64,000 nt of DNA, from the NCBI RefSeq assembly GCF_037042905.1, contig NC_087251.1, positions 17,796,001 to 17,860,000 on the forward strand, written 5' to 3'. The notes under the pieces are model-generated. The model was not told where the DNA came from, searched no databases, and saw only the letters and a list, made by a program, of their open reading frames with translations. How positions within the stretch are numbered: the first letter of the stretch is position 1; the number at the start of each line of letters is the position of its first letter. Shown here piece by piece: positions 1 through 64,000 of this stretch. The translations under genes were made by a program, and so were the position numbers. This DNA is from Lytechinus pictus (Eukaryota).

Positions 1-1209
1 GCCAATATCTTAATTTTTACAGTTCATGAGTACTCTCAAGACACTACTCATCATGAACCAAGAGCATCCCTCAGAATAATGTGCTCCCTTCATGTGGTTT
101 GTGTTTGAATGTCTCCAAGAAAGCTAGCCTGGATGACAGACAGCCAGCAAGCCAAGCAGAAACAGGGACAGAGTACGCTGTTTAACGACATTAAAGAAAC
201 TGCATAATACATGAAGCCGAGGAGCCCTGCCTGGCTTTGAGGATGCTTCATCTTGTCAATGGAGAATAGCAAATGAGCATTTGGGGGATTTAATCAGGTT
301 CAAATAGAATGAATGGTTGACGGCTGATCAGCCTTGAGGGAAGAGTGGATGAACAACGCAAGTTATTAAATTGAGTTGTTTCACTGTGCAGACACGTGTA
401 ACTGAATTCATTTCAAAGTCTTCATCTGGGTGGTGATTTATTTGGGCTTTCTTTTAAATGGAATAGAGAAACACGTATGAAGCTATTGATGATTCACATT
501 ATCATGGATTAAATCTTCTTCCATGTAAGCAATGAGAATTATTAATGCACAGCTGGATCAACTCTCCAAGTTACCCATGATTTTATGAGTAACTATTCTA
601 ATGTTAAAACTTAAATGAGATACCCCGATCTGTCCCGTTTGAACATACTGGGAATAAATTTCTTTCATACTTCCTCATAACCTTGCATTAAGATGCTTGA
701 AAAAAAAATGGAATCCACAATTGGTCTTATGGGAATAAAAATGACTGAGAGGCTAGAGCGGCACCTAAGATAGATCACCAGTTGTTCATGAATTTGTGCA
801 ACATTCAGTTTAACCTGGTTTAATCAAACACTGCCCTAGGACTATTGCATGGAAAGGACACAACAGTGACAATCTTCCTAAACTTCTTGCAAATGAAATT
901 CATTCAGATGCTCTTACTGCTATTGAACTTGTTCATGTATATAAATGTCATTGTGATTGTAACATTTAAGTTTGTGGTATGAATGTTGTACAGAGGAGCA
1001 GAAAAACTGTTATGATTCTTGTATATCAAAAGACTGCATGATCAAGGAAGGAATTCCAGTACAATTTCAGTAGCTCAAGACTGGAGGTGGTAATATACAA
1101 GGTGGTTGTGACATAATGGCTTTAATGCAGAGGAACATGATATTAATTGAAAATGATATAAATAACACTTGCTACATGTAAAAAAAAAATCCAAAAAAGA
1201 TGTTGTTAA

Positions 1210-1601
1210 AGATAAATACCAGTTGTGGTAATGATCTCAAAATGAGTTCAAACAGAATCCAATGAAATTACCACCAAAGAGTTTGTATGTACATAATAAA
1301 AAAATATGTGCCAAATAGCTGTGGATGAAAATGCATAATTGCTGAGAAATGAGCAAAATAAGCATGGAATTCCATCAAATGTCGGGTATTTTTCAAGGGA
1401 ATATTAATACACTGTCCCACATATGCTTTTTTGGGTTAATGATCATCATAATTATTTTTTGAGCTAAGATTTCATGATTTAATACAAAGATAGGTTTACA
1501 TTAAAGTACCAGATCTATATGTATCATAATATTTTGACAACCTTGATTTTAAAAGACTTTCTCATGATATAATTGTTTGCTGCAACTACTGTCTTTTACC
1601 T
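1210..1601. mobile_element. Kolobok-like non-autonomous element (MITE), diverged
   Basis: Flanked by TTAA at 1206-1209 and 1602-1605 with AG...CT termini. Imperfect TIR: AGATAAATACCAGTTG versus reverse complement of the right end AGGTAAAAGACAGTAGTTG. No ORF. Confidence 0.6.
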
Positions 1602-3690
1602 TTAAATGACATACTGTATAAATCAATCCAGTGTATCTCCAATAAGTCGGAAGTTATGCAAAGGTAACTTAATCAGTGCAATACCCTTTAGATATCTTAT
1701 ACCCCAAAACATCACTTTCTTACATGATAATAAGCTTGGTTTGATGTCTCAAAGTTGGATTCGAAAGACAACCCCTTTTTTTCTGGTTCATGACCAACAA
1801 GTTAATTTGGACGAGTGGGCGGTTCCTCCTCCCAACAAAATCTTCATTTCAAAACATGTCCTCAATTAAGGATGAACTACAGCATCAAGGTCAGAGCTTT
1901 GTCAAGTCACAAGTGGGCAGCATCTAATTGATGATACTGCCTCTGGGGGGAAGTCCCGACATCCTCCAACAAGCAACAGAGTAGATCAGCCAGGCATTAT
2001 TAACACATCAAAAGAAGATGAACCTTTTCTAAATGCCAGCGGTCCATGCCAGATTCATCTTCCCACAGATTACTGTCATTCTGTGTAATTCCTTGGATAA
2101 TTCAACCAACCATCTAATAAATTGTTGACTCTTTCAGAGATGTATCTTCTTGAAGATATCCCCAGAGGGCGACAAACCACATGCCGACTCCGCCCTTCAC
2201 TTCCTTAGGCGAGTCTCTCCTCTTGGGACATCTCACATGGAAATGAGGAAATCATCAACACCATTAAACAAAATGTCAAAGCGTGAACAAAGCACGTAGA
2301 TGAAGTCCTTTTATCATCTCTACTTCTTAGGCTTCCTTTGGTTTCGCTATTGTTTGGCGATTATCAAAAGATGGAACTCAAACACACAATCAATCACAGA
2401 TATTCCATTCATTTTTTTCCAGATTATCTTTTTGTTAATGAGAAAATATCTTTACGTGGATATCGAAGCTACATTGGTGTTTGGAGATGACAAAAATTGT
2501 TTAGACCAGATATTTTTCTTTTATTTCAATTTTAGTGGACATAATCATTACATCGCTATTTTTCAAAATATAAATATTATTGACTATTGAATCAGATCTA
2601 GCACTATCTCTGGCAATGTTATCATCCTTAACCACCTTGTATCTGGAATCTATCTATATGAACAGTCACATAGATTAATAAAGCAAATTGACTATGTCAA
2701 CCAAAATTTGCCGCTGGGGTTGACCAGGATTTGGTTGAAGATTGAAATAGAATCCTTTCCTAATGAAATCTTATTTCCTACAGTTGAGTAAAATGACCTA
2801 TTCAATCACACATCCAAATCATATGGGATACAATGATCTACAAAAAAGTCTACATCTCATGTCAGAACTTCAAAACAAACAAACAAACTTGCCAGACACA
2901 GAACAAATGTTGAATATCCTTGAACTTTAAATACTTTGGGAAATGGATCTGTTTTAATATCAACTTGTATTATTCATTCCAAGCCCGGCCAACCCTCCAT
3001 ATCATCTTTGTCAGCAAATTGGAAAGCTGCACTGGCTCTGAACTATACAAGGCTCTTGTAGAAAAATTCGTTTAGACAAGATTTGTCAGATGAGTTGGAC
3101 AGAGAAAAAAATCAAACCAGATTTGGCTATGACATATCTCTGATTAATCTCCTCAAAACCAGTCCTAATTTTTTTTTCTCTCTCTCTAGTGTACCCTCTT
3201 TTGATGACCTCACAGCCACAACTCGTGTCTCTTCGCTCAAGTTGTCTCAACAGCTCATAGGTTGTCATGGTAACTGGAGTGTTGGGCTTCTTCTTGGGTC
3301 TTTTGGCTTCTTGGGATTAATGTCAGATCTGAGCTCTTCACCTCTGATGTTAGGCGATGGCTTCCTGTCTGTAGCCGCCGTCGATAAGCTGCTGGGGACC
3401 CCGCCCGTCTCCTGCCCTCACTTGACACTATCGCTATCAGATCTCGGAGCTGGTACAACTGCCCATCAAGTCGTGGCTTCAAGGGATATATCACACAACA
3501 ACACAACCCTGTAATGCCATGTCACCTGCTTCTCAAATTGCAAAACAGAGCTTTGAAAACTCCATATGGAAACAATTTTTGAAGAAAAAAGTCAGTTGCA
3601 TTAAAGACAGACTAATTCATTAAATATTAAAATATCTGGCAGAGAGTATCAAGTGGGGGGGGGGGGGACTTTGGCATAAAAAAATAAACC

Positions 3691-4291
3691 CACAAATCCA
3701 CCCCTACAAAAAGTTGATCTAACTAAAAGGAGAAAAAATCCAACAAGCATAACACCGAAAATTTCATCAAAATCTGATGTAAAATAAGAAAGAAAGTTGA
3801 CATTAAAAAAAAAACAATTATATGCATCTCCTGGTCGGTATGCAAATGAGAAGACTGATTGCATCACTCACTCACTATTTCTTTTGTATTTTATAACATG
3901 AAATATTTAAAAGAAATTCTAATTTTTTTCCTCATTGTCATGTGAAACAAAATTTTATTCCTCCCTGAACATGCGGCATTGCCATTATTTCAACAGTTTA
4001 ATGTTAAGTCAAGTTGGTCCTTATTGTCAAATCTGTAAAAATTGAAATATTGTATAATACAAAAAACAACAAAAAACAACAAAAAGCAAATTGTGAGAGA
4101 GGAATATCATCGACTCTCTCATTTGCATATCACTGAGTTGTGCATGTACCTGTTTTGTGAAAAACAAGCGAAACTTTAAAATGTTGTAACTTTCTTATTT
4201 TACATCCAATTTTGATAAAATTTTCAGCGTTATGCTTGTTTAATTTTCTCCTTTTATTCAAATCAACAATTTTCTGGGGTGGACTTGACCT
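3691..4291. mobile_element. Kolobok-like MITE with long inverted arms, left terminus eroded
   Basis: Right end TTTCTGGGGTGGACTTGACCT|TTAA. The left arm (TCCACCCC...AACAAGCATAACACCGAAAATTTCATCAAAAT) is the inverse of the right arm (ATTTTGATAAAATTTTCAGCGTTATGCTTGTT). Inner inverted pair ATGCAAATGAGA / TCTCATTTGCAT. Confidence 0.75.
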
Positions 4292-4575
4292 TTAAAAAAT
4301 CTTCTTTTTTTTATGTAGACTTTTGAGTAAGAAATACATTCTGATGAATTTTAAACCTGGGTTGCTCGACTCACACAACATCTGATCTAATGCACCTCCT
4401 CAAAGTTAAAGTTGACAAATCTTGAAGAACTTGCTTTATTTAATAAAGTACAATCATAAAATTGTCTGATATGTTATTCTATTAAATCTCGTTTAAGCTA
4501 AAAGCAGAGTTCATTGAACAGGTACCTGATTGGATGGATATTAGAGATTCAAATGAAAAAAACTTTCTGTTGTAT

Positions 4576-4900
4576 TTTCAATTTCAATTCAATTTCAATT
4601 TATTTACCATCTTTAAAAACAAGTGTACATACAAATCTGAAATGAAATACAAATTCATATTGTTTAAAAATGGAGGGATGCCCTTAATAAGCAGTGCTTG
4701 TAAGCAGGGTCCCAACATACACTAAACATTTGAGGTTGACATTATATTACAAATTATACATTATAACATTATAATACAAATTATACATTAAAAATACATA
4801 TGTAATAATAAACACACACACACATATGTATACACATAAATTAGAGAGAGAGAAAGCAGAAAGAGAGGGGAGACGGTGAAGATGGAAGAGGTAGAAAGGA
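4576..4900 (-). mobile_element. 3' end of a CR1/L2-type LINE (3' UTR plus short-repeat tail)
   Basis: The minus strand ends in AATAAATTGAAATTGAATTGAAATTGAAAA, preceded by an AAGCA-C-TGCTT mini stem-loop. This 3' structure resembles CR1/L2-clade ends (recognised from memory). The 5' boundary is approximate. Confidence 0.5.
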
Positions 4901-5151
4901 AAGAGTCATGATAAATACCATTCACAATCAAAGAAAAGAAAAAAAGATATATAGGTATATCTCACCCACCACATAAACTCTTTAAACTATTCATGCCATC
5001 AAAAACACAGACGTGCATCATTGATTTTAACCTCAATCAAACAAGGTTTATTGATGATATTGAAGTCATCCCAAGAAATCTAATATCGCCTTTCTATTTG
5101 AATTAACGAGCGAGGGAGGTCTAATAACAAAGTAATCTGGAATACATCTAA

Positions 5152-5672
5152 GGGTGCGTTTATCCGCCACTTTTTTACCCTATAATCATGATTCCAATCA
5201 TGATTCAAATCACGATTCTGCAGAATCACGATTGCGTTTAGTCGAAATTGAATATAATCATGATTAGAATCACAAACATGAACTACGAAAAAAGGGGCGT
5301 TTGGAAAGACGTTTCTGCAGAATCACGTACGAAAATGTTCGGATAAACGATATCGTGATTTGAATCATGATTATATGACGTCATTGTGTCGAGCTATTTC
5401 CGGTTCTTGCCAAGGCGCGCGCCCCACGTTGTCACATCACATGTACGTCGCCGACCTCCAATTAAGTGTCCAACGTTGACCTATACTTCCTGGGTCAAAC
5501 TGCGCACTGTGATGCGCACTGGATCGGTCCGAATCCGAGGAGAAACAGCGTTGGAACGAAGGTCGTCTAAACCCTGATTCTGTAGTAATTGTGATTCATG
5601 TTTGTGATTTGAATCATGATTCCAATCATGATTCAAATCACGATTCTGGCTTGAGGTCGGATAAACGCAGCC
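5152..5672. mobile_element. PIF/Harbinger-like MITE, young
   Basis: TAA at 5149-5151 and 5673-5675. TIR GGGTGCGTTTATCCG / CGGATAAACGCAGCC (14 of 15 match). CpG-rich interior with repeated AATCAYGATT decamers. Confidence 0.9.
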
Positions 5673-5995
5673 TAAGCACCCTGATGGAAAACATCCCATA
5701 AGTTGTGCCATCATCGTGGGTGGGGTTTCTTACTGATTACAGTGGGAAACCACTGGGAATAGCATTGAACTTTACATTTGTAATGTAGAAAGTAGCAAAG
5801 GTCTGTGGGCGGAGCTAATGGAAGATTGTCAAAACCTATGCAACGTTTTGACAAACTGTTTTGTTTTCAATTTAAGTGTGCAACAGATTTTGATGTTATT
5901 ACACTTTTATCTTAGCCCAAATGATATGTCTCTATTGCTCATTTCATATAAAAACTTAAAGAAACTATAAAGTTGAGTTAGCAAGAGTGAAAGGG

Positions 5996-6177
5996 GGTGA
6001 CACGACATTTGCTCCTGCGACAATTACTCCGGGCTTAATTTCGTCTAAGATGTAGGGTTAGGGTCAGGTTTGCATTAGGGTTTTATGTCATTTAAACCCA
6101 GGGTTGAAGTTGGTCATCCAATTAGTGTGTGGAATTTAGAGTGGAGCAATTGTCGCCGGAGCAAATGTCATGGAACC
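5996..6177. mobile_element. MITE with about 35-bp TIRs and internal telomere-like TTAGGG repeats
   Basis: GGTGACACGACATTTGCTCCTGCGACAATTACTCC pairs with GGAGCAATTGTCGCCGGAGCAAATGTCATGGAACC. Interior TAGGGTTAGGGTCAGG...TTAGGG. Flanks GAAAGGG and AAAAGGG are similar. Confidence 0.8.
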
Positions 6178-7662
6178 AAAAGGGGAGAGGGGTAGATAAA
6201 TACAGATAGAGAGAAAGAAGGGGAGGGGGGGGGGGATAAGTGAGAAGCAATTTTAGTATTGTCTGATTCTTTTAATATTTTTTATACAAAAAACAAAAAA
6301 CAAAAATGGCAGCTGTATCTGATAAATGATCCGAGTGTCAAATATCTTTCATTCTTTGGATCATATTTCATCTCAAATCCCTAAGATGAATCTCATCTTT
6401 GAGCCATGTGATCCAGACAAGAGAGCCAGGCACTCCACCCTGCTTCCTCCCTCCATTCATCCCCACTAGCTGTAGCAGACATATTTCCTGAATCCCTAAG
6501 AGGAGGAGGAGGAGCCATGTCAAGAAATCCTTCTCAAATCTTATAAGAGCTTCAGCAGTCAGACTTTAAAGCAGTCTAATATCCTCAACAAATCTTCAAA
6601 ATCATTTCTCCTTTTTTCTCATTTACATTCGGATTAATAAATCAATCTTCAAAGTTTCCATTAGATTTTTGAATGATTAAATAATTATACAAGAAGTTTT
6701 CAAAGCTCAATTAAAAAAAAGTATTTTACTCTCTTAATACACACCACAAATCCCTGCACAAAAATAGAATATGGCCCACATGTCCAGTGTAGTAAAGCAT
6801 CAACGCGAGTACTATATAGAGAAATGGAATGAGTAAATATATTGACAATTGACATAAGATTTAAAAAGAACTTTGGTGGTTCATATTTGTAACATATTAA
6901 AAAAAAAAAACTGCTGAAGAAAGAGAGTTCTAGCTCTGCATGTTTTTCCCCCATAATTGTTTTAAAGGCTCTCTTCATTTTATCATTGTTGATGTATCAT
7001 CTTTCATTTGGCTTTATTAAGCTGTCTCCTAAGATGGATAGATAATGTTTGCTTTTAAGCAGTGGCACATCATATAAAAGAAGATAATATAATGCTTTGT
7101 TATACATACTACCATCACACGTGAAGATGGGAGTGGAATGTATACAACAAAGAGCCCAAAATTAGCTGTATTCCATTTTCAAACCCTTCACCTTGTTTCT
7201 CTTTCTCAACTTAAATGGTTTCAAAGAAAAGAAAAGAAATCAATCCATCACTGATATCTTCTGAACTCTAATCATCGATGGGAATTATCACATTACAGAT
7301 TTGCCGAGCAGCTGATGTATCTTGGGTTAATTAAGTAGACTGCTAACCATGTCTGTACGGAGCCTGCCAGACAGTCTCTTAACCATCTTCACATGGCTAC
7401 AGAGCTTAGGAGCAATCTCCTATTCCTCTCACAAAGCATGTAAGGTCAATAACTGAACCTTCTTTATCATTTAATTCATTCAAATACTTGAAAAATAAGA
7501 CTGCAGAGACTATGAAGCATTGCTATGGCTTGTACATTATAGCCTGCTCTTTATCTTTGCATCCAGATTTATATTAATATCACAAACCTTTCTATCAGGA
7601 AATGAAATACACTGTAGTCTAATTTGGTAGATAATCAGTTAGTTTTGGAACACTGAACTTGT

Positions 7663-8082
7663 AGGGGAAGTTCACCCTGAATATAAGTATCTTTTAATAA
7701 AAACTAACAAATAAGAGAAATAGCATCAAGGTTCAAATAAGGTCCATCAAAGAATAGCGGAGTTGTACATTTTGAAAGTTTTTTATTTTGTGACATCAAG
7801 TCACAAGCAAGCAAATTCCAATACGTAATGTTACAAAATTCGATACATTTGCCGGTTTTTTATTGGTACATGATGAACATTCTATTTTAGAAAAACCTTC
7901 AATACGTTTCTTGAATTTTTCTGATTTTATCAAAAGCAGAGATATCCCGATGAGACACGGTCGCGGAATTCCCCTGAAAAAAAAACTACCTAAAATTTTA
8001 TGCAACTGGAAATAAAAATTAACTGAAGTATTAATCCAAAACATGACTTTTATTTCCTCCAATACACTATTGGTAGTCCACT
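7663..8082. mobile_element. Degraded copy of the Kolobok-like MITE family seen at 8751-9178
   Basis: Starts AGGGGAAGTTCACCCTGA, the exact inverse of the right TIR of the 8751 element, and shares the internal TTGTGAC.TCA motif. The right boundary (CACT|TTAA) is uncertain. Confidence 0.5.
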
Positions 8083-8750
8083 TTAAAAGTAATGACTGTT
8101 AATTTTCTTGGCAAGCATCCAAAGAAATCAACCAAAATATAACCAACTATTCGCACTCGCGATATAGACAGGGTCTTCTAACCAGCAAATTTTATGTCAT
8201 GGAAGTTAAATGGAATACATAACAGAAGCATGTTCATTAAGATGTAGCACATCTTTCATGCCTGGTATCATCTCACAAGCCACCAAACAGCTGATCAGCA
8301 AGTGACATAATCCATTCAGACTGACAAAGTCATGTTGCAGAGCATGAAGCAAACTTGATTATTTTGTATGAAGTGATTTCTTGGATGGTCTGAAAGGGGA
8401 GGGGGTGGAGTCGGTGGACATGACGTTGAAAACAAATTGCAATGATAAATGTAGCTTTATAGCTGATTATGGATATGGGCATAATAATGATAAAAAATGA
8501 AGAGAGGGAAGGGGTAGAAACACAGGCATTCTAAGCACAGTGAAATATAGCACACGAGAATGAAACATTATATTCAAATTTACGCATCATTTTAGTATAA
8601 AAAGCATTGACAAATCATGTCTAATTGTAAGGGTAGATGGGGTGGGGGTAATAACATGGTCTGATGCAGTTGACAAATAATATATCATTAAACCAGCTCT
8701 CCTCAATACATTGTTTCATTAAACTTCTTCAAAGGGTAGTGTTTCTTCAA

Positions 8751-9178
8751 ATGGGAAGTTCACCCTGACAAATAGTATGTTGAAAAATAGCAGAAAAATA
8801 ATACAGATATTGCCAAAGGTTTGAGAAAAATCTAGCGAAGAATAAAAAATTATTTGAATTGTGACGTCATATGCGAGCAGCTTTCCTACATGATAATGTA
8901 TGGTAAAAAAATAAATGAAAGGTCATTTTTTCAGAAAATTGAAAATGGTTTTTACTGTACCTCTAAGTTATCATGAACCATTAAATTATGAAAATTTATG
9001 CATTTTATATTACATAACATATGAGACAGCTGCTCCTTTATGACATCACACACGAAAACTTAAAATTCTAATAACTTTATTTTATCTTTTATGGATTTTC
9101 CTCAAACCTTTCCCCATACTTTTTATCATTTTTTCTGCTATTTTTAAAACAAAATTTTCTTCAGGGTGAACTTCCCCT
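8751..9178. mobile_element. Kolobok-like MITE
   Basis: TIR ATGGGAAGTTCACCCTGA / TCAGGGTGAACTTCCCCT. TTAA on the right, TCAA on the left. Long imperfect inverted arms (AAATAGCAGAAAAA / TTTTTCTGCTATTT). Confidence 0.85.
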
Positions 9179-9822
9179 TTAACTTTCGTGAGAGTAGTTG
9201 GACTTTAATTCAAGATATTTCTTTGTGACTTTTCTCACTGAAATTCACAAGTCTGAAATGAGAATGAATGCAGTTGATTTGAATGTCAATTGCTTCCGCC
9301 TAGACAGCCCCTGCATAGAAGGATCGAAAGAGGAGCCACGTAATGAAACAATTTCTTCAATTAAGTATTACAAAAGGCTCATGGCAGTCGGTGCTTTGAA
9401 GATCATGTTAAGCTCTGTGTCTCTACCAGTACCAGACACAAGAACATGGCAAGGGGCTTGTGATGATAGAACAAGGAGAACTTGGCTCTTGAAGGGGAAT
9501 TAGACGCAGAGATAATGCATTGAGCTTGAATGATGAAATGCTGATTCTGTTTTAATTCAGTAGATCATCCAATAGCTTGACATGTTATCACTTTAAAAGA
9601 GAAAGTAGGGTTACAAAGATGAGAACCATGCAAAAGAGAGAGAGAGAGAGAATTAAAACAAGTGGAACGCCTCTGGCAGTCTCGACTGCATTACGCAATC
9701 TAATATAGCAGCAGTGCTAACTTTGAAAACTACTATAAAATAATCATTCACAAAAACATCATTCATATAATGACATAATACCACGTTCATTGACCATAAA
9801 TGACATTTGAACGGAGACTTAA

Positions 9823-10580
9823 CCCTAAATAGACTGGGCTATTTCGATGCCTAAGAAGACTGGGGGGGGGGGGCTGATTCAGCCCCCCCCCCTATGATCT
9901 CGGCCGTCGATCGCGCGATCGCGACGAAAATTGGCACACGTGTTACCCATGGCATTATCTACAAAACTATACCATCAAATTCTGCAAAAAATCTCATGTC
10001 TCATTAATTATGCTAATTTATGCGTAAAATCATAAGTTTGCTCTATTTAATAAAATAATGCCCCTGAAATGCTAATTTTTGTTTCACATACTCTAGATAG
10101 GCATCTGATCAAATTTATTAAAAAAAAATTTCAACATCACATTTATTTTCTTATGTATTCTATTGTTTTCTAAATTTCTTATGTATTTCTTTGTTTTTCG
10201 ACTTTTTTTTTTTAATTGTTTTTTCAATGGAAATTGTCGGGGACTTTATTTCGACCATAAAATAGATAAAATTAATTGAATTTAAGCAGTAAAAGGAAAA
10301 ATAATGATACATTTATGAATTTTGGTTAAAAACACTATTTGCATTGGATTTGTACACAAATTCATGTTTTTGAGTAATTTTGGGTCTGCATGCACTTACG
10401 AAATGTTGCGTGATTTCGGAACCGCGTACCCGGGGGTCACAATTTTGGTCTCAAAAGTTGCGAGAGACTTGAAGGTAAAAAGTCAGCGAGCGACGCGGTC
10501 AAAAAATTTCGCGTGGCGGATTTATCGCGAAAAATGTCGAGGGGGGGGGCTGAATCAGCCCCCCCCCAGTCTTTTTAGGG
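9823..10580. mobile_element. piggyBac-like MITE nested in the HINE-like element
   Basis: TTAA at 9819-9822 and 10581-10584. CCC...GGG termini with TIR CCCTAAATAGACTGGG / CCCAGTCTTTTTAGGG. G-run GCTGA(T/A)TCAGC C-run palindromes near both ends. Confidence 0.92.
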
Positions 10581-10619
10581 TTAAGACTGTCAACTTCACC
10601 CATGTCCACATTTCATTCA

Positions 10620-11690
10620 CTCTATCCATAAACTTTCAAAGTTATGATGGCACTTCAACAATTACCCCAACATGGCCTAAGTTTATTGACCTTAACTGAC
10701 CTTTGACTTGGTTTTGTGACCTGAAACTCACAGGGGATGTTCAGTGATGCTTGATTACTCTTATATCCCAAGTTTTATGAACTAGATCCATAAACTTTCA
10801 CAGTTAGGATGGTAATTCAACAAATACCCCCAACACGGCCAAAGTTCAATGACCTTTAATGACCTTTGACCATGGTCATGTGACCTGAAACTCGTACAGG
10901 ATGTTCAGTGATACTTGATTACTCTTATGTCCAAGTTTTATGAACTAGATCCATAAACTTTCAGAGCTAGGATGGTAATTTAACATATACCCCCAACACG
11001 GCCAAAGTTCATTGACCTTAAATGACCATTGACCATGGTCATGTGACCTGAAACTCGCACAGGATATTCAGTGGTACTTGATTAACCTAATGTCCAAGTT
11101 TCATGAACTAAATCCATAAATTTTCAAAGTTATGATGGTAATTCAACAAATACCCCCAACTTGGCCAAAGTTCATTGACCCTAAATGACCTTTGACCTTG
11201 GTCATGTGACCTGAAACTCAGGCAGGATGTTCACTAATACTTGATTAACCTTATGTCCAAGTTTCATGGACTAGATCCATAAATTTTCAAAGTTATGATA
11301 GTAATTCAACAAATACCCCCAACTTGACCAAAGTTCATTGACCCTAAATGACCTTTGACCTTGGTCACGTGACCTGAAACTCGAGCAGGATGTTCACTAA
11401 TACTTGATTAATCTTATGCCCAAGTTTCATGAACTAGGTCCATATACTTTTTAAGTTATGATGTCATTTCAAAAACTTAACCTTCGGTTAAGATTTTGAA
11501 AATAATTTTCCCAACATGGTCTAAGTTCATTGACCCTAAATGACCTTTGACCTTGGTCATGTGACCTGAAACTCAGGCAGGATGTTCAGTAATACTTGAT
11601 TAACCTTATGTCCAAGTTTCATGAACTAGGTCCATATACTTTCTAAGTTATGATGTCATTTCAAAAACTTAACCTTAGGTTAAGATTTGA
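10620..11690. repeat. Tandem array of a 163-bp unit (about 6 copies; last interval is a 192-bp variant)
   Basis: The anchor ACTA(G/A)(A/G)TCCAT recurs at 10781, 10944, 11107, 11270 and 11433 (163-bp spacing), then at 11625 (192 bp). Confidence 0.95.
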
Positions 11691-12084
11691 TGTTGACACC
11701 GCCGCCGCCGCCGTCGGAAAAGCGGCGCCTATAGTCTCGCTCTGTAATCACTTGAGATACTAGAGACCTTTTCTACCTAATCACTAAACATGGCACCTGT
11801 CATCAGAGTGAGATGGCCCCACCATAAAAAATCAGGACAATGGTGATCAATTGATCCCATAATATTATAAGAACGTCATAAACTGACAAAAAATGAGGAC
11901 ATTTGATTCTCGATTTCTTGGATATGAATTTCTGAATAATGACTTGTCTTTGCTCTTCAGATAAGGCCAAGGGTATGTTTCCCGCTCTCACCCAGCTTTT
12001 TAATAAGCTTCCCTGGCTGCTCGTTGCAAGTATTGGTTTTCTTTTAAAAATAATTAGCTTGCAAGATAGATAACTCTTGAGTTC

Positions 12085-12400
12085 AAAGCGACTCCGGTTT
12101 AAGATACCCGAGACCCATGTGAATCAGGACGGACGATTGCTAACGCCTGGTTGTCTAGGCAACCAGTGACATATCCATGTCCACAGCACAGTGACATTAC
12201 ACCTGAGCGCTTCTTCACCTGTCGGCTATGTAAGACGAGTGAGGTACAATTCATCCGTGTCTGACGGCAGCGGAGTGATTGATGGCCGTTTAAAGCTAGC
12301 CAAGGGTTCCCACTCACAGCGACTCAAATCCCGTTGTGGTGTATCAGTCGCGTCGTAAGATATCACAAGCTGTAACACAGGAGATGCGTTTAGACTTTCT
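12085..12400. promoter_or_regulatory. CpG-retaining island with a palindromic RFX X-box-like site; candidate enhancer or promoter
   Basis: Roughly 19 CpGs by eye in about 310 bp, against very few in the flanks. CTGGTTGTCTAGGCAACCAG at 12147-12166 fits the X-box pattern. Function is inferred. Confidence 0.4.
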
Positions 12401-14463
12401 CCACTGTCTTCTCTAACTATCAGCTGGATTGAAATGTAAATCAAAAGAAGAGCAATGCAAAAGGGGGTTTTGTTTATTAGTCTATTATTTTTTTTTTGGC
12501 AGATGAAAAACTTTGAGTCCACAAAGAAAATGATTGAACAGCAACAGATTTGCTCAGAATGAGGTTATTATGCCATGTGGTAACATCTATACATTACATA
12601 CACTACATCTTTAATTGTTTTAATGAATAAATATATTGAATCACTGCATATACTGAATATTTCATATCCTCACCTAATGAAGGTGATGGATATGATAACC
12701 GAAGGTGTGTTCTTGTGATGCATCTGATAGTTGTTCACTATTGAATACATCATCTGTTATTCTCATTGCTTGTAATCCATCATTCCATAATTATATTCTC
12801 ATGATGAATATACTGTAGAGTAGGCAAAGCAGAGGCAAAGAGAAAGAGAGTGGGAGAGACAAGGGGAAGGGGGGGGGGGGGAGAAACTAGAGAGATGATG
12901 AAGAGAGGAAAGGAGAAAGGATTGAACTTGGCAAAGAAATAAAAGTCACATGTTTATCATACAAAATAAAGAGAGATAAAGACAAAGTGAGAAGTAGCAA
13001 CGCAAGAGAATAAGAGAATGGGAAGGGACATGGGGGAGATGTAGACAGAAAAAAGGTAATTGTACTTGGATGCACTGAAACAAATAGGTATAAAGGAGTT
13101 AGATTGAAACCTAATAATCACCTATGCATTTAAGATAGATGAGAGAGGTTATCTCGTTGAAAACGTTATAAAAACAAAAGCAACAATAGGAAAAGCAAAA
13201 TCTTACACAAAATGCACAAAACACTTAAAAATCATAACACTTCAGGTGTAAAGATACACCATACAGCATACCTGGTCAATTCCCAGAGAAATTTCTTTCG
13301 AACCAAACCAAGAATACTATGGGTCGATAACATGGCTCAAAATAATATTGGAAGCATCAATTATTGGGTGATACAGCGAGCCATGCAAACATGGGATGAT
13401 CATGTTATCTAGGAGACCTCTGGCAAGAAGAGATAATGCAAGGTCGGAGACAGTGAGATGGATAGATGATGCATTTAGCACCGATGCCATCCTGGATGGA
13501 GACAGAAGACAGGGAGGTGAGAAATAGGTGCCCCAGGTATGAGATGGGTGGGATGATGATGGATGTGATGGTTGCTAGGGAGAGGTGCAACAACATCACC
13601 AACCATATCTCCTCCAAGGGAAGGAGTAACACTAGATGGAGGAGAGATTTTTATGGTAGGTTATTCCAAATCAAGTTAACAAGCATACTTCTGAGGAGTT
13701 AAATGACTGTATCAATTTAGCTTGGAACCACCCACACCTTGAGTTAAACTTACAAGTTCTATGACATCAGCCAACACTCAACTCATTCCTGGTCAACGTT
13801 AGTAGAAAGAGGAAATTTGACACAGTGGAGTTGCTTCCTAAAATTGACACCATTTTTGCATCAAATTTGACTCTGCAGAAATAAGAGTGCAACAAATATT
13901 CATTAAAAAACTGCTGCACTCAACCCAGGTTGAGGAAAATGGTACTTAGTAGGGTTTAATCCTTGAATGCTTTTTTAGTTAAGCAACTCAGCTGCATCCA
14001 GGGTAATGATATACGCTCTGGAGGTAGCTCCATGCATGCACTGCACAATATCGTAAAAACCCCCATAGTATCCATGGCCTGAATGGGCCTAGAGTTTCCA
14101 TGCAATATAAATATGGAAAATATAAGTAATAGTAGAAGTATAATTGTAAAGATTGGGCATTGTAAAAATCAAGGAGATGGGAGTGACATGGACCTAACAG
14201 TATTTGAAGGTGAGAACAGATACAGAACTTTAGAGAGTGAAAAACAAGATTGCTGAGAAGGGAAACTGAGAAGGTAGCACCTTCTGCATGAGGCTCTGTG
14301 GTAACTTGAGAGATGTATGCAGCTCAGTTGTCACCAGGTCAATGCTCTCCTGTGATATCATCATGATGATAATGATGACTGATGCTGTCATATGATGAGG
14401 GTGTTGATGGTGAGACTGATGGAGGTCACTAATCACCTGGCACTGATATCATTGACATCAAAC

Positions 14464-14489
14464 CAGGGAAGTGTTATAACACTTCCCTG
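14464..14489. mobile_element. 26-bp perfect palindrome with 7-bp TSD; probable P-superfamily excision footprint
   Basis: ATCAAAC|CAGGGAAGTGTTA-TAACACTTCCCTG|ATCAAAC, with the direct repeats at 14457-14463 and 14490-14496. Confidence 0.75.
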
Positions 14490-16668
14490 ATCAAACTGAG
14501 ATGCAGACATCTTCCAGGACAGTGTATTCAGGAAGAATGATATCATTTACCATATGGTAATAAAAGGCAAGAAGGGAGTTGGTGAAGATAATATTGTGAA
14601 TGATTATGATGCTATTATTGATGTCTGAAAAGAGAACACAATCTACCTGGTAATGTTGTATTAGGTTGTAAAGTGCATGCATAATACATAATCCCCACAA
14701 ACAGAATATTAGTGCAGCAAACTTCTATTTGATAAAAAAGAGTCAGTCTCAACTTCATACACTTTTGTTTTTTATTTTTTACTTTTCAAAAGTAAAATAA
14801 AGGAGAAAGAATTCAAAGAGACTGACATCCGTACTCTGTTACCATAGATTGCAAACGTCAATATGTCTTTAAATCGGTCTGTGCATGATCAAGTTACAGC
14901 AAAGGCAAAAGCGGTGTCTGAATTATTGTTGCCGCAAACATCATGAAATCTCCAAATAGCACACCTTGCAAACAGACACCTAGAAAAAGAGAACATTCCT
15001 TGTAAACAGTGTCGGATAACCCCACAGAGCGAAAATAGTCCATATTTGAACGGCATATGGCAGAGATGATACAGCGAGCCTCTCTCCCACTGAGTAATCC
15101 ATGAAACATGAGAAACATTTCATCCCACAACGCTGTCAACACAAGCCGAAAAAGAGGAAGAAAAATGTGCACAAATAGACCAAACTTAATACCCGGTCCC
15201 TCCATTTTCGGGGCAAGGTTAACAAGTCTTAAGTATGTTTGCCATCTTTTGTGGGTGTTGACAGGAGGGTGGAGGGGGGCAGGTTGAGCAGAAGGAAGAA
15301 CATAGAAGTAACTCTATGCCTATGACTGCCTTGAACTTTCGTTGGAGGTGCAATAACCGCTAGAGCCCCGTGAAATGTGAGACCAATCTGGGTGTCGGAT
15401 CTATACCCCATGCCTAACTCAAGAATGGGAACAGAGTGATAAGGGTACATTAGATGGAAAGGCAGGCTGATATATGTCAGGAAACCTGTGACAAATAGGC
15501 AGGCGAAGAAAAGTTTAGATTTTAATAGGAGAGGTGGTTTCAGGATGTTGATTCCTTTTCAGCCCAAATTTGGGGGCCCATTTCAAGAGAACTTTCAATA
15601 TTATAATAACTTTGCCATTGTGTTACATGTCAAAGTCAAGATTAACATGGTATTTACAATGACAACAAAACTATTTTAGGCATAATAGTAAGGCTTAATA
15701 AAAACATGGACCCAGAATATAAATATTTGGTTTCCAAAAAAATAATGACAAAAATAATACCAAATTTTTATATAGCACAGATTACAGTTAAGTCTCTTAG
15801 CATAGGATTTGAAGGGACTTGTTCAACACTGCCACCCCTGTCCAGCCTTTGCTATGGAAACAGCAAAGTTGTGATCATCAAGATATTCACAAGGAAAGTG
15901 GACATATCATAAGAGGATCAGGGTTCAATGAACGTTTGGTTATTCTATATGACTTTGAGAAATATGATTTGTTAATCATTTCAAGTATTATCAGTGTACC
16001 AGTGGAAAGAAATCACTATGCATGAAAATAATATCAAATGACTTTTGAATTTGAACCTAGGACCAATTACACATCACACAATCCTTGTTGACTGATGATC
16101 ATACAGCCACAAGATCACTTCTATAAGAGCTATCATGTCTTCTCAATGTTACAAGCTACCACACCAGCTGTCAATATTCAGTTGAAGGCTTATCGCATGT
16201 ATGAAGAATATAAATGAATTGTATGTCTAACTTCCTATTCCATGTTCAAATGCAAGTATATCTGAAATTATTATTTTGTAGAAAACATGAACATAATAAT
16301 AAATGAACTAAACCCCTCAAAAAAAGTAACGCAACTCGAGTTTGAGGGGTTATAAAAATCTTATTGGCCCATCACCATATGTGAAAATGGTATCATATGC
16401 AAGCGGAATTATTCCTCTTTGCAATGATGTCATTTGTTATGTTGATTTTACCATGAGATGCGCAGTCATGATAAATGAGCAGTAATGTCAAGAACAAAAT
16501 GTTGCAAAATTCACTGTTTTCAGTAGTGAATTCATGATTGTACTGAACAGACTTGGATTGGTGTTTAACTCATTATTTCAAACATTTAAAGACAATGAAG
16601 ACACAGAAACAAATTGTTTATGTTTTATCACTTTCTTAAATTTTATTGAGAACTTCATACAACACGAG

Positions 16669-17662
16669 TCAGTAGCGGGTAGATGACCCAAACACATTAA
16701 CTACTGCATTACATCTCCTCCTCATACCGTTCACCAATCTCGTCACACGAGCCTGTGGGATGGCGTTCCACTCTTCAACCAGAATCAGGCGAAGCTCTGC
16801 TAACGTTGTATGATCAGTCACTCTCTGCCTGACAGACCTGCCAAGCTGATCCCACAAGTGTTCAATTGGGTTGAGGTCTGAACTGTTCGCTGGCCACTCC
16901 ATCCTCTCAACGCCCTCATTCTGCAAGTACTCGTTGTCATCTTGAAAGATAGCATTTGGGCCAAGATTACCGTGCAAATATGGAAGTACCACTGGTTGAA
17001 GCACTTCGTCTCTGTAGCGCTGAGCTGTCATGTTGCCATCAACAAGGATGAGTGGTGTCTTCCCCATCGTGGACATGCCTCCCCAAACCATTACACTGCC
17101 TCCTTCAAATGCTGTCACTCTGTCGACGCAACAATCAGCAAATCGCTCACCAGGACGTCGCCTGACCTTGATCCTGCCGTCAAGCTTCCTAAGACAGAAT
17201 AGTGACTCATCAGAAAAAAAGGACAGATCTCCACATCGCCTGGTTCCATCGTAAATGGTCACGGTACCAGCGCATACGGGTACGATGGTGAAGGACAGTC
17301 ATGGCAGGTCTTCTTGCAGCTTTACGGGCGCTCAAGTTGGTTGCATGGAGCCGGTTTCTGATCGTCTGATCAGACAGTCTTCTCCCGTATCTCCGTGCAA
17401 ACCTTTCTTGGAGATTTCTTGCCGATAGCCTTCGATTCCTTTATGCAGAGAGGGTGATATAGAGATCTTCCTCTGGTGTTGTCTGCTTTGGACGCCCACT
17501 TCTTGGCCTGTCTTTAACTTCCCCAGAATCAAGGAATTTGGCACTCAATCTTGAGATGGTGCTTTTGCTCACACCAAACCGGATGGCAACATCGTTTTGG
17601 GATACCCCTGCTTGGAGTTGGCCAATTGCTTGGGCCCTAAGGAGATTTGATAAGCGGGGCAT
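16669..17662 (-). pseudogene. Tc1 (DD34E-type) transposase, inactivated
   Basis: N-terminal paired-like HTH (MPRLS...VAIRFGVSKSTISRL...DRPRSGRPK) and catalytic motifs FSDES, GGSVMVWGG, FQDDN and WPANSSDLNPIEHLW. Lesions: in-frame TAA at 17441-17443, a +1 frameshift in the A7 run at 17214-17220, and about 10 codons missing after FQDDN (near 16932). Confidence 0.95.
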
Positions 17663-17730
17663 ATGGAAACCTTTTTCAAGCAACCACAAAAAAAAACACC
17701 ACAGGTTTACCTCACACAAACCAATAGTAA

Positions 17731-17893
17731 AACCTCAGTCACATTTGCTCTATGGCGGCCGTACGGCGAGTCGAAAACAGCCGTTTTAACATTTGTTGTA
17801 CCAGCTACATAATAAGTGATTTGAATAAAAATGAATAAAACGGCTGTTTTCGACTCGCCGTACGGCCGCCGTAGAGCAAATGTGACCGAGGTA
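17731..17893. mobile_element. PIF/Harbinger-like hairpin MITE inserted upstream of the Tc1 transposase
   Basis: About 57-bp TIRs, ACCTCAGTCACATTTGCTCTATGGCGGCCGTACGGCGAGTCGAAAACAGCCGTTTTA and its inverse with 2 mismatches. Flanked by TAA and TTA. Confidence 0.9.
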
Positions 17894-18873
17894 TTAGGCT
17901 TAACACACATGATTCATGTCTTTTGACTTCATCAATTACGACCTGGACAGCATTCAAACACATTTAAAGTAAGAACACAATCACATAAACATTTCTGAAA
18001 AAACAACAATATTCATCGGGGCAAAATGCAAACCCATGTGCAGATTCAAAAGAAATGCAGACTTTGGTTAAGAAACAATGCATTTTGCAACATTTCACTT
18101 CTGACTTTGCCTTATTGTCAGGTGTACTGAACATTCCTCGATTGCATAATCAGGACAATCATTTTAATCATTGTAAAGAGGAATAATGGAACTTTTCAAT
18201 GACACCACTCTCACCTTTTATAGATCAATGATAAAAAAGTTATCCTCCCTCAAACTTGAGTTGCGTTACTTTTTTTGAGGGGTTTATAATAACACTGTAC
18301 ACCTGCTAATTAGTTTATAGCTGCTATCAGGTGTTATTATCAGACACTAGATATCTAGAATAAATGCAAAGAAAATACTTCTCTGCATCTATATTGCATA
18401 ACACTTATCACACAGAAACTGTGTCAAGGACTTGATGGCTTTCCCTGAGCTCATTCTCTTTTCATCGCTGTTCTAATAAATTCGAATGTGGTGTATTTGT
18501 AACCAGAGAAGCTAACGGATGATGCTCACTCCGGTTTGAAAGTTTTATGAAGAAGCACCTGTGTCTCGGGTGACATCCTAACCTTACTTTGCAGAGGGGG
18601 CCATGGCATGGCATCGACCTACCCTCCAACAAGCTCCTAGGTCACCTTTGTTGGAACAAACTCTCATGGGAAGATAATCAGGTTAAATTGACACCTTCCC
18701 AACCATCTTTAAGGAGATAGTAAAATTGTAAAGAGGGTAACATGATGAGTCAATTGTTTGGGGAGTTAGAGACAGTCTGATGTGACATGCCATGTCATTC
18801 CATGTCATATGATATCACCTAAAAGTGTTCATTTACAGACACATTAATATTCAAAGGATTTGAATACAATCAG

Positions 18874-19005
18874 GGCCCACCTAGCACAAAACCCAGCGAT
18901 TGATCTTAAAGTTCATTTTTATGATTGAATGGAAACAATAGTTGCAATAAAAATGGGAATCAGTCAAACGATCAATCTTATTATAAAAGCTTTGTGTTGT
19001 GGGCC
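18874..19005. mobile_element. Degraded short Harbinger-like MITE
   Basis: GGCCCAC...CACAAA...GATTGATC at the left is the imperfect inverse of GATCAATC...TTTGTG...GTGGGCC at the right. Confidence 0.5.
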
Positions 19006-22000
19006 TAGGGGTCATTTTGCAATTCAAATAGTCAAGTAATTCTGATAAGCAACAAAAATCAATGCTGATCCATTTCAGACTTTGACAACCGTCTATGCCT
19101 ATACCTACTGCCAATAAATATATTTGTGTGATAATTAATGAAATCAGTTAAAATTTATGGTGTCAAATTTAGTGGGTACAACAGAATATCAGACTGAGGG
19201 TCACAAGATTTACAATTCAAGTCCTGTCATAGCACCAAAACACTCTAGCAAGCCATCAATCCATTACTGGTATTCACCCTGACACATTAGATCAGTTTAT
19301 AGAGTGGTGGTCTTGTAGTCTAATGACCTGTGTTCAAAATCAGTCAATGCACAAGTGCCATTTGGTAAGCTCAATGAGAAACTAAACTGATCCACTCTCT
19401 GGTTGCTTACTATGAAACATTTATTTTCCATCTTTCTTCAAATTATCTTTATTATTATCTTCATTCTTAGTTTCTTAGCAGTTAGTTGAAATTGCCACCA
19501 ATGAAATATATGAAAATGAAGCTAGCTATCTTGAATGTCAGTAATATAGTGGAAGCCTAAACAGAACCATGGCCATTTCATGACGCTGTTTGTAGGTTAT
19601 GCATGATTCTATGCAGGACTGGTGACTTGTTTTATGCTCAATGTTATGTATTCAACTTGACACCAAAAAACATGTTCAGTCGTGTGAAATTTACAAACTT
19701 ATATAAATAGCAAAGTTAGTAAGATTTTATGAAGTGCTTTCATACCAACCTGATCACAGATAATACTTTGTATCTTTATACTGGGGATTCAACCCACATC
19801 TAGTGTGCAAATGAGAAAGTAAACAACTCACAACATTATAAAAATGTTTATAGTTAAACTTTTCAAATTATCAGAACTTTTCACCAAAACTTCTCCAAGA
19901 TTGATGGGATTTTTGCAGATTGAAAGCAAATTATCAAAATCTTAGACATAAGGCAATGTGCATTATTTGCACATGTATGTGAGAGTCTCGTTGCTGGCTC
20001 ATAACTGAAATAACTTTACCTGATTCTGACTTGAGTAACTGCACACAACACAAAATTATCAAGTATTTCATGGCTATTTTTGTGATTAGGTGAGTGTAAA
20101 AGTACCTATGTCATTAATAGCAAAGTTGTAGGCAAATGTAGGAAATGTATTTTTTTTATTTTTATGTTTGTAAATTTTCATATCAGGTTGGAACATTACT
20201 AACTGCACACTGCAGAGAAGTAGGACCATAGCGACAGTCCAGCAATTGCACCAAATGAATTTGCCCAACATACCAGCGATTGTATGTTCTAATGAACGCT
20301 CTGGTGAGTGATAGGCATCTACTCAGTTATCACTACTTAATCTAGAATGATGAGCTACTGTTGATTAAAGAGGGCTGGTAATAATTAGAAGACCTGGGCT
20401 GGCCAACGAATAAAAATATCATTCACAGTCCCATAAAGACAGTACTTGTTTTAAACCCATTTTCTTACCATACAATACTGAAATACTTAAAGCAGTAAAA
20501 GTGTGTGTTTTACCAGCAATTTTATTTAACAAAAATAAGAGATAGAGACGGTGGAATAATGGTGGAGAAAGAATAAAAATACAGATGGATAAACGGATCA
20601 ATAGACAGATACATTGATTGATAGACAAAGAAAGATAGATGGATGACAAGATACATATATACATAAATCTGAATATAATAGATCAAATTATATCATTTTT
20701 TTCTTTCACTGGGATCTCATTATTTCCTTTGTCATCTTTTGAATACAATTTCCACTTGTTGCTGATGCTCAGATTTTAAAATAAGTTATGTTAGTCCTAA
20801 TATTCAACCATTTTCCCCAAGCAAAATACAAAAAAATGTATAAGAATAAGGATAATCTGTATATTCAGAATCGAAGTTAACTTCAATGTATTTACACAGT
20901 AGTTCAAAATGCCCACCCTTTCATCTTCTTATATTTCCATGTTTTTAAAATGAAGTGAAAATTTAACCAAACTATATTACTGGTACTGCCCGGGCTCTCT
21001 AATAAAAGAATGAAGGGGGGTGTGAAACACTGAATTTGATATACATCAGGAAATAAGCAGCTTTGTGGATAAGCCATGAATCATACAACATTCCCTAATT
21101 TTTCAAAGAAAAGTTGAGTCATATCTATCCTTCTAACACCTTTTGAGGTGTGATTTTTATCTTGTACAGGGTGTTGAGAGAGATGTGTCCGATCAATTAA
21201 GGAGTATGATTTAGAATGAGAGGAGAAATATACGGGAAGGGGAGGGGGAGAGGGAGGTTGAAGAGGGATGAGGTAGATAAAATATCCCCAAAAGGATATT
21301 TAAAAATGTTATGGAAAGCAGTATAGGGAACGGGGGTGGGGGAGGGATTGGATGGGAGCAAGGAACAGTCATAAACTGGTATTGAGTATTTCCTTAGAAT
21401 GGAAAGGGGATCAACTGAATTGTGCATAAGGCGTATAAGTGAGATGTGCATTTCTTTACAAATCACATTCTGATCATAATGAATAAATTGTCGATTAAAC
21501 TCAGGAAGTCATCCTTGGAGGCTGTATATCTTCAAAATTTATCATGATGTAGTAAAAAAACAGTTTCTGTCTTGAAACTTTTCCAAGAGGAAATTAGAGT
21601 ATAGCTTAAGAGCAAAGTAAATGCCTTTAACCTTCTTTGCAAAAAACAAACTTGAATCTCTTTGGCTGGTACACCTATGGTGGGTGGAGGAATAATTAAA
21701 AGTGGATTAATCCTTTTTAAAATTACTTGATGTAAAATATTTGGTGTAGATTGTGTTAGCTTTGAGAAAAAAACACATTACCTTGGCAGAAGAATCTCAA
21801 GAGGATAGTCTGTATCAGCAGGGATTGCGGACGTACATAAAAGTAATCTACTGAAGATGTTGACATAGACCACAGTATGCCTTTATTCTTAGGTGACATA
21901 GTGCAGTAAAATACTTAAGGTATTAAAAAACGATTGCCCCATTCATCATCACAGTAATGCTCAAGTATAGAATATAGATATAGATATTACCAAACATTTC

Positions 22001-22154
22001 CAAGAGAATACAAAAGGTCTGAAATCATAAAACTTTTTAACAGTTTTTTAAATCTGAATATAAAAATAAAAGAGTCTGAATGAGCTTTAAGTCTGAATTA
22101 TCATCCCATTTATATCACTGGCAGGTCAAAACTCCAATATATTACAAATACATA

Positions 22155-22469
22155 GGCCCATATTCTGAAGTCAGGTTGAACTTAGACTATGGTTTAACTC
22201 TGTGCTAAAATTATGGGAAGCCAAAAGTGTCAAAATTTTTAGTAAGTTGTATGTTTCATATATTTACTGTGTTCTTTCCTGATTCTTCAATGGTGAAGAT
22301 CAACAATCATCTATTTATACTCCCTAGACAATTATGAATAATTTGAGAGCCAAATGAGCTGTAATATGATATCTCTACTGTTAGTGATTTATGTAACAAT
22401 TGGCTATCCATACTTAAACCACAACTTTAAACCTAAGTTTAAGTTAAACCTAACTTCAGAATACGGGCC
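22155..22469. mobile_element. PIF/Harbinger-like MITE
   Basis: ATA at 22152-22154 and 22470-22472. TIR GGCCCATATTCTGAAGTCAGGTT / AACCTAACTTCAGAATACGGGCC. Confidence 0.88.
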
Positions 22470-22802
22470 ATAGACTTTTTGGAAAGGAGAGCTCCAAAAG
22501 CATAGCTTTGCAGTTTTGCACTTTCATCTCATTAGGGTAACAATTGATAACTTTAAAAAAATGTGTTGAAACTTTCTTAAAAGCCCACTCAACATTTTGC
22601 CCATAAGGATTAAGTTAACCCAACACTTCCCTCTTAGAAACACAAGTTGTCATCTTTCATATTAAAAAGAAACAAAAGAATAGACAGAATGTAAGTAGTA
22701 AGAATTTTAAAGAGAAAGAAGTGTCATGACCTGCATGAAAATGAATGGCAATATACCAAGAGATTGCAGAACAGGCAAGGCTTGTAAAAGGTGAAGCTTA
22801 TA

Positions 22803-23082
22803 CACTGTTTAAAAAAACGTGATTTTACAGAAAAAAAGAGATTTTGAAGAAAGCAATAACAGAATCATTCTGTAAATTCATAAAACAGGAATTTTTCTGC
22901 AATTTAACAGAACAGGTCTGCTTAAAAAGGGGAAAAGGGTGTTTTATTTAAGGAGATTTGTAAGATTACATACACCAAATACCAATTTTCTGTAAGATTA
23001 CGCAATCTGGTAAGATTACAGGTGTTCTTGAGACTCTGCTGCAGGAACTTCTTTTATTTTAAGGATAAATTTTCTAACAGTG
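22803..23082. mobile_element. EnSpm/CACTA-like MITE
   Basis: TA|CACTGTT...AACAGTG|TA termini with internal short repeats (TTCTGTAA, TTACAG, GTAAGATTAC three times). Confidence 0.75.
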
Positions 23083-26000
23083 TAAGGCAGGTTATTCCTG
23101 TGAAAGGTAGTGTACCACGCGCAACTTATCATTGGTTGAATATACCCTATCAACAAAATTCCACATGTTTTCTTGTGAATTAGACCTTATTAACAAGTGT
23201 ATCTCCTATAGAAATACAGCGTATCTAGGAGAAAAACATTTTTTCTTTTGATTTGGGTTTAACACCCTTAGCACGTTATTTGCGTAATTTGCCTCAGCAA
23301 GGAAAATATATCCATTTTAGCTTTTCTGAAAACACACGTGTATAGAAATAAAGCCCCTCCCCCCAGGAGCAGTACAGAGTTCTGAACACATGAGTGATGA
23401 CCCAATCAGGTGAGCTATTACAAACACCTTGGTGATCTGGTCTTGTAGGTTTAGTTTCACCATTGTCACCCTACCTTTAATTTTGTCTGTCACATCAAGC
23501 TTTATGGAAGGCTCATTAATCAAACCAATCTAAATTTATACATGAAGTACCCTGGAAGAAAAAGGTCAAACATATAAATCTTGATATTCATCTTTTCTAC
23601 TTAATTTACTGATCAGCTTTTGTTCGTAAAATATGATTTATCATGTGAAACCTAAATCTTACTTAATTTCCTTTGCCATTCACCACAGCTTCTAGAATTT
23701 AACTTTCATAAATGATTATCACCATGCTATTAATTATAATCTCTGCATGGTAATCATGATGGTTTCTTATGAAGAAGTATCGCATAGCCCCAGACGGTCA
23801 TTTGGAAGTGGTTACCCTTTCGCAATCCTCCTTGAATGCTACAGGGTTAACTTCTTGCAGCCAGATGGTGTGACCACATGACTTCCCCCTCAAAACCAAG
23901 GAATTACCCAGACCATTAAACCCTGCACAACAATGACACAGGAAGATCCATATATAGCCCTCTACTGCCCTCGATAAATACACAATGCCCTATAAGTGTC
24001 TCCTTGCATTATCGATAGCAGCTGATATTTAAGAACATCATTAACTTTGTTGTTGGCCAAGTTCAAAGGATTGCTAAGAGTTAAGCAAAAAGAATTGATG
24101 AAATGAAGGCAGGAGTTTAATTCACAAAGCTGAAATGACAACCTTGGTACAAATTTAATAGTTCAACGTTCACTGAATCATGCTTCTGTAAAATCACACA
24201 TTCCGATTTCAGTCTTTAACTTCTAATTTCCAAATTTGACCCAGCGACTCAAGGTGTCTGCATGCTGAGGAAATGGGGAATTAAGTCTGTCCACTCTTTC
24301 CTTTCAAAGCACCACTGGGAGACAGTATTACGAGGCGGGTGGAGCGATAGTACGCTAGAGGGTTGGCCTTAGGATGATGTTTGCAGAGACTCCTGTAACC
24401 AAAAGTATGTTTAGAGAAGGGATACCCATCCAGGGAAGCTGAGAGGATGTGGCTAGTTAAGGGTTGCTGTCATTAGACCATCTCCTTCTTGCCCACTCCC
24501 CCAAGGGATGGGGGAGATAAAGGTTAAGGACCTGCTGTCATCTGCACTATGACATTACTCATTAACAAATGATTATAGAGTGAACTCTTTCTTTACCTGA
24601 AGGAAATAAGCAACAAGCAGTGATTTTTTTTGGTGAATAAAATCATTTCAAAAACAGTTCTCTTGGTATAAATAATTACAAGGTTTTGAATATTCATATA
24701 AGTAGTCATTAAAATTCAAACTCTCAACAACAAGAATAACTACTTCAGCAGAATCTCTTGAAACATTGCACATACATCCCAAACAAGATTTGTAGATCAT
24801 ACACAATTTCAGTGACATACCAAACTAAAAATCAATCTTTAGCTAGCCATCTTGTAGGCCTAGATGTGTTAGCCCACTACAATTATTATGTAGCTTGTTC
24901 ATTACGGCATATCAGGGTGGAGGGTGGGCAAGTACCCTTGACACCACATTCTGGCAACACCAGACGTTAATAGGCAGAAGAATTTGACTGATGAACAACA
25001 GAGAAGTGACTGGGTTCATATGTTGCTCTGGAACTGCTCTCCTAGGTACACCACTGCTTGTTTGTAGTTCATTGTCCACACAGTACAAGTACCTCATCAA
25101 ATTAACTCTGTAAAGACACATCATTCATCAAGCTCATTAGAAAGAAGTGTTGTGATCTATGTGAAGGTGATGTGAAGGTATTTACAATCATGAATGTGAT
25201 GAGAGCTATCATTCCACAAGGTACACAACATGAGTAAATGACCCCTGGTAACCATCCCACTTGCATTCCATTTGATTGAAAACAATTGCTCTAAAAGGAA
25301 ATAAGCAAAGGTGGTCTTAGAAGCTACAAATCACTTTCCAAAACACAGGTAAAAAGGGGTAAAAATTGTGCATGCTGAAATTCTGACGCTCCACAAAACT
25401 AATCAGTATGTTCATGAATCTCTAGTTGGTACATTGTGGAAATAACTTTCCACATAGTGATAGCTGTATTAAAATAAGTGAAGACCTTATTTTTTACAGA
25501 TTTGATCGGAAAGTCTTTAACAACCTGAACTCTGAATGGCCCCAATCCTACCATAGAGCTATGATATCCATAGATCAGCTATAGTTTACAATAACATACA
25601 CTGAATATGCACAAGCATGGTATAGAATTTAAATTCAAAGCAGATTAATAACATAAAAAAAATAACTACATATATTAAGGAAAATGTAGACCACCTGGTC
25701 TTGATGGAAAAGTCAAATCATGGGACAATATCCATCAACTAAGAGAATCATTCTGCCTATTGTAATATCTTTCATTCCAATTGATGACTAAATTCTGCTA
25801 TTCCCTACATTTTGTACAGTGGTAAACCGGTTCGAGTGGACAACAGGTTAACATACCAAATATCAAATGAAAGACCTCACAAATGAAATCACCCCTTCCC
25901 ACACCATCAAGCCCCACCTCTTCCTCAAGTCATTCTGCCACCCCAACCCAACTATCTATGAAACTGTTTGTTTGGCAGTGAGTCACACCATGTAACAGTG

Positions 26001-29000
26001 ATCAGAGCACATAGCGATGACAGCTGATGTCTGATCAAACCCAAAATAACAAGAGATGGAATCCCTTAAGAACCATCCAGACAATGACAGGGGTATCGTT
26101 AGAAGGTCACTCTGATCGGGTATCATCCATTTTCATCCTCTAGAAAGGAGAATGGAGAACGGATTATGAGGAGATATTTTCTTTCCCAGAGAAAACTGTT
26201 GTCAACATTACAGGAGATGCTAAAATCCCAAAACAATCCAATGATAAATTTGACGGGAAAAAAATCAGTAGATAACAAGTTCACATTCAATAAACTTTGT
26301 AAGCTAATTTTGCATGCTCATAGCTAATATATCATAAAAGAATCAACAGAAATATGACTACCACGCAGATAACATTCAAGGAAAGAAATTTGTCTGGATC
26401 CTAGAAACAAGAAAGTCAGGACAGTAAAAGAGTACCAAAACACTGAGAGTAATACTAATAGAGGGAAGTTTTGGTCTATATTTGATTTCAATGCTAGTCG
26501 ATTATTGCCAGCAAAATATCGCGGAGTCTGAAAACTCATTATATATGTTTATAATGAGCAGCAATTCCTTCAGAGCAGGGATGGGGAAATGAAAGTATAG
26601 CTTTCATTGGTGCTTGTCCATAAAAAGCATGCATTTTGGGGTACCAACTTGCAAAGTTCTGAATTGGTGTAAAGCAATTCGGAGCACCATTTGTGGTCAA
26701 TATATCATGATTAACTTTTTATAATTGTCAATATTTTGGCCATTTCATTGCGTTACGCTATATCAAGATAATTACATATTCAACATTTTCAATATCGCAT
26801 GATTTATATAATATGGAAATATCGCCCAGCACTAAAAGAGAGTTTTAAAGAGTATTCTTCATACACTAGTTGATTTTGGAGTCTGTTTTTAATGTCCATT
26901 TGCAGGACAAGAAAACATATTAGGGCCCTGTAACAAAACACATGCAATTGATTGCATAACCAAGTTTAACTGTATGTTAAAAGAATGTACAAAAGTTACA
27001 ATCAATATGTAACTAATTTTTTGTGTCTCCTTTCGTGACTGAACACTAGCTGTGGCTCATAGAATTTTCATCATGTATACTGTACAACAGATTCAACTCT
27101 AATTCTCATGTGCCTTTTAGACCACAAACAAAGAGTGTACAGTAACAGTTAGAATATGAACATCTTTATGCAACCTGCGGTTTCATTTGCATACCAAGCA
27201 TATTGACAACATAAGCCCAAATTACCATGGCAACAGCTTCACACTAGCCACACTGAGCTCTATAGGCCATCAATAAAAATCTGAAGTACTGAATAAATCC
27301 TTTGAATATGTTGGTTCAATCCACATCAAACCAGTTCAATCTGGATTTCTTTAACCATGGGCAATACTGAGTTCATATCTATAGAAGACACAAGCACAGT
27401 TAACCTATTCAGTTTGTAGCTTTATTTGATCACTTTTTATTCTTCAAATTGGCAACATTAATACTTTTCCTTCGTTGCTATATTTTTCCTCATATATCCT
27501 AGGTGTTAAATATAAATAAGATTACTATAGAATATCTTACAGAGAATAGAGAAAATTACACCTTTATTTTAGACTCTAAAAACAATCTAATCAAATTTTA
27601 ATAGATACATTATTAAAGGAGCACTTAATGGAATTTATATCATTTTTTTTTTAACAGAAGATTCTAAACAAAAAGAATGTTCATTTAAATAACAAGATAC
27701 ATGTCTTTTATTCAAAGAAACTTCTATTTTTCAAAAGAAATCTAATTTATCTATCAATATCCAAGAAGACAATTTCAGTAGGAGTGCACTGACCAGTTGA
27801 CCTGATTACAAATCCAAATATTTTAAACAAACCCTTCTGCAGTTAAAACATAGACAGCATGGACTAACTTCATGAACTTGTCTGCTTGGATAATTTAAGT
27901 AAAGTACTTGGTTTTGATTAGCCGAGAAGTACTGGTATCTATTTATTTCTATGGTAACAATCAGAGAGTGTGGGCTTGACAGTGCTAATAACGTACATGA
28001 AGCAGTGCCAAATTTCATCAGGCATTTATGATCTTATACTAGTACATAGATCTCTTCAAAAGAAGTTGTTAAAATGGTCAACAAGTAACACTCGAAATAA
28101 AGATAGACATATATGTATTTTGCCTCTAGAATACTTCATAAAGATGCCCATCTATCAGACCTATTTTTAGCTACACAAGTCAGATTGGAGAACTTGCCAA
28201 TCAAATCCTGCTGCACTTTATGCTTGACTGAAAAAATACTATATTTTATAAATCAAAAGTACTTCTGAAGACAGACATCCAGTAATGAAGTGGAATGTTA
28301 TGCCATTATGTGTCATCCCCAACTAGCTATATATAACTGTATGGCATACTTCCAAATTGGAAAGGAAACGGTGCAATTCGGAAGAGAAAAATACTTGGAA
28401 ATTACATGATTTTCTAATTGACTATGACGACAGGGTTAAGAGATCCTTGACAATTCTGAGAGCAAATTACATCCCCAATAAATAGAATGACTCTCCTACT
28501 TTAACACATTACAAATTACTATTCAGTTAGACAGATAATTTTGTAACCTTTGTCAAAGTTTTGAACCCTGGTTGTTTCTTTAAAACAAAATAGATAATCA
28601 TTTTCAACATCAGCCTTGCAAGATTAGAAAATTTGTAACAATGTCTTATTTGATTCCTTTACTTTGACTTTGCTTTTTTTTAAATAAGAGTTTGGGCATG
28701 TGAAAAATCTATAAAACGCAAAGGGAATATCATACTACTTGGAGTGGGTATACCATATTCCACAATCTATTTTCATAAACATCACTGAATTTCTAAAACT
28801 ACTTAGTAACATAGATCAAAACAAAGATATTTGGAAGTGATTCATCAAAGTGAAGAAAAATTTACTTTATTTATTCATTTAGACTGCATTTCATCTCATT
28901 AAAAATCATTAGAAACTGTGAGATAAAAGTTATTTTGCTGCTGACATAACTAACAGAAAACATTCTTTTGCAACGTCCATGAATTTTATGATTTTATCTC

Positions 29001-30231
29001 AAAGAACCTTATTCACTGTTACTGCTTGAGGAATACACCAATTTGGGAGGGTAACGAGGTAATGATACCAAAAAGATGAACTTGGAGATGCTAGCCCTCT
29101 CAAGGAAGCTGTAAGCAACACATTTAGAGAGAGAGGAAACATCAAAAGGAAGCAAAGACTAAAATTGGAAAGCAAGTTTGTTCAGAGAATCTTTCATATA
29201 TCATCAAGGTACGATGACTATCTTTCACAGGTTCCTCCAGCTGTATGACAGAGTTCTAGCAGGAGGGAACAGGGTTGAGACGGATGAGATCTATAAATGG
29301 GCCATTTGATTTCTTCCTCTTCCTTCATCAGATAGATATCTCATCTCCTGGTTTCCAAGCAGTGGGGGCGGTGTGTTTCTTCTTTGGCTTTATTTGGTAA
29401 CTTCTTCAGGCATGTTTGCATGGTTTAGAGCAAATACTAAGGGTTGATATGAATTTAGTATAATAATGCTCAGTGAGGATTGGTCAAAATCAATAATGTG
29501 TTGTTCTCTGAATGTTTACCTGACCTCCAATCATTAATATCTACTAAAATTCTCCTGATGTTTTGGCCATTAATTTGATCATTTTCATCAATCTTTACAA
29601 AAATTATTGATCGGAAGCATAATCACCAAGACACTGGTCACACTTAAGCCACTCCTTTCTAAAGGTATTCCAAAGACACATTTTTGAAAAATATTAATAT
29701 GTAATAAATTTTCATTACATTTTTGTTAAGACAATAACATTCCCTATTTATTATTAAATGAATTTTAAATTTATGACAAACAGGAGAAGAAAAATTAAAC
29801 GAATCCAGAAAAGTTAAAGTCATTCAAAAGTGATGTGTGATCTCACCAATAGGGCTATTCCCAACACCATCTCACCAAAATCATGCTTACTGTATTGGTT
29901 AAGAAAACTGAATCATTATGTTACCATTTGGAATTGACCCAACTTTTCTAGATGTCCTAGATGTCTAGATCAACAGGACTTTTCTAGAATTGGCCTGGTT
30001 TTTTAGATTTAATATTAATATTTTCAAATGTAAAATTCAAATATTTTTCACAAATAATCAAGAGATGAAAAAGATTGAATATGATATGCTACTATTTTTA
30101 TAAGATTGGAAAGTTAGATGAACATCCAATACAATTTATGATTATATATTTCAAAGGATGTCAAATAAATGACTTCAATTGAATTGAAAACGTGAATTCA
30201 CATCACTGAACCTGCTTTTGACAGACTTTAA

Positions 30232-30815
30232 AGGAGAATGAAACCCTTGAAACCAGCTGAATCCATATCAAAGAGAAAAATCAAAGAAACATATTGTTGA
30301 AAGTTTGAGGAAGATTGAATGAATAATAAGAAAGTTATGAGCATTTGAATATTGAGATCACTAATGCCAAGTAGTTCCTCCCATTGGCAATGCGACCAAG
30401 ACCTGTGATGTCACACACGTACAACTCCCTCATTACTTTAGTACTTATTTCACTTATTTTCTCACTTTTATAGAGTCTATCACAAGGTGAGGTGTTCTCT
30501 TTATGAGAGGACAAGTACAGAGGTTTCACAACATTATATCATTGATGAATCGTTTGTCATATGATTAGAATGAGCTAAAAGAGATGTTTTGGGGTATATT
30601 TTCAGTGTCCAAAAGGGGAGTGTTGTTCATCTATGACATCATAGATCTTGGTCGCATTGCCAATGGGAGGATCTCCATAGCATTAGTGATCTCGACATTC
30701 AAATGCTCATAACTCTTCTATTGCTAGTCCTATTTTACTCAAGCCGTTGTTGATCTTATTATTTGATTTTTCTGCTTTCACAAAAGCAAACTTGCTCCAA
30801 GAGTTTCATTCTCCT
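30232..30815. mobile_element. Kolobok-like MITE
   Basis: TTAA at 30228-30231 and 30816-30819. TIR AGGAGAATGAAACCCTTG / CAAGAGTTTCATTCTCCT. Inner inverted block CCTCCCATTGGCAATGCGACCAAGA / TCTTGGTCGCATTGCCAATGGGAGG. Confidence 0.92.
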
Positions 30816-33800
30816 TTAAGAAGCTTCTCTTGAAGAAGACTCAGTCTCTTGGGTGATGGTAATCACCTCTATTATGTTCCATCTTTGTATGATTAAAAGG
30901 AAAGAGAGAGGAGTGAAGATCCATATATCCTGGCTGGAAATGATGGCACAGAACAAAAATGGTTTGGTTTATTCTCATTCTCATATGCAGATGGTAGACA
31001 GACATACCCATTGAATTAGGGGAGTTGGGGGTCATTGAACGAGTTAGTGATCAGGTATTAATCATTGTCCCAAGAAAAGTTTGCCTGGAGATTTATGCAT
31101 TGATCATCATCATCATTATCAGCATATTATCATCTGCTATTCTGTTTTAGTAATATTGATCATAATCATTGATTTCCTTTATGAAATAAGAGAGCATGTT
31201 ATTTCTTTAAATGTGTCTCTCTCATGGACTTCACTTCTCTTCACTATATAGTTCTCAAAATTTTGGACAAATTACTCGATGCACATCTGAAACGACTGAT
31301 TTTTCATTACATTCCATACTTCTCATACACATAAGAATACAGTGATTTTTTTTTAAATATACAACAAAATAAAAGGTGGGGAGGGAAGGGCTCAGATTAC
31401 CAATATGGATATACAGGAGCCAAGTAGATTTAATCACAATACGACAAGGAAATGCCATTTGCTACTGGTCTGCAACAGTGCTCAGACAGAGTCAACCCCT
31501 CGGGAAGCTGAGGCCAGTCAAAGTAATTTGTGATAGGAAAACCTAAACCTATATCTTTCTCATCATTCACGATTCTCTGGAACTATGATAAATAATGCTA
31601 TTTGTACCGAAAACAAAGATACAGTAAGTAATTGGTGCTGATTATCTTCAGACAGACCCCGATACCTTCTTGTCGATGTAGTCTTCCTGGGCAGAACTGT
31701 TGGCGTCTGATGGAATGATATAAGTGAGTATGAGCCATGCAAGGAAATTGAGATATTCCTAGGCTTGGGTAGAAAAGTGGGTAGTTTGTGGGATGGAGCA
31801 GTATTTTCCTGTTGCTGATATTGATCGCCATAACAACTGATGAGTATCTCAGTGGTTATTCAAAGGATTCATATCTTGCTTCTATATCACAGCACGTGAG
31901 CATGACAGAGCTCATTTCAACAGTAGAAGCCTCAAATATTACTACGGAAAAGTCAAACTAGAGATGTAGCAGAAAATAAAAATGTTGAGAAGAAATGAAT
32001 TCATCATAGATAAAGAAGCACCCTGAAGATTTTGAAATAATGAAAAGAGTCAACAACCTGAGTATGTTGAAAATCGACAACACAGATAAGCACACATGGG
32101 GATGTGTATCAATTATAGCTTGAAGAAAAAAAAAAACATCTTCTGAGAATATCCCACAATAATTTCACTAATTACTATAAAGCAATTATCACTTTTCTGC
32201 CAGAATAATTTGGCATATAAATTTCATGGATTATAAGTGAATTAACTTTATGAACATTAACACAACTAGACATTATATTTAAATATAAAAAAAAGGGAAA
32301 AAATCCCCGAAACAAACAAATGCACACATCAAAACTGATCTAAGTCTACAAGTTTATATTAAGTACCTCCCTCCAAGTACCATCATGCATTAAATGTTGC
32401 ATAATGCTTAAGACATTCAATGTGTAAATTGGCAATTCAATCAAAATTGTTTATGCCTGTCTTCTCATTCCCATTCACTACAAAATGCCAAAGTTAATCA
32501 GTACCACAACACCTGCAGGACTGAACATGCTAGTATGACAAATTCACCTTACTTCACAGAATCAAATTCTTTGCTAAAATACAAGCTTCATCATCTGTTG
32601 TGAGTAAAGGCTAAATACATTTACTACGATGGATACAAGACATTTCAGAAAAGAGATCAGGGGGGGGGGGTGGGGAATTAGTCAAGTAGACTGTTGAAAG
32701 AGCATATCATGTAGGATGGAGGGCACAAGCGTACTTGGCAGGCACAGGCGGGGAGGGGGGGGGTGTTTCAGCAGACTGTCCCTTAAAATGTGTAAAAAAA
32801 TAATATTGCTGTGGATTTATAGAATACACAAACTGTCCATAGATGCTCATGACACTAGTCAACAACAGTTCTCTTGTACAAAAACAAATAAAAAATCTGC
32901 TGCAAATATTTGTGTGTACAATTCGCATCATTAATCTGAATTCCTAGCAACATTCTGGTGGGGCTGCCCGGTCCCCTCCCATATGCTGCCCCCATGCCCA
33001 CTAAAAAAAGAAATGGGGGGAAGACAACAGAAAGAGATAGAACAGAGGCTACCCCCCCCCCCTGAAAACTCCTTGGCCCTGATGCTGCTTTCCAGGTACG
33101 CTAGTGGTGGAGGGGTACTTCCTCCGTCAACAAAGTTGGCTACCTCGTGGAACCCATCACCATGGTAACAAATCATGATGCTTCCCAATCTGAGGGAAGT
33201 GTCTTGTCATGCCCCAGAGTATGGATGGGTCATAAAAGATTCTCCCAGGTGCTCTGCCGGAACTCATCAAGAAGACACGAGACCAACTCCTACAACCCTG
33301 GATCACCAAAAATAGAGCCTCATTCAGCTGGACATAATATAGAATACTTTCGAAAGCAATGCCGTAAAAGACATTCGGTATGGCGACAGGTTAGGAGAGA
33401 GGGGATGAGAGGGAGAGGGATGGAGAAAGAGGTTATCAAAATATCAAGTGAAACTAGATCATATTTATTAGGTTTATCTCTCAACCACTTGGCACAGTAA
33501 AAAAAGGTTAATAGGAGAAATTTTCTATGTTATTCATTGTCTTCTGAAAATATCTAATAAGTACTGTCAATACAGCAAAGGCTTCAAGGTTTATTTCTGT
33601 TAGCCTGTTGAGTGCTAGTAGAGTATCAATTAAAGGGAAAATTTTCTATTATACGTGATGTATTAAAAAGAGAAATATCATGAGTTTGTAAAAAAAAAAT
33701 ATGAAATTTATTTCTCTTGAAATTACACTTAACAGCAGTCTAAAGAAAATTAGGTTTCTATATTTTTGGAAAAAAAGGAAAGCAAATTAACAAGGCAACA

Positions 33801-34889
33801 ATAGTCAAAACTGACTAGTTTGACAAATAGCAGGTGATACACTTCCACAGTAGACTGAATACGCAAATTTTGTGAAATTTAGAGAAAGATTGGAATTTGA
33901 GTGTTTTACTACTTTCTAACCTTTCCAAGAAGGTTCATAGCTAGATGGTTCCTCTACAATATCAATGGGAACTACAGACAACATTTTAACTTTAACAAGT
34001 CAATGAGATTGAAACTCTGTAAGAATCACTTGACTTTTTCAATTACAGTTAGCAACAATCCTGTGTTAGGAGCTGAGGTGGAAATGAATAATAGCGAACA
34101 GTTGCCCTATTCTTGCATGGAGACTGAAGATAATCTGTACCTTTACCAATGGCATCAGTAAATTATTTTCAGATAGCACTGTCATGATGCAGCATAGAGA
34201 GCAAGAAGCACTGTCATCACAGAATCTACAATGTGGACTCCAGATATGAAGGGGTGGCTCAAAGGAGACCCAACCCAATAAGGTGTAAATTAATAAAGTA
34301 TGCTGAGAAGCTTAATGGTCAGATAAAGAGGTTTCCTGGTGTAATAGGAACTCAGGAAAGTACTTGATTGTGGACCAAATGATGGAGGGATTCTAAGTAT
34401 GTTTGAAATAAATCATTGATGTATGATATTACAAATATCACTTCTCGTGGAACTGTGTTAGGTATCTTTGTTTAAGTTCAGGAAATAGGGGAAATCTCAG
34501 GACGTGTAGAAAACAAGTGTTTGGAGAGAAAAGAACTCCTGAACAGAAATCAGGTATATATACCAAATAATACTAAATATCATGAACTAGATGAAACATA
34601 TATCACTTCTAGTTTTGTATGATATTGTTCAAATTACTCATGAGAAACCATCCGACTTGGAAGGTTATCAACAGGTCTATATGAACAATGTTCTCTTGAC
34701 AGCAAACATCAAGGACCAAGGAGGCCCCTTACTGATTTCTTTCTATGTGACATTGTCTGAGACACTGTCATTGACATTGGCCAGGTTTCAGGAATACATG
34801 AATACATGCTTCTGGGACTGTCTAAAATGATTCAATACTGGCAAAGGTACAAAAATCAAGCAGTACAAACAGCTTCAAAGGATCTTCTG

Positions 34890-35158
34890 GGCCCTGTCTT
34901 ACAAAGGGTTACGATTGATCTGATCAATCGCAACTATGGACGGCCAGCAACATCAACATCTATTATGCATGTTTGTTCAAAATATTTTTAAACTATGATT
35001 TATATTCATGCATTCATTGTTTTCTTGAAAATTCACTGTGCTTCTTTTGTTTACAAAGGACATTGTGCAAATATCCTGTAGAAAAAATTATGACACTGAA
35101 GGATTTCCATAGAGTTACGATTGATTGAATCAATCATAACTCTTTGTAAGATGGGGCC
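34890..35158. mobile_element. PIF/Harbinger-like MITE with CTG TSD
   Basis: CTG at 34887-34889 and 35159-35161. TIR GGCCCTGTCTTACAAAGGGTTACGATTGAT / ATCAATCATAACTCTTTGTAAGATGGGGCC. Confidence 0.88.
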
Positions 35159-37257
35159 CTGATGTGTCCGAGGCATTTTTCAGTCTTTCATTTAAGTTGT
35201 CAGTACTGTTAAGTAGGCATTATCTGACATATCTAAGGTAATTGACACTGAAGATTCATAAAATGTGGGGGAAAATATAAAACATGACATCATTCGAATA
35301 TAAAACAATTGCATTTTATCTTGTTTGTACTCTGGTGAATTAACTATTAACTTTGTGAGAATATAAAGCAAGTTAACAAAAATTCAATGACTTCAACCTA
35401 CTTTATAAAAGATTATTTAGAGGTATGTAAACATTTGACAGTCTAAACAGCATTCACATAATTCTTAACCGAGATTCCTGGAATTATTCTTGTAAACTTC
35501 AAAATTTTGTTCAATTTAGGGCATCTTACAATAAAAGAAGCATCGATTAGGTAAAATGTGAGAAAATATGTTCTGCTTCCTTTGTAAACATAAACCTAGT
35601 TCCTCCGGTAGTACACCATTCATGATCATGTCTCGCTGAAAGATATTAATGAGGCCTCCTCAGATTACTGCACGCTCAACAAGCTATCACAATATCAAAA
35701 TGAAACTCTTGAGTGATACTGATATAGCAATGCTCTCTACGTATATGGAGAAAGATCAATAGCGAGAGAGAGAGAGAGAATGAAAAAAATAAAGATTAAC
35801 AGACATAGAAAAGAATGGGAGGGGCTGTAAAAATCAACTGCTGACTTCAATTGATAAAAAAGGTGTATAAAAATGAATCATGTTATTATCAATATCACTA
35901 TTTTTTTTACAGAAAGTGAATAGCATAAATATATTAATGATAATATCAAATTTTTCTAACAAATAATCCTGATATTTTCTTCTTATAGGAGCACACTTGA
36001 TGCATAACAATTAAAAAAGAAGTACTCCAAAGGATGAAACATTACTGAAATTCTACAAAGCAAAGAAAAAAATTTATAATTTGGATTTGAAGATGTGACC
36101 ATGATAGGAAAACCAAGAAAAAATACAATATATATGGAATCGATAGATTAGATAAAATATGATAAATAAGGAGTAGATAGATAGACAGAGAAAGAGGGAG
36201 AGAGAGAGATAGAGAGAGAGAAGGGGGAGAGATAGAGCGTGTATGTGGTATGAAGTGGAAAACTGAGAACAAGAGGTAGAGAGAGAAAAGTGGTAATATT
36301 ATCTTTAGCAATACTCACTCATCTTCCTGCTCTACATACTCAGTTTTCATCCTAAAACAGCAGAAATTCTCCCCGCATCACTTAGGGAATATCACATGGA
36401 TGTATCCTTCATGTAACCCAATATTGCAGGCAATTCAATGAAATTGACTCTGCTATTCTTGATATTACATCATGCCTTATCGACTATGCAGGAGGTATTT
36501 TCAGTTTAATTTCCCCACTCTTCGGTCTTCTCCTTGAGTTATTGTTTGACCGATGAGTATTTCATGACATTAATAGTCATCATGTGTCCCTTGAAACATT
36601 GCTACCATTTACATCTTTCCATTCGTTTGGCTATAGGCTTTTTGTCACGCATTGATTGAAAAAGGTATATCAACAATCAAGTGAAGAGGAATGAAATTAA
36701 AAATAATTTGAGTAGTACAAAATACAGCAATTATTGGTTTCATATTAAATACCTCTGGTATTTTACTGCATTCTATTAAATCTGGCTATCAAAATACAAA
36801 AAACAAAAAACTTCAAAGACAAGAAATAATGATAAACATTTCTAAGGATATTCAAATTATCGTAACAAATTAGTATTTCAGTTTTTTTTTAAAGTCTAGT
36901 GATATGAGACATAAATTGAAAGACCAAGCCATGCAAAAAGCAAAATTAAACTGACATATGTCCTACTTATCAACATAGAGAGATGGATACAGGAACATAT
37001 CACCATGGCAACCCATCCATCTATTCATTCTGACTTTAAAGAGTACTCTAACAAGTACCTCAAATAGATACCCATCCCCATCAATCAGGTGGACAAGTAT
37101 AGGCCTCGGGTGATACAACTTGACAATTCAAAATGGTGTCCTATATCACCATGGAAACAGTGATGATGATATTTGATGAAAGTCAGCACACTTTAGCAAT
37201 GGTGATGATAGATCATCTCGGAGGATGGAAGAGAAACTCAAGCTAAAGGATAAACAC

Positions 37258-37543
37258 GGCCCGGTACCATAAAGCATTGCAACTGATTGAAGGTTCGGTT
37301 CAACGACTGATCACACTAACTATCAGTGCTATCAATCATGAAAATAAGTCAGAGGTTCAATTGTTAAGCTTTGTGTTCCAGTCCAGACCAACACAAGCTG
37401 GAGGATGATAGTACCCTGTAACACGAATCATAGTGACTGCTCGCAGATTGATTTTAAAGGCTGATCGCACATATCCATCAATGCTATCAATAGTGAAAAT
37501 CAGTTCTATGTTCAATTGTTAAGCTCCGTGTGACAGAGTCCGG
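37258..37543. repeat. Two adjacent degraded copies of a roughly 130-bp MITE-like repeat
   Basis: A shared core ATCA(G/A)TGCTATCAAT..TGAAAAT.AGT....GTTCAATTGTTAAGCT..GTGT recurs at about 37322 and 37477. Confidence 0.6.
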
Positions 37544-39089
37544 GCGCAGTGGAGCACAGCGCAAAAAGGATCTTCAAAAGATGACTGGCTGAAGATAAAC
37601 ACTATTCATATGAAACTGGAGAAGGCGAAGGCTAACGGCATGCATAAATCTGCCTGGCAGGTGTATACATGACATGGAAAGTGATTTCTTATGGAAGTCA
37701 TCACAATTATGATTAAACTTGGAAATAAAATCTTCAGCCGACACAGATTTCTCCTGAATATCAGCTATGAATGATATCCTCGGGTGATGAGGAAGTTATG
37801 GACATACCGATGAACATACAATATAAATATAAACCTATAAAATATATTGACCTATAAAATATCTATGTAACCCAAGCTAAATATCATAGGTTAGACATTT
37901 TGGTTGTTTTGTCTTATCAAGTGTAATCCAATTTTTACCTTAACCTACTATCTGCCCCAAGCACAAATCAATCACAACACCCTAGTATAACAACATTTGA
38001 AGGGTTTGACTTTTATATAAATTCACAGTGAGGCTTGCAAATTAAATGTATTTCACTAAACATGCTAGAAATGGCATTGTTAAGCTATCTACACTGAATT
38101 AATATCCCAATACTTGTATATGTTTTCAACTTTCCAAATACTTCAAGCAAATCAAATAAATACCTGCCACATACATTAAATATATTACATGGCAAGAATG
38201 TGATTTTAATACATGTTCTGTCAAATTATTTGAAAGAATTGTCTGCCAGGAAAAAAAACATCACAGCAATATGCTCATTACCACGCACCAAATGAACCCA
38301 ATAAGTTAAAATCTATATATTTCTAATTAAAGGAGTTGGTGTTCAATGAGAAATAAACAGTATACTGACCTAGGTTGAGAGGGAGTGGGAGTTGAAGAAG
38401 AATAAATTATCCAAAGTAGATGTGAACATTGGGAGATTATGGAGTAGAAGAATAACCCTCTGTTCAGACTACTAAAATTCATCAGTGGCTATACAAGTAT
38501 GACAAGGTACCACGTTTTCTCTGGTATGAAGGTATATCACACATTTGAGGCAGATTAGATTGTCTACCATTTCTTTGAATAAAAAGTTATAATGGCATCA
38601 AGTATTATATAACCTCACATCTTATGACCTCTTATGACCACAAAGATGTTATCACAAGCATGCAGTTGTGATTGGCAAGCTGCAATGTTCACCTTAGGAC
38701 AAAATTTTGATATACTAAGCTTGCAGATAATTATGAACATTCCACTAGTGAGCTTGGTAAAGGCAATGTGAAACTGCTAAACAATGAAAGAACACTATGT
38801 GATGGTTGCATTGTATTATGTTGAATGGTATATGCTTTACAATGAAACTCTAGTTCTTTAAACAGGGTTTATACAAATCTCCTTCTGTCTGAATGACTGT
38901 AAGCACCAGGATAAGATGGAATGCTGGTTTATGGTAAGTGGTGCATCCATCAAACATATCTGACAAATGACCAATTGTAATTACCACCAAAAAAAGGAAG
39001 TAAAGATAGAGCTCTTGAATATACTAGAGTGATGATGGACAAAGGGATATACAGTTTACAAAAACAGAGAGTTGAGATTAGTATGATAA

Positions 39090-39269
39090 GAGATGGATAG
39101 ATAGAAAGATTGATTGATAGATAGAGAGAGAGATAGACAGACAGACAGGCAGACAGACAGACAGACAGATAGATAGACAGAAAGACATTAGATAGATAGA
39201 CATATAGATAGATAGATAGACATTAGATAGATAGATAGACATTAGATAGATAGATAGATGGATAGATGT

Positions 39270-39308
<39 letters not shown>
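39090..39308 (+). repeat. Compound microsatellite (GATA)n/(GACA)n/(GA)n
   Basis: Directly visible runs of GATA, GACA and GA. Confidence 0.95.
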
Positions 39309-39310
<2 letters not shown>

Positions 39311-42300
39311 GGGATGGGGATTATGAGCATCATATGGAAAGATCATGTTAAATGTGATGATGCACTTAAGTCTAAAAAAGTATTTGATTTTCGTCAAGAG
39401 GTTTGCCTTTCAAGAAGAGGTTTGCCTTTGGCAAGTAATGATAAAAATATCACATTGCCAACAATAACAAATAAATGATGGACAAACAGGTAAGAAAGAA
39501 AAATAATGAGGGAACACAGTAATAAAAGAAGATTAAGCAGTTTTAATGATGTCTGTACCCTAAACTATGATTAAGAAACCCATCCTTGCTTCCATCTTGT
39601 TTGTTCTCTGTGTGTGATAATGGTTAGATACCAGGGAACTTCTTGTTGCTAATGTGATGATGAATACTTAAAATAGGCAGAAAAGAAAACACAACTGTGG
39701 GGGTAAAATAGAACAACAAAATGATTAAACTGCCATTCCTAGCAACGGCAATAAGGTGGTTTCATTATGTACATGAACAAGCAACAATGTAAGAGCAATA
39801 AACATCAATTATCAATGACAGAGCCTGGTAATTACTGTCAGAGGATCCTCATATATTGCTTTTCAAAGAAGTTTTTTATACCAATTAATGAGAGGAATGT
39901 AATTCATCCCTATATCTTCATACTGATTGTCTCTTTAAAAAAATTGAGGTGAAATATGAAATATCAGAAGTAATAATCAATATTAATAGCATTGGTAGTG
40001 ATGATGAAACTGACGATGATTATAATAACTTAATAAGGACAATGATTGCATTGAAGATAATAGTAATCATAACAATGAATCAAATAAACGCAGTGAATAA
40101 TGAAAGAAAGAGGATGATGACTATGATGATAATAATGAAGATGGAATACATATATATTTCTTTAAGAATCTAATAACAAATACTTTGAAAGGGCAAAGAA
40201 ATAAGCATATGAGTAATAACTGATTAAATTTCATGTATAGTAAAAAAAAAAAATCTCAAATCAAAACTAGAACCATACCAAAATAAATAGATGTAGAGAG
40301 AGAGAGAGAGGAGAGACAGAGACAGAGAAAGATGGAATATCACATCAATAATATAATATTATTGTTGCATACATTAATTCTATTTTCAATAGAATTAGAA
40401 CATTCATTTGGACTTATACTACATTTTAAGTGCATATACAACATAAGTGAACAGAGTCATCAAAAGTAGGTTACAACTCCTTGTTTTTGCTTGGAGTGCT
40501 TAAAGCTCTGCAAGACGATTGAATTTCGCCTGTCCTCTTTTCCAAACTGTCAACTTCCAGATGCCAATCTGTCTTAAAAATACCTTGGAGGAAAAACTGA
40601 AAAACAGAATACAGAAAAAAAATGAGAGAATTCAATACAAGTGGGGCATTGCCCGGATACCAGTCTATGTTGACGTAGCCCTGCACCGCTGCTGGGCAGC
40701 CGACAAACGCCAGCAGATTCAGTCGCTTTTAACCAAACAGTGTGTCAATATTTAGGCATAGCTTGATGGGGAAGTGTCCCTGGGTTCGCTGCCCCTCTCT
40801 TTTATAGTTCTTTGTCGGACCTAGAGATATAAATCCTGGCGTTGGTTGCCCGGCAGCATGACAATTCTTTAGCAATCCCAAAGCATGTTAGGGTTTTTTA
40901 TATACTGAAGAGAAAAAAGGAAAGGGAAGTTAAGAGAGTGGGTAGATAGACATGTTACCTTTCAAAGAGCAATTATCTGAAAGGTTAATATGCGAGTAAA
41001 TGTCACTACTTACTTGGAAGCACAATAATGAGGAAGTTCTTAACCATTCTATTTTCATGAAGGTGAAATAAATTTCATGACTTGGCCTTTGCAAAAGCTT
41101 TAAATATGTTCTATAAGGATGCAAGAATTAACACTTTTGTTTTTTTTAATTAGGGAAAGAAGAGGACCTAAACATAATATGATACATGATTTTAAAATGA
41201 AGTTTTCATGATTTTCAAATGAAGGTGATGCAGATGATGTGAGGGTTAAACATATTGCTAAATAGATACCATCAGGTTGATATTTGTGTTTCTTTGGTGA
41301 GAGAGATAGAGAGAAAAAGGGGGTGAGGGAGAGATAAGGGGGAGAAAGAGAGCACAAGAGAAATATATAAATAAAAAGAGAAATGGTAGAAAACAAGAGA
41401 GACAAAAAGAAATCCTTAACTTTTCCCTCTAATTCTAGATGTCACTCTTTCAGGGTTATAAAGTGCATTTACATACGCTTCTTGTAATTCAAACTCGCTG
41501 TAACCTCTGCAGTGTAACCCAAGTAAGGGTGAAAAAGTGAGAGAAAGGGGATATGAAAAGCAAAGAGTTTGCTGATGAAATTTTAATTTTCTCTACAGAG
41601 GTGGAGATTTGATGGTCAGTCTCTGTGACTGAAAGCCATCCATGTTCTCAAGTGTGCAACCCAAGATGGGGATTGCGCTCTACTGATGATCAGAGCATGA
41701 CGTGTAGCTTTTCATCCTATCAACCTAAAGTGAGGTTCCCCTGATCATGGTTTCAAGGGCCTGGTTTCACAAAGAATGGTCCGTATTTCCTATTACTTCT
41801 CCCTCTAATACGTTCTTGATTGAGTGCTGACATTGCATACAGGATCTCTTAAAGAAATGGCACTGATACCGAGGGACCCTGCCTAAATTAAAGTTTTAAA
41901 AAGAAAAATCAAACAAGTCCATTAATTTCCGAAAGATATAATTTAGCTGTTGTCTTTTATTTTGTTTATTTTTTTATTAAATTATTGTTATACTATGGCC
42001 CCTGACACAGGACTCCAATTTCAAAGAGGTTGCCAAACCAACATGTATCTTATATAATGTATTGTATTAGATATGTTTATTTTCATGGTTGAAATATATT
42101 GAAATTGATTATAGGTTGAGCTAAAGTGTCAACAATATTCAAGTTGAGAACGATCCTCATGTAACAAATCACATTCAACTAATCCAAGTATGCTGGATAC
42201 TCATAAACTGTGACAAAACCTGCCATGGTACAAGACACTGAGCCTCACTGAATAAAACATTGAGGTAAGAATGGCTACTAAGACCAGGGGCCATTTACCC

Positions 42301-42337
42301 TGGTGTGAAACCCTAACTCTGTCAATCAAACAAACAG

Positions 42338-42474
42338 GAGAGCATTTCATGAGATGTCTTGTCAATGATTTTTCAGTGACAAAGTTGCTCTCAGCCAATC
42401 AGATGCAAGGATTTTGGTAGCTTATAACAAATGACAGTGACAGGTGCTGACGAAATGCTTCATGAAATGATCCC
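42338..42474. mobile_element. Short Harbinger-like MITE, diverged
   Basis: CAG and CTG flanks. Ends GAGAGCATTTCATGA / TCATGAAATGATCCC. Internal CAGCCAATCAG. Confidence 0.65.
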
Positions 42475-45400
42475 CTGACCACATTTCTTGAGGCCACAGG
42501 TTTTTCCAGGACTCACTGAAAATGAGGGCAAGATGGGGACAGTGTCCAAAGTAACGAATACATAAAGCATGCCATGAGAATATTACCCGGCAGGTGGAAA
42601 TAATATTACAGGGCTTGTTCCATGCAATGGATTAATCAAACATATTTTACATCATATCAAAATATTATCAATACAATGGCCAGATGAGTTTTGCTACATG
42701 ATTGGGAATTTATTAGATCAAGGAATGGACCAAAGGGGTTACACAAAAAGGGGTGGCAGTGGTCAGAGGGCCGAGGGGCGGCATGGGTTGACTATGCAGA
42801 AACATTGTAATAAAAAACGAAATGTAGAGAATTAGGTAGGTCAACATTGTTGGAGCATGTCCAGGAGGAAATAATACAAATTCAAGGAGATTGCCTTGGG
42901 GTGAAATAAGATGCTATCCTAAGACACTTCAAGAGTCATGGTGACTCTTCCTAGTCATCCATTTGCATTTTAGTTGATATTTATTTCTGCTTTTATGTAG
43001 GACACAGACTAACAAGTGGGACAATCTTTAACTCCTAGCATGCCAAAGTTGTGAGTTGGCACCACATTCTAATTCATTATTCTCTATTCATTGTTCTGTC
43101 ATGTTTGGAGTTGGTTATGATGATAACATGTTGAGACAAGACTAACCAGAGAGAATGGTGATATCTAAAACCATCCATGAAACAGAATGTTCACATAAAA
43201 AAAGGTTCCATACTTGTGAGAGAACTGCTGATATAGCATATGGTACAGTCAGGGAAAAGGCATGGAGGCTGATAGGGATCTGCCTTTGAAATGTGAAAGT
43301 AGCCCACTTGGCTTTGCATTCATTACTTCTGTTGAAAATCATTTAATATTGGTAAAGAATGTATGTGCAAATATCAGGTACAGATTTTTATTGGTGCCTA
43401 TTATGTGTGAATACAGATTTTTGTCCCTTTTTGTCCAAAGTTTACTAAAATACACAACAGTATTCTTATATCATTTAGAGTTCATGGTATATGAAGTACT
43501 AGTCAATACGCAATAGAGTTAGGTACATGTAGTTGTGAAGTAAAAGCATGAGAGGCAGAAAGGATATTAAAAAGCTTTGGACTGATATAAGGTGCATCTT
43601 GAAAAGACACTTAAATAAAACCTCCACAGAATGGTTCTCAGGTTCTCTCAAATGTATGCAATTTCTCTTGGCCGGATATAGGCTAGAGTGTCTGATAGGC
43701 TTGAATTCTGATATCCGAGTTTGAATATAAGTTACACATCCTTCAAAAGCTGTGGCCAACCTGACAATCAGGACAAAGGCAGAAGGAAATCAAATACACC
43801 AACACTGACAAACCAAGGGAATTTTCCTAACCAATGTATTTGAATTGCAGATGTGCAGTTTACACTGGACTTGCATATCCTTGGGAGAAGAACTCTGAGT
43901 AATACTACAACCTGTGCATTTTTCATATAGGTCATATATACAGAATAAAATAATTCAAACATGAATTACTTAATTGTAAGGGGTGGAAAATGGAAATGGA
44001 ATAAAGAGGTCAAAACTCTCTCATTTGAGAATAATATTCCCCCTTTATAAAGTCAATGTGATTTGTTATTTCTTATCATATCACATGGTAAGTTTAAGCA
44101 TACAGCACTTCATAAACCATCATTATGTATTAATCATTTAATGAAAAGTAAAAGCGAACAGAGATTGAAGATAGGCATAAACATGGATAAGCACATGCGT
44201 TTACCTGCACTGATTATACCTTGAAAATTAACTCAACACAAGGAAAAATAAATTGCTTTATCTTGCTGATACATCACACATTTTCTAACTTTCTACCAGA
44301 AGCAGTATCTTGTGATATATGCCCTCAAAATATAAAGTTAGTGATAAGTTAGTTGGATTCTGTTGGAGTTGTATTTGTTATTAGTACCACATATGGAGTT
44401 CAATGTTACTTGCACAGTAAACAAGAGAAGATGGAATAGGCACAAGATGCAGCAGACTCAATGAGAGTCTTCCTGTCGGTCGCTGATGCAGCTTGTCAGC
44501 TCCTTCCCTTAGTGGCTCTTTGGCGAACAGAGGATGATAACAGAGTGCTTTAATACCTTAATTGAGGAGGTCTTTCCTCTTCAGAGTGGTCTTTAATAGA
44601 CGTCAATTGGTATCCCTCACAGCTTCCTCATCGATCCTCAACCAAAGTAAAGACCCAAGAATTAGGGCAAATTTGCGGAGGCAGCAGTATGATCATCGGA
44701 TGGTAGGACAGTAATTATCTAATCCATTATTCCCCTATTGACATTTCCTCATAATATATTTAAATTCATCCTTGCTCTCACCAAGGTGATCACTTTTAAT
44801 GTCTTTTGTTGATGTTCTAAGAACCTCCCCCTCCCCCTCCCCCACTTGAGACTGAATACCTTGATCTAGTCTTTCTCCATATGATTGATTGGACAGTGTT
44901 TCCATCATGGGTTGTCAAGATGGTAATTATTCAGAGGTATCATGGCACACTGTTTTATTCAGTGATTCTTAATTTTAGGACCTGGGTTCATTTCTTTGCC
45001 CTTCATATTCTACAATCTTTTTTATCTGGCCATGGTAGATTTTTGCCAACACAACTGAATGACAATAAATATTTCACATCTCAAATAAGCAACAACAAAA
45101 AAGAAGAAAAAGAAAAAAAGAAAACACAAAACCAAATCCCCACAGAATCAGGATAATTTTCAAATATTCTGACATGAATGTAGTTATCCTAAATACTAAT
45201 GAAAAAAAATGCATGGTTTTTGTCTCATTAGCTGCTCCCCCATCCGAAAAAAATGCATATAAATTGTCACTATTCTATCGTCCGTAATAAGTGTAGTCCT
45301 ACATGACATGAACATCGAGTGCTAGCAAGTTGCCTACAACTGTTGACATGAAGCCAAAGTGGAGGGTTATACAATTTCATGAAAGTGATGATATAAATAA

Positions 45401-45929
45401 ATTCTTGTAGTTTTCTTCACATGGAGGAGATTCGCAAGGTAAACGTGGTGCAGGAAATCCGCTTTTCAGAGAGATGTTCAGATGCCATGAAATACACCTA
45501 CGGGCTTTGCATTTAAAGAACTGTAACCAATGTTACCAACTATAGAACACCTTTCCCTCAGGAGTGGCCCTTTACAAGGACCTAATGGACAGATAGGATT
45601 CCTGTTCAGATCATCCGATGGCTGTGACGGGCTCTGAATCAATTACCAGTCTTGATCCATGCCTGAAAATGATATCTAAGAAGCTGATTATTTTGAGAGT
45701 TGGGTGTAGAGGTGCTTGCCTGCTGAGCGACAGCAGCAGGAAATCAGCTCTATTTCGTCTCATGGACATATTCCAGGAATATCCACTAGCTTGAATCACT
45801 AGTCATATGCTGAGATGTGGATAATAGTGAAAATAGATAGATTATTCATATTAATCATGAATTAGGTCATTCCAAATGATTTATATGCAGATAACAATGT
45901 TTTATTATTACATGATAGCAGACTTTTAA

Positions 45930-46014
45930 CCCCTCCAGCTCTGAGCCCAATATAACATCTGCATAATGTCTATGGGAAATGTGTAATACGCTGAAATCAA
46001 TGATGTTTGATGGG
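45930..46014. mobile_element. Possible 85-bp piggyBac-like MITE
   Basis: TTAA|CCC...GGG|TTAA with a weak TIR (CCCCTCCAGC versus CCCATCAAAC). Confidence 0.4.
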
Positions 46015-48258
46015 TTAAAAGAAGTGTTTTCCACTACACAGCCAATTATAAAATGTATTCAAAATGCAAGTCCAGATAGTATATTATGCATATGAGTGTG
46101 AAAATATTTTGATTATTATATCCAGATGTAAAGGAGGATATTTCTTTTATTTTCTTGATAATATGTGCTAACTGTGACAATCACACTATAACCTATCATT
46201 CTGAGCTTTTTACCTTGCTTTTCAAGATAATTTCCATTAAAGGAAGGTCTGGAAAAAGACTTCTTTCAAACAGGATAACAGAAGACTTCCTACATTGCGT
46301 GTTACCTATTACCCAGTGAGGGCGCCTCTCGTAGAGGTCAGTTGGTCTCATGACGAGACTAGTCTTGATCTTGATCAAGTCAATCACGAGAATGGCAAGT
46401 ACAAGGGCACTGTTAATGACCTGAGGCCCATACTAAGAAAGAGAGAGAGAGTAATCTATAATTTGATAGTATTTCCTTTGAAAATTACCTCCAATTCATC
46501 AAACAAATCAGACATATTATTCAACTTAGTTCTTTCTACTTTCAAGTTAGAAAAAAAAATACATACATGTAAGTATCCTAAGTACATGTAAGTATTCCTG
46601 TATCAAAATTTATTTACTGATGCATACAGGTCACTAGAAGAAACTGGATTTATCTACCTTCACAAAAACTGCATGAATATTATTTGAAATGGTTCATTAT
46701 TTTCATCATTATCCTATTTCAGTCAATTCAATCATATATATTGATAGGGATGGGGACATCAATTACACAAAGGTACAATGAACTGATTTCAGCAGGTGTT
46801 AGGGTAATGTTACACCCTTACGTCCTCGTTTCCTAATAACACCCCGTATCTTATAACCAATTAAAACAACTCTTTGACCTCTCCTTGGCAGTTTCTAGAA
46901 ACTGAGTTCTTTCCAGTTTCAATCTCATCTCTGAACCAGACCTGGGAATGACGTAAGGAGATACATTTAATATTTACAACTGATTGTAACTTATGAACAT
47001 GTTTACTGATAATCTTTGTTTATATAAGTTGACAAAATGTTTTAATGTGGAAGTTTTTGCAAGAAATTGAAATGAATGGATGAATCAACTTTTTGTATAC
47101 AGTTTTCCATAAATTTACAGTTACACTCAATTGTATCTATTATGTTGCACAGCACTGGGATGTGACATAAAGGTTTATAATTCATTGCAAATTTTTGTAC
47201 ATGGTTTGCTACAGACTTGCAATTAAGCTCAATTGTAAAACTTATTGTATCTTTTATGTTAGTGGGCACTGATATTTTGCATGACTCCCTTGAAAACAAA
47301 GTGACTTCTTAACTCAATATCCTCTTGCGTTGCCAGATTCTTCATTCTAAAATTTCATTGATTTTTCTCTTTGATTTCATGAAAACAAGGTGTTTCTCAT
47401 TCCTTGTTTTCTTCAGACACGACTGCTGAAATGGAGGCACTTCTATCACCAAGATCCGAGGAGCCATCAGCTTGGAATAGCTGCAGAGTGCCTCACGTGA
47501 CACCCAGTGCAGCCATCACTCCTTTTCGTTCCCTAGCCCTGGCGCGTTAACTGTATTGTGTTTCAGCTCCCACTAATTGATCCCCGAAACCGGAGACTTG
47601 TGCCTATGATAGGGGATATTTGGCTAATATCAGTCGGTGAGTCGGTGTGTTTGACATTTGATCGGCGGGATGTGCTGGTTGGATAGTGGAGAACCTTATC
47701 CTGGTAGTTATAATGTTACTATTTGATACCTTTACCTTCTCGTTTCCCCTCTCTCACCTTTCAGGGGGAAGCTACATGATTACTTTCGTGGGAGTAATAT
47801 AGGGGGAGAAAGAACTGTAAGGAAATTTGAAATAGGCCACCTGAGATCTCAATACCCAACCCCGCACAATATACTCTTTTCTGAAAGAGTTGATATCGAC
47901 GGAAATTGCATTAGCCATGCTCTAATGTGTGTATCCAGACAAAACAAAAACAGCACATGGAGAAAGTGACATTCTTATAACAATTACTAACTTTTGTACC
48001 TAGTCAATGATGATATAAGAGAGAAAGGTATGATAAAAACTGATGCACAATATTGCAGGAGAGCAGTTTTAATTTCCATGAAGTACATTGCCTCATTCAG
48101 AAAGGTATCAAAAGTTTTGTTTCTACCAATGAATTTTGAGAAAAAAATAGTGATATCATAGAGCTATTAAAATCAAGGGGAAATGGTAGAGATAGGGTAG
48201 GGATAGACGGGATGTGAGAGAAGAAATGGTATAGATAGAGTAGAGGATGTCTTCAAAC

Positions 48259-48474
48259 GCCTTGTTCAGACTATTGTCCAAGGGAAATTGAAATCTCTCC
48301 CAGACACATATTTCTTATGACCCACTGTTCACACCTTTCTCTGAGAAACAGATTCCATGATGGGAAATGAGATAGAATGCACCTCTCTGTGACTGTTCAG
48401 ACTACAAGACGAGATGAGAGTTCTTTAAGGCGGAGGTAGTTCCCTCCCCTTGGACAACAGTCTGAACACAGGGC
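48259..48474. mobile_element. MITE with about 26-bp TIRs
   Basis: GCCTTGTTCAGACTATTGTCCAAGGG pairs with CCCTTGGACAACAGTCTGAACACAGGGC. The motif TGTTCA(G/C)AC is repeated internally. Confidence 0.75.
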
Positions 48475-50659
48475 TAATCTATCAAAATGACAGAAGTCTC
48501 ATCCAAGTCTCTCCTCACAACCACTTTAATACTCTACTTTTCTCTCTCCCCATCTATCACACTACTTTAATTGTGGACCTCATTACACTTGTCGTTAAAG
48601 CGGTATGAGAATAGTTAGGTGAGCTATGGCTATCTCTTTCTGCCTATCAATCAGCGTGCTCCACTTAAACTCTTGGCAATGTCTGCACATTCTTTCATAT
48701 TTTAAAGCACAGATTTATTATGATAGAATTGTGAATCTTTGTCTCATGGTTTTTTATTTGCTTTCATTGAATTCATCATGATAATATATCCTATGTAATA
48801 TTGCTCCCAATAAATATCTATTCTAATATATTAAATTTTCTAACTAAAACATGTCACAAGATGGTTATATCAAATGCTTAATGATTCTTAAAATAAAGTT
48901 TTTAGGAAAGTTTAATATCTTTTTTTCTTCATATTTTGTCATCAATAAGTTGTACCAAAGACTGACTTTCTATCTGCAATTTTTATGCATCTACACGTAC
49001 AACTGGATATTCAGTAACAGATCAGTAATAATACAATTATTCTGAAATGATTATAAAATATATATGTCCAGCAAAGTCCTACAAATGTTCATGCTTCTTG
49101 TGAAACAGCGATTTCTTCACATTGCAAAACTCTGACTTAATTAAAATGCAATTTTTTTTGGGGTACATGTCCTCCTTCCTACTTAACCTCAATATTGGCA
49201 TTGTCATGGAAACACAGTTAAGAAGGAAAAGAGCATCCCATATGGGATGGCATCCCTACAGGGGGGATATCTTGCAGATAGCTTGTTAATCAGTTAATCT
49301 AATTGCATCATATCTCTACAAAACACACCCTCATCACTTTCCATCTTTATAGATATTTTGTAGTAAAACGGGAGAAAAAATGATTAAAGCGGGACATGTC
49401 TTCTCAGAAGGTGAACAGGCTCTTGTGCTGTAAAATTAGACTTGACATCTTTTATGAATAATGAAGTGCATTTTTTTATAATGATGTGTTGGCCATTTGA
49501 TCTATCAGAATCTGGAATGTTAATGTGTTTTCATCTATATGACCCATTGTAAAATCTTTGTGATGATGTAAATGGTTGATTTGGTTATTCTCCTTCTTAT
49601 GACGGTATATATTATAAGACTGCATAACCAAAATGTTACTTCGGGATAAGGACACAAGAACTGAGATTCATTCTGTCAAGGTACTGAAGCTATCTATGGT
49701 GGCTGTGGTATACTGCTTTTCACTGCAACAGGAGTATACACTTCTTTGAAGAGGTTGTTATTATACTTTCTTTTAAGAATTTTATTTTTTTCCCAGTATG
49801 GCTATTTTGGTTTATCTCTCCCTCACATACGAATAACAAGGTCGAATGTGCAGAGAAATTAACAGATAAGCGTGATTGTGATTGACCATCCATCATTCCC
49901 ATTTCAAACAAACATTTCTGCACGAGGATGTGTAGAGTATCTAAAAATCAAATTGATAAGGAATATCAAATATTCAACAACTAGAGAAACTTAAGAATAA
50001 ATCCAACCACATTGTTTTCTTGAAAATGTAAGGTTTATTACTGAATGCCCCTACCTCCCACATATTATACTGAGACATTAAAGTATCTCCTTTCCCCTGA
50101 GAAAAAAAATTGTAAAGAAAATAAATAAATACAACTTAGGCTTGATTTTTTAACAAGGGTACTGATAATGGTACCTCCCCATTTTAAGAAAGCCCAGGTA
50201 AATCTTCAAAGAATCTGTGAGTAAAATCTCCCCCTTTTTTCTCCCCGGGGGTCCAAGCTGGGATATTTCAGGCAAATCTGTGACAGAATCACATCTGCCC
50301 ATCCACTTTCACATTCTCCATTGCTAACTTTGAATTTAACATGAGTCAATGTGTGTTGACAAGATTACTTGTGACAGAAATGTGTTCTGAAACTTGGTTT
50401 GACCTTGCTCAACTTCAGATGTATGTATTGTTTAGTCCTGAAGAGGAAGGATAGAGAGAGGGTGGGGGGGGGGGTTCAAGTTCAAATTTTCTCTTATTGA
50501 GGGTCAGGGGTGAACTTCATGTTTGAAAAAGATTACCAAATTGGAGAGGGCACTGTATCAATAGGGCTTTTAAATAACTTATGACTTTGTTTATGGAATA
50601 AGAAGAGCAACACAACATCCATTGCCAATCGATTGCTATAAGAGTAGGGACACTCTGAC

Positions 50660-50683
50660 CATGGACCTACTAGTAGGTCCATG
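50660..50683. mobile_element. 24-bp perfect palindrome with 7-bp TSD; probable P-superfamily excision footprint
   Basis: CTCTGAC|CATGGACCTACT-AGTAGGTCCATG|CTCTGAC, with the direct repeats at 50653-50659 and 50684-50690. Confidence 0.75.
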
Positions 50684-52161
50684 CTCTGACTAATTGCTAA
50701 AATTCTAACAAGAGGTCTATTTCTTTGGATTGACAACTAGTTTGCAAGCACACTCTAATATGCTAAGGGTTAAGTGCACAATGCCCTTCGAGCATATTCA
50801 GACTATTTTTCAGTGAGTTTTGGCAGAGGATTTTTATCTGTAAGCTTGAGGAAGATTGCCATATATCCCCAAGAAAAATATAAATATGGGGGGAAATATT
50901 TTACCTTTTAATAATTGTTCAGGAATTCATACCAGGTCATTGCTTTGCACTCTTACTGGAATTTGTTCAAAGAGAAAGGGATCTATCTATTCCAATATAT
51001 TACAGATATTAAAGATGAGGGTGAGGAAACAGGATAAGAGCATCTCTCCTATTGAATGATATATATTCCAATCTAGTCATACAGGAAACCAGTCAGACAG
51101 AGCAGGCAGCAGGAATAAAAAGAAGCAAACAGTAATACAAGAAAAAAACATAGATACTGTATTTTCTTCTACTCTCTTCAACTATCTTTCCTCCTCTCTA
51201 ACATTTTTTTAAATTCCATCTGGTACCTGGGTTTTTCCCAAACAATGTTTTCTTCCTATAAAACTTGTCAGATAAAGAATCACAAGGGAACACCATGAGT
51301 ACATCAATCTTCTTGAGCTGTAAAGCATGCATAATTCAATGGTTTGTGCTGTTTGGGTCTTCTGGGAACAATGGTTTCTACCAGGTAAATAACAGTTGCT
51401 TTGGCAGTCCTTGAAGGTAGTATGAGACAGAGGTGAACAGGGGCACAGTGAAGTTGTCTTGAAGATCCTTGTTGATTCATCAAAGACAATAGTACCACTC
51501 TTAAAACCATGTTTGGTTCACTGGTGGGTGGGATGGTGCCTTGGATGATCAAGTACTATGTCAACTAGAGGGAAAATGACTTAATTGCATTACATTCTAA
51601 ATCTAAAAGATAGGGGACATTTGTTTGAACAAATCTGGCAAAAAGAAATAAACAATGTGGTCTCCTTACAGGTTCCAGTGTAGAGTTATGCATATCATAC
51701 AAACAGTAACATGAATAGCTCCCCCGAACCTATTCTTTATGGTAAGTGTTAGTCGAAAGGCCTAATCGAAACCAATACATCTATGATATTTTTCTTTCAT
51801 TTTCAGCTAAAGAACATGAAGGGCATAATTGCATCTTTCTCAAAGGCATTATCATCCTTTTGCTTCCAAGCATAAACATCAAAAGCACACCTTGGCTTTG
51901 GGAAGTTGGCTGGGGGCAAGAGATAATGTGTGGAAGTTAACACCCATCCATCTCATTTACCCATATACCTCTCCTACATTCCCAGGACAGACTATCATCA
52001 TCTCCATCTATCCATCTCTCATCACATACCTAGAGGGCAGGCTTGAGCAAGGTAAACCTACCTTATCACCACCAAGTTACTTTCTCAAAGCAGACAGAAG
52101 GTAGACTCATGGCCCAAAGAAGGAGAAAAGAGACTTCAAAAAAATTCTATGACAAATTTAA

Positions 52162-52695
52162 AGGGGAGATATACCCTGATGCAAAATCTATTTCAATAAC
52201 AACATTAAAAAGTGAGAGAAATACATTAACCTGTTGGCTACAGGAACTGGGTCCGCCACATCCAAATCTATAAGAATCAAAGAATACAACAGTCAACAGG
52301 TTAATCATGGTTTTTAACAACAAAAAACATGCACAGATTTTTAAGTTTTGATTTTGTGATGTCATTTGTAAATGCCTTACGCACAAGATCAAATTCCATG
52401 AATTGCTATCTTGTATATTTCATGTTAAACACTTATTTGTGGAAGCATACTGATAATGTGTCAGGTTTGAAAATTAATGGTAAAGTCATTTAAAGATCAC
52501 CTATAAAAGTGACATTTTACATTTTTTGTTAATGGAAGCTGGGATAAAAGCAAGCAAGGCTTAGGGATTATCACAAAAATAACGTTTTGAAAATCATTAT
52601 ACAGCTATCTTTGGACCATACATTTAATAAAACATTTCACTTCAATTTGTTTTTTCCATAAGGGGATATAAATAACACCAAGGAAAGCTTCACCT
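52162..52695. mobile_element. Old Kolobok-like MITE
   Basis: TTAA|AGGGGAGATATACCCTGA ... CTTCACCT|TTAA. The left end and the internal TTTTGTGATGTCAT resemble the 8751 family. Confidence 0.5.
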
Positions 52696-54119
52696 TTAAG
52701 AGTATTAACAGCCAAATACCCAAGAAAGGACATTGAAGCATCTTCTTGCTTTACCAGAACATGTGATGACAGACCGAATTAAACATAGAATTAAAAACTA
52801 GGAGCACTGTCAGGAACTCCTCATTCGATGAACCTTCGGAAATTTATCCAGTGATGTAATATTTGGGTAAAAGTCATGAAGAAAAAGTTTGAAACTCTGC
52901 CAAGAGAATGATACAAATGGAGCAGACAATAGCCATGAGAGTTGCAAGAAAGGATGAAGTCATTACAGCAGCAAAAGCCTGCAATGGTTTCATGAGTAAG
53001 AGCAGGTATTTTGGAAATGAATCATTCCAAGTTTCAAATTCAACCTTGATTTATAAGCAGTGAATCAATTACCTAGGAAGGGTTGATTACATGGATATGA
53101 AGTACAAATCTAGATTTGACACGATGAGCTAAATATGATGAAAAATCTAGATTTCCTGAAAGAAAAGATATGACCAAAACATACGATGAAACATTAAAAA
53201 TATTGTAAAAACAAAAAACAAAATTATGCTTACATCTGCAACAAAGCAATCTAGAATTTAGTTATGCAAACTGTGGAAACAATGATTTTCTCCCCAACTC
53301 AATCCTAGCAAAGATTAACTTGAACCAGTTTACAAGTCAGTGGTGCATAGGAAATCATCTGAGGGTGTGGGGCAATGGGCAGACAACTTGGGTGCCTATT
53401 TAAGGGGTGTTAAAAAGACAATACTTTAAAAGTTTAAAGTTTAGTCTGATGAACAACTATAGAAGTCACTTGCATGTGAAGTTCAGAGGGATGCAACTTC
53501 AACACTTTGGCCCCTTGTCAGTTGTTGGAATGGGGCGCGATTTTGGCACTCGCCCTGAGAGTAGTTTTTCTTGGATACCCTACTGTTATGAGAAGATAAA
53601 GCAGGTAATATATTTTGAGCAAGGTGTGGCTTAAGCAAGCGAAACTATATATTGCCGAATCTTGATCTCACAGCTTATTCTGCTTTCCAAAGTAGAGCAA
53701 AGCCATAAGACACCCCCAGAACAGGAGAGTGAAAGTTCTCATGTTGCTGAAATTACTCATCCCACCACACCTGAGTGTGGTGAACTTCCCATACCTGTGA
53801 ACTCCTAAACCCCTCATTGACATTAATGCAGGAGCTTTGCCTTTTATGAGCTCTGGGTTAGTCACACAATATCCTACGAAGAGCAAATACAATTGTTTCT
53901 AATAAGATAAGTCAATCAACATCATGGATATCGTGATCCCTCCCCCACACTACTGGATTCTTCCCTGGTTTATCTGACACCCGCTTCAGTATCATATAAC
54001 ATGATAATCTAATTGGGATAATATTTTAAAGAAAAAAGAAAGAAAGAAGGTGATGCCCATTTGGGACGATAAGCCGGCGAAAAATGAATACCCTTTTCTA
54101 TGAATATGATTATTGTTGA

Positions 54120-54410
54120 TCTCCCACCTATTTCTTTCCTTCTTTCTTTCCCTCTCTCCTTTTCCCCTGGTCTCTTCCTTTTATATCTTTCCATCTCCCT
54201 TTCTTCTTCCTTTCCTCCACTCTTGTCTTTCATCTCTCTTTCCCTTTCTCCTTTTCTCTGTTTTTTTCTCTATTCCCTTTTCACTCTTCTGACCTCTTTT
54301 TATTCCCTTTTTTTCTCTTTCAAACTCGCTTTTCCTTTTTCATATATTGATCCCCTTCTCCCTTTCATCTCTTGTTCCCTTTCTCTTTCTCTCTCTCTCT
54401 ATCTCTTAGT
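54120..54410 (+). repeat. CT-rich low-complexity tract
   Basis: Almost pure pyrimidine strand, which explains the spurious Leu/Ser/Phe-rich ORF at 54100-54429. Confidence 0.85.
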
Positions 54411-56194
54411 TTACATGAAACCAGGTTAAATGCTTGATGAGTGACAGGAGGGGGTGGGGGATCATAAGGAGGTATTAGACAGCCATATGGGGTAACATGA
54501 CGCATAATGACATAAATAAACCATAATGACAAGCAGAAATGAATTAGATTCAGGCAAATTCAACTGCTTGCATTATGAAAATCTGATAGAAGTCTGATAT
54601 TCTCTGTTGAATTGCATGATAAGATCCATAATGTTAGTGTTCCTTTTCTTTCTAGAGCTTTTTGTGCTGTGATTGAAGGGGATTTAATCATGCCTCTTTT
54701 CGTGACAGCTGATCCAGCAACCCAACAGTTGCCCCCAGGATAAAGTATAAAATTATGAAAATGTATAGTGTTCATTAAAACCCCTCTGGATTTGATTCAA
54801 TGACCTGTATGTTGTATTTTTGTGTGATACTTGCATCTTGATTAATGTATGAGTTCAATAACATTAATAAAATTAATTAAACATATTTGCAGTGATAGGA
54901 AGTATAGTATCTTGAGGTGAAAAATGTACATAAAGGTACCAATTGTCTGTTTGTTGTGTGTCTACTTGTATGTCTGTATGTCTGGTTTTAATAGCCCTCA
55001 TTCTCTTCTCAGTGCGCCTCCTAATTTTCAATTCTTGACCTCTGTATTTCCCCTCCCAATACCACCTTCCTTTCTCATCTCTCAGTGATGACTTAAAGGT
55101 ATTGTGGCTCTGAGTATTCATATCCTGAAAGGAAACCTACTTCTTCCTTCACCCCTTCAAAGGTTGTGATAACAGCCTCAACTAAATTCTCTATCTGACC
55201 TTAAACAATACATTCAAGGGTTTCTTCATTTCATAAAGACAAAGTTCGTCTGCACATCAGCTTGCTGATTTAAATTAGTTCTATGCGAGGGGTGGGGGAA
55301 CTTGAGATCTTCAAAATCTATCACACTTTAGTTTTTAATTCATTTTGCAACTTTCTTTTCTATTAAGCAAAATAAGTTTCACAATTATAACATTCTGTGG
55401 AATATAGCATCTCGTGTAATGTCCACTCAATCCAACAATCCAATGATGGTATTTATTACAAAGTGCATCTATACATATGGCAACTTAAGGTTTCTTAGAA
55501 AGTCGTCTAGAGGAATGTTAACATCAATGACTTGTTATTGTTAGAATTGATTTGTCCGATCAGACACTTTATATTATCAATCAATAAGGTTTGGGTTACG
55601 AACCCCTAATTGGGGATTCTGTAACGGGCTCCCTTCAGCAGTAGATATGAAAAGATTGAAAGGTCGCCAAGGCAGGAATGAAAGAACATAAAGAAAAAAA
55701 AAGTATAATTATCAGACCATAGAGGACACACCCAAGACCTTTCTTCTAAGAAAGTCTGATGCCGTGTTGCTTGTTTTTTTTAACGCAAAATGACTTCCTT
55801 TGAGATTTTCAAAGTTTAGCTGGAACTTGAATGGATGCCAACTTGGTGGACAGTGTTGCACTATTCTGAGAGCCAATAGCATGCTTGTGGTATGGTCATG
55901 TCTATAATGAATTTTCGTTAAAAAAACCTCTTTCTTCAGTTGACATATTTAGTTAAACAAGTCTTTTTCCAGAAAATTGCATTATATTTGGCGAAAACAT
56001 TACAAATGCAGCAACAAATTAATACTTGGGTTGGCAACTGTTAATTTGGTTTGGAAATGCAATCACCAGTTCAATGGTTTCTAAGAATTAATTTATGGTC
56101 AAGGCTAAACAAGACCATCAGGAACAGGGTGCAATAGTGCTCTAACCTTAGATGGTCTCTAAGGGCTAATCAACAGGTTTTGTATTAATCGGTA

Positions 56195-56655
56195 TGAATG
56201 GGGTTCAAAGTGTAACTTTTGACAAGAGGAATAACCACTGATAGCAATTGATAGCAGAGACTAGTTACAGATCATAGGAGCTATGTCAGATAGGTCCATA
56301 GCACTATCAGGATTTTTAAGTTTGATTTTTAGTGTGAACAGGGTTAAAAATGATATAACCTTTGGCAAACCGAATGACCACTGATACCTATCAGAGCCTT
56401 TCTTCTTTCGCGTCCTTTCTAAAATGCAACAAAAATCTGGGATTCAAGAAACAATACAGATTGGTTATACATTTTATAAGCCCTAGTCCGCAATACTGTC
56501 AGAATTTTGCAGCCCAATCACCAGTGTGAACTGGGTTCAAAATGGTTATGACCTTTGACAAGGGGAATGACCACTGATAGCTATCAGAGTCTCTCTTCCT
56601 TTCTTACATGCAAGAAATCTGGGATTGAAGAAACAATAACAGAGATCGGTATCAT
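56195..56655 (+). repeat. Local diverged direct repeat (two long copies plus one partial)
   Basis: GTGTGAAC.GGGTT.AAAA...GAATGACCACTGATA.CTATCAGAG...AAATCTGGGATT.AAGAAACAATA at about 56332 and 56524, with a partial third copy at about 56200. Confidence 0.8.
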
Positions 56656-59600
56656 GAGAAAGAGGGTGGACCAGAAGGAAAGGACCCCTTAAAAGGTTTA
56701 AATTTACTCAAGAATAACAAGTACGCTTTAGAAACTCCCACAAGGGTTTGTTCAAATTATGTTCCCTGGTAGATTAACATCATAGCAAAGTGAGTGATAG
56801 CACTTAATTTTACAAGAGTTCTTGCATGGGTTCACAGAAATGAAAATGGCTTTCAAAGATAGTTGGAAACTTCTGTACAGCAAACAAATAACAAATATTT
56901 GATGATACATAATATACTTTTCATTCAAATATGAAATTTCATTAAAGTCACCATCTCAATTGTCAATAGCTTTCATATTTCTTGAACAATTTATTGAAAG
57001 TCTCTTCATCATGTCTGATTGATTTGCTCCTCCCCTTTGAGGATATCTGAGTATTTGGATTATAAAATGAATTCAAATAAGGTATGACTCCACCTTTCCA
57101 ATGTGACCAATATGATCAAAACCACAAATTTTCACAAAATGTTCTTTCCTTAACTCATTTCATGATAAGAGAAGACAATTGTGTTTGCATAAAATCTTTC
57201 ATTATTAGTTCAATAACTTATTTGCATGGGATGCTTCACAATTACTGATTGCCATCCTCTAGATAACAGGTTAAGAAATGGTTACTAAATAAATATCCTC
57301 TGAAAGTACTGTTCACTCATGATCGATCTTATTGGCAGAGCAAATAAAGGTAGGGGGCCACAAAATGTCTCTTCTTCTGACTTTGACCCTGAATCATTCT
57401 TTTTTATAGGTCATTGCTAATCCCTAACTCTTGCTTTAACATGCACATGAGGAGATAGATAGATAGCCCTACCTGTTCCCCTCTATTCACCTAGAAAACT
57501 CCTGGGTTTCACCCCTTTTACCTCTCCCTCGCTTGTGGTTTTCCAAATTTAGACTTGTCTTTCTCTATCCATCTCCCTTCTCTCTTGAATGAAGTAGGGG
57601 TAAAAGGGTTCAGTAATTTTGACTGACCTGTCCTTCGGGAGAGTTGAATTTCAACTTGAAATGAACTATGTGAAGCGACAGAGTCACGAATGGTAATCTC
57701 GGTATTTCAATGAAGAAGAATATTTAAGAGGGGCCGAGTAAAAGGCACATGTACCTTATATACCAAAGGACTGTGCTGTCCTTAACCTTTGAAAATTATA
57801 CTGACTACTGAATTCTGTTACCACTATATATGAGGGATCACCTGGTTGCTATATTGCCCCAATAGCTACATGCCCCCATGCAAACAACAGATCATAAACC
57901 CTCTCACAAGAAAAATTGTCATCTTGAAATCATTCAGCAAATTCAGCAGCACATGAACAAATCTTTATGATTACATGCCACATTTCACTTAGTTCAGGCT
58001 TGTGGCTTGATATTGTTTGTAGAGGTCTAACAAAAGATCCTAATGCATTATTGTCTCCAAATATTCTGTTTTGCACTAAAAACTAAAAGAAAGAAACAAA
58101 AACGTAAACAAATACTTAAAAACTACAAGATCCCTAAGATGATCTACTCTATCTATAATATATTCCCTTACTTTTTATGTTCCAAAAGTGTCTATCTTCC
58201 CTACAATGTCTTGCATAAATCCCTTTTCCTCATCAATGACAGTCGAGCCACACCCCATGAAATCTTATCAGCTTACCAGAGAGTTGCGTTGCCATAGACA
58301 ACGGCCAACATGACAAGCACTAAATGGTGGCTGACATTCAGCATATCAGGGGGACCCCACCCTAGATAACATCTTGGATTCACCTCAAATCTTGGCTTCT
58401 GATTGATTGAGTCTAGTCTACAAACCAGACCTCACATTTTCCAATTTATCCACCACTTGGTCATCAAAGCTTCGGAAGACCAGCCAATTTTGCTGAAGAG
58501 GGCCTATCCAGACGTGGAGTACTAATGAATAAAATAGTGTAAAGTAAATAAAAGATAAAGAGTAATACTTTAACCACAAAGTTGGGAAAGTTGGTCACTA
58601 TCTTCCTCATGATTGGTCACTTCATTAAAGTCAAGTCCAAAATCATCAAATTGGACTGGCTGAAAGATTATTAACTTTACATTTATGTTGTAAAAAAGGG
58701 GAGAAATGGATTTGAAGTGATATTGGTATTCAATGTTCATGTGCTTCATGAAAGAATGGTCTACGTAGTTGAGCCTACTCTAGGGACCATACCACTGATA
58801 ATGTATGTTGTATGCAGTAATTAAACTTAGTCCTGTGAAAATGAATTTTGTAAATCTAACATGCTTTGTACAGGAACAAGAAGGTTTCAGTATGGAGTGA
58901 TTTAATACAGATATTGGTTAGAACCAATACAACTTAACTGCACGCCATGGCTTCTGACAATTACTGAAGTTATCGCATGTGCAAATTTGACCCAACAGAC
59001 TCAGTGCCGCACCTTATTTGAATACTAACAGAGATGTAATATCCAACAAACTGTACTAGTATGTGAAAATGAAGAAAGAGATAAGAACCTAGCACATATA
59101 TGAAAGAAATTATTTTGAATAATAGTTACATTTTTTCACCAAAATACTCTCTCCCTTGCAAAATGTTAGATTTCCATCTTCCAGCATGGGTTATTTTATG
59201 ACTCCTCAAGTGTCACTTAAGCAACAACTATCTCTCAATGCAGTATAGAAAACAAAGAAAGCAGGAGATTAGATCAAACCTATCTTTGGAACAAAGGATG
59301 ATCACATCTCTCTTTATAGAAAACATGCACATGCTCTGGTTAATTGGTGAGGATGGCATTAGATTATTATGATGTAGTTAATCAATTACAACAGATCATG
59401 CTGATATGACGTGTCTAGACGTACCAAGTATAGCTTCCTACAATTATTACCACATTAACCTATAGTTATCTGGAATCTCTTCTAAAATGTGTGAACCTAA
59501 ATATAAAAAAATACAAATATGTGTGGATCAAAATAGGGATTCAAATATGTCATGGTCAGGAATATCAAATTACATTAAAATTCAATTGAGTTGCATTAAT

Positions 59601-61804
59601 ATTGTACAATGGAAAATGTTTTGTCAGACAAGAAAGGTGGTCCTAAATTTTTCAAAAATTAAACTGTAGTTTTGGGGGGCACATGCAAGAATGATGATGA
59701 TCATGAGGATGGCAATGACGATAATGATGATGACAATTATGATGTAAAAGACTTCAACTTTAAACCAAAGTGGCCCGTTTTAGCTTCTGACTACTTCTGT
59801 CGCCCAAAGTCGGAGTTCTAGGAACTCCTTTGATGCATTAAAACTGAGAAGTAGACCATGAAGTCAGAACCTTGGGTGTATGCTTGTAACCCATCCAAAA
59901 ATAGAAAATTGAGAAGGATTTTGAAATGTGTGATGGTGAAGTCAAGCCTAACTTCATCTGACAGCAGTCCGGTTGTGTCAACCCCTCTAGAGTTATGATA
60001 GTCTCATCAAGGGAGACTATCTGTCACACTCTCATCCAGATTGCATGGGTTAGCCAAAAGGCATAGATGTTTAGTCTTTAGCCACAGACTCTTATTAGTT
60101 CTTAAGGCAGTGAAATCCTAGCACGTACTGTGCTTCTTGAAAAAAACTATAAGTAAATCAAAGAGACTTTGACACAAAATTATGAAACCCCATTATTGCC
60201 TTTTCACCTTCTCTAATTTGAAAGCAGAAGTCACATGATTGATATTTTGGTGCTATGAAGTCATAATCAATAATCAATTCCATATGTTCATTCTGGTCAT
60301 TTTTTTCAACAAGGAAGTTAATTACATAAATCAATGTCAGACATGCCCTGAGATTCCTTTCTTTTCTGTTAAGTCTAGAGTTGAGGATCTCTAGCAGAAG
60401 GAAAGCTGGGGCAATGTAAAGAGACTAACTCAATCTTACTCCTATACTTACAGGTTTTTCAAAAGTACTACAGGATTCGAGGCAGCAGTGTTCGAGAAGT
60501 TCCTTTTGTTCAGTAACAGTCTCTAACAAAAAGGGGATATTTTTCTGCTGACTTTTTCACGTCTGTTCATTCAAAATTTCATTAGGTATTGAGGCTCATT
60601 GTTCTGACAAATAGGCATGGTACATTCCAATATAAGGAGCTAGTTATTCAAACACATGTAATTTTTACTTGGTGGAGGCATAATTTTCTTTACATACACC
60701 ATCACTGGTGGGTGGTACTAATGTAAAACTGATTTCACCCAGGGCTAGGTAACATGACATTACTTTGAAAGGTGAGACCAAGATAAAATCAGAAATCTTG
60801 GAGTAGCATGGTATCATCTTAGAAGGTCAGATGAAGATAAAATCAGATCACCTGAGCATCTCAGGATGTTGGCTTTTCTTTGCTCGTCTTGATCTTAGGG
60901 GAGGGTTTCAGTCCCTCCCTCTTCTCACATGGACTTCCCTTTCAGGTGTCCAGGAAGGGTGTCTCTTATCACCCCACCTCTTCTTCTCACCGCAAACAAT
61001 CCCAGGAAAAGAGAGGCAACCCAACTTCTTCAAACAATAAGAGTATGATGTATTTATAACTTCATTGTTTTTAAAGAGCAGTGTCTCATAATTATATAAG
61101 TGCCATTGAACACATTTTGAAGTGACTTGCTTGCCATAACTAGATATGATGTACTTTTGAACAGATTGGAGAGGAGAGGGCTATAAATTCATAAATGTAT
61201 TAATATAACATACTTATTTAATTTTTTTGATAATCTCAAAATTATACATTATCATTTGTTACAGATTAGAGCTGTTTTGATTCGATTTCTGCCTTACAGA
61301 AGTCATATCTTATCTTAAAGTAAGAAAGTCTGAAATGTTTCAACCATTCGGAGACTACACACAGGATCACAATACAATACAGCTTTACCTATCTGAACCA
61401 GGATAGTTCAAATGTGGGTCGTGGCAGCTTTGGGGGTGGGGCTGTCAGCTCCTGTCCATCATCATCACTAAAGGATGAAACAAGTCACATGACCAGCGGA
61501 AAGAGGAAGAAGAGAAAAGCCGGGTCAAACTAAAGAGGAAGGCATGAGTCAGAAGGTAAATTTACCATTGTAATGACAGACTTGACAAGCTGAACAATCA
61601 CTTCACCAAACAGCAACAGGTTGCGGTCTGTGTGTGCTTTGAGGTACCTGTCACCCTGAACAAGGCACACCTTCAAAAGAACACAGGTTTTCATTCCATT
61701 TAAGGGCAGGCAATGAACATTCATTACGTAGTCTATTGCTATGGCCAAAATAAAAAAGTGCACTTATATATCTGTGATATCCGCTTTGTATCCATAATCT
61801 CTGT

Positions 61805-62280
61805 CAAGAGGTTTATTGTCTCACCTGCATTACACAATTCAATATAGCAGGAGTGCTGACAATGAAAACAAATGAGATGAATAATTTTTCACAGTACACA
61901 CCATTCATTTCATAATCAAATAAACAAAGTTTTAATGACCGTAAATAACATTGACCCTGATCATGTGACCAGAAACTCATGCAAAATGATCAGGGATAGT
62001 GTCTATTTTCTTAGAACTAGTGATAGATCCATTTACTTTCAAAGTTAAAATGTTAATAACTAAAACTTAACCTTGGTTAGGATTTCAATGTTGATAATAC
62101 AACATGGTCAGTGTTCTTTGACCCTAAATGACCTTTGACCTTGATCATGTGACCTGCAACTCACGTAAGATGATACTCAATTAACCTTATGTCCAACTTT
62201 CATGAATTAGGTCCACATACTTTCTGAATTGATGATGACATTTCAAAAACTTAACATTGTTTAAGATTTCAACTTTGACA
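61805..62280. mobile_element. Older, shorter copy of the HINE-like family at 9657-11744
   Basis: Shares GTCTC.CCTGCATTAC.CAAT..AATATAGCAG.AGTGCT.AC, TGACCCTAAATGACCTTTGACCTTG.TCATGTGACC and CATTTCAAAAACTTAAC. Only about 2 repeat units and no piggyBac insert. Confidence 0.85.
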
Positions 62281-62360
62281 AGCAAAATTTGATTTAGATG
62301 AATAGAGAGGAATCCACATAAGTATCCTTGACAAATTCATCAAAATTTGATGTAAAATAA

Positions 62361-63180
62361 AACTAGAAATTCATATCACTGATGTGATTAATACCTGTCC
62401 CAATGTCATTACCATTGCAACACAGTTTCCAACACATTTGGAAATATTAATCTTTCATGTCTTTATCCCAAGATGAATGTTTGTGTCAAATTTCATTAGC
62501 AATGATAAAAAAAACCAAGTAGATTTTTCCTGGGTTTGGCAAAGCATCATTCCCAAAGCAACACTATTTCCAACACATTTAGAAAATGGGAATTGCAAGA
62601 TCTTACCCAAAGACCAATGCTAGTGCCAACTTTCATTAGAACTGGCCAAAAAGTGGGGAAGTTATTTGACCGGCAATGGGATTTCTGGGATTTTGGCCAT
62701 AATAAGCAGTTACTATGGCAAAACAAAATCTGCCAAAATGGAAAGATCATGATTTCTGACACACATAAAAAATGTGTCTTGCTTATTTGTACTTCAAGAC
62801 CAATGTCTGTGCCAAATGTCATGAGTTTTTGCCATATCTTGTTACCATGGCAACATGATTTCCAAAACACAAAAATTACATTTTGCACTTTTTTATCTCA
62901 AGAATAATGTGTGTGCGAAATTTCAAGAGAATTTGTTAAAAACTGATGGAAGTAATTCAAACCGCTAGATTTTTACCTAATACTTGACATAATAAACCAT
63001 TACCATGGCAACATAATTTCTGACACTTGCGAAAAATCTGTTTTGCACATCTTTAACCAAAGACCACTGGGTGTTCCAGATTTCATGAAAATTGGTTCAA
63101 ATCTGAGGAAGTAGTTCAAACCACAAGATTTGCAACAGACTGACTGCCCAACCGTACACTGATTTCTATATTCCCCTTAC
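62361..63180. mobile_element. Second HINE-like family with internal diverged tandem units
   Basis: Starts AACTAG. Repeated TTACCATGGCAAC, AAGACCAATG and AAATTTCAT blocks. Ends with a degenerate (ACAG/ACTG) microsatellite and TGATTTCTATATTCCCC. Confidence 0.6.
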
Positions 63181-63184
63181 AAAT

Positions 63185-64000
63185 CTGACAGGGCATGGCT
63201 GGTCACCTACAGTTTAAGCAACAAGGCTTGGCAGGTAAATCCCAGGCCACAATCTCCCAGCCAGGTATTGACTAATCTAAGCTACATGTATATTTCCTTG
63301 TTTGACCTAAAATTTAAGGGGCAAGGCCCTGTAGGCAAGTAATTCACAGGCCACCATCTTCCAGCCAGAATCTAGAAAGCAATGAACACTAGGTGGTTTC
63401 AAACCGCCTCGATCACAAGAATCCCCGTTAAATTACGAGAACTTTTTTAGGCTGAAAAATACCCATTAATTATTCCTGCATTCACACCGCCCTGAAACAT
63501 ACCCTTCGGGATAAGTTCCTGAAGTTACGAGCATGCGCAGTATGGTCTGATAAGCAGCAAGGCGCGAAATTCAAAATCACTAGCCCAGCAGCAACCCATG
63601 CACGGCGCCGCACCCAACGACACGCTGGGCTCAAAGTTCCCGTAATTTGCTTTCAGACCGCCAAAATACCCACGACCTTGGAAAAATCCCCGCGAAAGTT
63701 CTCGTAATTTCGCCAAGTACCTACTATTTATCGGGTATTTTCTTTCGGGGATATTACGCGTAGTTTGCTTTCAGACCGCCAAAATACCTGGTATTTTCTG
63801 ATCGGGGTAAATTTCCCGATCAGAGAATACCTGGAACTGGCGAACTTCGAGGCGGTCTGAAACCACCTACTGGGCGTGGCTGTTCACCTACAGTTTAAGG
63901 GGCAAGGACTGGTAGGCATATAATTCACAGGCCACAATATCCCAGCAGGAATCTACTAAGCCACATGTATGTAAAAAAATCTGACTGGGCATGACTGTTC
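63185..64000 (+). repeat. Diverged 100-115 bp tandem repeat, interrupted by a MITE and running off the window
   Basis: The blocks GGGC(A/G)TG, ACCTA(C/A)A(G/A)TTTAAG, CAAGG, CAGGCCAC and CCAGC recur in units starting near 63190, 63300, 63872 and 63987 (the second unit lacks the first block; the last is truncated). Confidence 0.8.
63391..63868. mobile_element. Young MITE with 3-bp ACT TSD (Harbinger-like)
   Basis: ACT at 63388-63390 and 63869-63871. TIR AGGTGGTTTCAAACCGCCTCGA / TCGAGGCGGTCTGAAACCACCT with 1 mismatch. Internal TTTCAGACCGCCAAAATACC twice. CpG-rich. Confidence 0.92.

Follow-up and report, generated by a model that had tools for sequence, protein, structure and literature searches.

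The 64,000-nt window of Lytechinus pictus DNA analyzed here contains two short perfect palindromes, each flanked by an exact 7-bp duplication. Each is most likely a repair scar from the excision of a cut-and-paste DNA transposon, probably a member of the P superfamily, whose insertion had created the duplication. The first-pass annotation had put these sequences forward as the best candidate for an under-described system, but the mechanism that accounts for them is the textbook P-element one. The class is real, with a known mechanism likely behind it, and what is new is the natural record.

At the first locus, a 26-bp scar (CAGGGAAGTGTTATAACACTTCCCTG; positions 14464 to 14489) made of two 13-bp arms with no spacer lies between two copies of ATCAAAC (14457 to 14463 and 14490 to 14496). 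At the second, a 24-bp scar (CATGGACCTACTAGTAGGTCCATG; 50660 to 50683) made of two 12-bp arms, likewise with no spacer, lies between two copies of CTCTGAC (50653 to 50659 and 50684 to 50690). Neither the scars nor the duplications are assigned a strand. Reading of the sequence and a script agreed exactly with the geometry first described for the two sites (arms of 12 to 13 bp, no spacer, and a 7-bp duplication). No other perfect palindrome with arms of at least 10 bp exists in the window, and a scan for 7-bp repeats enclosing inserts of 10 to 60 bp with inverted ends of at least 5 bp returned only the same two loci. Across 100 first-order Markov shuffles of the window, arms of at least 10 bp occurred with a mean of 0.06 and arms of at least 12 bp did not occur; the analytic expectation for the latter is 0.0089, and the chance probability of 7-bp flank identity is ~1e-4. 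Both palindromes are far beyond chance. As for the cruciform capacity proposed in the first-pass annotation, the two loci folded as single strands form hairpins of 10 to 11 bp (−11.6 and −9.6 kcal/mol), which carries no information on function.

The same build recurs across the 812-Mb genome, bearing out the expectation that the two sites would have many counterparts. There are 36 exact copies of the 26-mer (family 1) and 60 of the 24-mer (family 2), and the reversed-pattern controls for both gave 0 matches genome-wide. An exact 7-bp duplication flanks the 26-mer at 33 of 35 distinct loci and the 24-mer at 14 of the 17 loci read (from the 60 in the genome), with a single mismatch in the duplication at 2 more; in both families the duplicated sequence differs from copy to copy nearly always. 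In 400 kb of randomly sampled sequence (40 stretches, each 10 kb long), three further clean cases turned up (CA..TG ends, arms of at least 10, and an exact 7-bp duplication), together with one whose duplication has one mismatch. From four 10-nt termini alone, we counted 1,963 joints of the same build, a raw count that exceeds the number of events because some copies ride as passengers inside larger repeats (of 20 single-arm sites sampled, 9 have one flank in common). The termini considered alongside the 38-bp family-1 TIR were CATGGACCTA, CATGGAGCTA, and CAAGGAGATA. Symmetrised over 63 sites, the target motif has G/C at position 1, T at position 2 (85%), A at position 6 (85%), and C/G at position 7. 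The 26-mer is young: beside its exact copies there are 5 with one mismatch and none with two.

The family-1 parent is a young non-autonomous transposon of ~1.3 kb with 7-bp duplications and a 38-bp TIR that starts with CAGGGAAGTGTTATAGAAGG. It is present in ~20 copies of 93 to 100% identity; all nine long copies examined had 38-bp TIRs and an exact 7-bp duplication, and the TIR 20-mer occurs genome-wide as 17 pairs and 3 single ends. The arms of the 26-mer are the first bases of this TIR, such that locus 1 consists of bases 1 to 15 of one end and bases 11 to 1 of the other, overlapping at TATA. Both 10-nt family-1 ends lie no more than 30 nt apart at 81 sites, and 36 of these are the 26-mer itself. 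Among the 50 sites listed of the 81, joint lengths range from 21 to 42 bp, the 24- and 28-bp joints fit TA overlaps, and the 27- and 30-bp joints carry a 17-nt arm. Many sites are one-armed, and intermediates of 40 to 300 bp were absent among the family-1 DNA matches.

The longer arms end at a sharp limit. Among 31 non-parent sites with at least 16 nt of the family-1 TIR, the match stops at base 16 in 7, at base 17 in 18, and at base 18 in 6, and never at base 19 or beyond; base 18 of the TIR is A, so that the 6 of 24 matches that reach it are near chance level. Six further family-1 sites judged by eye end at 17 in five cases and at 16 in one, and the two sets together cover 37 of the 44 non-parent sites. 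The retained length of each end is capped, in agreement with the 17-nt stagger of a P-superfamily footprint; the available part of PMC7776569 presents cleavage with a 17-nt stagger as a peculiarity of P transposase. In the CAAGGAGATA family, for which an identical 38-bp joint was seen at least three times, joints of 34 and 36 bp suggest arms of 19 to 20 nt, and the stagger may therefore differ from 17 nt in some families.

We infer that cleavage by the transposase would fall at the tip of the element on the 3′ strand and 17 nt into the TIR on the 5′ strand, so that identical 17-nt 3′ overhangs (CAGGGAAGTGTTATAGA in family 1) would stay on both donor flanks. These overhangs would anneal through a word that is its own complement: bases 12 to 15 in family 1 (TATA) and bases 11 to 14 in family 2 (CTAG). 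Flap trimming and then gap filling would produce a perfect palindrome of 26 bp (2 × 15 − 4) or 24 bp (2 × 14 − 4) between the two copies of the duplication. One microhomology product would dominate because the overhang holds this 4-bp self-complementary word, and the remaining joints would come from other microhomologies, from blunt joins, from fill-in (17 + 17 = 34 bp), or from sites that lost one of the two ends. Excision and repair would leave the scars as by-products. Arm length had initially been taken to report the cleavage stagger, which is wrong in this detail: the 12- to 13-bp arms report where the 4-bp word sits in the 17-nt overhang, and the stagger is visible solely in the rarer long-armed joints.

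Locus 2 consists of bases 1 to 14 of one family-2 end and bases 10 to 1 of the other, overlapping at CTAG. Elsewhere in the genome, longer family-2 arms read CATGGACCTACTAG followed by CAA or AGA; 17-mer arms with these endings gave 148 matches, and one 17+17 palindrome of 34 bp lies between CTTTAAT repeats. The family-2 limit looks like 17 to 18 nt, with A as base 18 in 23 of 30 CAA 17-mer arms. No family-2 parent was found among the 26 14-mer arms and 30 CAA 17-mer arms sampled, two sets with a few sites in common; thus, only for locus 1 can the insert be said to consist of the outermost TIR bases of a real element. What looked like a family-2 element of 909 bp (L143) proved to be two separate scars around a high-copy 450-bp repeat, and a second family-2 pair of this type lies on C14.

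Contigs of a related organism, from the runs of three studies, lack the palindrome of locus 1 and have a single copy of the duplication there. Two related-organism contigs skip exactly 33 bases (26 + 7), and the 7 letters fit both sides. The related organism has an empty site at locus 1. The alleles seen at this locus were empty (related organism) and scar (this genome), with no full-element allele among them. As the DNA around both loci of the window is single-copy, there are no paralogous empty sites.

An autonomous element with family-1 TIRs was not found among the long copies and P-type loci examined. Three long copies (L023, 5.3 kb; L024, 6.6 kb; L145, 3.2 kb) have no transposase and contain a nested frame of 1004 aa that is LINE-like, internal repeats or repeated frames of 90 aa, or low-complexity sequence, and such content accounts for the size of two long family-1 copies; a 3-kb relative with a TIR beginning CAGGGAAGTGGGAGGT (L147) is without a long frame. 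A search for P-type transposases gave 57 matches. Intact P-type reading frames in the genome, 817 and 959 aa long, carry TNP-like RNase H and GTP-binding domains. Inverted-repeat and duplication scans of flanks of at most 1.5 to 5 kb found no matching ends with a duplication at the P-type loci, and for that reason the superfamily is inferred from four indirect features. At one locus (L212), a P-like frame of 630 aa has the CATGGAGCTA 10-mer 426 bp upstream of it, but this 10-mer has no partner end; as ~130 kb were scanned for four 10-mers, this match is compatible with chance. The proposal of the first-pass annotation that such sites are a fossil record of P-superfamily activity is supported in part: it fits the duplications, the CA..TG ends, the target motif, the 17-nt limit, and the parent, and it falls short in its link to a transposase and in its reading of stagger from arm length.

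To our knowledge, no other described eukaryotic superfamily leaves so much of each end behind. An unknown or poorly characterised non-P superfamily that likewise cuts deep inside its ends is an unlikely source of the scars, even though no P-type transposase is tied to the family-1 TIRs in the flanks scanned (at most 1.5 to 5 kb) and the limits of 17 to 18 nt, perhaps 19 to 20 nt in other families, stand against a single Drosophila value. The 7-bp duplication, the CA..TG ends, the G-T...A-C motif (available part of PMC4168063), and the 17-nt limit (available part of PMC7776569) all fit P, and intact P-type transposase genes are present in the genome. We give almost no credence to the idea that the palindromes are extreme internal-deletion derivatives, formed not by overhang joining but by aborted gap repair (synthesis-dependent strand annealing) with a sister element as template. 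Nothing in template copying would make it halt at base 17, the 31 long arms all end before base 19 of the 38-bp TIR, and the family-1 DNA matches lack the 40- to 300-bp intermediates. In favour of the idea, the joints use microhomology, and internally deleted P elements of Drosophila arise by aborted gap repair.

A more speculative early suggestion, that the 24- to 26-bp palindromes are minimal mobile units made of two TIR tips that are cut out and reinserted with a new 7-bp duplication each time, is very unlikely to be correct. It would account for identical copies at many different sites with clean 7-bp duplications, and copying of a unit could also explain why one form makes up 36 of the 81 family-1 joints and why the identical 38-bp joint recurs in the CAAGGAGATA family. 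It can further draw on the great excess of scars over full elements, the lack of a family-2 parent in the arms sampled, and the observation of empty and scar alleles alone at locus 1. Unexpected from unit copying, however, are the joining of the same ends at many lengths that follow microhomology arithmetic, the many one-armed sites, and the abrupt end of the arms after 17 nt, well inside the 38-bp TIR, which together disfavour mobile TIR-only units. A 26-bp unit has none of the internal sites to which P transposase binds, and it is too short to bend and pair its own ends. That some of the dominant 24- to 38-bp palindromes have been remobilised, as the smallest known eukaryotic transposons consisting of two TIR tips alone, is equally improbable; if true, it would explain both the dozens of copies of one exact form and the scars that outlive their parent families.

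Regarded as excision scars, the palindromes resemble the P footprints of Drosophila melanogaster, which follow 17-nt staggered donor cleavage and end-joining repair and in which a remnant of each inverted repeat lies between target duplications, the joints use short microhomology, the ends are CA..TG, and no more than 17 nt of an end is retained (available part of PMC7776569). They differ in the duplication (7 bp here, 8 bp in P), in the host (here a non-insect animal), and in the record, which is natural and genome-wide here and comes from crosses or plasmid assays for P; here, moreover, one microhomology product dominates, and no transposase was matched to the ends in the flanks scanned. PMC2943611, considered as a source on P overhangs, concerns I-SceI breaks instead in its available part. 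Galileo and 1360, Drosophila members of the P superfamily, share the 7-bp duplication and the palindromic G-T...A-C preference, with a 7-bp Galileo target of GTANTAC (available part of PMC4168063). Galileo differs in its very long TIRs and known transposase, and the word “footprint” was not found in the available part of that paper. Another P-like element from a deuterostome, zebrafish Pdre2/THAP9, has short TIRs that begin with CA, encodes an active transposase, and also occurs as internally deleted copies; its duplication is 8 bp, however, and the excision products described in the available part of PMC10983969 are deletions in plasmid assays, with no genomic scar catalogue.

MITEs and foldback elements also combine inverted-repeat ends, a target duplication, high copy number, and a lack of coding capacity. 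At 24 to 26 bp without internal sequence, the palindromes are far under MITE size, and their copies vary in junction length rather than by point substitution (5 one-mismatch versus 36 exact copies); we therefore do not place them in a class defined by TIRs plus internal sequence and by substitution differences. Tc1/mariner footprints likewise leave element-end bases between duplicated target bases and accumulate in genomes, but they retain 2 to 3 nt per end at TA sites, whereas up to 17 nt per end are retained here at 7-bp duplications. A limited literature search, in itself weak evidence of absence, found no catalogue of natural P-type scars, either genome-wide or in echinoderms.

If the palindromes are excision scars, the genome is a natural archive in which about two thousand excision-and-repair events have been counted and possibly several thousand are preserved, which would also be a large set of in vivo germline end-joining junctions for which the starting overhangs are known. 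Because the 26-mer is very young, the family may remain active today and have polymorphic scars, which would make a three-allele test (empty, full, and scar) practical. In genome annotation, such perfect palindromes would be labeled transposon scars and not regulatory or structural motifs. The scars would reveal the depth of the cut family by family, even for families without a surviving copy. As far as the available parts of the literature go, the deep cut of P transposase has been mapped biochemically for the Drosophila enzyme only, and the scars would suggest that a deep staggered cut is common to distant P-like families in a deuterostome.

Only two perfect palindromes with arms of at least 10 nucleotides (nt) were present in the whole 64-kb window. 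Locus 1 (14464-14489; CAGGGAAGTGTTATAACACTTCCCTG) is a spacer-free 26-bp palindrome (13+13; the 26-mer, family 1) with ATCAAAC on both sides, and locus 2 (50660-50683; CATGGACCTACTAGTAGGTCCATG) is a 24-bp palindrome (12+12; the 24-mer, family 2) with CTCTGAC on both sides. When we reread the sequence, the geometry given in the first-pass annotation (the arms, the lack of a spacer, and the 7-bp duplications) proved exact at both loci. One hundred Markov shuffles of the window gave a mean of 0.06 palindromes with arms of at least 10 nt and none with arms of at least 12 nt, the analytical expectation for the latter was 0.0089, and the probability of 7-bp flank identity by chance was ~1e-4, which together exclude a chance origin of both palindromes. 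Single-copy DNA surrounds both loci. A 209-aa open frame 2 kb from locus 1 (16669-17298, minus strand) matches DDE_3 (Tc1/mariner-type transposase; E 9e-8) and is the remnant of a different transposon.

The 812-Mb genome held 36 exact copies of the 26-mer and 60 of the 24-mer, with 0 for reversed-pattern controls. The 36 copies of the 26-mer, all read together with their flanks, fell into 35 distinct loci, 33 of which carried an exact 7-bp direct repeat, different in sequence each time; the other two had no such repeat, one of them being present twice in an identical repeated context. Among the 17 of 60 24-mer loci that we read, 14 had an exact 7-bp repeat, 2 a repeat with one mismatch, and 1 none. 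We then counted joints genome-wide as 10-nt termini facing each other within 20 to 30 nt, using four termini, two of which (CATGGAGCTA and CAAGGAGATA) came from a random genome sample of 40 x 10 kb. There were 81 sites for CAGGGAAGTG (family 1), 1,296 for CATGGACCTA, 365 for CATGGAGCTA, and 221 for CAAGGAGATA, a total of 1,963 joints, with 0 in every reversed control; these counts overstate the number of events, because some scars travel inside larger repeats. Thus, the earlier expectation of many copies genome-wide was borne out, as was a frequency above that in shuffled controls: with any arm length of at least 5, the random 400-kb sample contained 26 cases, versus a mean of 3.9 in shuffles. 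Three cases in that sample were clean (CA..TG ends, arms of at least 10, and an exact 7-bp duplication), and in 1 further case the duplication had one mismatch. Extrapolation from 4 per 400 kb gives ~8,000 genome-wide (Poisson range, about 2,000 to 20,000). By this measure the window (2 per 64 kb) is somewhat enriched, though not unusually so.

One flank was common to 9 of 20 sampled single-arm sites, where a 23-bp family-1 joint (14+9) recurs between identical flanks and lacks a 7-bp duplication (stretches L083, L085, L087, L091, L092, L097, L098, L101, and others, on contigs C1 and C3 of the genome, G000); it is a scar or scar-like word multiplied within a larger repeat adjoining a (CA)n tract. 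Two other stretches, L001 and L067, have a related right flank in common. Same-family scars also lie close together, with a spacing of 62 bp between two family-1 joints in L041 (G000:C9:20208253-20208340) and of about 900 bp between two family-2 joints in L143 (G000:C12:6078551-6079459), which may reflect local hopping.

The 14-nt arm CAGGGAAGTGTTAT had 286 genome matches, versus 2 for a control, and these included inward-facing pairs 1.2 to 1.6 kb apart. All nine long copies that we read had a 38-bp terminal inverted repeat (TIR), CAGGGAAGTGTTATAGAAGGAAATGAAACTCGAAAAGT, with 0 or 1 mismatch, together with an exact 7-bp duplication. The first 20 nt of this TIR occurred 37 times (17 pairs plus 3 single ends), and a DNA search of the genome found about 20 copies of the parent element at 93 to 100% identity. 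One of these copies is 157 kb outside the window, which itself contains none. The shared TIR start and the 7-bp duplications imply that the arms of the 26-mer represent the extreme ends of a genuine, young, nonautonomous DNA transposon. A transposase frame was absent from every family-1 parent copy; the longer copies contain a nested LINE-like 1004-aa frame, internal repeats, or low-complexity sequence. The 1004-aa frame, nested in the family-1 element of L023 (G000:C1:25183661-25189939; 1670-4684, minus strand), looks by eye like a candidate non-LTR retrotransposon protein with endonuclease and reverse transcriptase. A 3-kb sister family is represented in L147 (G000:C17:31829703-31834688; about 1001-3986), with a TIR beginning CAGGGAAGTGGGAGGTTAGAAGG and the duplication GTCTCTG/GTCCCTG; its short joints occur among the facing-end sites, so that several related families have the same first 10 nt.

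The family-1 joints were of many lengths. Only 36 of the 81 sites with facing 10-nt ends within 30 nt carried the 26-mer, and the 50 sites listed ranged from 21 to 42 bp (including 23, 24, 25, 27, 28, 29, 30, and 33 bp), with several of the non-26-bp forms recurring. The first 16 nt of the TIR had 81 matches, 44 of them outside full TIRs. In a script-based reading of 31 of these 44 nonparent sites, matching stopped after 16 bases of the TIR at 7 sites, after 17 at 18 sites, and after 18 at 6 sites, and no site matched as far as base 19, though the TIR extends to base 38; since TIR base 18 is A, 6 of 24 matches there is near the chance level. Six extra sites read by eye (bringing the total to 37 of 44) ended at base 17 in five cases and at base 16 in one. 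Many long-armed family-1 sites lacked any second arm, which is compatible with the loss of one flank in repair.

In family 2, the arm elsewhere reads CATGGACCTACTAG followed by CAA or AGA (148 genome matches of such 17-mers) and appears to stop at base 17 or 18; A occupied base 18 in 23 of 30 sampled sites. No shared internal sequence indicative of a parent was found behind 26 sampled 14-mer arms or behind 30 sampled CAA 17-mer arms (a few sites were in both samples). Joints of 34, 36, and 38 bp in the CAAGGAGATA family, measured by eye, suggest arms of 19 to 20 nt and hence that cut depth may vary by family. An identical 38-bp joint of that family recurs at G000:C1:1483724, C2:32477394, and C2:63107452, and with one change at C3:59448376; this joint represents either blunt joining of 19+19 nt, reflecting a deeper cut, or a copied unit. 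In L009 (G000:C1:30398769-30401792), a ~540-bp unit is present in three tandem copies (about 421-1523); the terminal 17-nt family-2 arm (..CTAGCAA) of copies 1 and 2 continues into the next unit, whereas the 24-bp palindrome, with the duplication ATGAAAG, terminates copy 3. This array looks like a product of aberrant repair or template switching at an excision site.

The P transposase of Drosophila makes a staggered cut, which PMC7776569 places at the element tip on the 3' strand and 17 bp into the inverted repeat on the 5' strand; the donor-site break is mended by homologous recombination or end joining. Geometrically, the same stagger would leave each donor flank with a 3' overhang of 17 nt of TIR sequence. 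Given a perfect TIR, the two donor overhangs of family 1 would be identical, 5'-CAGGGAAGTGTTATAGA-3', so that they could anneal only at a self-complementary word. The longest such word is TATA (bases 12-15); pairing there, trimming of two 2-nt flaps, and gap filling would give 15+15-4 = 26 bp, exactly the locus 1 palindrome. A CTAG overlap (bases 11-14) in family 2 would give 14+14-4 = 24 bp, exactly that of locus 2. Other joints fit as well: the 24-, 26-, and 28-bp family-1 joints fit TIR overlaps of TA (bases 12-13), TATA (12-15), and TA (14-15), those of 27 and 30 bp are a 17-nt arm plus a 10- or 13-nt arm, and the frequent 21-bp family-2 joint fits a TAG overlap. Family 2 also has a 34-bp perfect palindrome (17+17) with CTTTAAT repeated on each side, which would be the blunt, fully filled product. 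This pairing arithmetic implies that, contrary to the first-pass annotation, arms of 12 to 13 nt mark the position of the microhomology; arm length reports the stagger in the longest arms only.

We therefore regard the palindromes as, in all likelihood, excision scars from end joining of deep staggered cuts. That they are mini-elements moved or copied as units seems very improbable to us. A copied unit would be expected to be constant in length and to diverge by substitution, but the joints vary in length: the 81 family-1 sites have many, and variants of the 26-mer comprise 36 exact copies, 5 with one mismatch (2 of them perhaps 16+10 joints), and 0 with two. Nor would mini-elements be expected to give long arms that end at TIR bases 16 to 18, or the many that have no partner.

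Locus 1 is empty in a related organism, represented by public sequencing runs from three studies that contain 29 to 39% of sampled words. In runs of all three studies, contigs that span the locus lack the palindrome. What the contig omits in two runs is precisely 14457-14489, 33 bases (26+7), with 7 letters that fit both sides, implying a single ATCAAAC copy; in the third, the joint is at 14463/14501 with 4 other letters in between. The run that contains the entire stretch probably derives from the source of the assembly itself. Read depth on the palindrome was 7 to 20 times the flank depth in all runs, so the word is multicopy in both organisms. The locus 1 structure was thus inserted after the lineages split or is polymorphic. 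No full-element allele was seen there in the runs examined, and the empty orthologous site alone does not discriminate between a scar and a mini-element.

The duplications are 7 bp long and the element ends are CA..TG, a terminal motif of the P superfamily. The symmetrized target motif of 63 sites had T (85%) at position 2 and A (85%) at position 6 of the duplication, inside an outer G/C (position 1) and C/G (position 7); three bases outside the duplication, A or T was present in 91%. The pattern is similar to that of Galileo, which belongs to the P superfamily and for which PMC4168063 gives a 7-bp GTANTAC and a 15-bp palindromic target motif. Duplication length, ends, target motif, and the 17-nt limit together point to the P superfamily. 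The genome has P-type transposase genes (8 matches to PF12017 and 57 protein matches), including open frames of 817 and 959 aa in which the N and C domains of TNP-like RNase H are accompanied by a GTP-binding insertion domain. Among the loci examined, none linked a P-type transposase to the family-1 or -2 TIRs, so the four indirect features suggest, rather than establish, the assignment. The intact 959-aa frame, whose N-terminal part is acidic and repetitive, is flanked on either side by direct repeats of ~270 bp in L194 (G000:C21:9246589-9251310) and L195 (G000:C4:26168810-26173531), which are 99.7% identical over at least 4.7 kb; possible explanations are a P-like element that is still live, duplication of a domesticated gene, or a duplicate in the assembly.

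The earlier interpretation of the palindromes as P-superfamily footprints largely stands, except that the mechanism is an ordinary one, the same as that of classical P-element footprints; Galileo and 1360 likewise make 7-bp duplications. A literature search found no natural genome-wide scar catalogue of the P type, which is weak evidence of absence. What is new is the setting and scale, a natural, genome-wide, apparently recent scar record in a noninsect animal, and the 17-nt limit in this genome suggests an ancient origin for the unusual stagger of P transposase.

Follow-up and report, generated by a model that had tools for sequence, protein, structure and literature searches.

A young 26-bp palindrome between 7-bp direct repeats in animal DNA, probably the excision footprint of a P-like DNA transposon

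Genomes rarely show where a DNA transposon has been excised. A perfect palindrome of 13 + 13 nt with CA..TG ends (positions 14464–14489), flanked by an exact ATCAAAC on each side (14457–14463 and 14490–14496), raises the question of what process placed it there, and whether it records such an excision. It lies in a stretch of 64 kb of DNA, the whole of which is called the window below. The original prediction had proposed the excision scar of a P-like element on the basis of the letters; on re-reading, the coordinates, the perfect 26-bp palindrome, its CA..TG ends and the exact 7-bp direct repeat are all as it described them. The parts of the structure, together with a second structure of the same geometry, are listed here, with TSD standing for target site duplication and X1, X4 and X7 for public sequencing runs presented below.

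14457..14463, + strand: left TSD copy (ATCAAAC), read from the letters; orthologous contigs of X4, X7 and X1 have a single copy only.
14464..14476, + strand: left arm, presumably the retained tip of the left terminal inverted repeat of an element; its first 11 nt are common to the scars L001, L003, L004 and L012 (see below).
14475..14478, no strand: central TATA, overlapping both arms, proposed as the 4-nt microhomology that would have joined both overhangs, under a join model using L012-type ends from another host.
14477..14489, − strand: right arm, presumably the retained tip of the right terminal inverted repeat, from the palindrome letters.
14490..14496, + strand: right TSD copy (ATCAAAC), from the letters and the orthologous single-copy sites.
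50653..50690, no strand: second putative scar, of another end family, composed of CTCTGAC, a 24-bp perfect CA..TG palindrome (50660–50683) and CTCTGAC, from the palindrome scan of the window.

Chance gives a poor account of these structures. From base composition, 0.0024 palindromes with an arm of at least 13 nt are expected in 64 kb, and the chance of an exact 7-mer match between the flanks is about 1e-4. Sixty order-4 Markov simulations of the window contained no palindrome with an arm of at least 12 nt; of the 110 simulated palindromes with an arm of at least 8 nt, none was flanked by a 7-bp repeat. The real window contains six palindromes of the latter class, two of them with a 7-bp flanking repeat. 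The palindromes at 14464–14489 and 50660–50683 are the only spacer-free ones in the window with an arm of at least 9 nt. When any terminal dinucleotide and flanking repeats of 5–9 bp were allowed, the scan returned three structures, the third being a TA-ended 38-mer with a 5-bp repeat. The structure at 50653–50690 was absent from the features originally listed for this DNA. A third copy of the 13-bp arm was not found in the 64-kb window, where there are three matches with at most two mismatches (two of them the palindrome itself) versus 2.0 expected by chance.

Ten public runs contain part of the region 12900–16300, and four of them, one per sample (X1, X4, X7 and X10), were aligned on positions 13700–15300. 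The contig from X10 (organism B) spans the stretch without any difference from the window; X10 may be the source of the window and hence give no independent support. X4, X7 and X1 are from organism A and represent three samples from three studies. In the orthologous region, about 2–3 per cent of their letters differ from the window (20 in 611 for X4, 24 in 811 for X7 and 18 in 800 for X1). In the contigs of X4 and X7, position 14456 is followed directly by 14490, so that 33 letters (26 + 7) are absent, with 7 letters fitting either side; the match on the shorter side of the jump extends over 147 and 220 letters, respectively. The contig of X1 jumps from 14463 to 14501, with 37 letters skipped and four other letters between, again a net difference of 33. 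In all three independent samples (three of the four runs aligned), the palindrome is thus missing and the 7-mer is single, which is the empty orthologous site with a single ATCAAAC that the original prediction had named as a check. Relatives still show the site as it was before the 26 bp and the 7-bp duplication were gained. The insertion is young whether the label organism A denotes a sister species or the same species.

The palindrome is also present elsewhere in these runs. In all four, further contigs (at least those among the matches listed) match positions 14456–14498 only and then continue as unrelated sequence; records 10–15 of X10 and record 7 of X1 are confined to this interval. Read depth in the bin containing the palindrome is 46, 341, 530 and 311 in the four runs, versus 3.4, 55, 98 and 69 alongside. 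Since the orthologous contigs of organism A add nothing to this bin and yet the depth rises, the excess indicates several other loci and is not a copy number. The copies are not all identical. Record 7 of X1 (948 nt) matches over 42 letters with two differences and no gap, and record 11 of X10 (721 nt) matches both 7-mers with a centre four letters shorter; one contig each from X1 and X7 is without three central letters. Other loci have the 26-bp form itself, identical or nearly so (records 10 and 13–15 of X10 and record 7 of X1). The alignable copies are a biased subset, being those with flanks that happen to resemble the site at 14457–14496.

Metagenome contigs, viral genomes and prokaryotic genomes were scanned with a pattern of two 11-nt arms separated by 0–30 letters. 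The metagenome contigs contain 12 loci, 10 of them distinct, and at four of the 12 an exact 7-bp repeat, different in each case, flanks the arms:

L001: 33 bp, TSD GTGGTAG
L003: 29 bp, TSD ATTGCAT
L004: 29 bp, TSD GTCTGTG
L012: 34 bp, TSD CACAAAC

All four are among the six metagenome loci with a GC content of at most 40 per cent; the other two loci of this group, L002 and L008, have no 7-bp repeat. Flanking 7-bp repeats are also absent from the two viral loci (one sequence) and from the seven loci in prokaryotic genomes. The proportions of 4/6 and 0/12 differ by Fisher's test (P = 0.005), with the groups set after the data had been seen and with L005, L007 and L010 counted once and L013 and L014 counted once. 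L002 and L008 were discounted as support, as neither has a TSD and the 26-mer of L008 is also found in a bacterial genome locus, L027; this recurrence indicates that the palindrome alone is not diagnostic. The short length (at most 34 bp) of all four TSD-bearing loci was likewise dropped as an argument (nominal P = 0.03), because five of the seven chance matches in prokaryotes are equally short.

On the contig of L004 there is a short stretch resembling an exon of a neurotransmitter-symporter gene (Pfam PF00209, E = 1e-14). CpG ratios are 0.60–0.76 for L001, L004, L008 and L012, and 0.32 for L003; the window has a ratio of 0.33. L001, L004, L008 and L012 have the palindrome alone in common with the window. 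We infer that the TSD-bearing metagenome contigs derive from host animals, of which at least some belong to another species. The same arms thus occur at unrelated sites, between other 7-bp duplications and with variable centres, and constitute a dispersed family rather than a local sequence. The original prediction had proposed a search for the same arms elsewhere with different 7-bp flanks, and both these four of 12 metagenome loci and the palindrome-only contigs of all four runs bear it out.

The TSD is 7 bp long at six sites, two in the window and four in the metagenomes, and no site has an 8-bp flanking match. In the published material available, a 7-bp TSD is given for 274 of 279 insertions of 1360 and an 8-bp TSD for 1,196 of 1,198 insertions of hobo (PMC3276498), and Galileo is described with a 7-bp TSD of consensus GTANTAC (PMC4168063, PMC3698922). 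The placement of the published target motif on the TSD is our own reading of the text. The six TSDs, which belong to at least two end families, agree with T2/A6 at 10 of 12 positions (P = 0.0004, the pattern having been noticed before the test) and with G1/C7 at five of 12 (P = 0.049, the pattern again having been noticed beforehand). Around the TSDs, A at −1 and T at +1 are found at seven of 12 positions (P = 0.054), and the outer positions of the target motif, −3 and +3, show no signal (three of 12). The structure behaves like a P excision footprint, and its membership of the P superfamily is probable. The CA..TG ends and the TSD length, on which the original prediction relied, fit this superfamily, but neither is exclusive to it: CA..TG ends are described as widespread among transposons (PMC2577343) and are not diagnostic, and hAT families with a 7-bp TSD are reported from Repbase (PMC4455052). 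The P-like excision scar itself is retained from the prediction as the probable reading, for which the empty sites, the dispersed arms and the anatomy of Drosophila P junctions argue (PMC5466332).

The geometry of the joins bears on how such a scar could be formed. According to the account available for Drosophila, the P transposase makes a staggered cut, at the element tip on one strand and 17 nt further in on the other, and it depends on binding sites that lie further inside than the terminal repeats (PMC7776569). Germ-line repair junctions from the P{wa} assay are described as retaining both TSD copies and at most 17 nt per end; among them are 17+17 and 17+16 blunt joins and junctions with templated insertions, and a perfect palindrome of 30 bp that arose at an AT microhomology was recovered three and nine times (PMC5466332, tables 1 and 2). 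Of the scars described above, L001 corresponds to a 17+16 join. Its left arm can be aligned with the right arm of L012 over 17 nt, the one mismatch falling at position 12. The centre of L012 looks like a templated insertion. When all joins of the L001 and L012 ends were enumerated, joining two L012-type ends at 4 shared nt (TATA) reproduced the palindrome of the window exactly, the ends belonging to DNA of another host. For L003, L004, L012 and the 23-bp variant, these ends suffice only if an insertion or another end sequence is assumed. Up to 17 nt per end survive in related scars; the end retained at this site was therefore probably longer than the 13-bp arm, and the 26 bp are probably better read as 11 + 4 shared + 11.

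In the mechanism that we propose, a longer element with these ends would have inserted at this site and generated the 7-bp duplication. By analogy with the biochemistry of Drosophila P, a staggered cut by its transposase, at the tip on one strand and about 17 nt further in on the other, would then have left 3' overhangs made of the outer inverted-repeat bases on both flanks. During end joining, the identical overhangs may have annealed at the internal TATA, with the flaps trimmed and the gaps filled, to give an 11+4+11 palindrome between both TSD copies, and the repair event would have taken place in the germ line. Such a TATA microhomology join of two identical ends would account for both the perfect palindrome and its recurrence, with no need for a mobile 26-mer. 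The structure at 14457–14496 is a real, young, transposon-derived scar, and in our judgement it is probably a non-functional excision footprint of a P-superfamily-like DNA transposon of the 1360/Galileo type with a 7-bp TSD. A wider suggestion is more tentative: the 17-nt staggered cut shown for Drosophila P might hold for a 7-bp-TSD family across unrelated animals and be readable from inherited scars, the evidence being the 17+16 join of L001 and the 17-nt arm of L012, that is, two scars from another host among only four TSD-bearing loci.

The parent of the scar was looked for in the window and in viral DNA. The window has a GC content of 33–42 per cent, is rich in repeats and is non-coding DNA of animal type. 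A Pfam search of all 92 window frames of at least 75 aa gave three matches to Tc1-type transposase models, at 16672–17734, and one sub-threshold match; none of the 92 frames matches THAP or P transposase models. A search within the window for long elements with 13-nt inverted ends and 5–9-bp flanking repeats gave no candidate with the arms of the palindrome. Neither a parent element nor its transposase was found in the 64-kb window or in a viral scan for the longer end motif, and the six viral loci that carry this motif were rejected as parents, as they are single ends with no partner end and were taken as chance. A viral scan using the arms of the second palindrome (50660–50683) returned no locus. 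Among the matches listed for the four runs there is no loose end inside the palindrome centre, as a full-length allele would give, which is no evidence of absence.

An excision scar could also derive from a parent outside the P superfamily. A hAT element with a 7-bp TSD or an unclassified element is possible, if unlikely, as the parent; the palindrome would then be an excision scar or an extreme internal deletion, produced when sister-chromatid gap repair was aborted after a few bases at each end and the ends were joined. No transposase ties the arms to P, which leaves room for this reading. However, aborted gap repair would give wide, asymmetric lengths, whereas the TSD-bearing cases, which are few, are 24–34 bp long and near-symmetric, and their TSDs follow the 1360/Galileo motif. 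Excision of hAT elements proceeds through hairpins on the flanks and leaves a footprint of inverted flank DNA, with no bases of the element tips; the palindrome has no relation to the sequence of the empty site and is common to unlinked loci. We regard it as improbable that the palindrome of 22–34 bp is itself mobile, as a minimal non-autonomous unit moved in trans by a transposase with a fresh 7-bp duplication each time. The recurrence of the 26-bp form with few or no differences is in favour of this idea, as is the fact that a long parent was not seen. Yet the tips are constant and the centres vary in length and sequence, and in Drosophila a preferred microhomology is reported to remake the same palindrome independently (PMC5466332). 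The internal binding sites that P transposase is reported to need (PMC7776569) also argue against mobility, and 26 bp would be too short for two 17-nt staggered cuts. MITEs have a uniform length and, in their interior, subterminal binding sites; the structures described here have no interior, range from 22 to 34 bp and have variable centres.

Explanations without any transposon fare worse. Palindromes between short repeats are deletion-prone, and hairpins with these arms arise in prokaryotes without a TSD, so that two accounts deserve consideration: a replication accident at the site itself (fold-back or a template switch), and the loss from the relatives of an old palindrome that lay between 7-bp repeats matching by chance; we judge either to be very improbable. 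The empty site offers no arm sequence as a template, the empty state is common to three samples from three studies, and a second family with the same geometry is present in the window at 50653–50690. The same arms are found at unlinked sites between other exact 7-bp repeats, and these dispersed TSD-flanked copies largely refute a local accident. Even less probable is a palindrome under selection, such as a site for a dimeric transcription factor or a hairpin RNA. As single-stranded DNA, the palindrome at 14464–14489 does fold stably (z = −4.8), which is true of any perfect palindrome. It is absent, however, from orthologous contigs that have diverged by merely 2–3 per cent; the window has no Rfam match, and no gene adjoining the palindrome was found among the 92 frames of at least 75 aa searched with Pfam.

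The excision footprint that we favour can be compared with known systems. It is similar to Drosophila P junctions, as these are described, in the retention of both TSD copies, in tips of at most 17 nt fused without an interior, in microhomology palindromes, in 17+16 joins and in central insertions (PMC5466332). Those junctions were obtained in the laboratory, in a Rad51-deficient background and with a known transposase, and their TSD is 8 bp long (PMC5466332), whereas the scar in the window has a 7-bp TSD, is inherited in a wild non-insect animal and has an unseen parent. With 1360/Hoppel and Galileo, the members of the P superfamily reported to have a 7-bp TSD, the scars share the TSD length, and their six TSDs tend towards T2/A6 with some G1/C7 (PMC4168063, PMC3698922, PMC3276498); the outer positions of the target motif do not match, and the accounts consulted describe neither an excision footprint nor a cut depth for these two families. 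CA-ended terminal repeats are also described outside Drosophila, in zebrafish Pdre2/THAP9 (13 bp in Pdre2) and in Anopheles P elements, although these have an 8-bp TSD and other end sequences (PMC10983969, PMC1562414). P-MITEs are described in the same sources as retaining a spacer and subterminal sequence, in contrast to the palindrome of the window, which has no interior (PMC10983969, PMC1562414). THAP9-like genes are reported from sea urchins to humans (PMC10983969).

The mechanism is already known from Drosophila laboratory work, and the present case places it in a natural setting. A literature search, with most subscription papers and Repbase entries outside its scope, found no paper on natural, inherited, genome-wide scars of the P type or on this end sequence. 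The present analysis contributes the empty orthologous sites, the matching TSD-flanked scars with 17-nt arms in other animal DNA and the negative controls, and so confirms a known type of system in further hosts. If these structures are scars, they would provide a countable record of former sites of P-like elements, of the depth of the cut in each family and of germ-line repair, including microhomology joins and templated insertions. They would also give the end sequences and target preferences of families with rare or lost full copies, and clean presence/absence markers. If, as seems improbable, the 26-bp form, the commonest, were also re-mobilized by a P-like transposase, it would be among the smallest transposable units known, with ends common to different animal hosts. 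The density of these putative scars is two in 64 kb (95% interval 0.24–7.2); should this hold, an animal genome would contain thousands or more, each too short for ordinary repeat annotation.

A second candidate excision scar lies in the window, with the geometry of the first scar, the CA...TG palindrome between two copies of ATCAAAC that is probably the footprint of a P-like element. It and the other features considered here are as follows.

50653-50690: putative second scar, a 24-bp palindrome with the 7-bp repeat CTCTGAC
63792-63829: TA-ended imperfect palindrome of 38 bp, flanked by the 5-bp repeat CCTGG
16309-18299: Tc1/mariner-type element (inverted ends and domain matches), transposase on the minus strand
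17728-17896: 169-bp hairpin within the Tc1/mariner-type element
9820-10583: element of 764 bp whose inverted ends measure 13 nt, with the 5-bp repeat AGACT
L003:196-750: open frame of 185 aa on a metagenome contig, 90 bp from its TSD-flanked scar

The first 13 letters of the palindrome at 50653-50690 are identical to those of the first scar at eight positions, and on its sequence it appears to be a scar from a different end family; no match to its arms was found in the viral contigs scanned. The palindrome at 63792-63829 could belong to another superfamily, as a scar or a mini-element, or could have arisen by chance.

The metagenome contigs L003 and L012 carry the 11-nt arms of the first scar between exact 7-bp repeats. 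The 185-aa frame of L003 has no match in a Pfam search; it may encode part of a protein of an animal DNA transposon. On L012 (1294-1327), the scar centre includes a short stretch of the left arm copied in fold-back orientation, and resembles templated insertions (polymerase-theta end joining) among the Drosophila P excision junctions tabulated in PMC5466332 (Tables 1-2).

About 50 bp downstream of the first scar, at 14543-14545, all three organism A contigs, which cover the orthologous region, have 15 letters more than the window. At 13912-13975, as at the first scar, many unrelated contigs with loose ends pile up in all four public sequencing runs compared (depth at most 525); this roughly 60-bp stretch is a dispersed repeat, and was not seen as a repeat inside the window itself.

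The Tc1/mariner-type element is located 1.8 kb from the first scar. Its inverted ends occupy 16309-16364 and 18231-18286; TA follows the right tip, and the left tip is missing. The transposase is split over three frames, with DDE_3, HTH_Tnp_Tc3_2 and HTH_23 domains. The 764-bp element contains two G-run/C-run hairpins and is followed, within 9820-11688, by a tandem array of 5.3 copies of a 163-bp unit and then 192-bp units; related units reappear near 62 kb (61916-62258).

Follow-up and report, generated by a model that had tools for sequence, protein, structure and literature searches.

The palindrome at 50653–50690 and its setting

In the window, the 64-kb stretch of DNA analysed here, positions 50653–50690 read exactly CTCTGAC, CATGGACCTACTAGTAGGTCCATG, CTCTGAC, and the original prediction of a 24-bp palindrome between two copies of this 7-mer is correct letter for letter. 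The core (50660–50683) is a perfect palindrome of two 12-bp arms with zero loop, and the longest direct repeat that flanks it is 7 bp. We take the left copy of the 7-mer (50653–50659) and the right copy (50684–50690) as a putative target site duplication (TSD); the same 7-mer stands on both sides of the core at other loci. The left arm lies at 50660–50671 on the forward strand. These 12-bp arms, also predicted originally, are geometrically exact but are probably parts of longer stubs of at least 14 nt that overlap at CTAG. The left stub, CATGGACCTACTAG (50660–50673, forward strand), would represent the first 14 nt of a transposon end, a length that is suggested by the +CTAG, −3 and −6 centre variants described below. 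Its reverse complement forms the right stub (50670–50683, reverse strand), and the self-complementary CTAG at 50670–50673 is the putative annealing point; by computation, two 14-nt stubs joined through this 4-nt microhomology give the 24-mer.

Only two loop-free palindromes with arms of at least 10 bp occur in the 64 kb. The second is a 26-bp palindrome at 14464–14489 that lies between two copies of ATCAAAC (14457–14496) and belongs to another family; both palindromes have CA...TG ends and are bordered by a direct repeat of exactly 7 bp. When 64-kb windows were simulated 200 times with an order-4 Markov model, arms of at least 12 bp arose 0.005 times per window, in agreement with the earlier estimate of about 0.004, and a palindrome (arm at least 10 bp) with a 7-bp repeat arose in 0 of the 200 simulated windows. 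In the real window, 7-mers spaced 24 bp apart are identical at 0.0003 of positions. A looser scan (16–60 bp, at most one mismatch) returned three matches with a 7-bp repeat, namely those at 50660 and 14464 and a 51-bp AT-rich match that lacks CA ends. The predicted hairpin folding (z −3.3) adds nothing beyond the palindrome itself. A contig from sequencing run X8, possibly the window's own source, covers the analysed stretch with zero base changes and a single 1-bp gap, and this agreement makes an assembly error unlikely.

The window has a GC content of 33–42% and contains many small inverted-repeat elements. Among the longest 150 of 175 open reading frames of at least 62 aa, the only Pfam matches were three Tc1-type transposase pieces at 16672–17734, and neither a THAP domain nor an RNase H domain interrupted by a GTP-binding insertion was found. 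The locus at 50653–50690 is non-coding DNA with no sign of function. Elsewhere in the window, a Tc1-type element with 56-bp inverted ends (16309–18286) carries its transposase in three frames and a 169-bp inverted-repeat element inserted at 17728–17896. G-run/C-run palindromes at 9864 and 10541 adjoin a 163/192-bp tandem array at 10602–11688.

The ends at 14464 and 50660 agree at 8 of 13 terminal positions (CAnGGAnnTnnTA), and on this sequence resemblance the two families may be distant kin. The original assignment to different TIR families stands in that the two are distinct, but they are not wholly unlike. The 14464 family gave four matches in viral contigs, none with a duplication. The best match to the 50660 end elsewhere in the window lies at 14187 and has two mismatches in 14; it was treated as a chance match and not as a parent end. 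Matches with two mismatches number 13 in the window (4.3 expected), a count that includes the two arms and two matches in the tandem array at 11331–11688. TACATGTA is present in five copies in the whole window, with about two expected. The left flank contains the hexamer AGTAGG (50643–50648, forward strand), whose letters are the same as those of 50672–50677 in the right arm; its frequency in the window is 0.00018 per site, and the match between flank and arm is probably a coincidence.

Dispersed copies and the orthologous site

Eight public sequencing runs share words with 47500–53500, X8 from organism B at 0.74 and seven runs from organism A at 0.12–0.18. Contigs of four of the eight were aligned to 50200–51150 (X1, X2 and X3 from organism A, X8 from organism B; X4–X7 were left out). 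Organism A is about 94% like the window. All four runs contain contigs that align only over about 50650–50696 and then continue into unrelated and mutually different flanks. The sequence is not unique: the same core is observed directly at other loci in every run aligned. Among the matches listed, X8 contributes at least six such records from other loci, and 24 X1 contigs, 23 X2 contigs and 14 X3 contigs have loose ends on the left side, where contigs are not equivalent to loci and the alleles of one locus may be counted twice. These copy counts are lower bounds: the bare 24-mer is probably too short to align, so that the copies seen are likely those with a CTCTGAC-like duplication. In record 5 (X1) and records 27 and 29 (X8), the core is shorter but is flanked left and right by an unaltered CTCTGAC, and the duplications are therefore intact at these other loci. 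The exact recurrence of this 7-mer suggests a target preference.

The centres of the dispersed copies vary, and core lengths range across loci from 18 to 28 bp with at least seven lengths represented. A centre with an additional CTAG (28 bp) was found in X1, X2 and X3, a centre shortened by four (20 bp), which is a frequent form, in X8 and X1, and a centre shortened by three (21 bp) in X8 and X3. Record arithmetic adds centres of −6 (X1 record 2) and −5 (X8 record 27), as well as −1 and +1. Computation shows that two CATGGACCTACTAG stubs annealed at shared words of at least 2 nt yield exactly 18, 21 and 24 bp, and that a blunt join yields 28 bp. The 20-bp form falls outside the predictions from this stub and may derive from a related end, as its sequence is identical to that of a 20-bp member of the sister family described below. 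Replication slippage within the 24-mer could be an alternative source of the −3 and +4 forms.

The orthologous site was also recovered from organism A. Record 1 of X1 covers 540 positions and comprises 507 letters together with 35 gap positions; subtraction of a listed 1-bp insertion and 5-bp deletion leaves 29 deleted positions, and a depth dip of five positions in the bin 50616–50647 places the start of this gap at 50643. The alignments of record 15 of X2 and record 23 of X3 begin at 50672, contain no gap and have 5 mismatches in 88 positions. Organism A thus has a single CTCTGAC and lacks 50643–50671. The orthologue is ambiguous because AGTAGG at 50643–50648 is repeated at 50672–50677. In one of two possible readings, organism A has an empty site with two extra flank bases, and the aligner slid onto the hexamer; in the other, a deletion occurred between two AGTAGG hexamers and the right arm was kept, in which case the scar predates the split. 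The 5 mismatches in 88 match the general divergence (32 in about 506) and separate neither reading. A clean empty site explains the gap no better than does a 29-bp deletion between the hexamers. The predicted 31-bp presence/absence difference was not seen in clean form; the organism A site is 29 bp shorter, which may or may not derive from such a difference. No long-element allele was seen at the orthologous site in the aligned contigs. In organism A, AGTAGG has the same position relative to CTCTGAC as within the arm, which could reflect coincidence, a deletion boundary or targeting of an end-like sequence. The organism A contigs of all three runs break or restart near 50740–50807, which suggests that sequence has been inserted or rearranged at this place compared with the window.

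A sister family in metagenome contigs

Exact 12-bp arms of the window family at a spacing of 0–30 bp returned no match in viral or metagenome contigs. With 10-bp arms, there were none in viral contigs and seven in prokaryote genomes, none of the seven with a duplication. A search of metagenome contigs with the first 10 nt of the window end and their reverse complement, 0–30 bp apart, gave at least 120 loci. Among those listed, 99 rows constitute one family that begins CATGGACCTATAAATAGAACGC, and 21 rows lie outside it. Collapsing the 99 rows by their flanks left 66 sites among the matches listed; a few duplicates may remain in this number, and one site (L011) is probably a chance inclusion. 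This sister family is an analogue from another organism that shares the first 10 terminal nucleotides and is not the window's own family. Its end is absent from the prokaryote genomes and viral contigs scanned. Three domain matches in the flanks (70 frames from 52 loci), to pieces of a ligand-gated ion channel, of a formin and of an endonuclease/phosphatase domain, indicate that the host DNA is animal-like; a transposase domain was not found in the same frames.

Of the 64 listed sites with both flanks, 53 have an 8-bp duplication (47 exact, 6 with one mismatch), two have a 7-bp repeat, which is exact at one site and contains a mismatch at the other, and nine have none. No exact 7- or 8-bp repeat accompanies the 21 listed metagenome rows outside the family or the seven prokaryote matches. 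The duplications of the listed sites favour GT...AC, a preference shared with the P-group target motif, with G and T at positions 1 and 2 in 51 of 94 half-sites each. No enrichment was found at the flanking A positions of that motif (P 0.07 and 0.2).

The sister family forms a directly observed series of two-stub structures with a length cap. Among the listed sites, 26 are 42 bp long and 10 are 40 bp, and 42 bp corresponds to 22+22 with a 2-nt overlap. Only two listed sites are longer, one a 43-mer form and the other a 50-mer that contains an internal repeat, in a search pattern that allowed 50. Lengths capped near 42 bp fit two 22-nt stubs joined end to end. In tests that were framed post hoc, a whole 22-nt arm was joined directly to a shortened arm at 8 of the 31 shorter, non-modal listed sites, compared with 2.0 if single deletions struck the 42-mer at random (P 0.0004), and in 5 of 24 distinct forms when each form was counted once (1.7 expected, P 0.02). 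The 66 listed sites contain 30 distinct forms; the identical 42-mer is present at 23, the identical 40-mer at 7, and asymmetric forms recur at two to five.

Several further structures were noted in the same set. At L049:1643–1664, a lone 22-nt sister end runs into unrelated sequence, and a 42-mer with no duplication lies about 330 bp away; the lone end could be a parent end or a one-sided scar. It was not counted as a parent, since it shares no common continuation with the other 119 listed loci. A 21-bp palindrome at L071:728–748, in DNA of 38% GC, starts with the 10 nt used in the search and is flanked by a 7-bp repeat that has one mismatch; it is possibly a relative of the 7-bp type in a third organism. 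A 37-bp near-palindrome with an exact 8-bp duplication (L038:2218–2254) belongs to another CATG-ended family in the same animal-like DNA. At L061 and L080, the targets of two sister scars overlap in the same sequence 6 bp apart, which suggests a hot spot in a repeat.

Probable excision by a P-like transposase and comparison with known systems

On our analysis, the structure at 50653–50690 is quite probably the end-joining footprint of a P-superfamily element of the type that duplicates 7 bp (1360/Galileo), with stubs of at least 14 nt. We infer the transposase, its superfamily, its cut position and the repair pathway as follows. A cut-and-paste transposon of this type would have inserted at CTCTGAC and duplicated the 7-mer. 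On excision, its transposase would have cut one strand at the tip of the element and the other well inside the terminal repeat, which would leave each flank with a single-stranded 3′ stub of at least 14 nt beginning CATGGACCTACTAG. The identical stubs would then have annealed at the self-complementary CTAG and been trimmed, filled and ligated by end joining, to give duplication, 24-bp palindrome and duplication. Annealing at CTAG is one possible route, and a blunt join of 12+12 would give identical letters. The resulting scar is probably inert. The mechanism draws its strongest support from the sister family, an 8-bp-duplication family of another organism that was tested post hoc. Scans of the window and of the sequence collections found no long element or transposase for either family, and a parent element of the window family was not found in the 64-kb window or in the viral, metagenome and prokaryote scans.

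The structure works like a P footprint, and its putative placement in the P superfamily is based on resemblance. The internal transposase-binding sites and subterminal inverted repeats of the superfamily are too large for a 24-mer and would lie, like the defining transposase, in the parent element. The window end starts CATGG and fits CANRG, the terminal motif of the P superfamily. It likewise fits the CATG of Drosophila P as given in PMC5466332, which is a short and weak feature. The exact 7-bp TSD lies within the 7–8 bp of the superfamily, in which canonical P duplicates 8 bp and 1360 and Galileo duplicate 7 bp (PMC3698922, PMC3276498, PMC4168063). 1360/Galileo is therefore a closer type than the canonical P elements to which the termini were originally likened, because the duplication here is 7 bp and that of P is 8 bp. 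The window site matches the P-group target motif ANAGT/ACTNT at 6 of 8 positions, as do 0.7% of window positions, and the 14464 site at 4 of 8. The insert consists of two element ends only, joined by microhomology or bluntly as in a P-type footprint, and its junctions are variable, from 18 to 28 bp in the window family (where alignment limits the observable lengths) and up to 22 nt per arm at the listed sites of the sister family. The broader prediction of a footprint from a second P-like family is partly supported, by the dispersal, the duplicated flanks, the distinctness from 14464 and an anatomy like that of P junctions (PMC5466332, Table 1), but its parent and transposase were not found in these scans.

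We consider it unlikely that the 24-mer is itself a mobile micro-element, that is, fused terminal repeats that moved as a unit with a fresh 7-bp duplication each time and acquired centre variants by later slippage. The presence of a few recurring forms at many loci would fit such an element, as would the repeated 42-mer, 40-mer and asymmetric forms of the sister family and the lack of a parent in the window and collection scans, but recurring forms are equally predicted by microhomology joining. The 30 forms at 66 listed sites, the sharp cap and the excess of whole-stub joins also argue against it. Furthermore, the 10-bp sites to which P transposase binds lie internal to the 31-bp repeats, and non-autonomous P elements in nature measure 0.5–2.8 kb (PMC7776569). 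Structures of 18–42 bp would thus be too short to include the cis sites known for P, should their enzyme be P-like. Palindromes of this size, were they re-inserted by a P-like transposase, would be about the smallest mobile elements in animals.

Less probable still is a remnant of a longer inverted-repeat element that lost its interior without a transposase cut, through hairpin/cruciform deletion or recombination between the repeats. Long inverted repeats are prone to deletion, and such a loss would likewise leave a duplication and fused ends; the single 22-nt end at L049:1643 that runs into other sequence would be compatible with it. Broad remnant lengths and unpaired interior bases would be expected, however, whereas the listed sister sites stop at 22 nt per arm and show direct joins.

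We assign only a very small probability to a footprint of another superfamily (hairpins of hAT, Transib or Mutator) or to locally templated repair, such as a polymerase-theta switch seeded by the flank AGTAGG. The identity and rarity of the flank hexamer at 50643–50648 and the start of the right arm would favour local templating, but the same palindrome occurs at many loci with unrelated flanks, and so it was not copied from this flank. Hairpin footprints of hAT, Transib and Mutator consist of flank DNA; here, the same core lies between unrelated flanks. The 7-bp duplication is that of 1360/Galileo, compared with 8 bp for hobo and 5 bp for Transib. Chance or an assembly artefact has a negligible probability and was rejected: the window was chosen for its oddities and X8 may be its own source, but no simulation reproduced the structure, and copies of the family were found in the three runs from organism A.

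The end-joining footprint remains our preferred reading. Its mechanism is already known from Drosophila, and the window scar would be a new natural case. P transposase makes a staggered cut, in which one strand is cleaved at the 3′ end of the element and the opposite strand 17 bp into the terminal repeat, and end joining is one way in which the donor break can be repaired (PMC7776569). The 3′ overhangs that remain after excision are 17 nt long (PMC5466332, PMC8951532), and repaired donors consist of duplication, stub, microhomology or blunt join, stub and duplication, in symmetric and asymmetric versions (PMC5466332, Table 1). What is new here is the presence of the window family in a second organism and the length series of the sister family, which points to a 22-nt stagger. 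In the literature covered, outside which lay most subscription papers and Repbase, we found no report of P-type scars that occur naturally and genome-wide in echinoderms or in any other animals than insects. If these structures are scars, past excisions, of which little trace usually remains, can be counted from them, and the depth at which transposases never yet purified make their cuts can be read from the length series. They would also represent natural end-joining products from marine invertebrate germlines and could serve as short, nearly homoplasy-free markers.

Among known P-related elements, the MITE BuT5 is similarly non-coding, dispersed and duplication-flanked with P-related ends, but it is about 1 kb long and keeps a putative THAP-binding site (PMC3698922), whereas the window structure has no interior at all. 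MITEs have a uniform size and sequence and an internal spacer; here, there is no spacer, and at least seven lengths occur in the window family and 30 forms at the 66 listed sister sites. The zebrafish THAP9-type elements are likewise P-like outside insects, with short 13-bp terminal repeats, but they have an 8-bp duplication and internally deleted copies with subterminal repeats, and their description in PMC7776569 makes no mention of fused-end scars in the parts consulted. The 1360 and Galileo elements share the 7-bp duplication and a near-palindromic target with T at position 2 and an AC end (GTANTAC in Galileo; PMC3698922, PMC4168063, PMC3276498). The likeness is one of duplication and target, and the long terminal repeats, interior and transposase of these elements are not seen here.

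The closest anatomical match is to the repair junctions of Drosophila P (PMC5466332, PMC7776569, PMC8951532), which share the order of duplication, CATG stub, join, stub and duplication, the symmetric and asymmetric versions, and the lack of products beyond two stubs unless bases were inserted (PMC5466332). They differ in an 8-bp duplication as opposed to 7 bp here, in end sequences that are alike over the first 4 nt only, and in a 17-nt stub, where the window family has at least 14 nt and the sister family 22 nt. They are also products of laboratory assays, whereas those described here are natural, dispersed genomic copies. If the sister structures are scars, their 22 nt exceed the 17 nt of P, itself regarded as atypically long. 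On balance, we favour the view that related P-like families cut at different depths (about 14–16 nt here, where the duplication is 7 bp, 22 nt in the sister family, where it is 8 bp, and 17 nt in Drosophila), and that the stagger of the cut is an evolving property which can be read from sequence.
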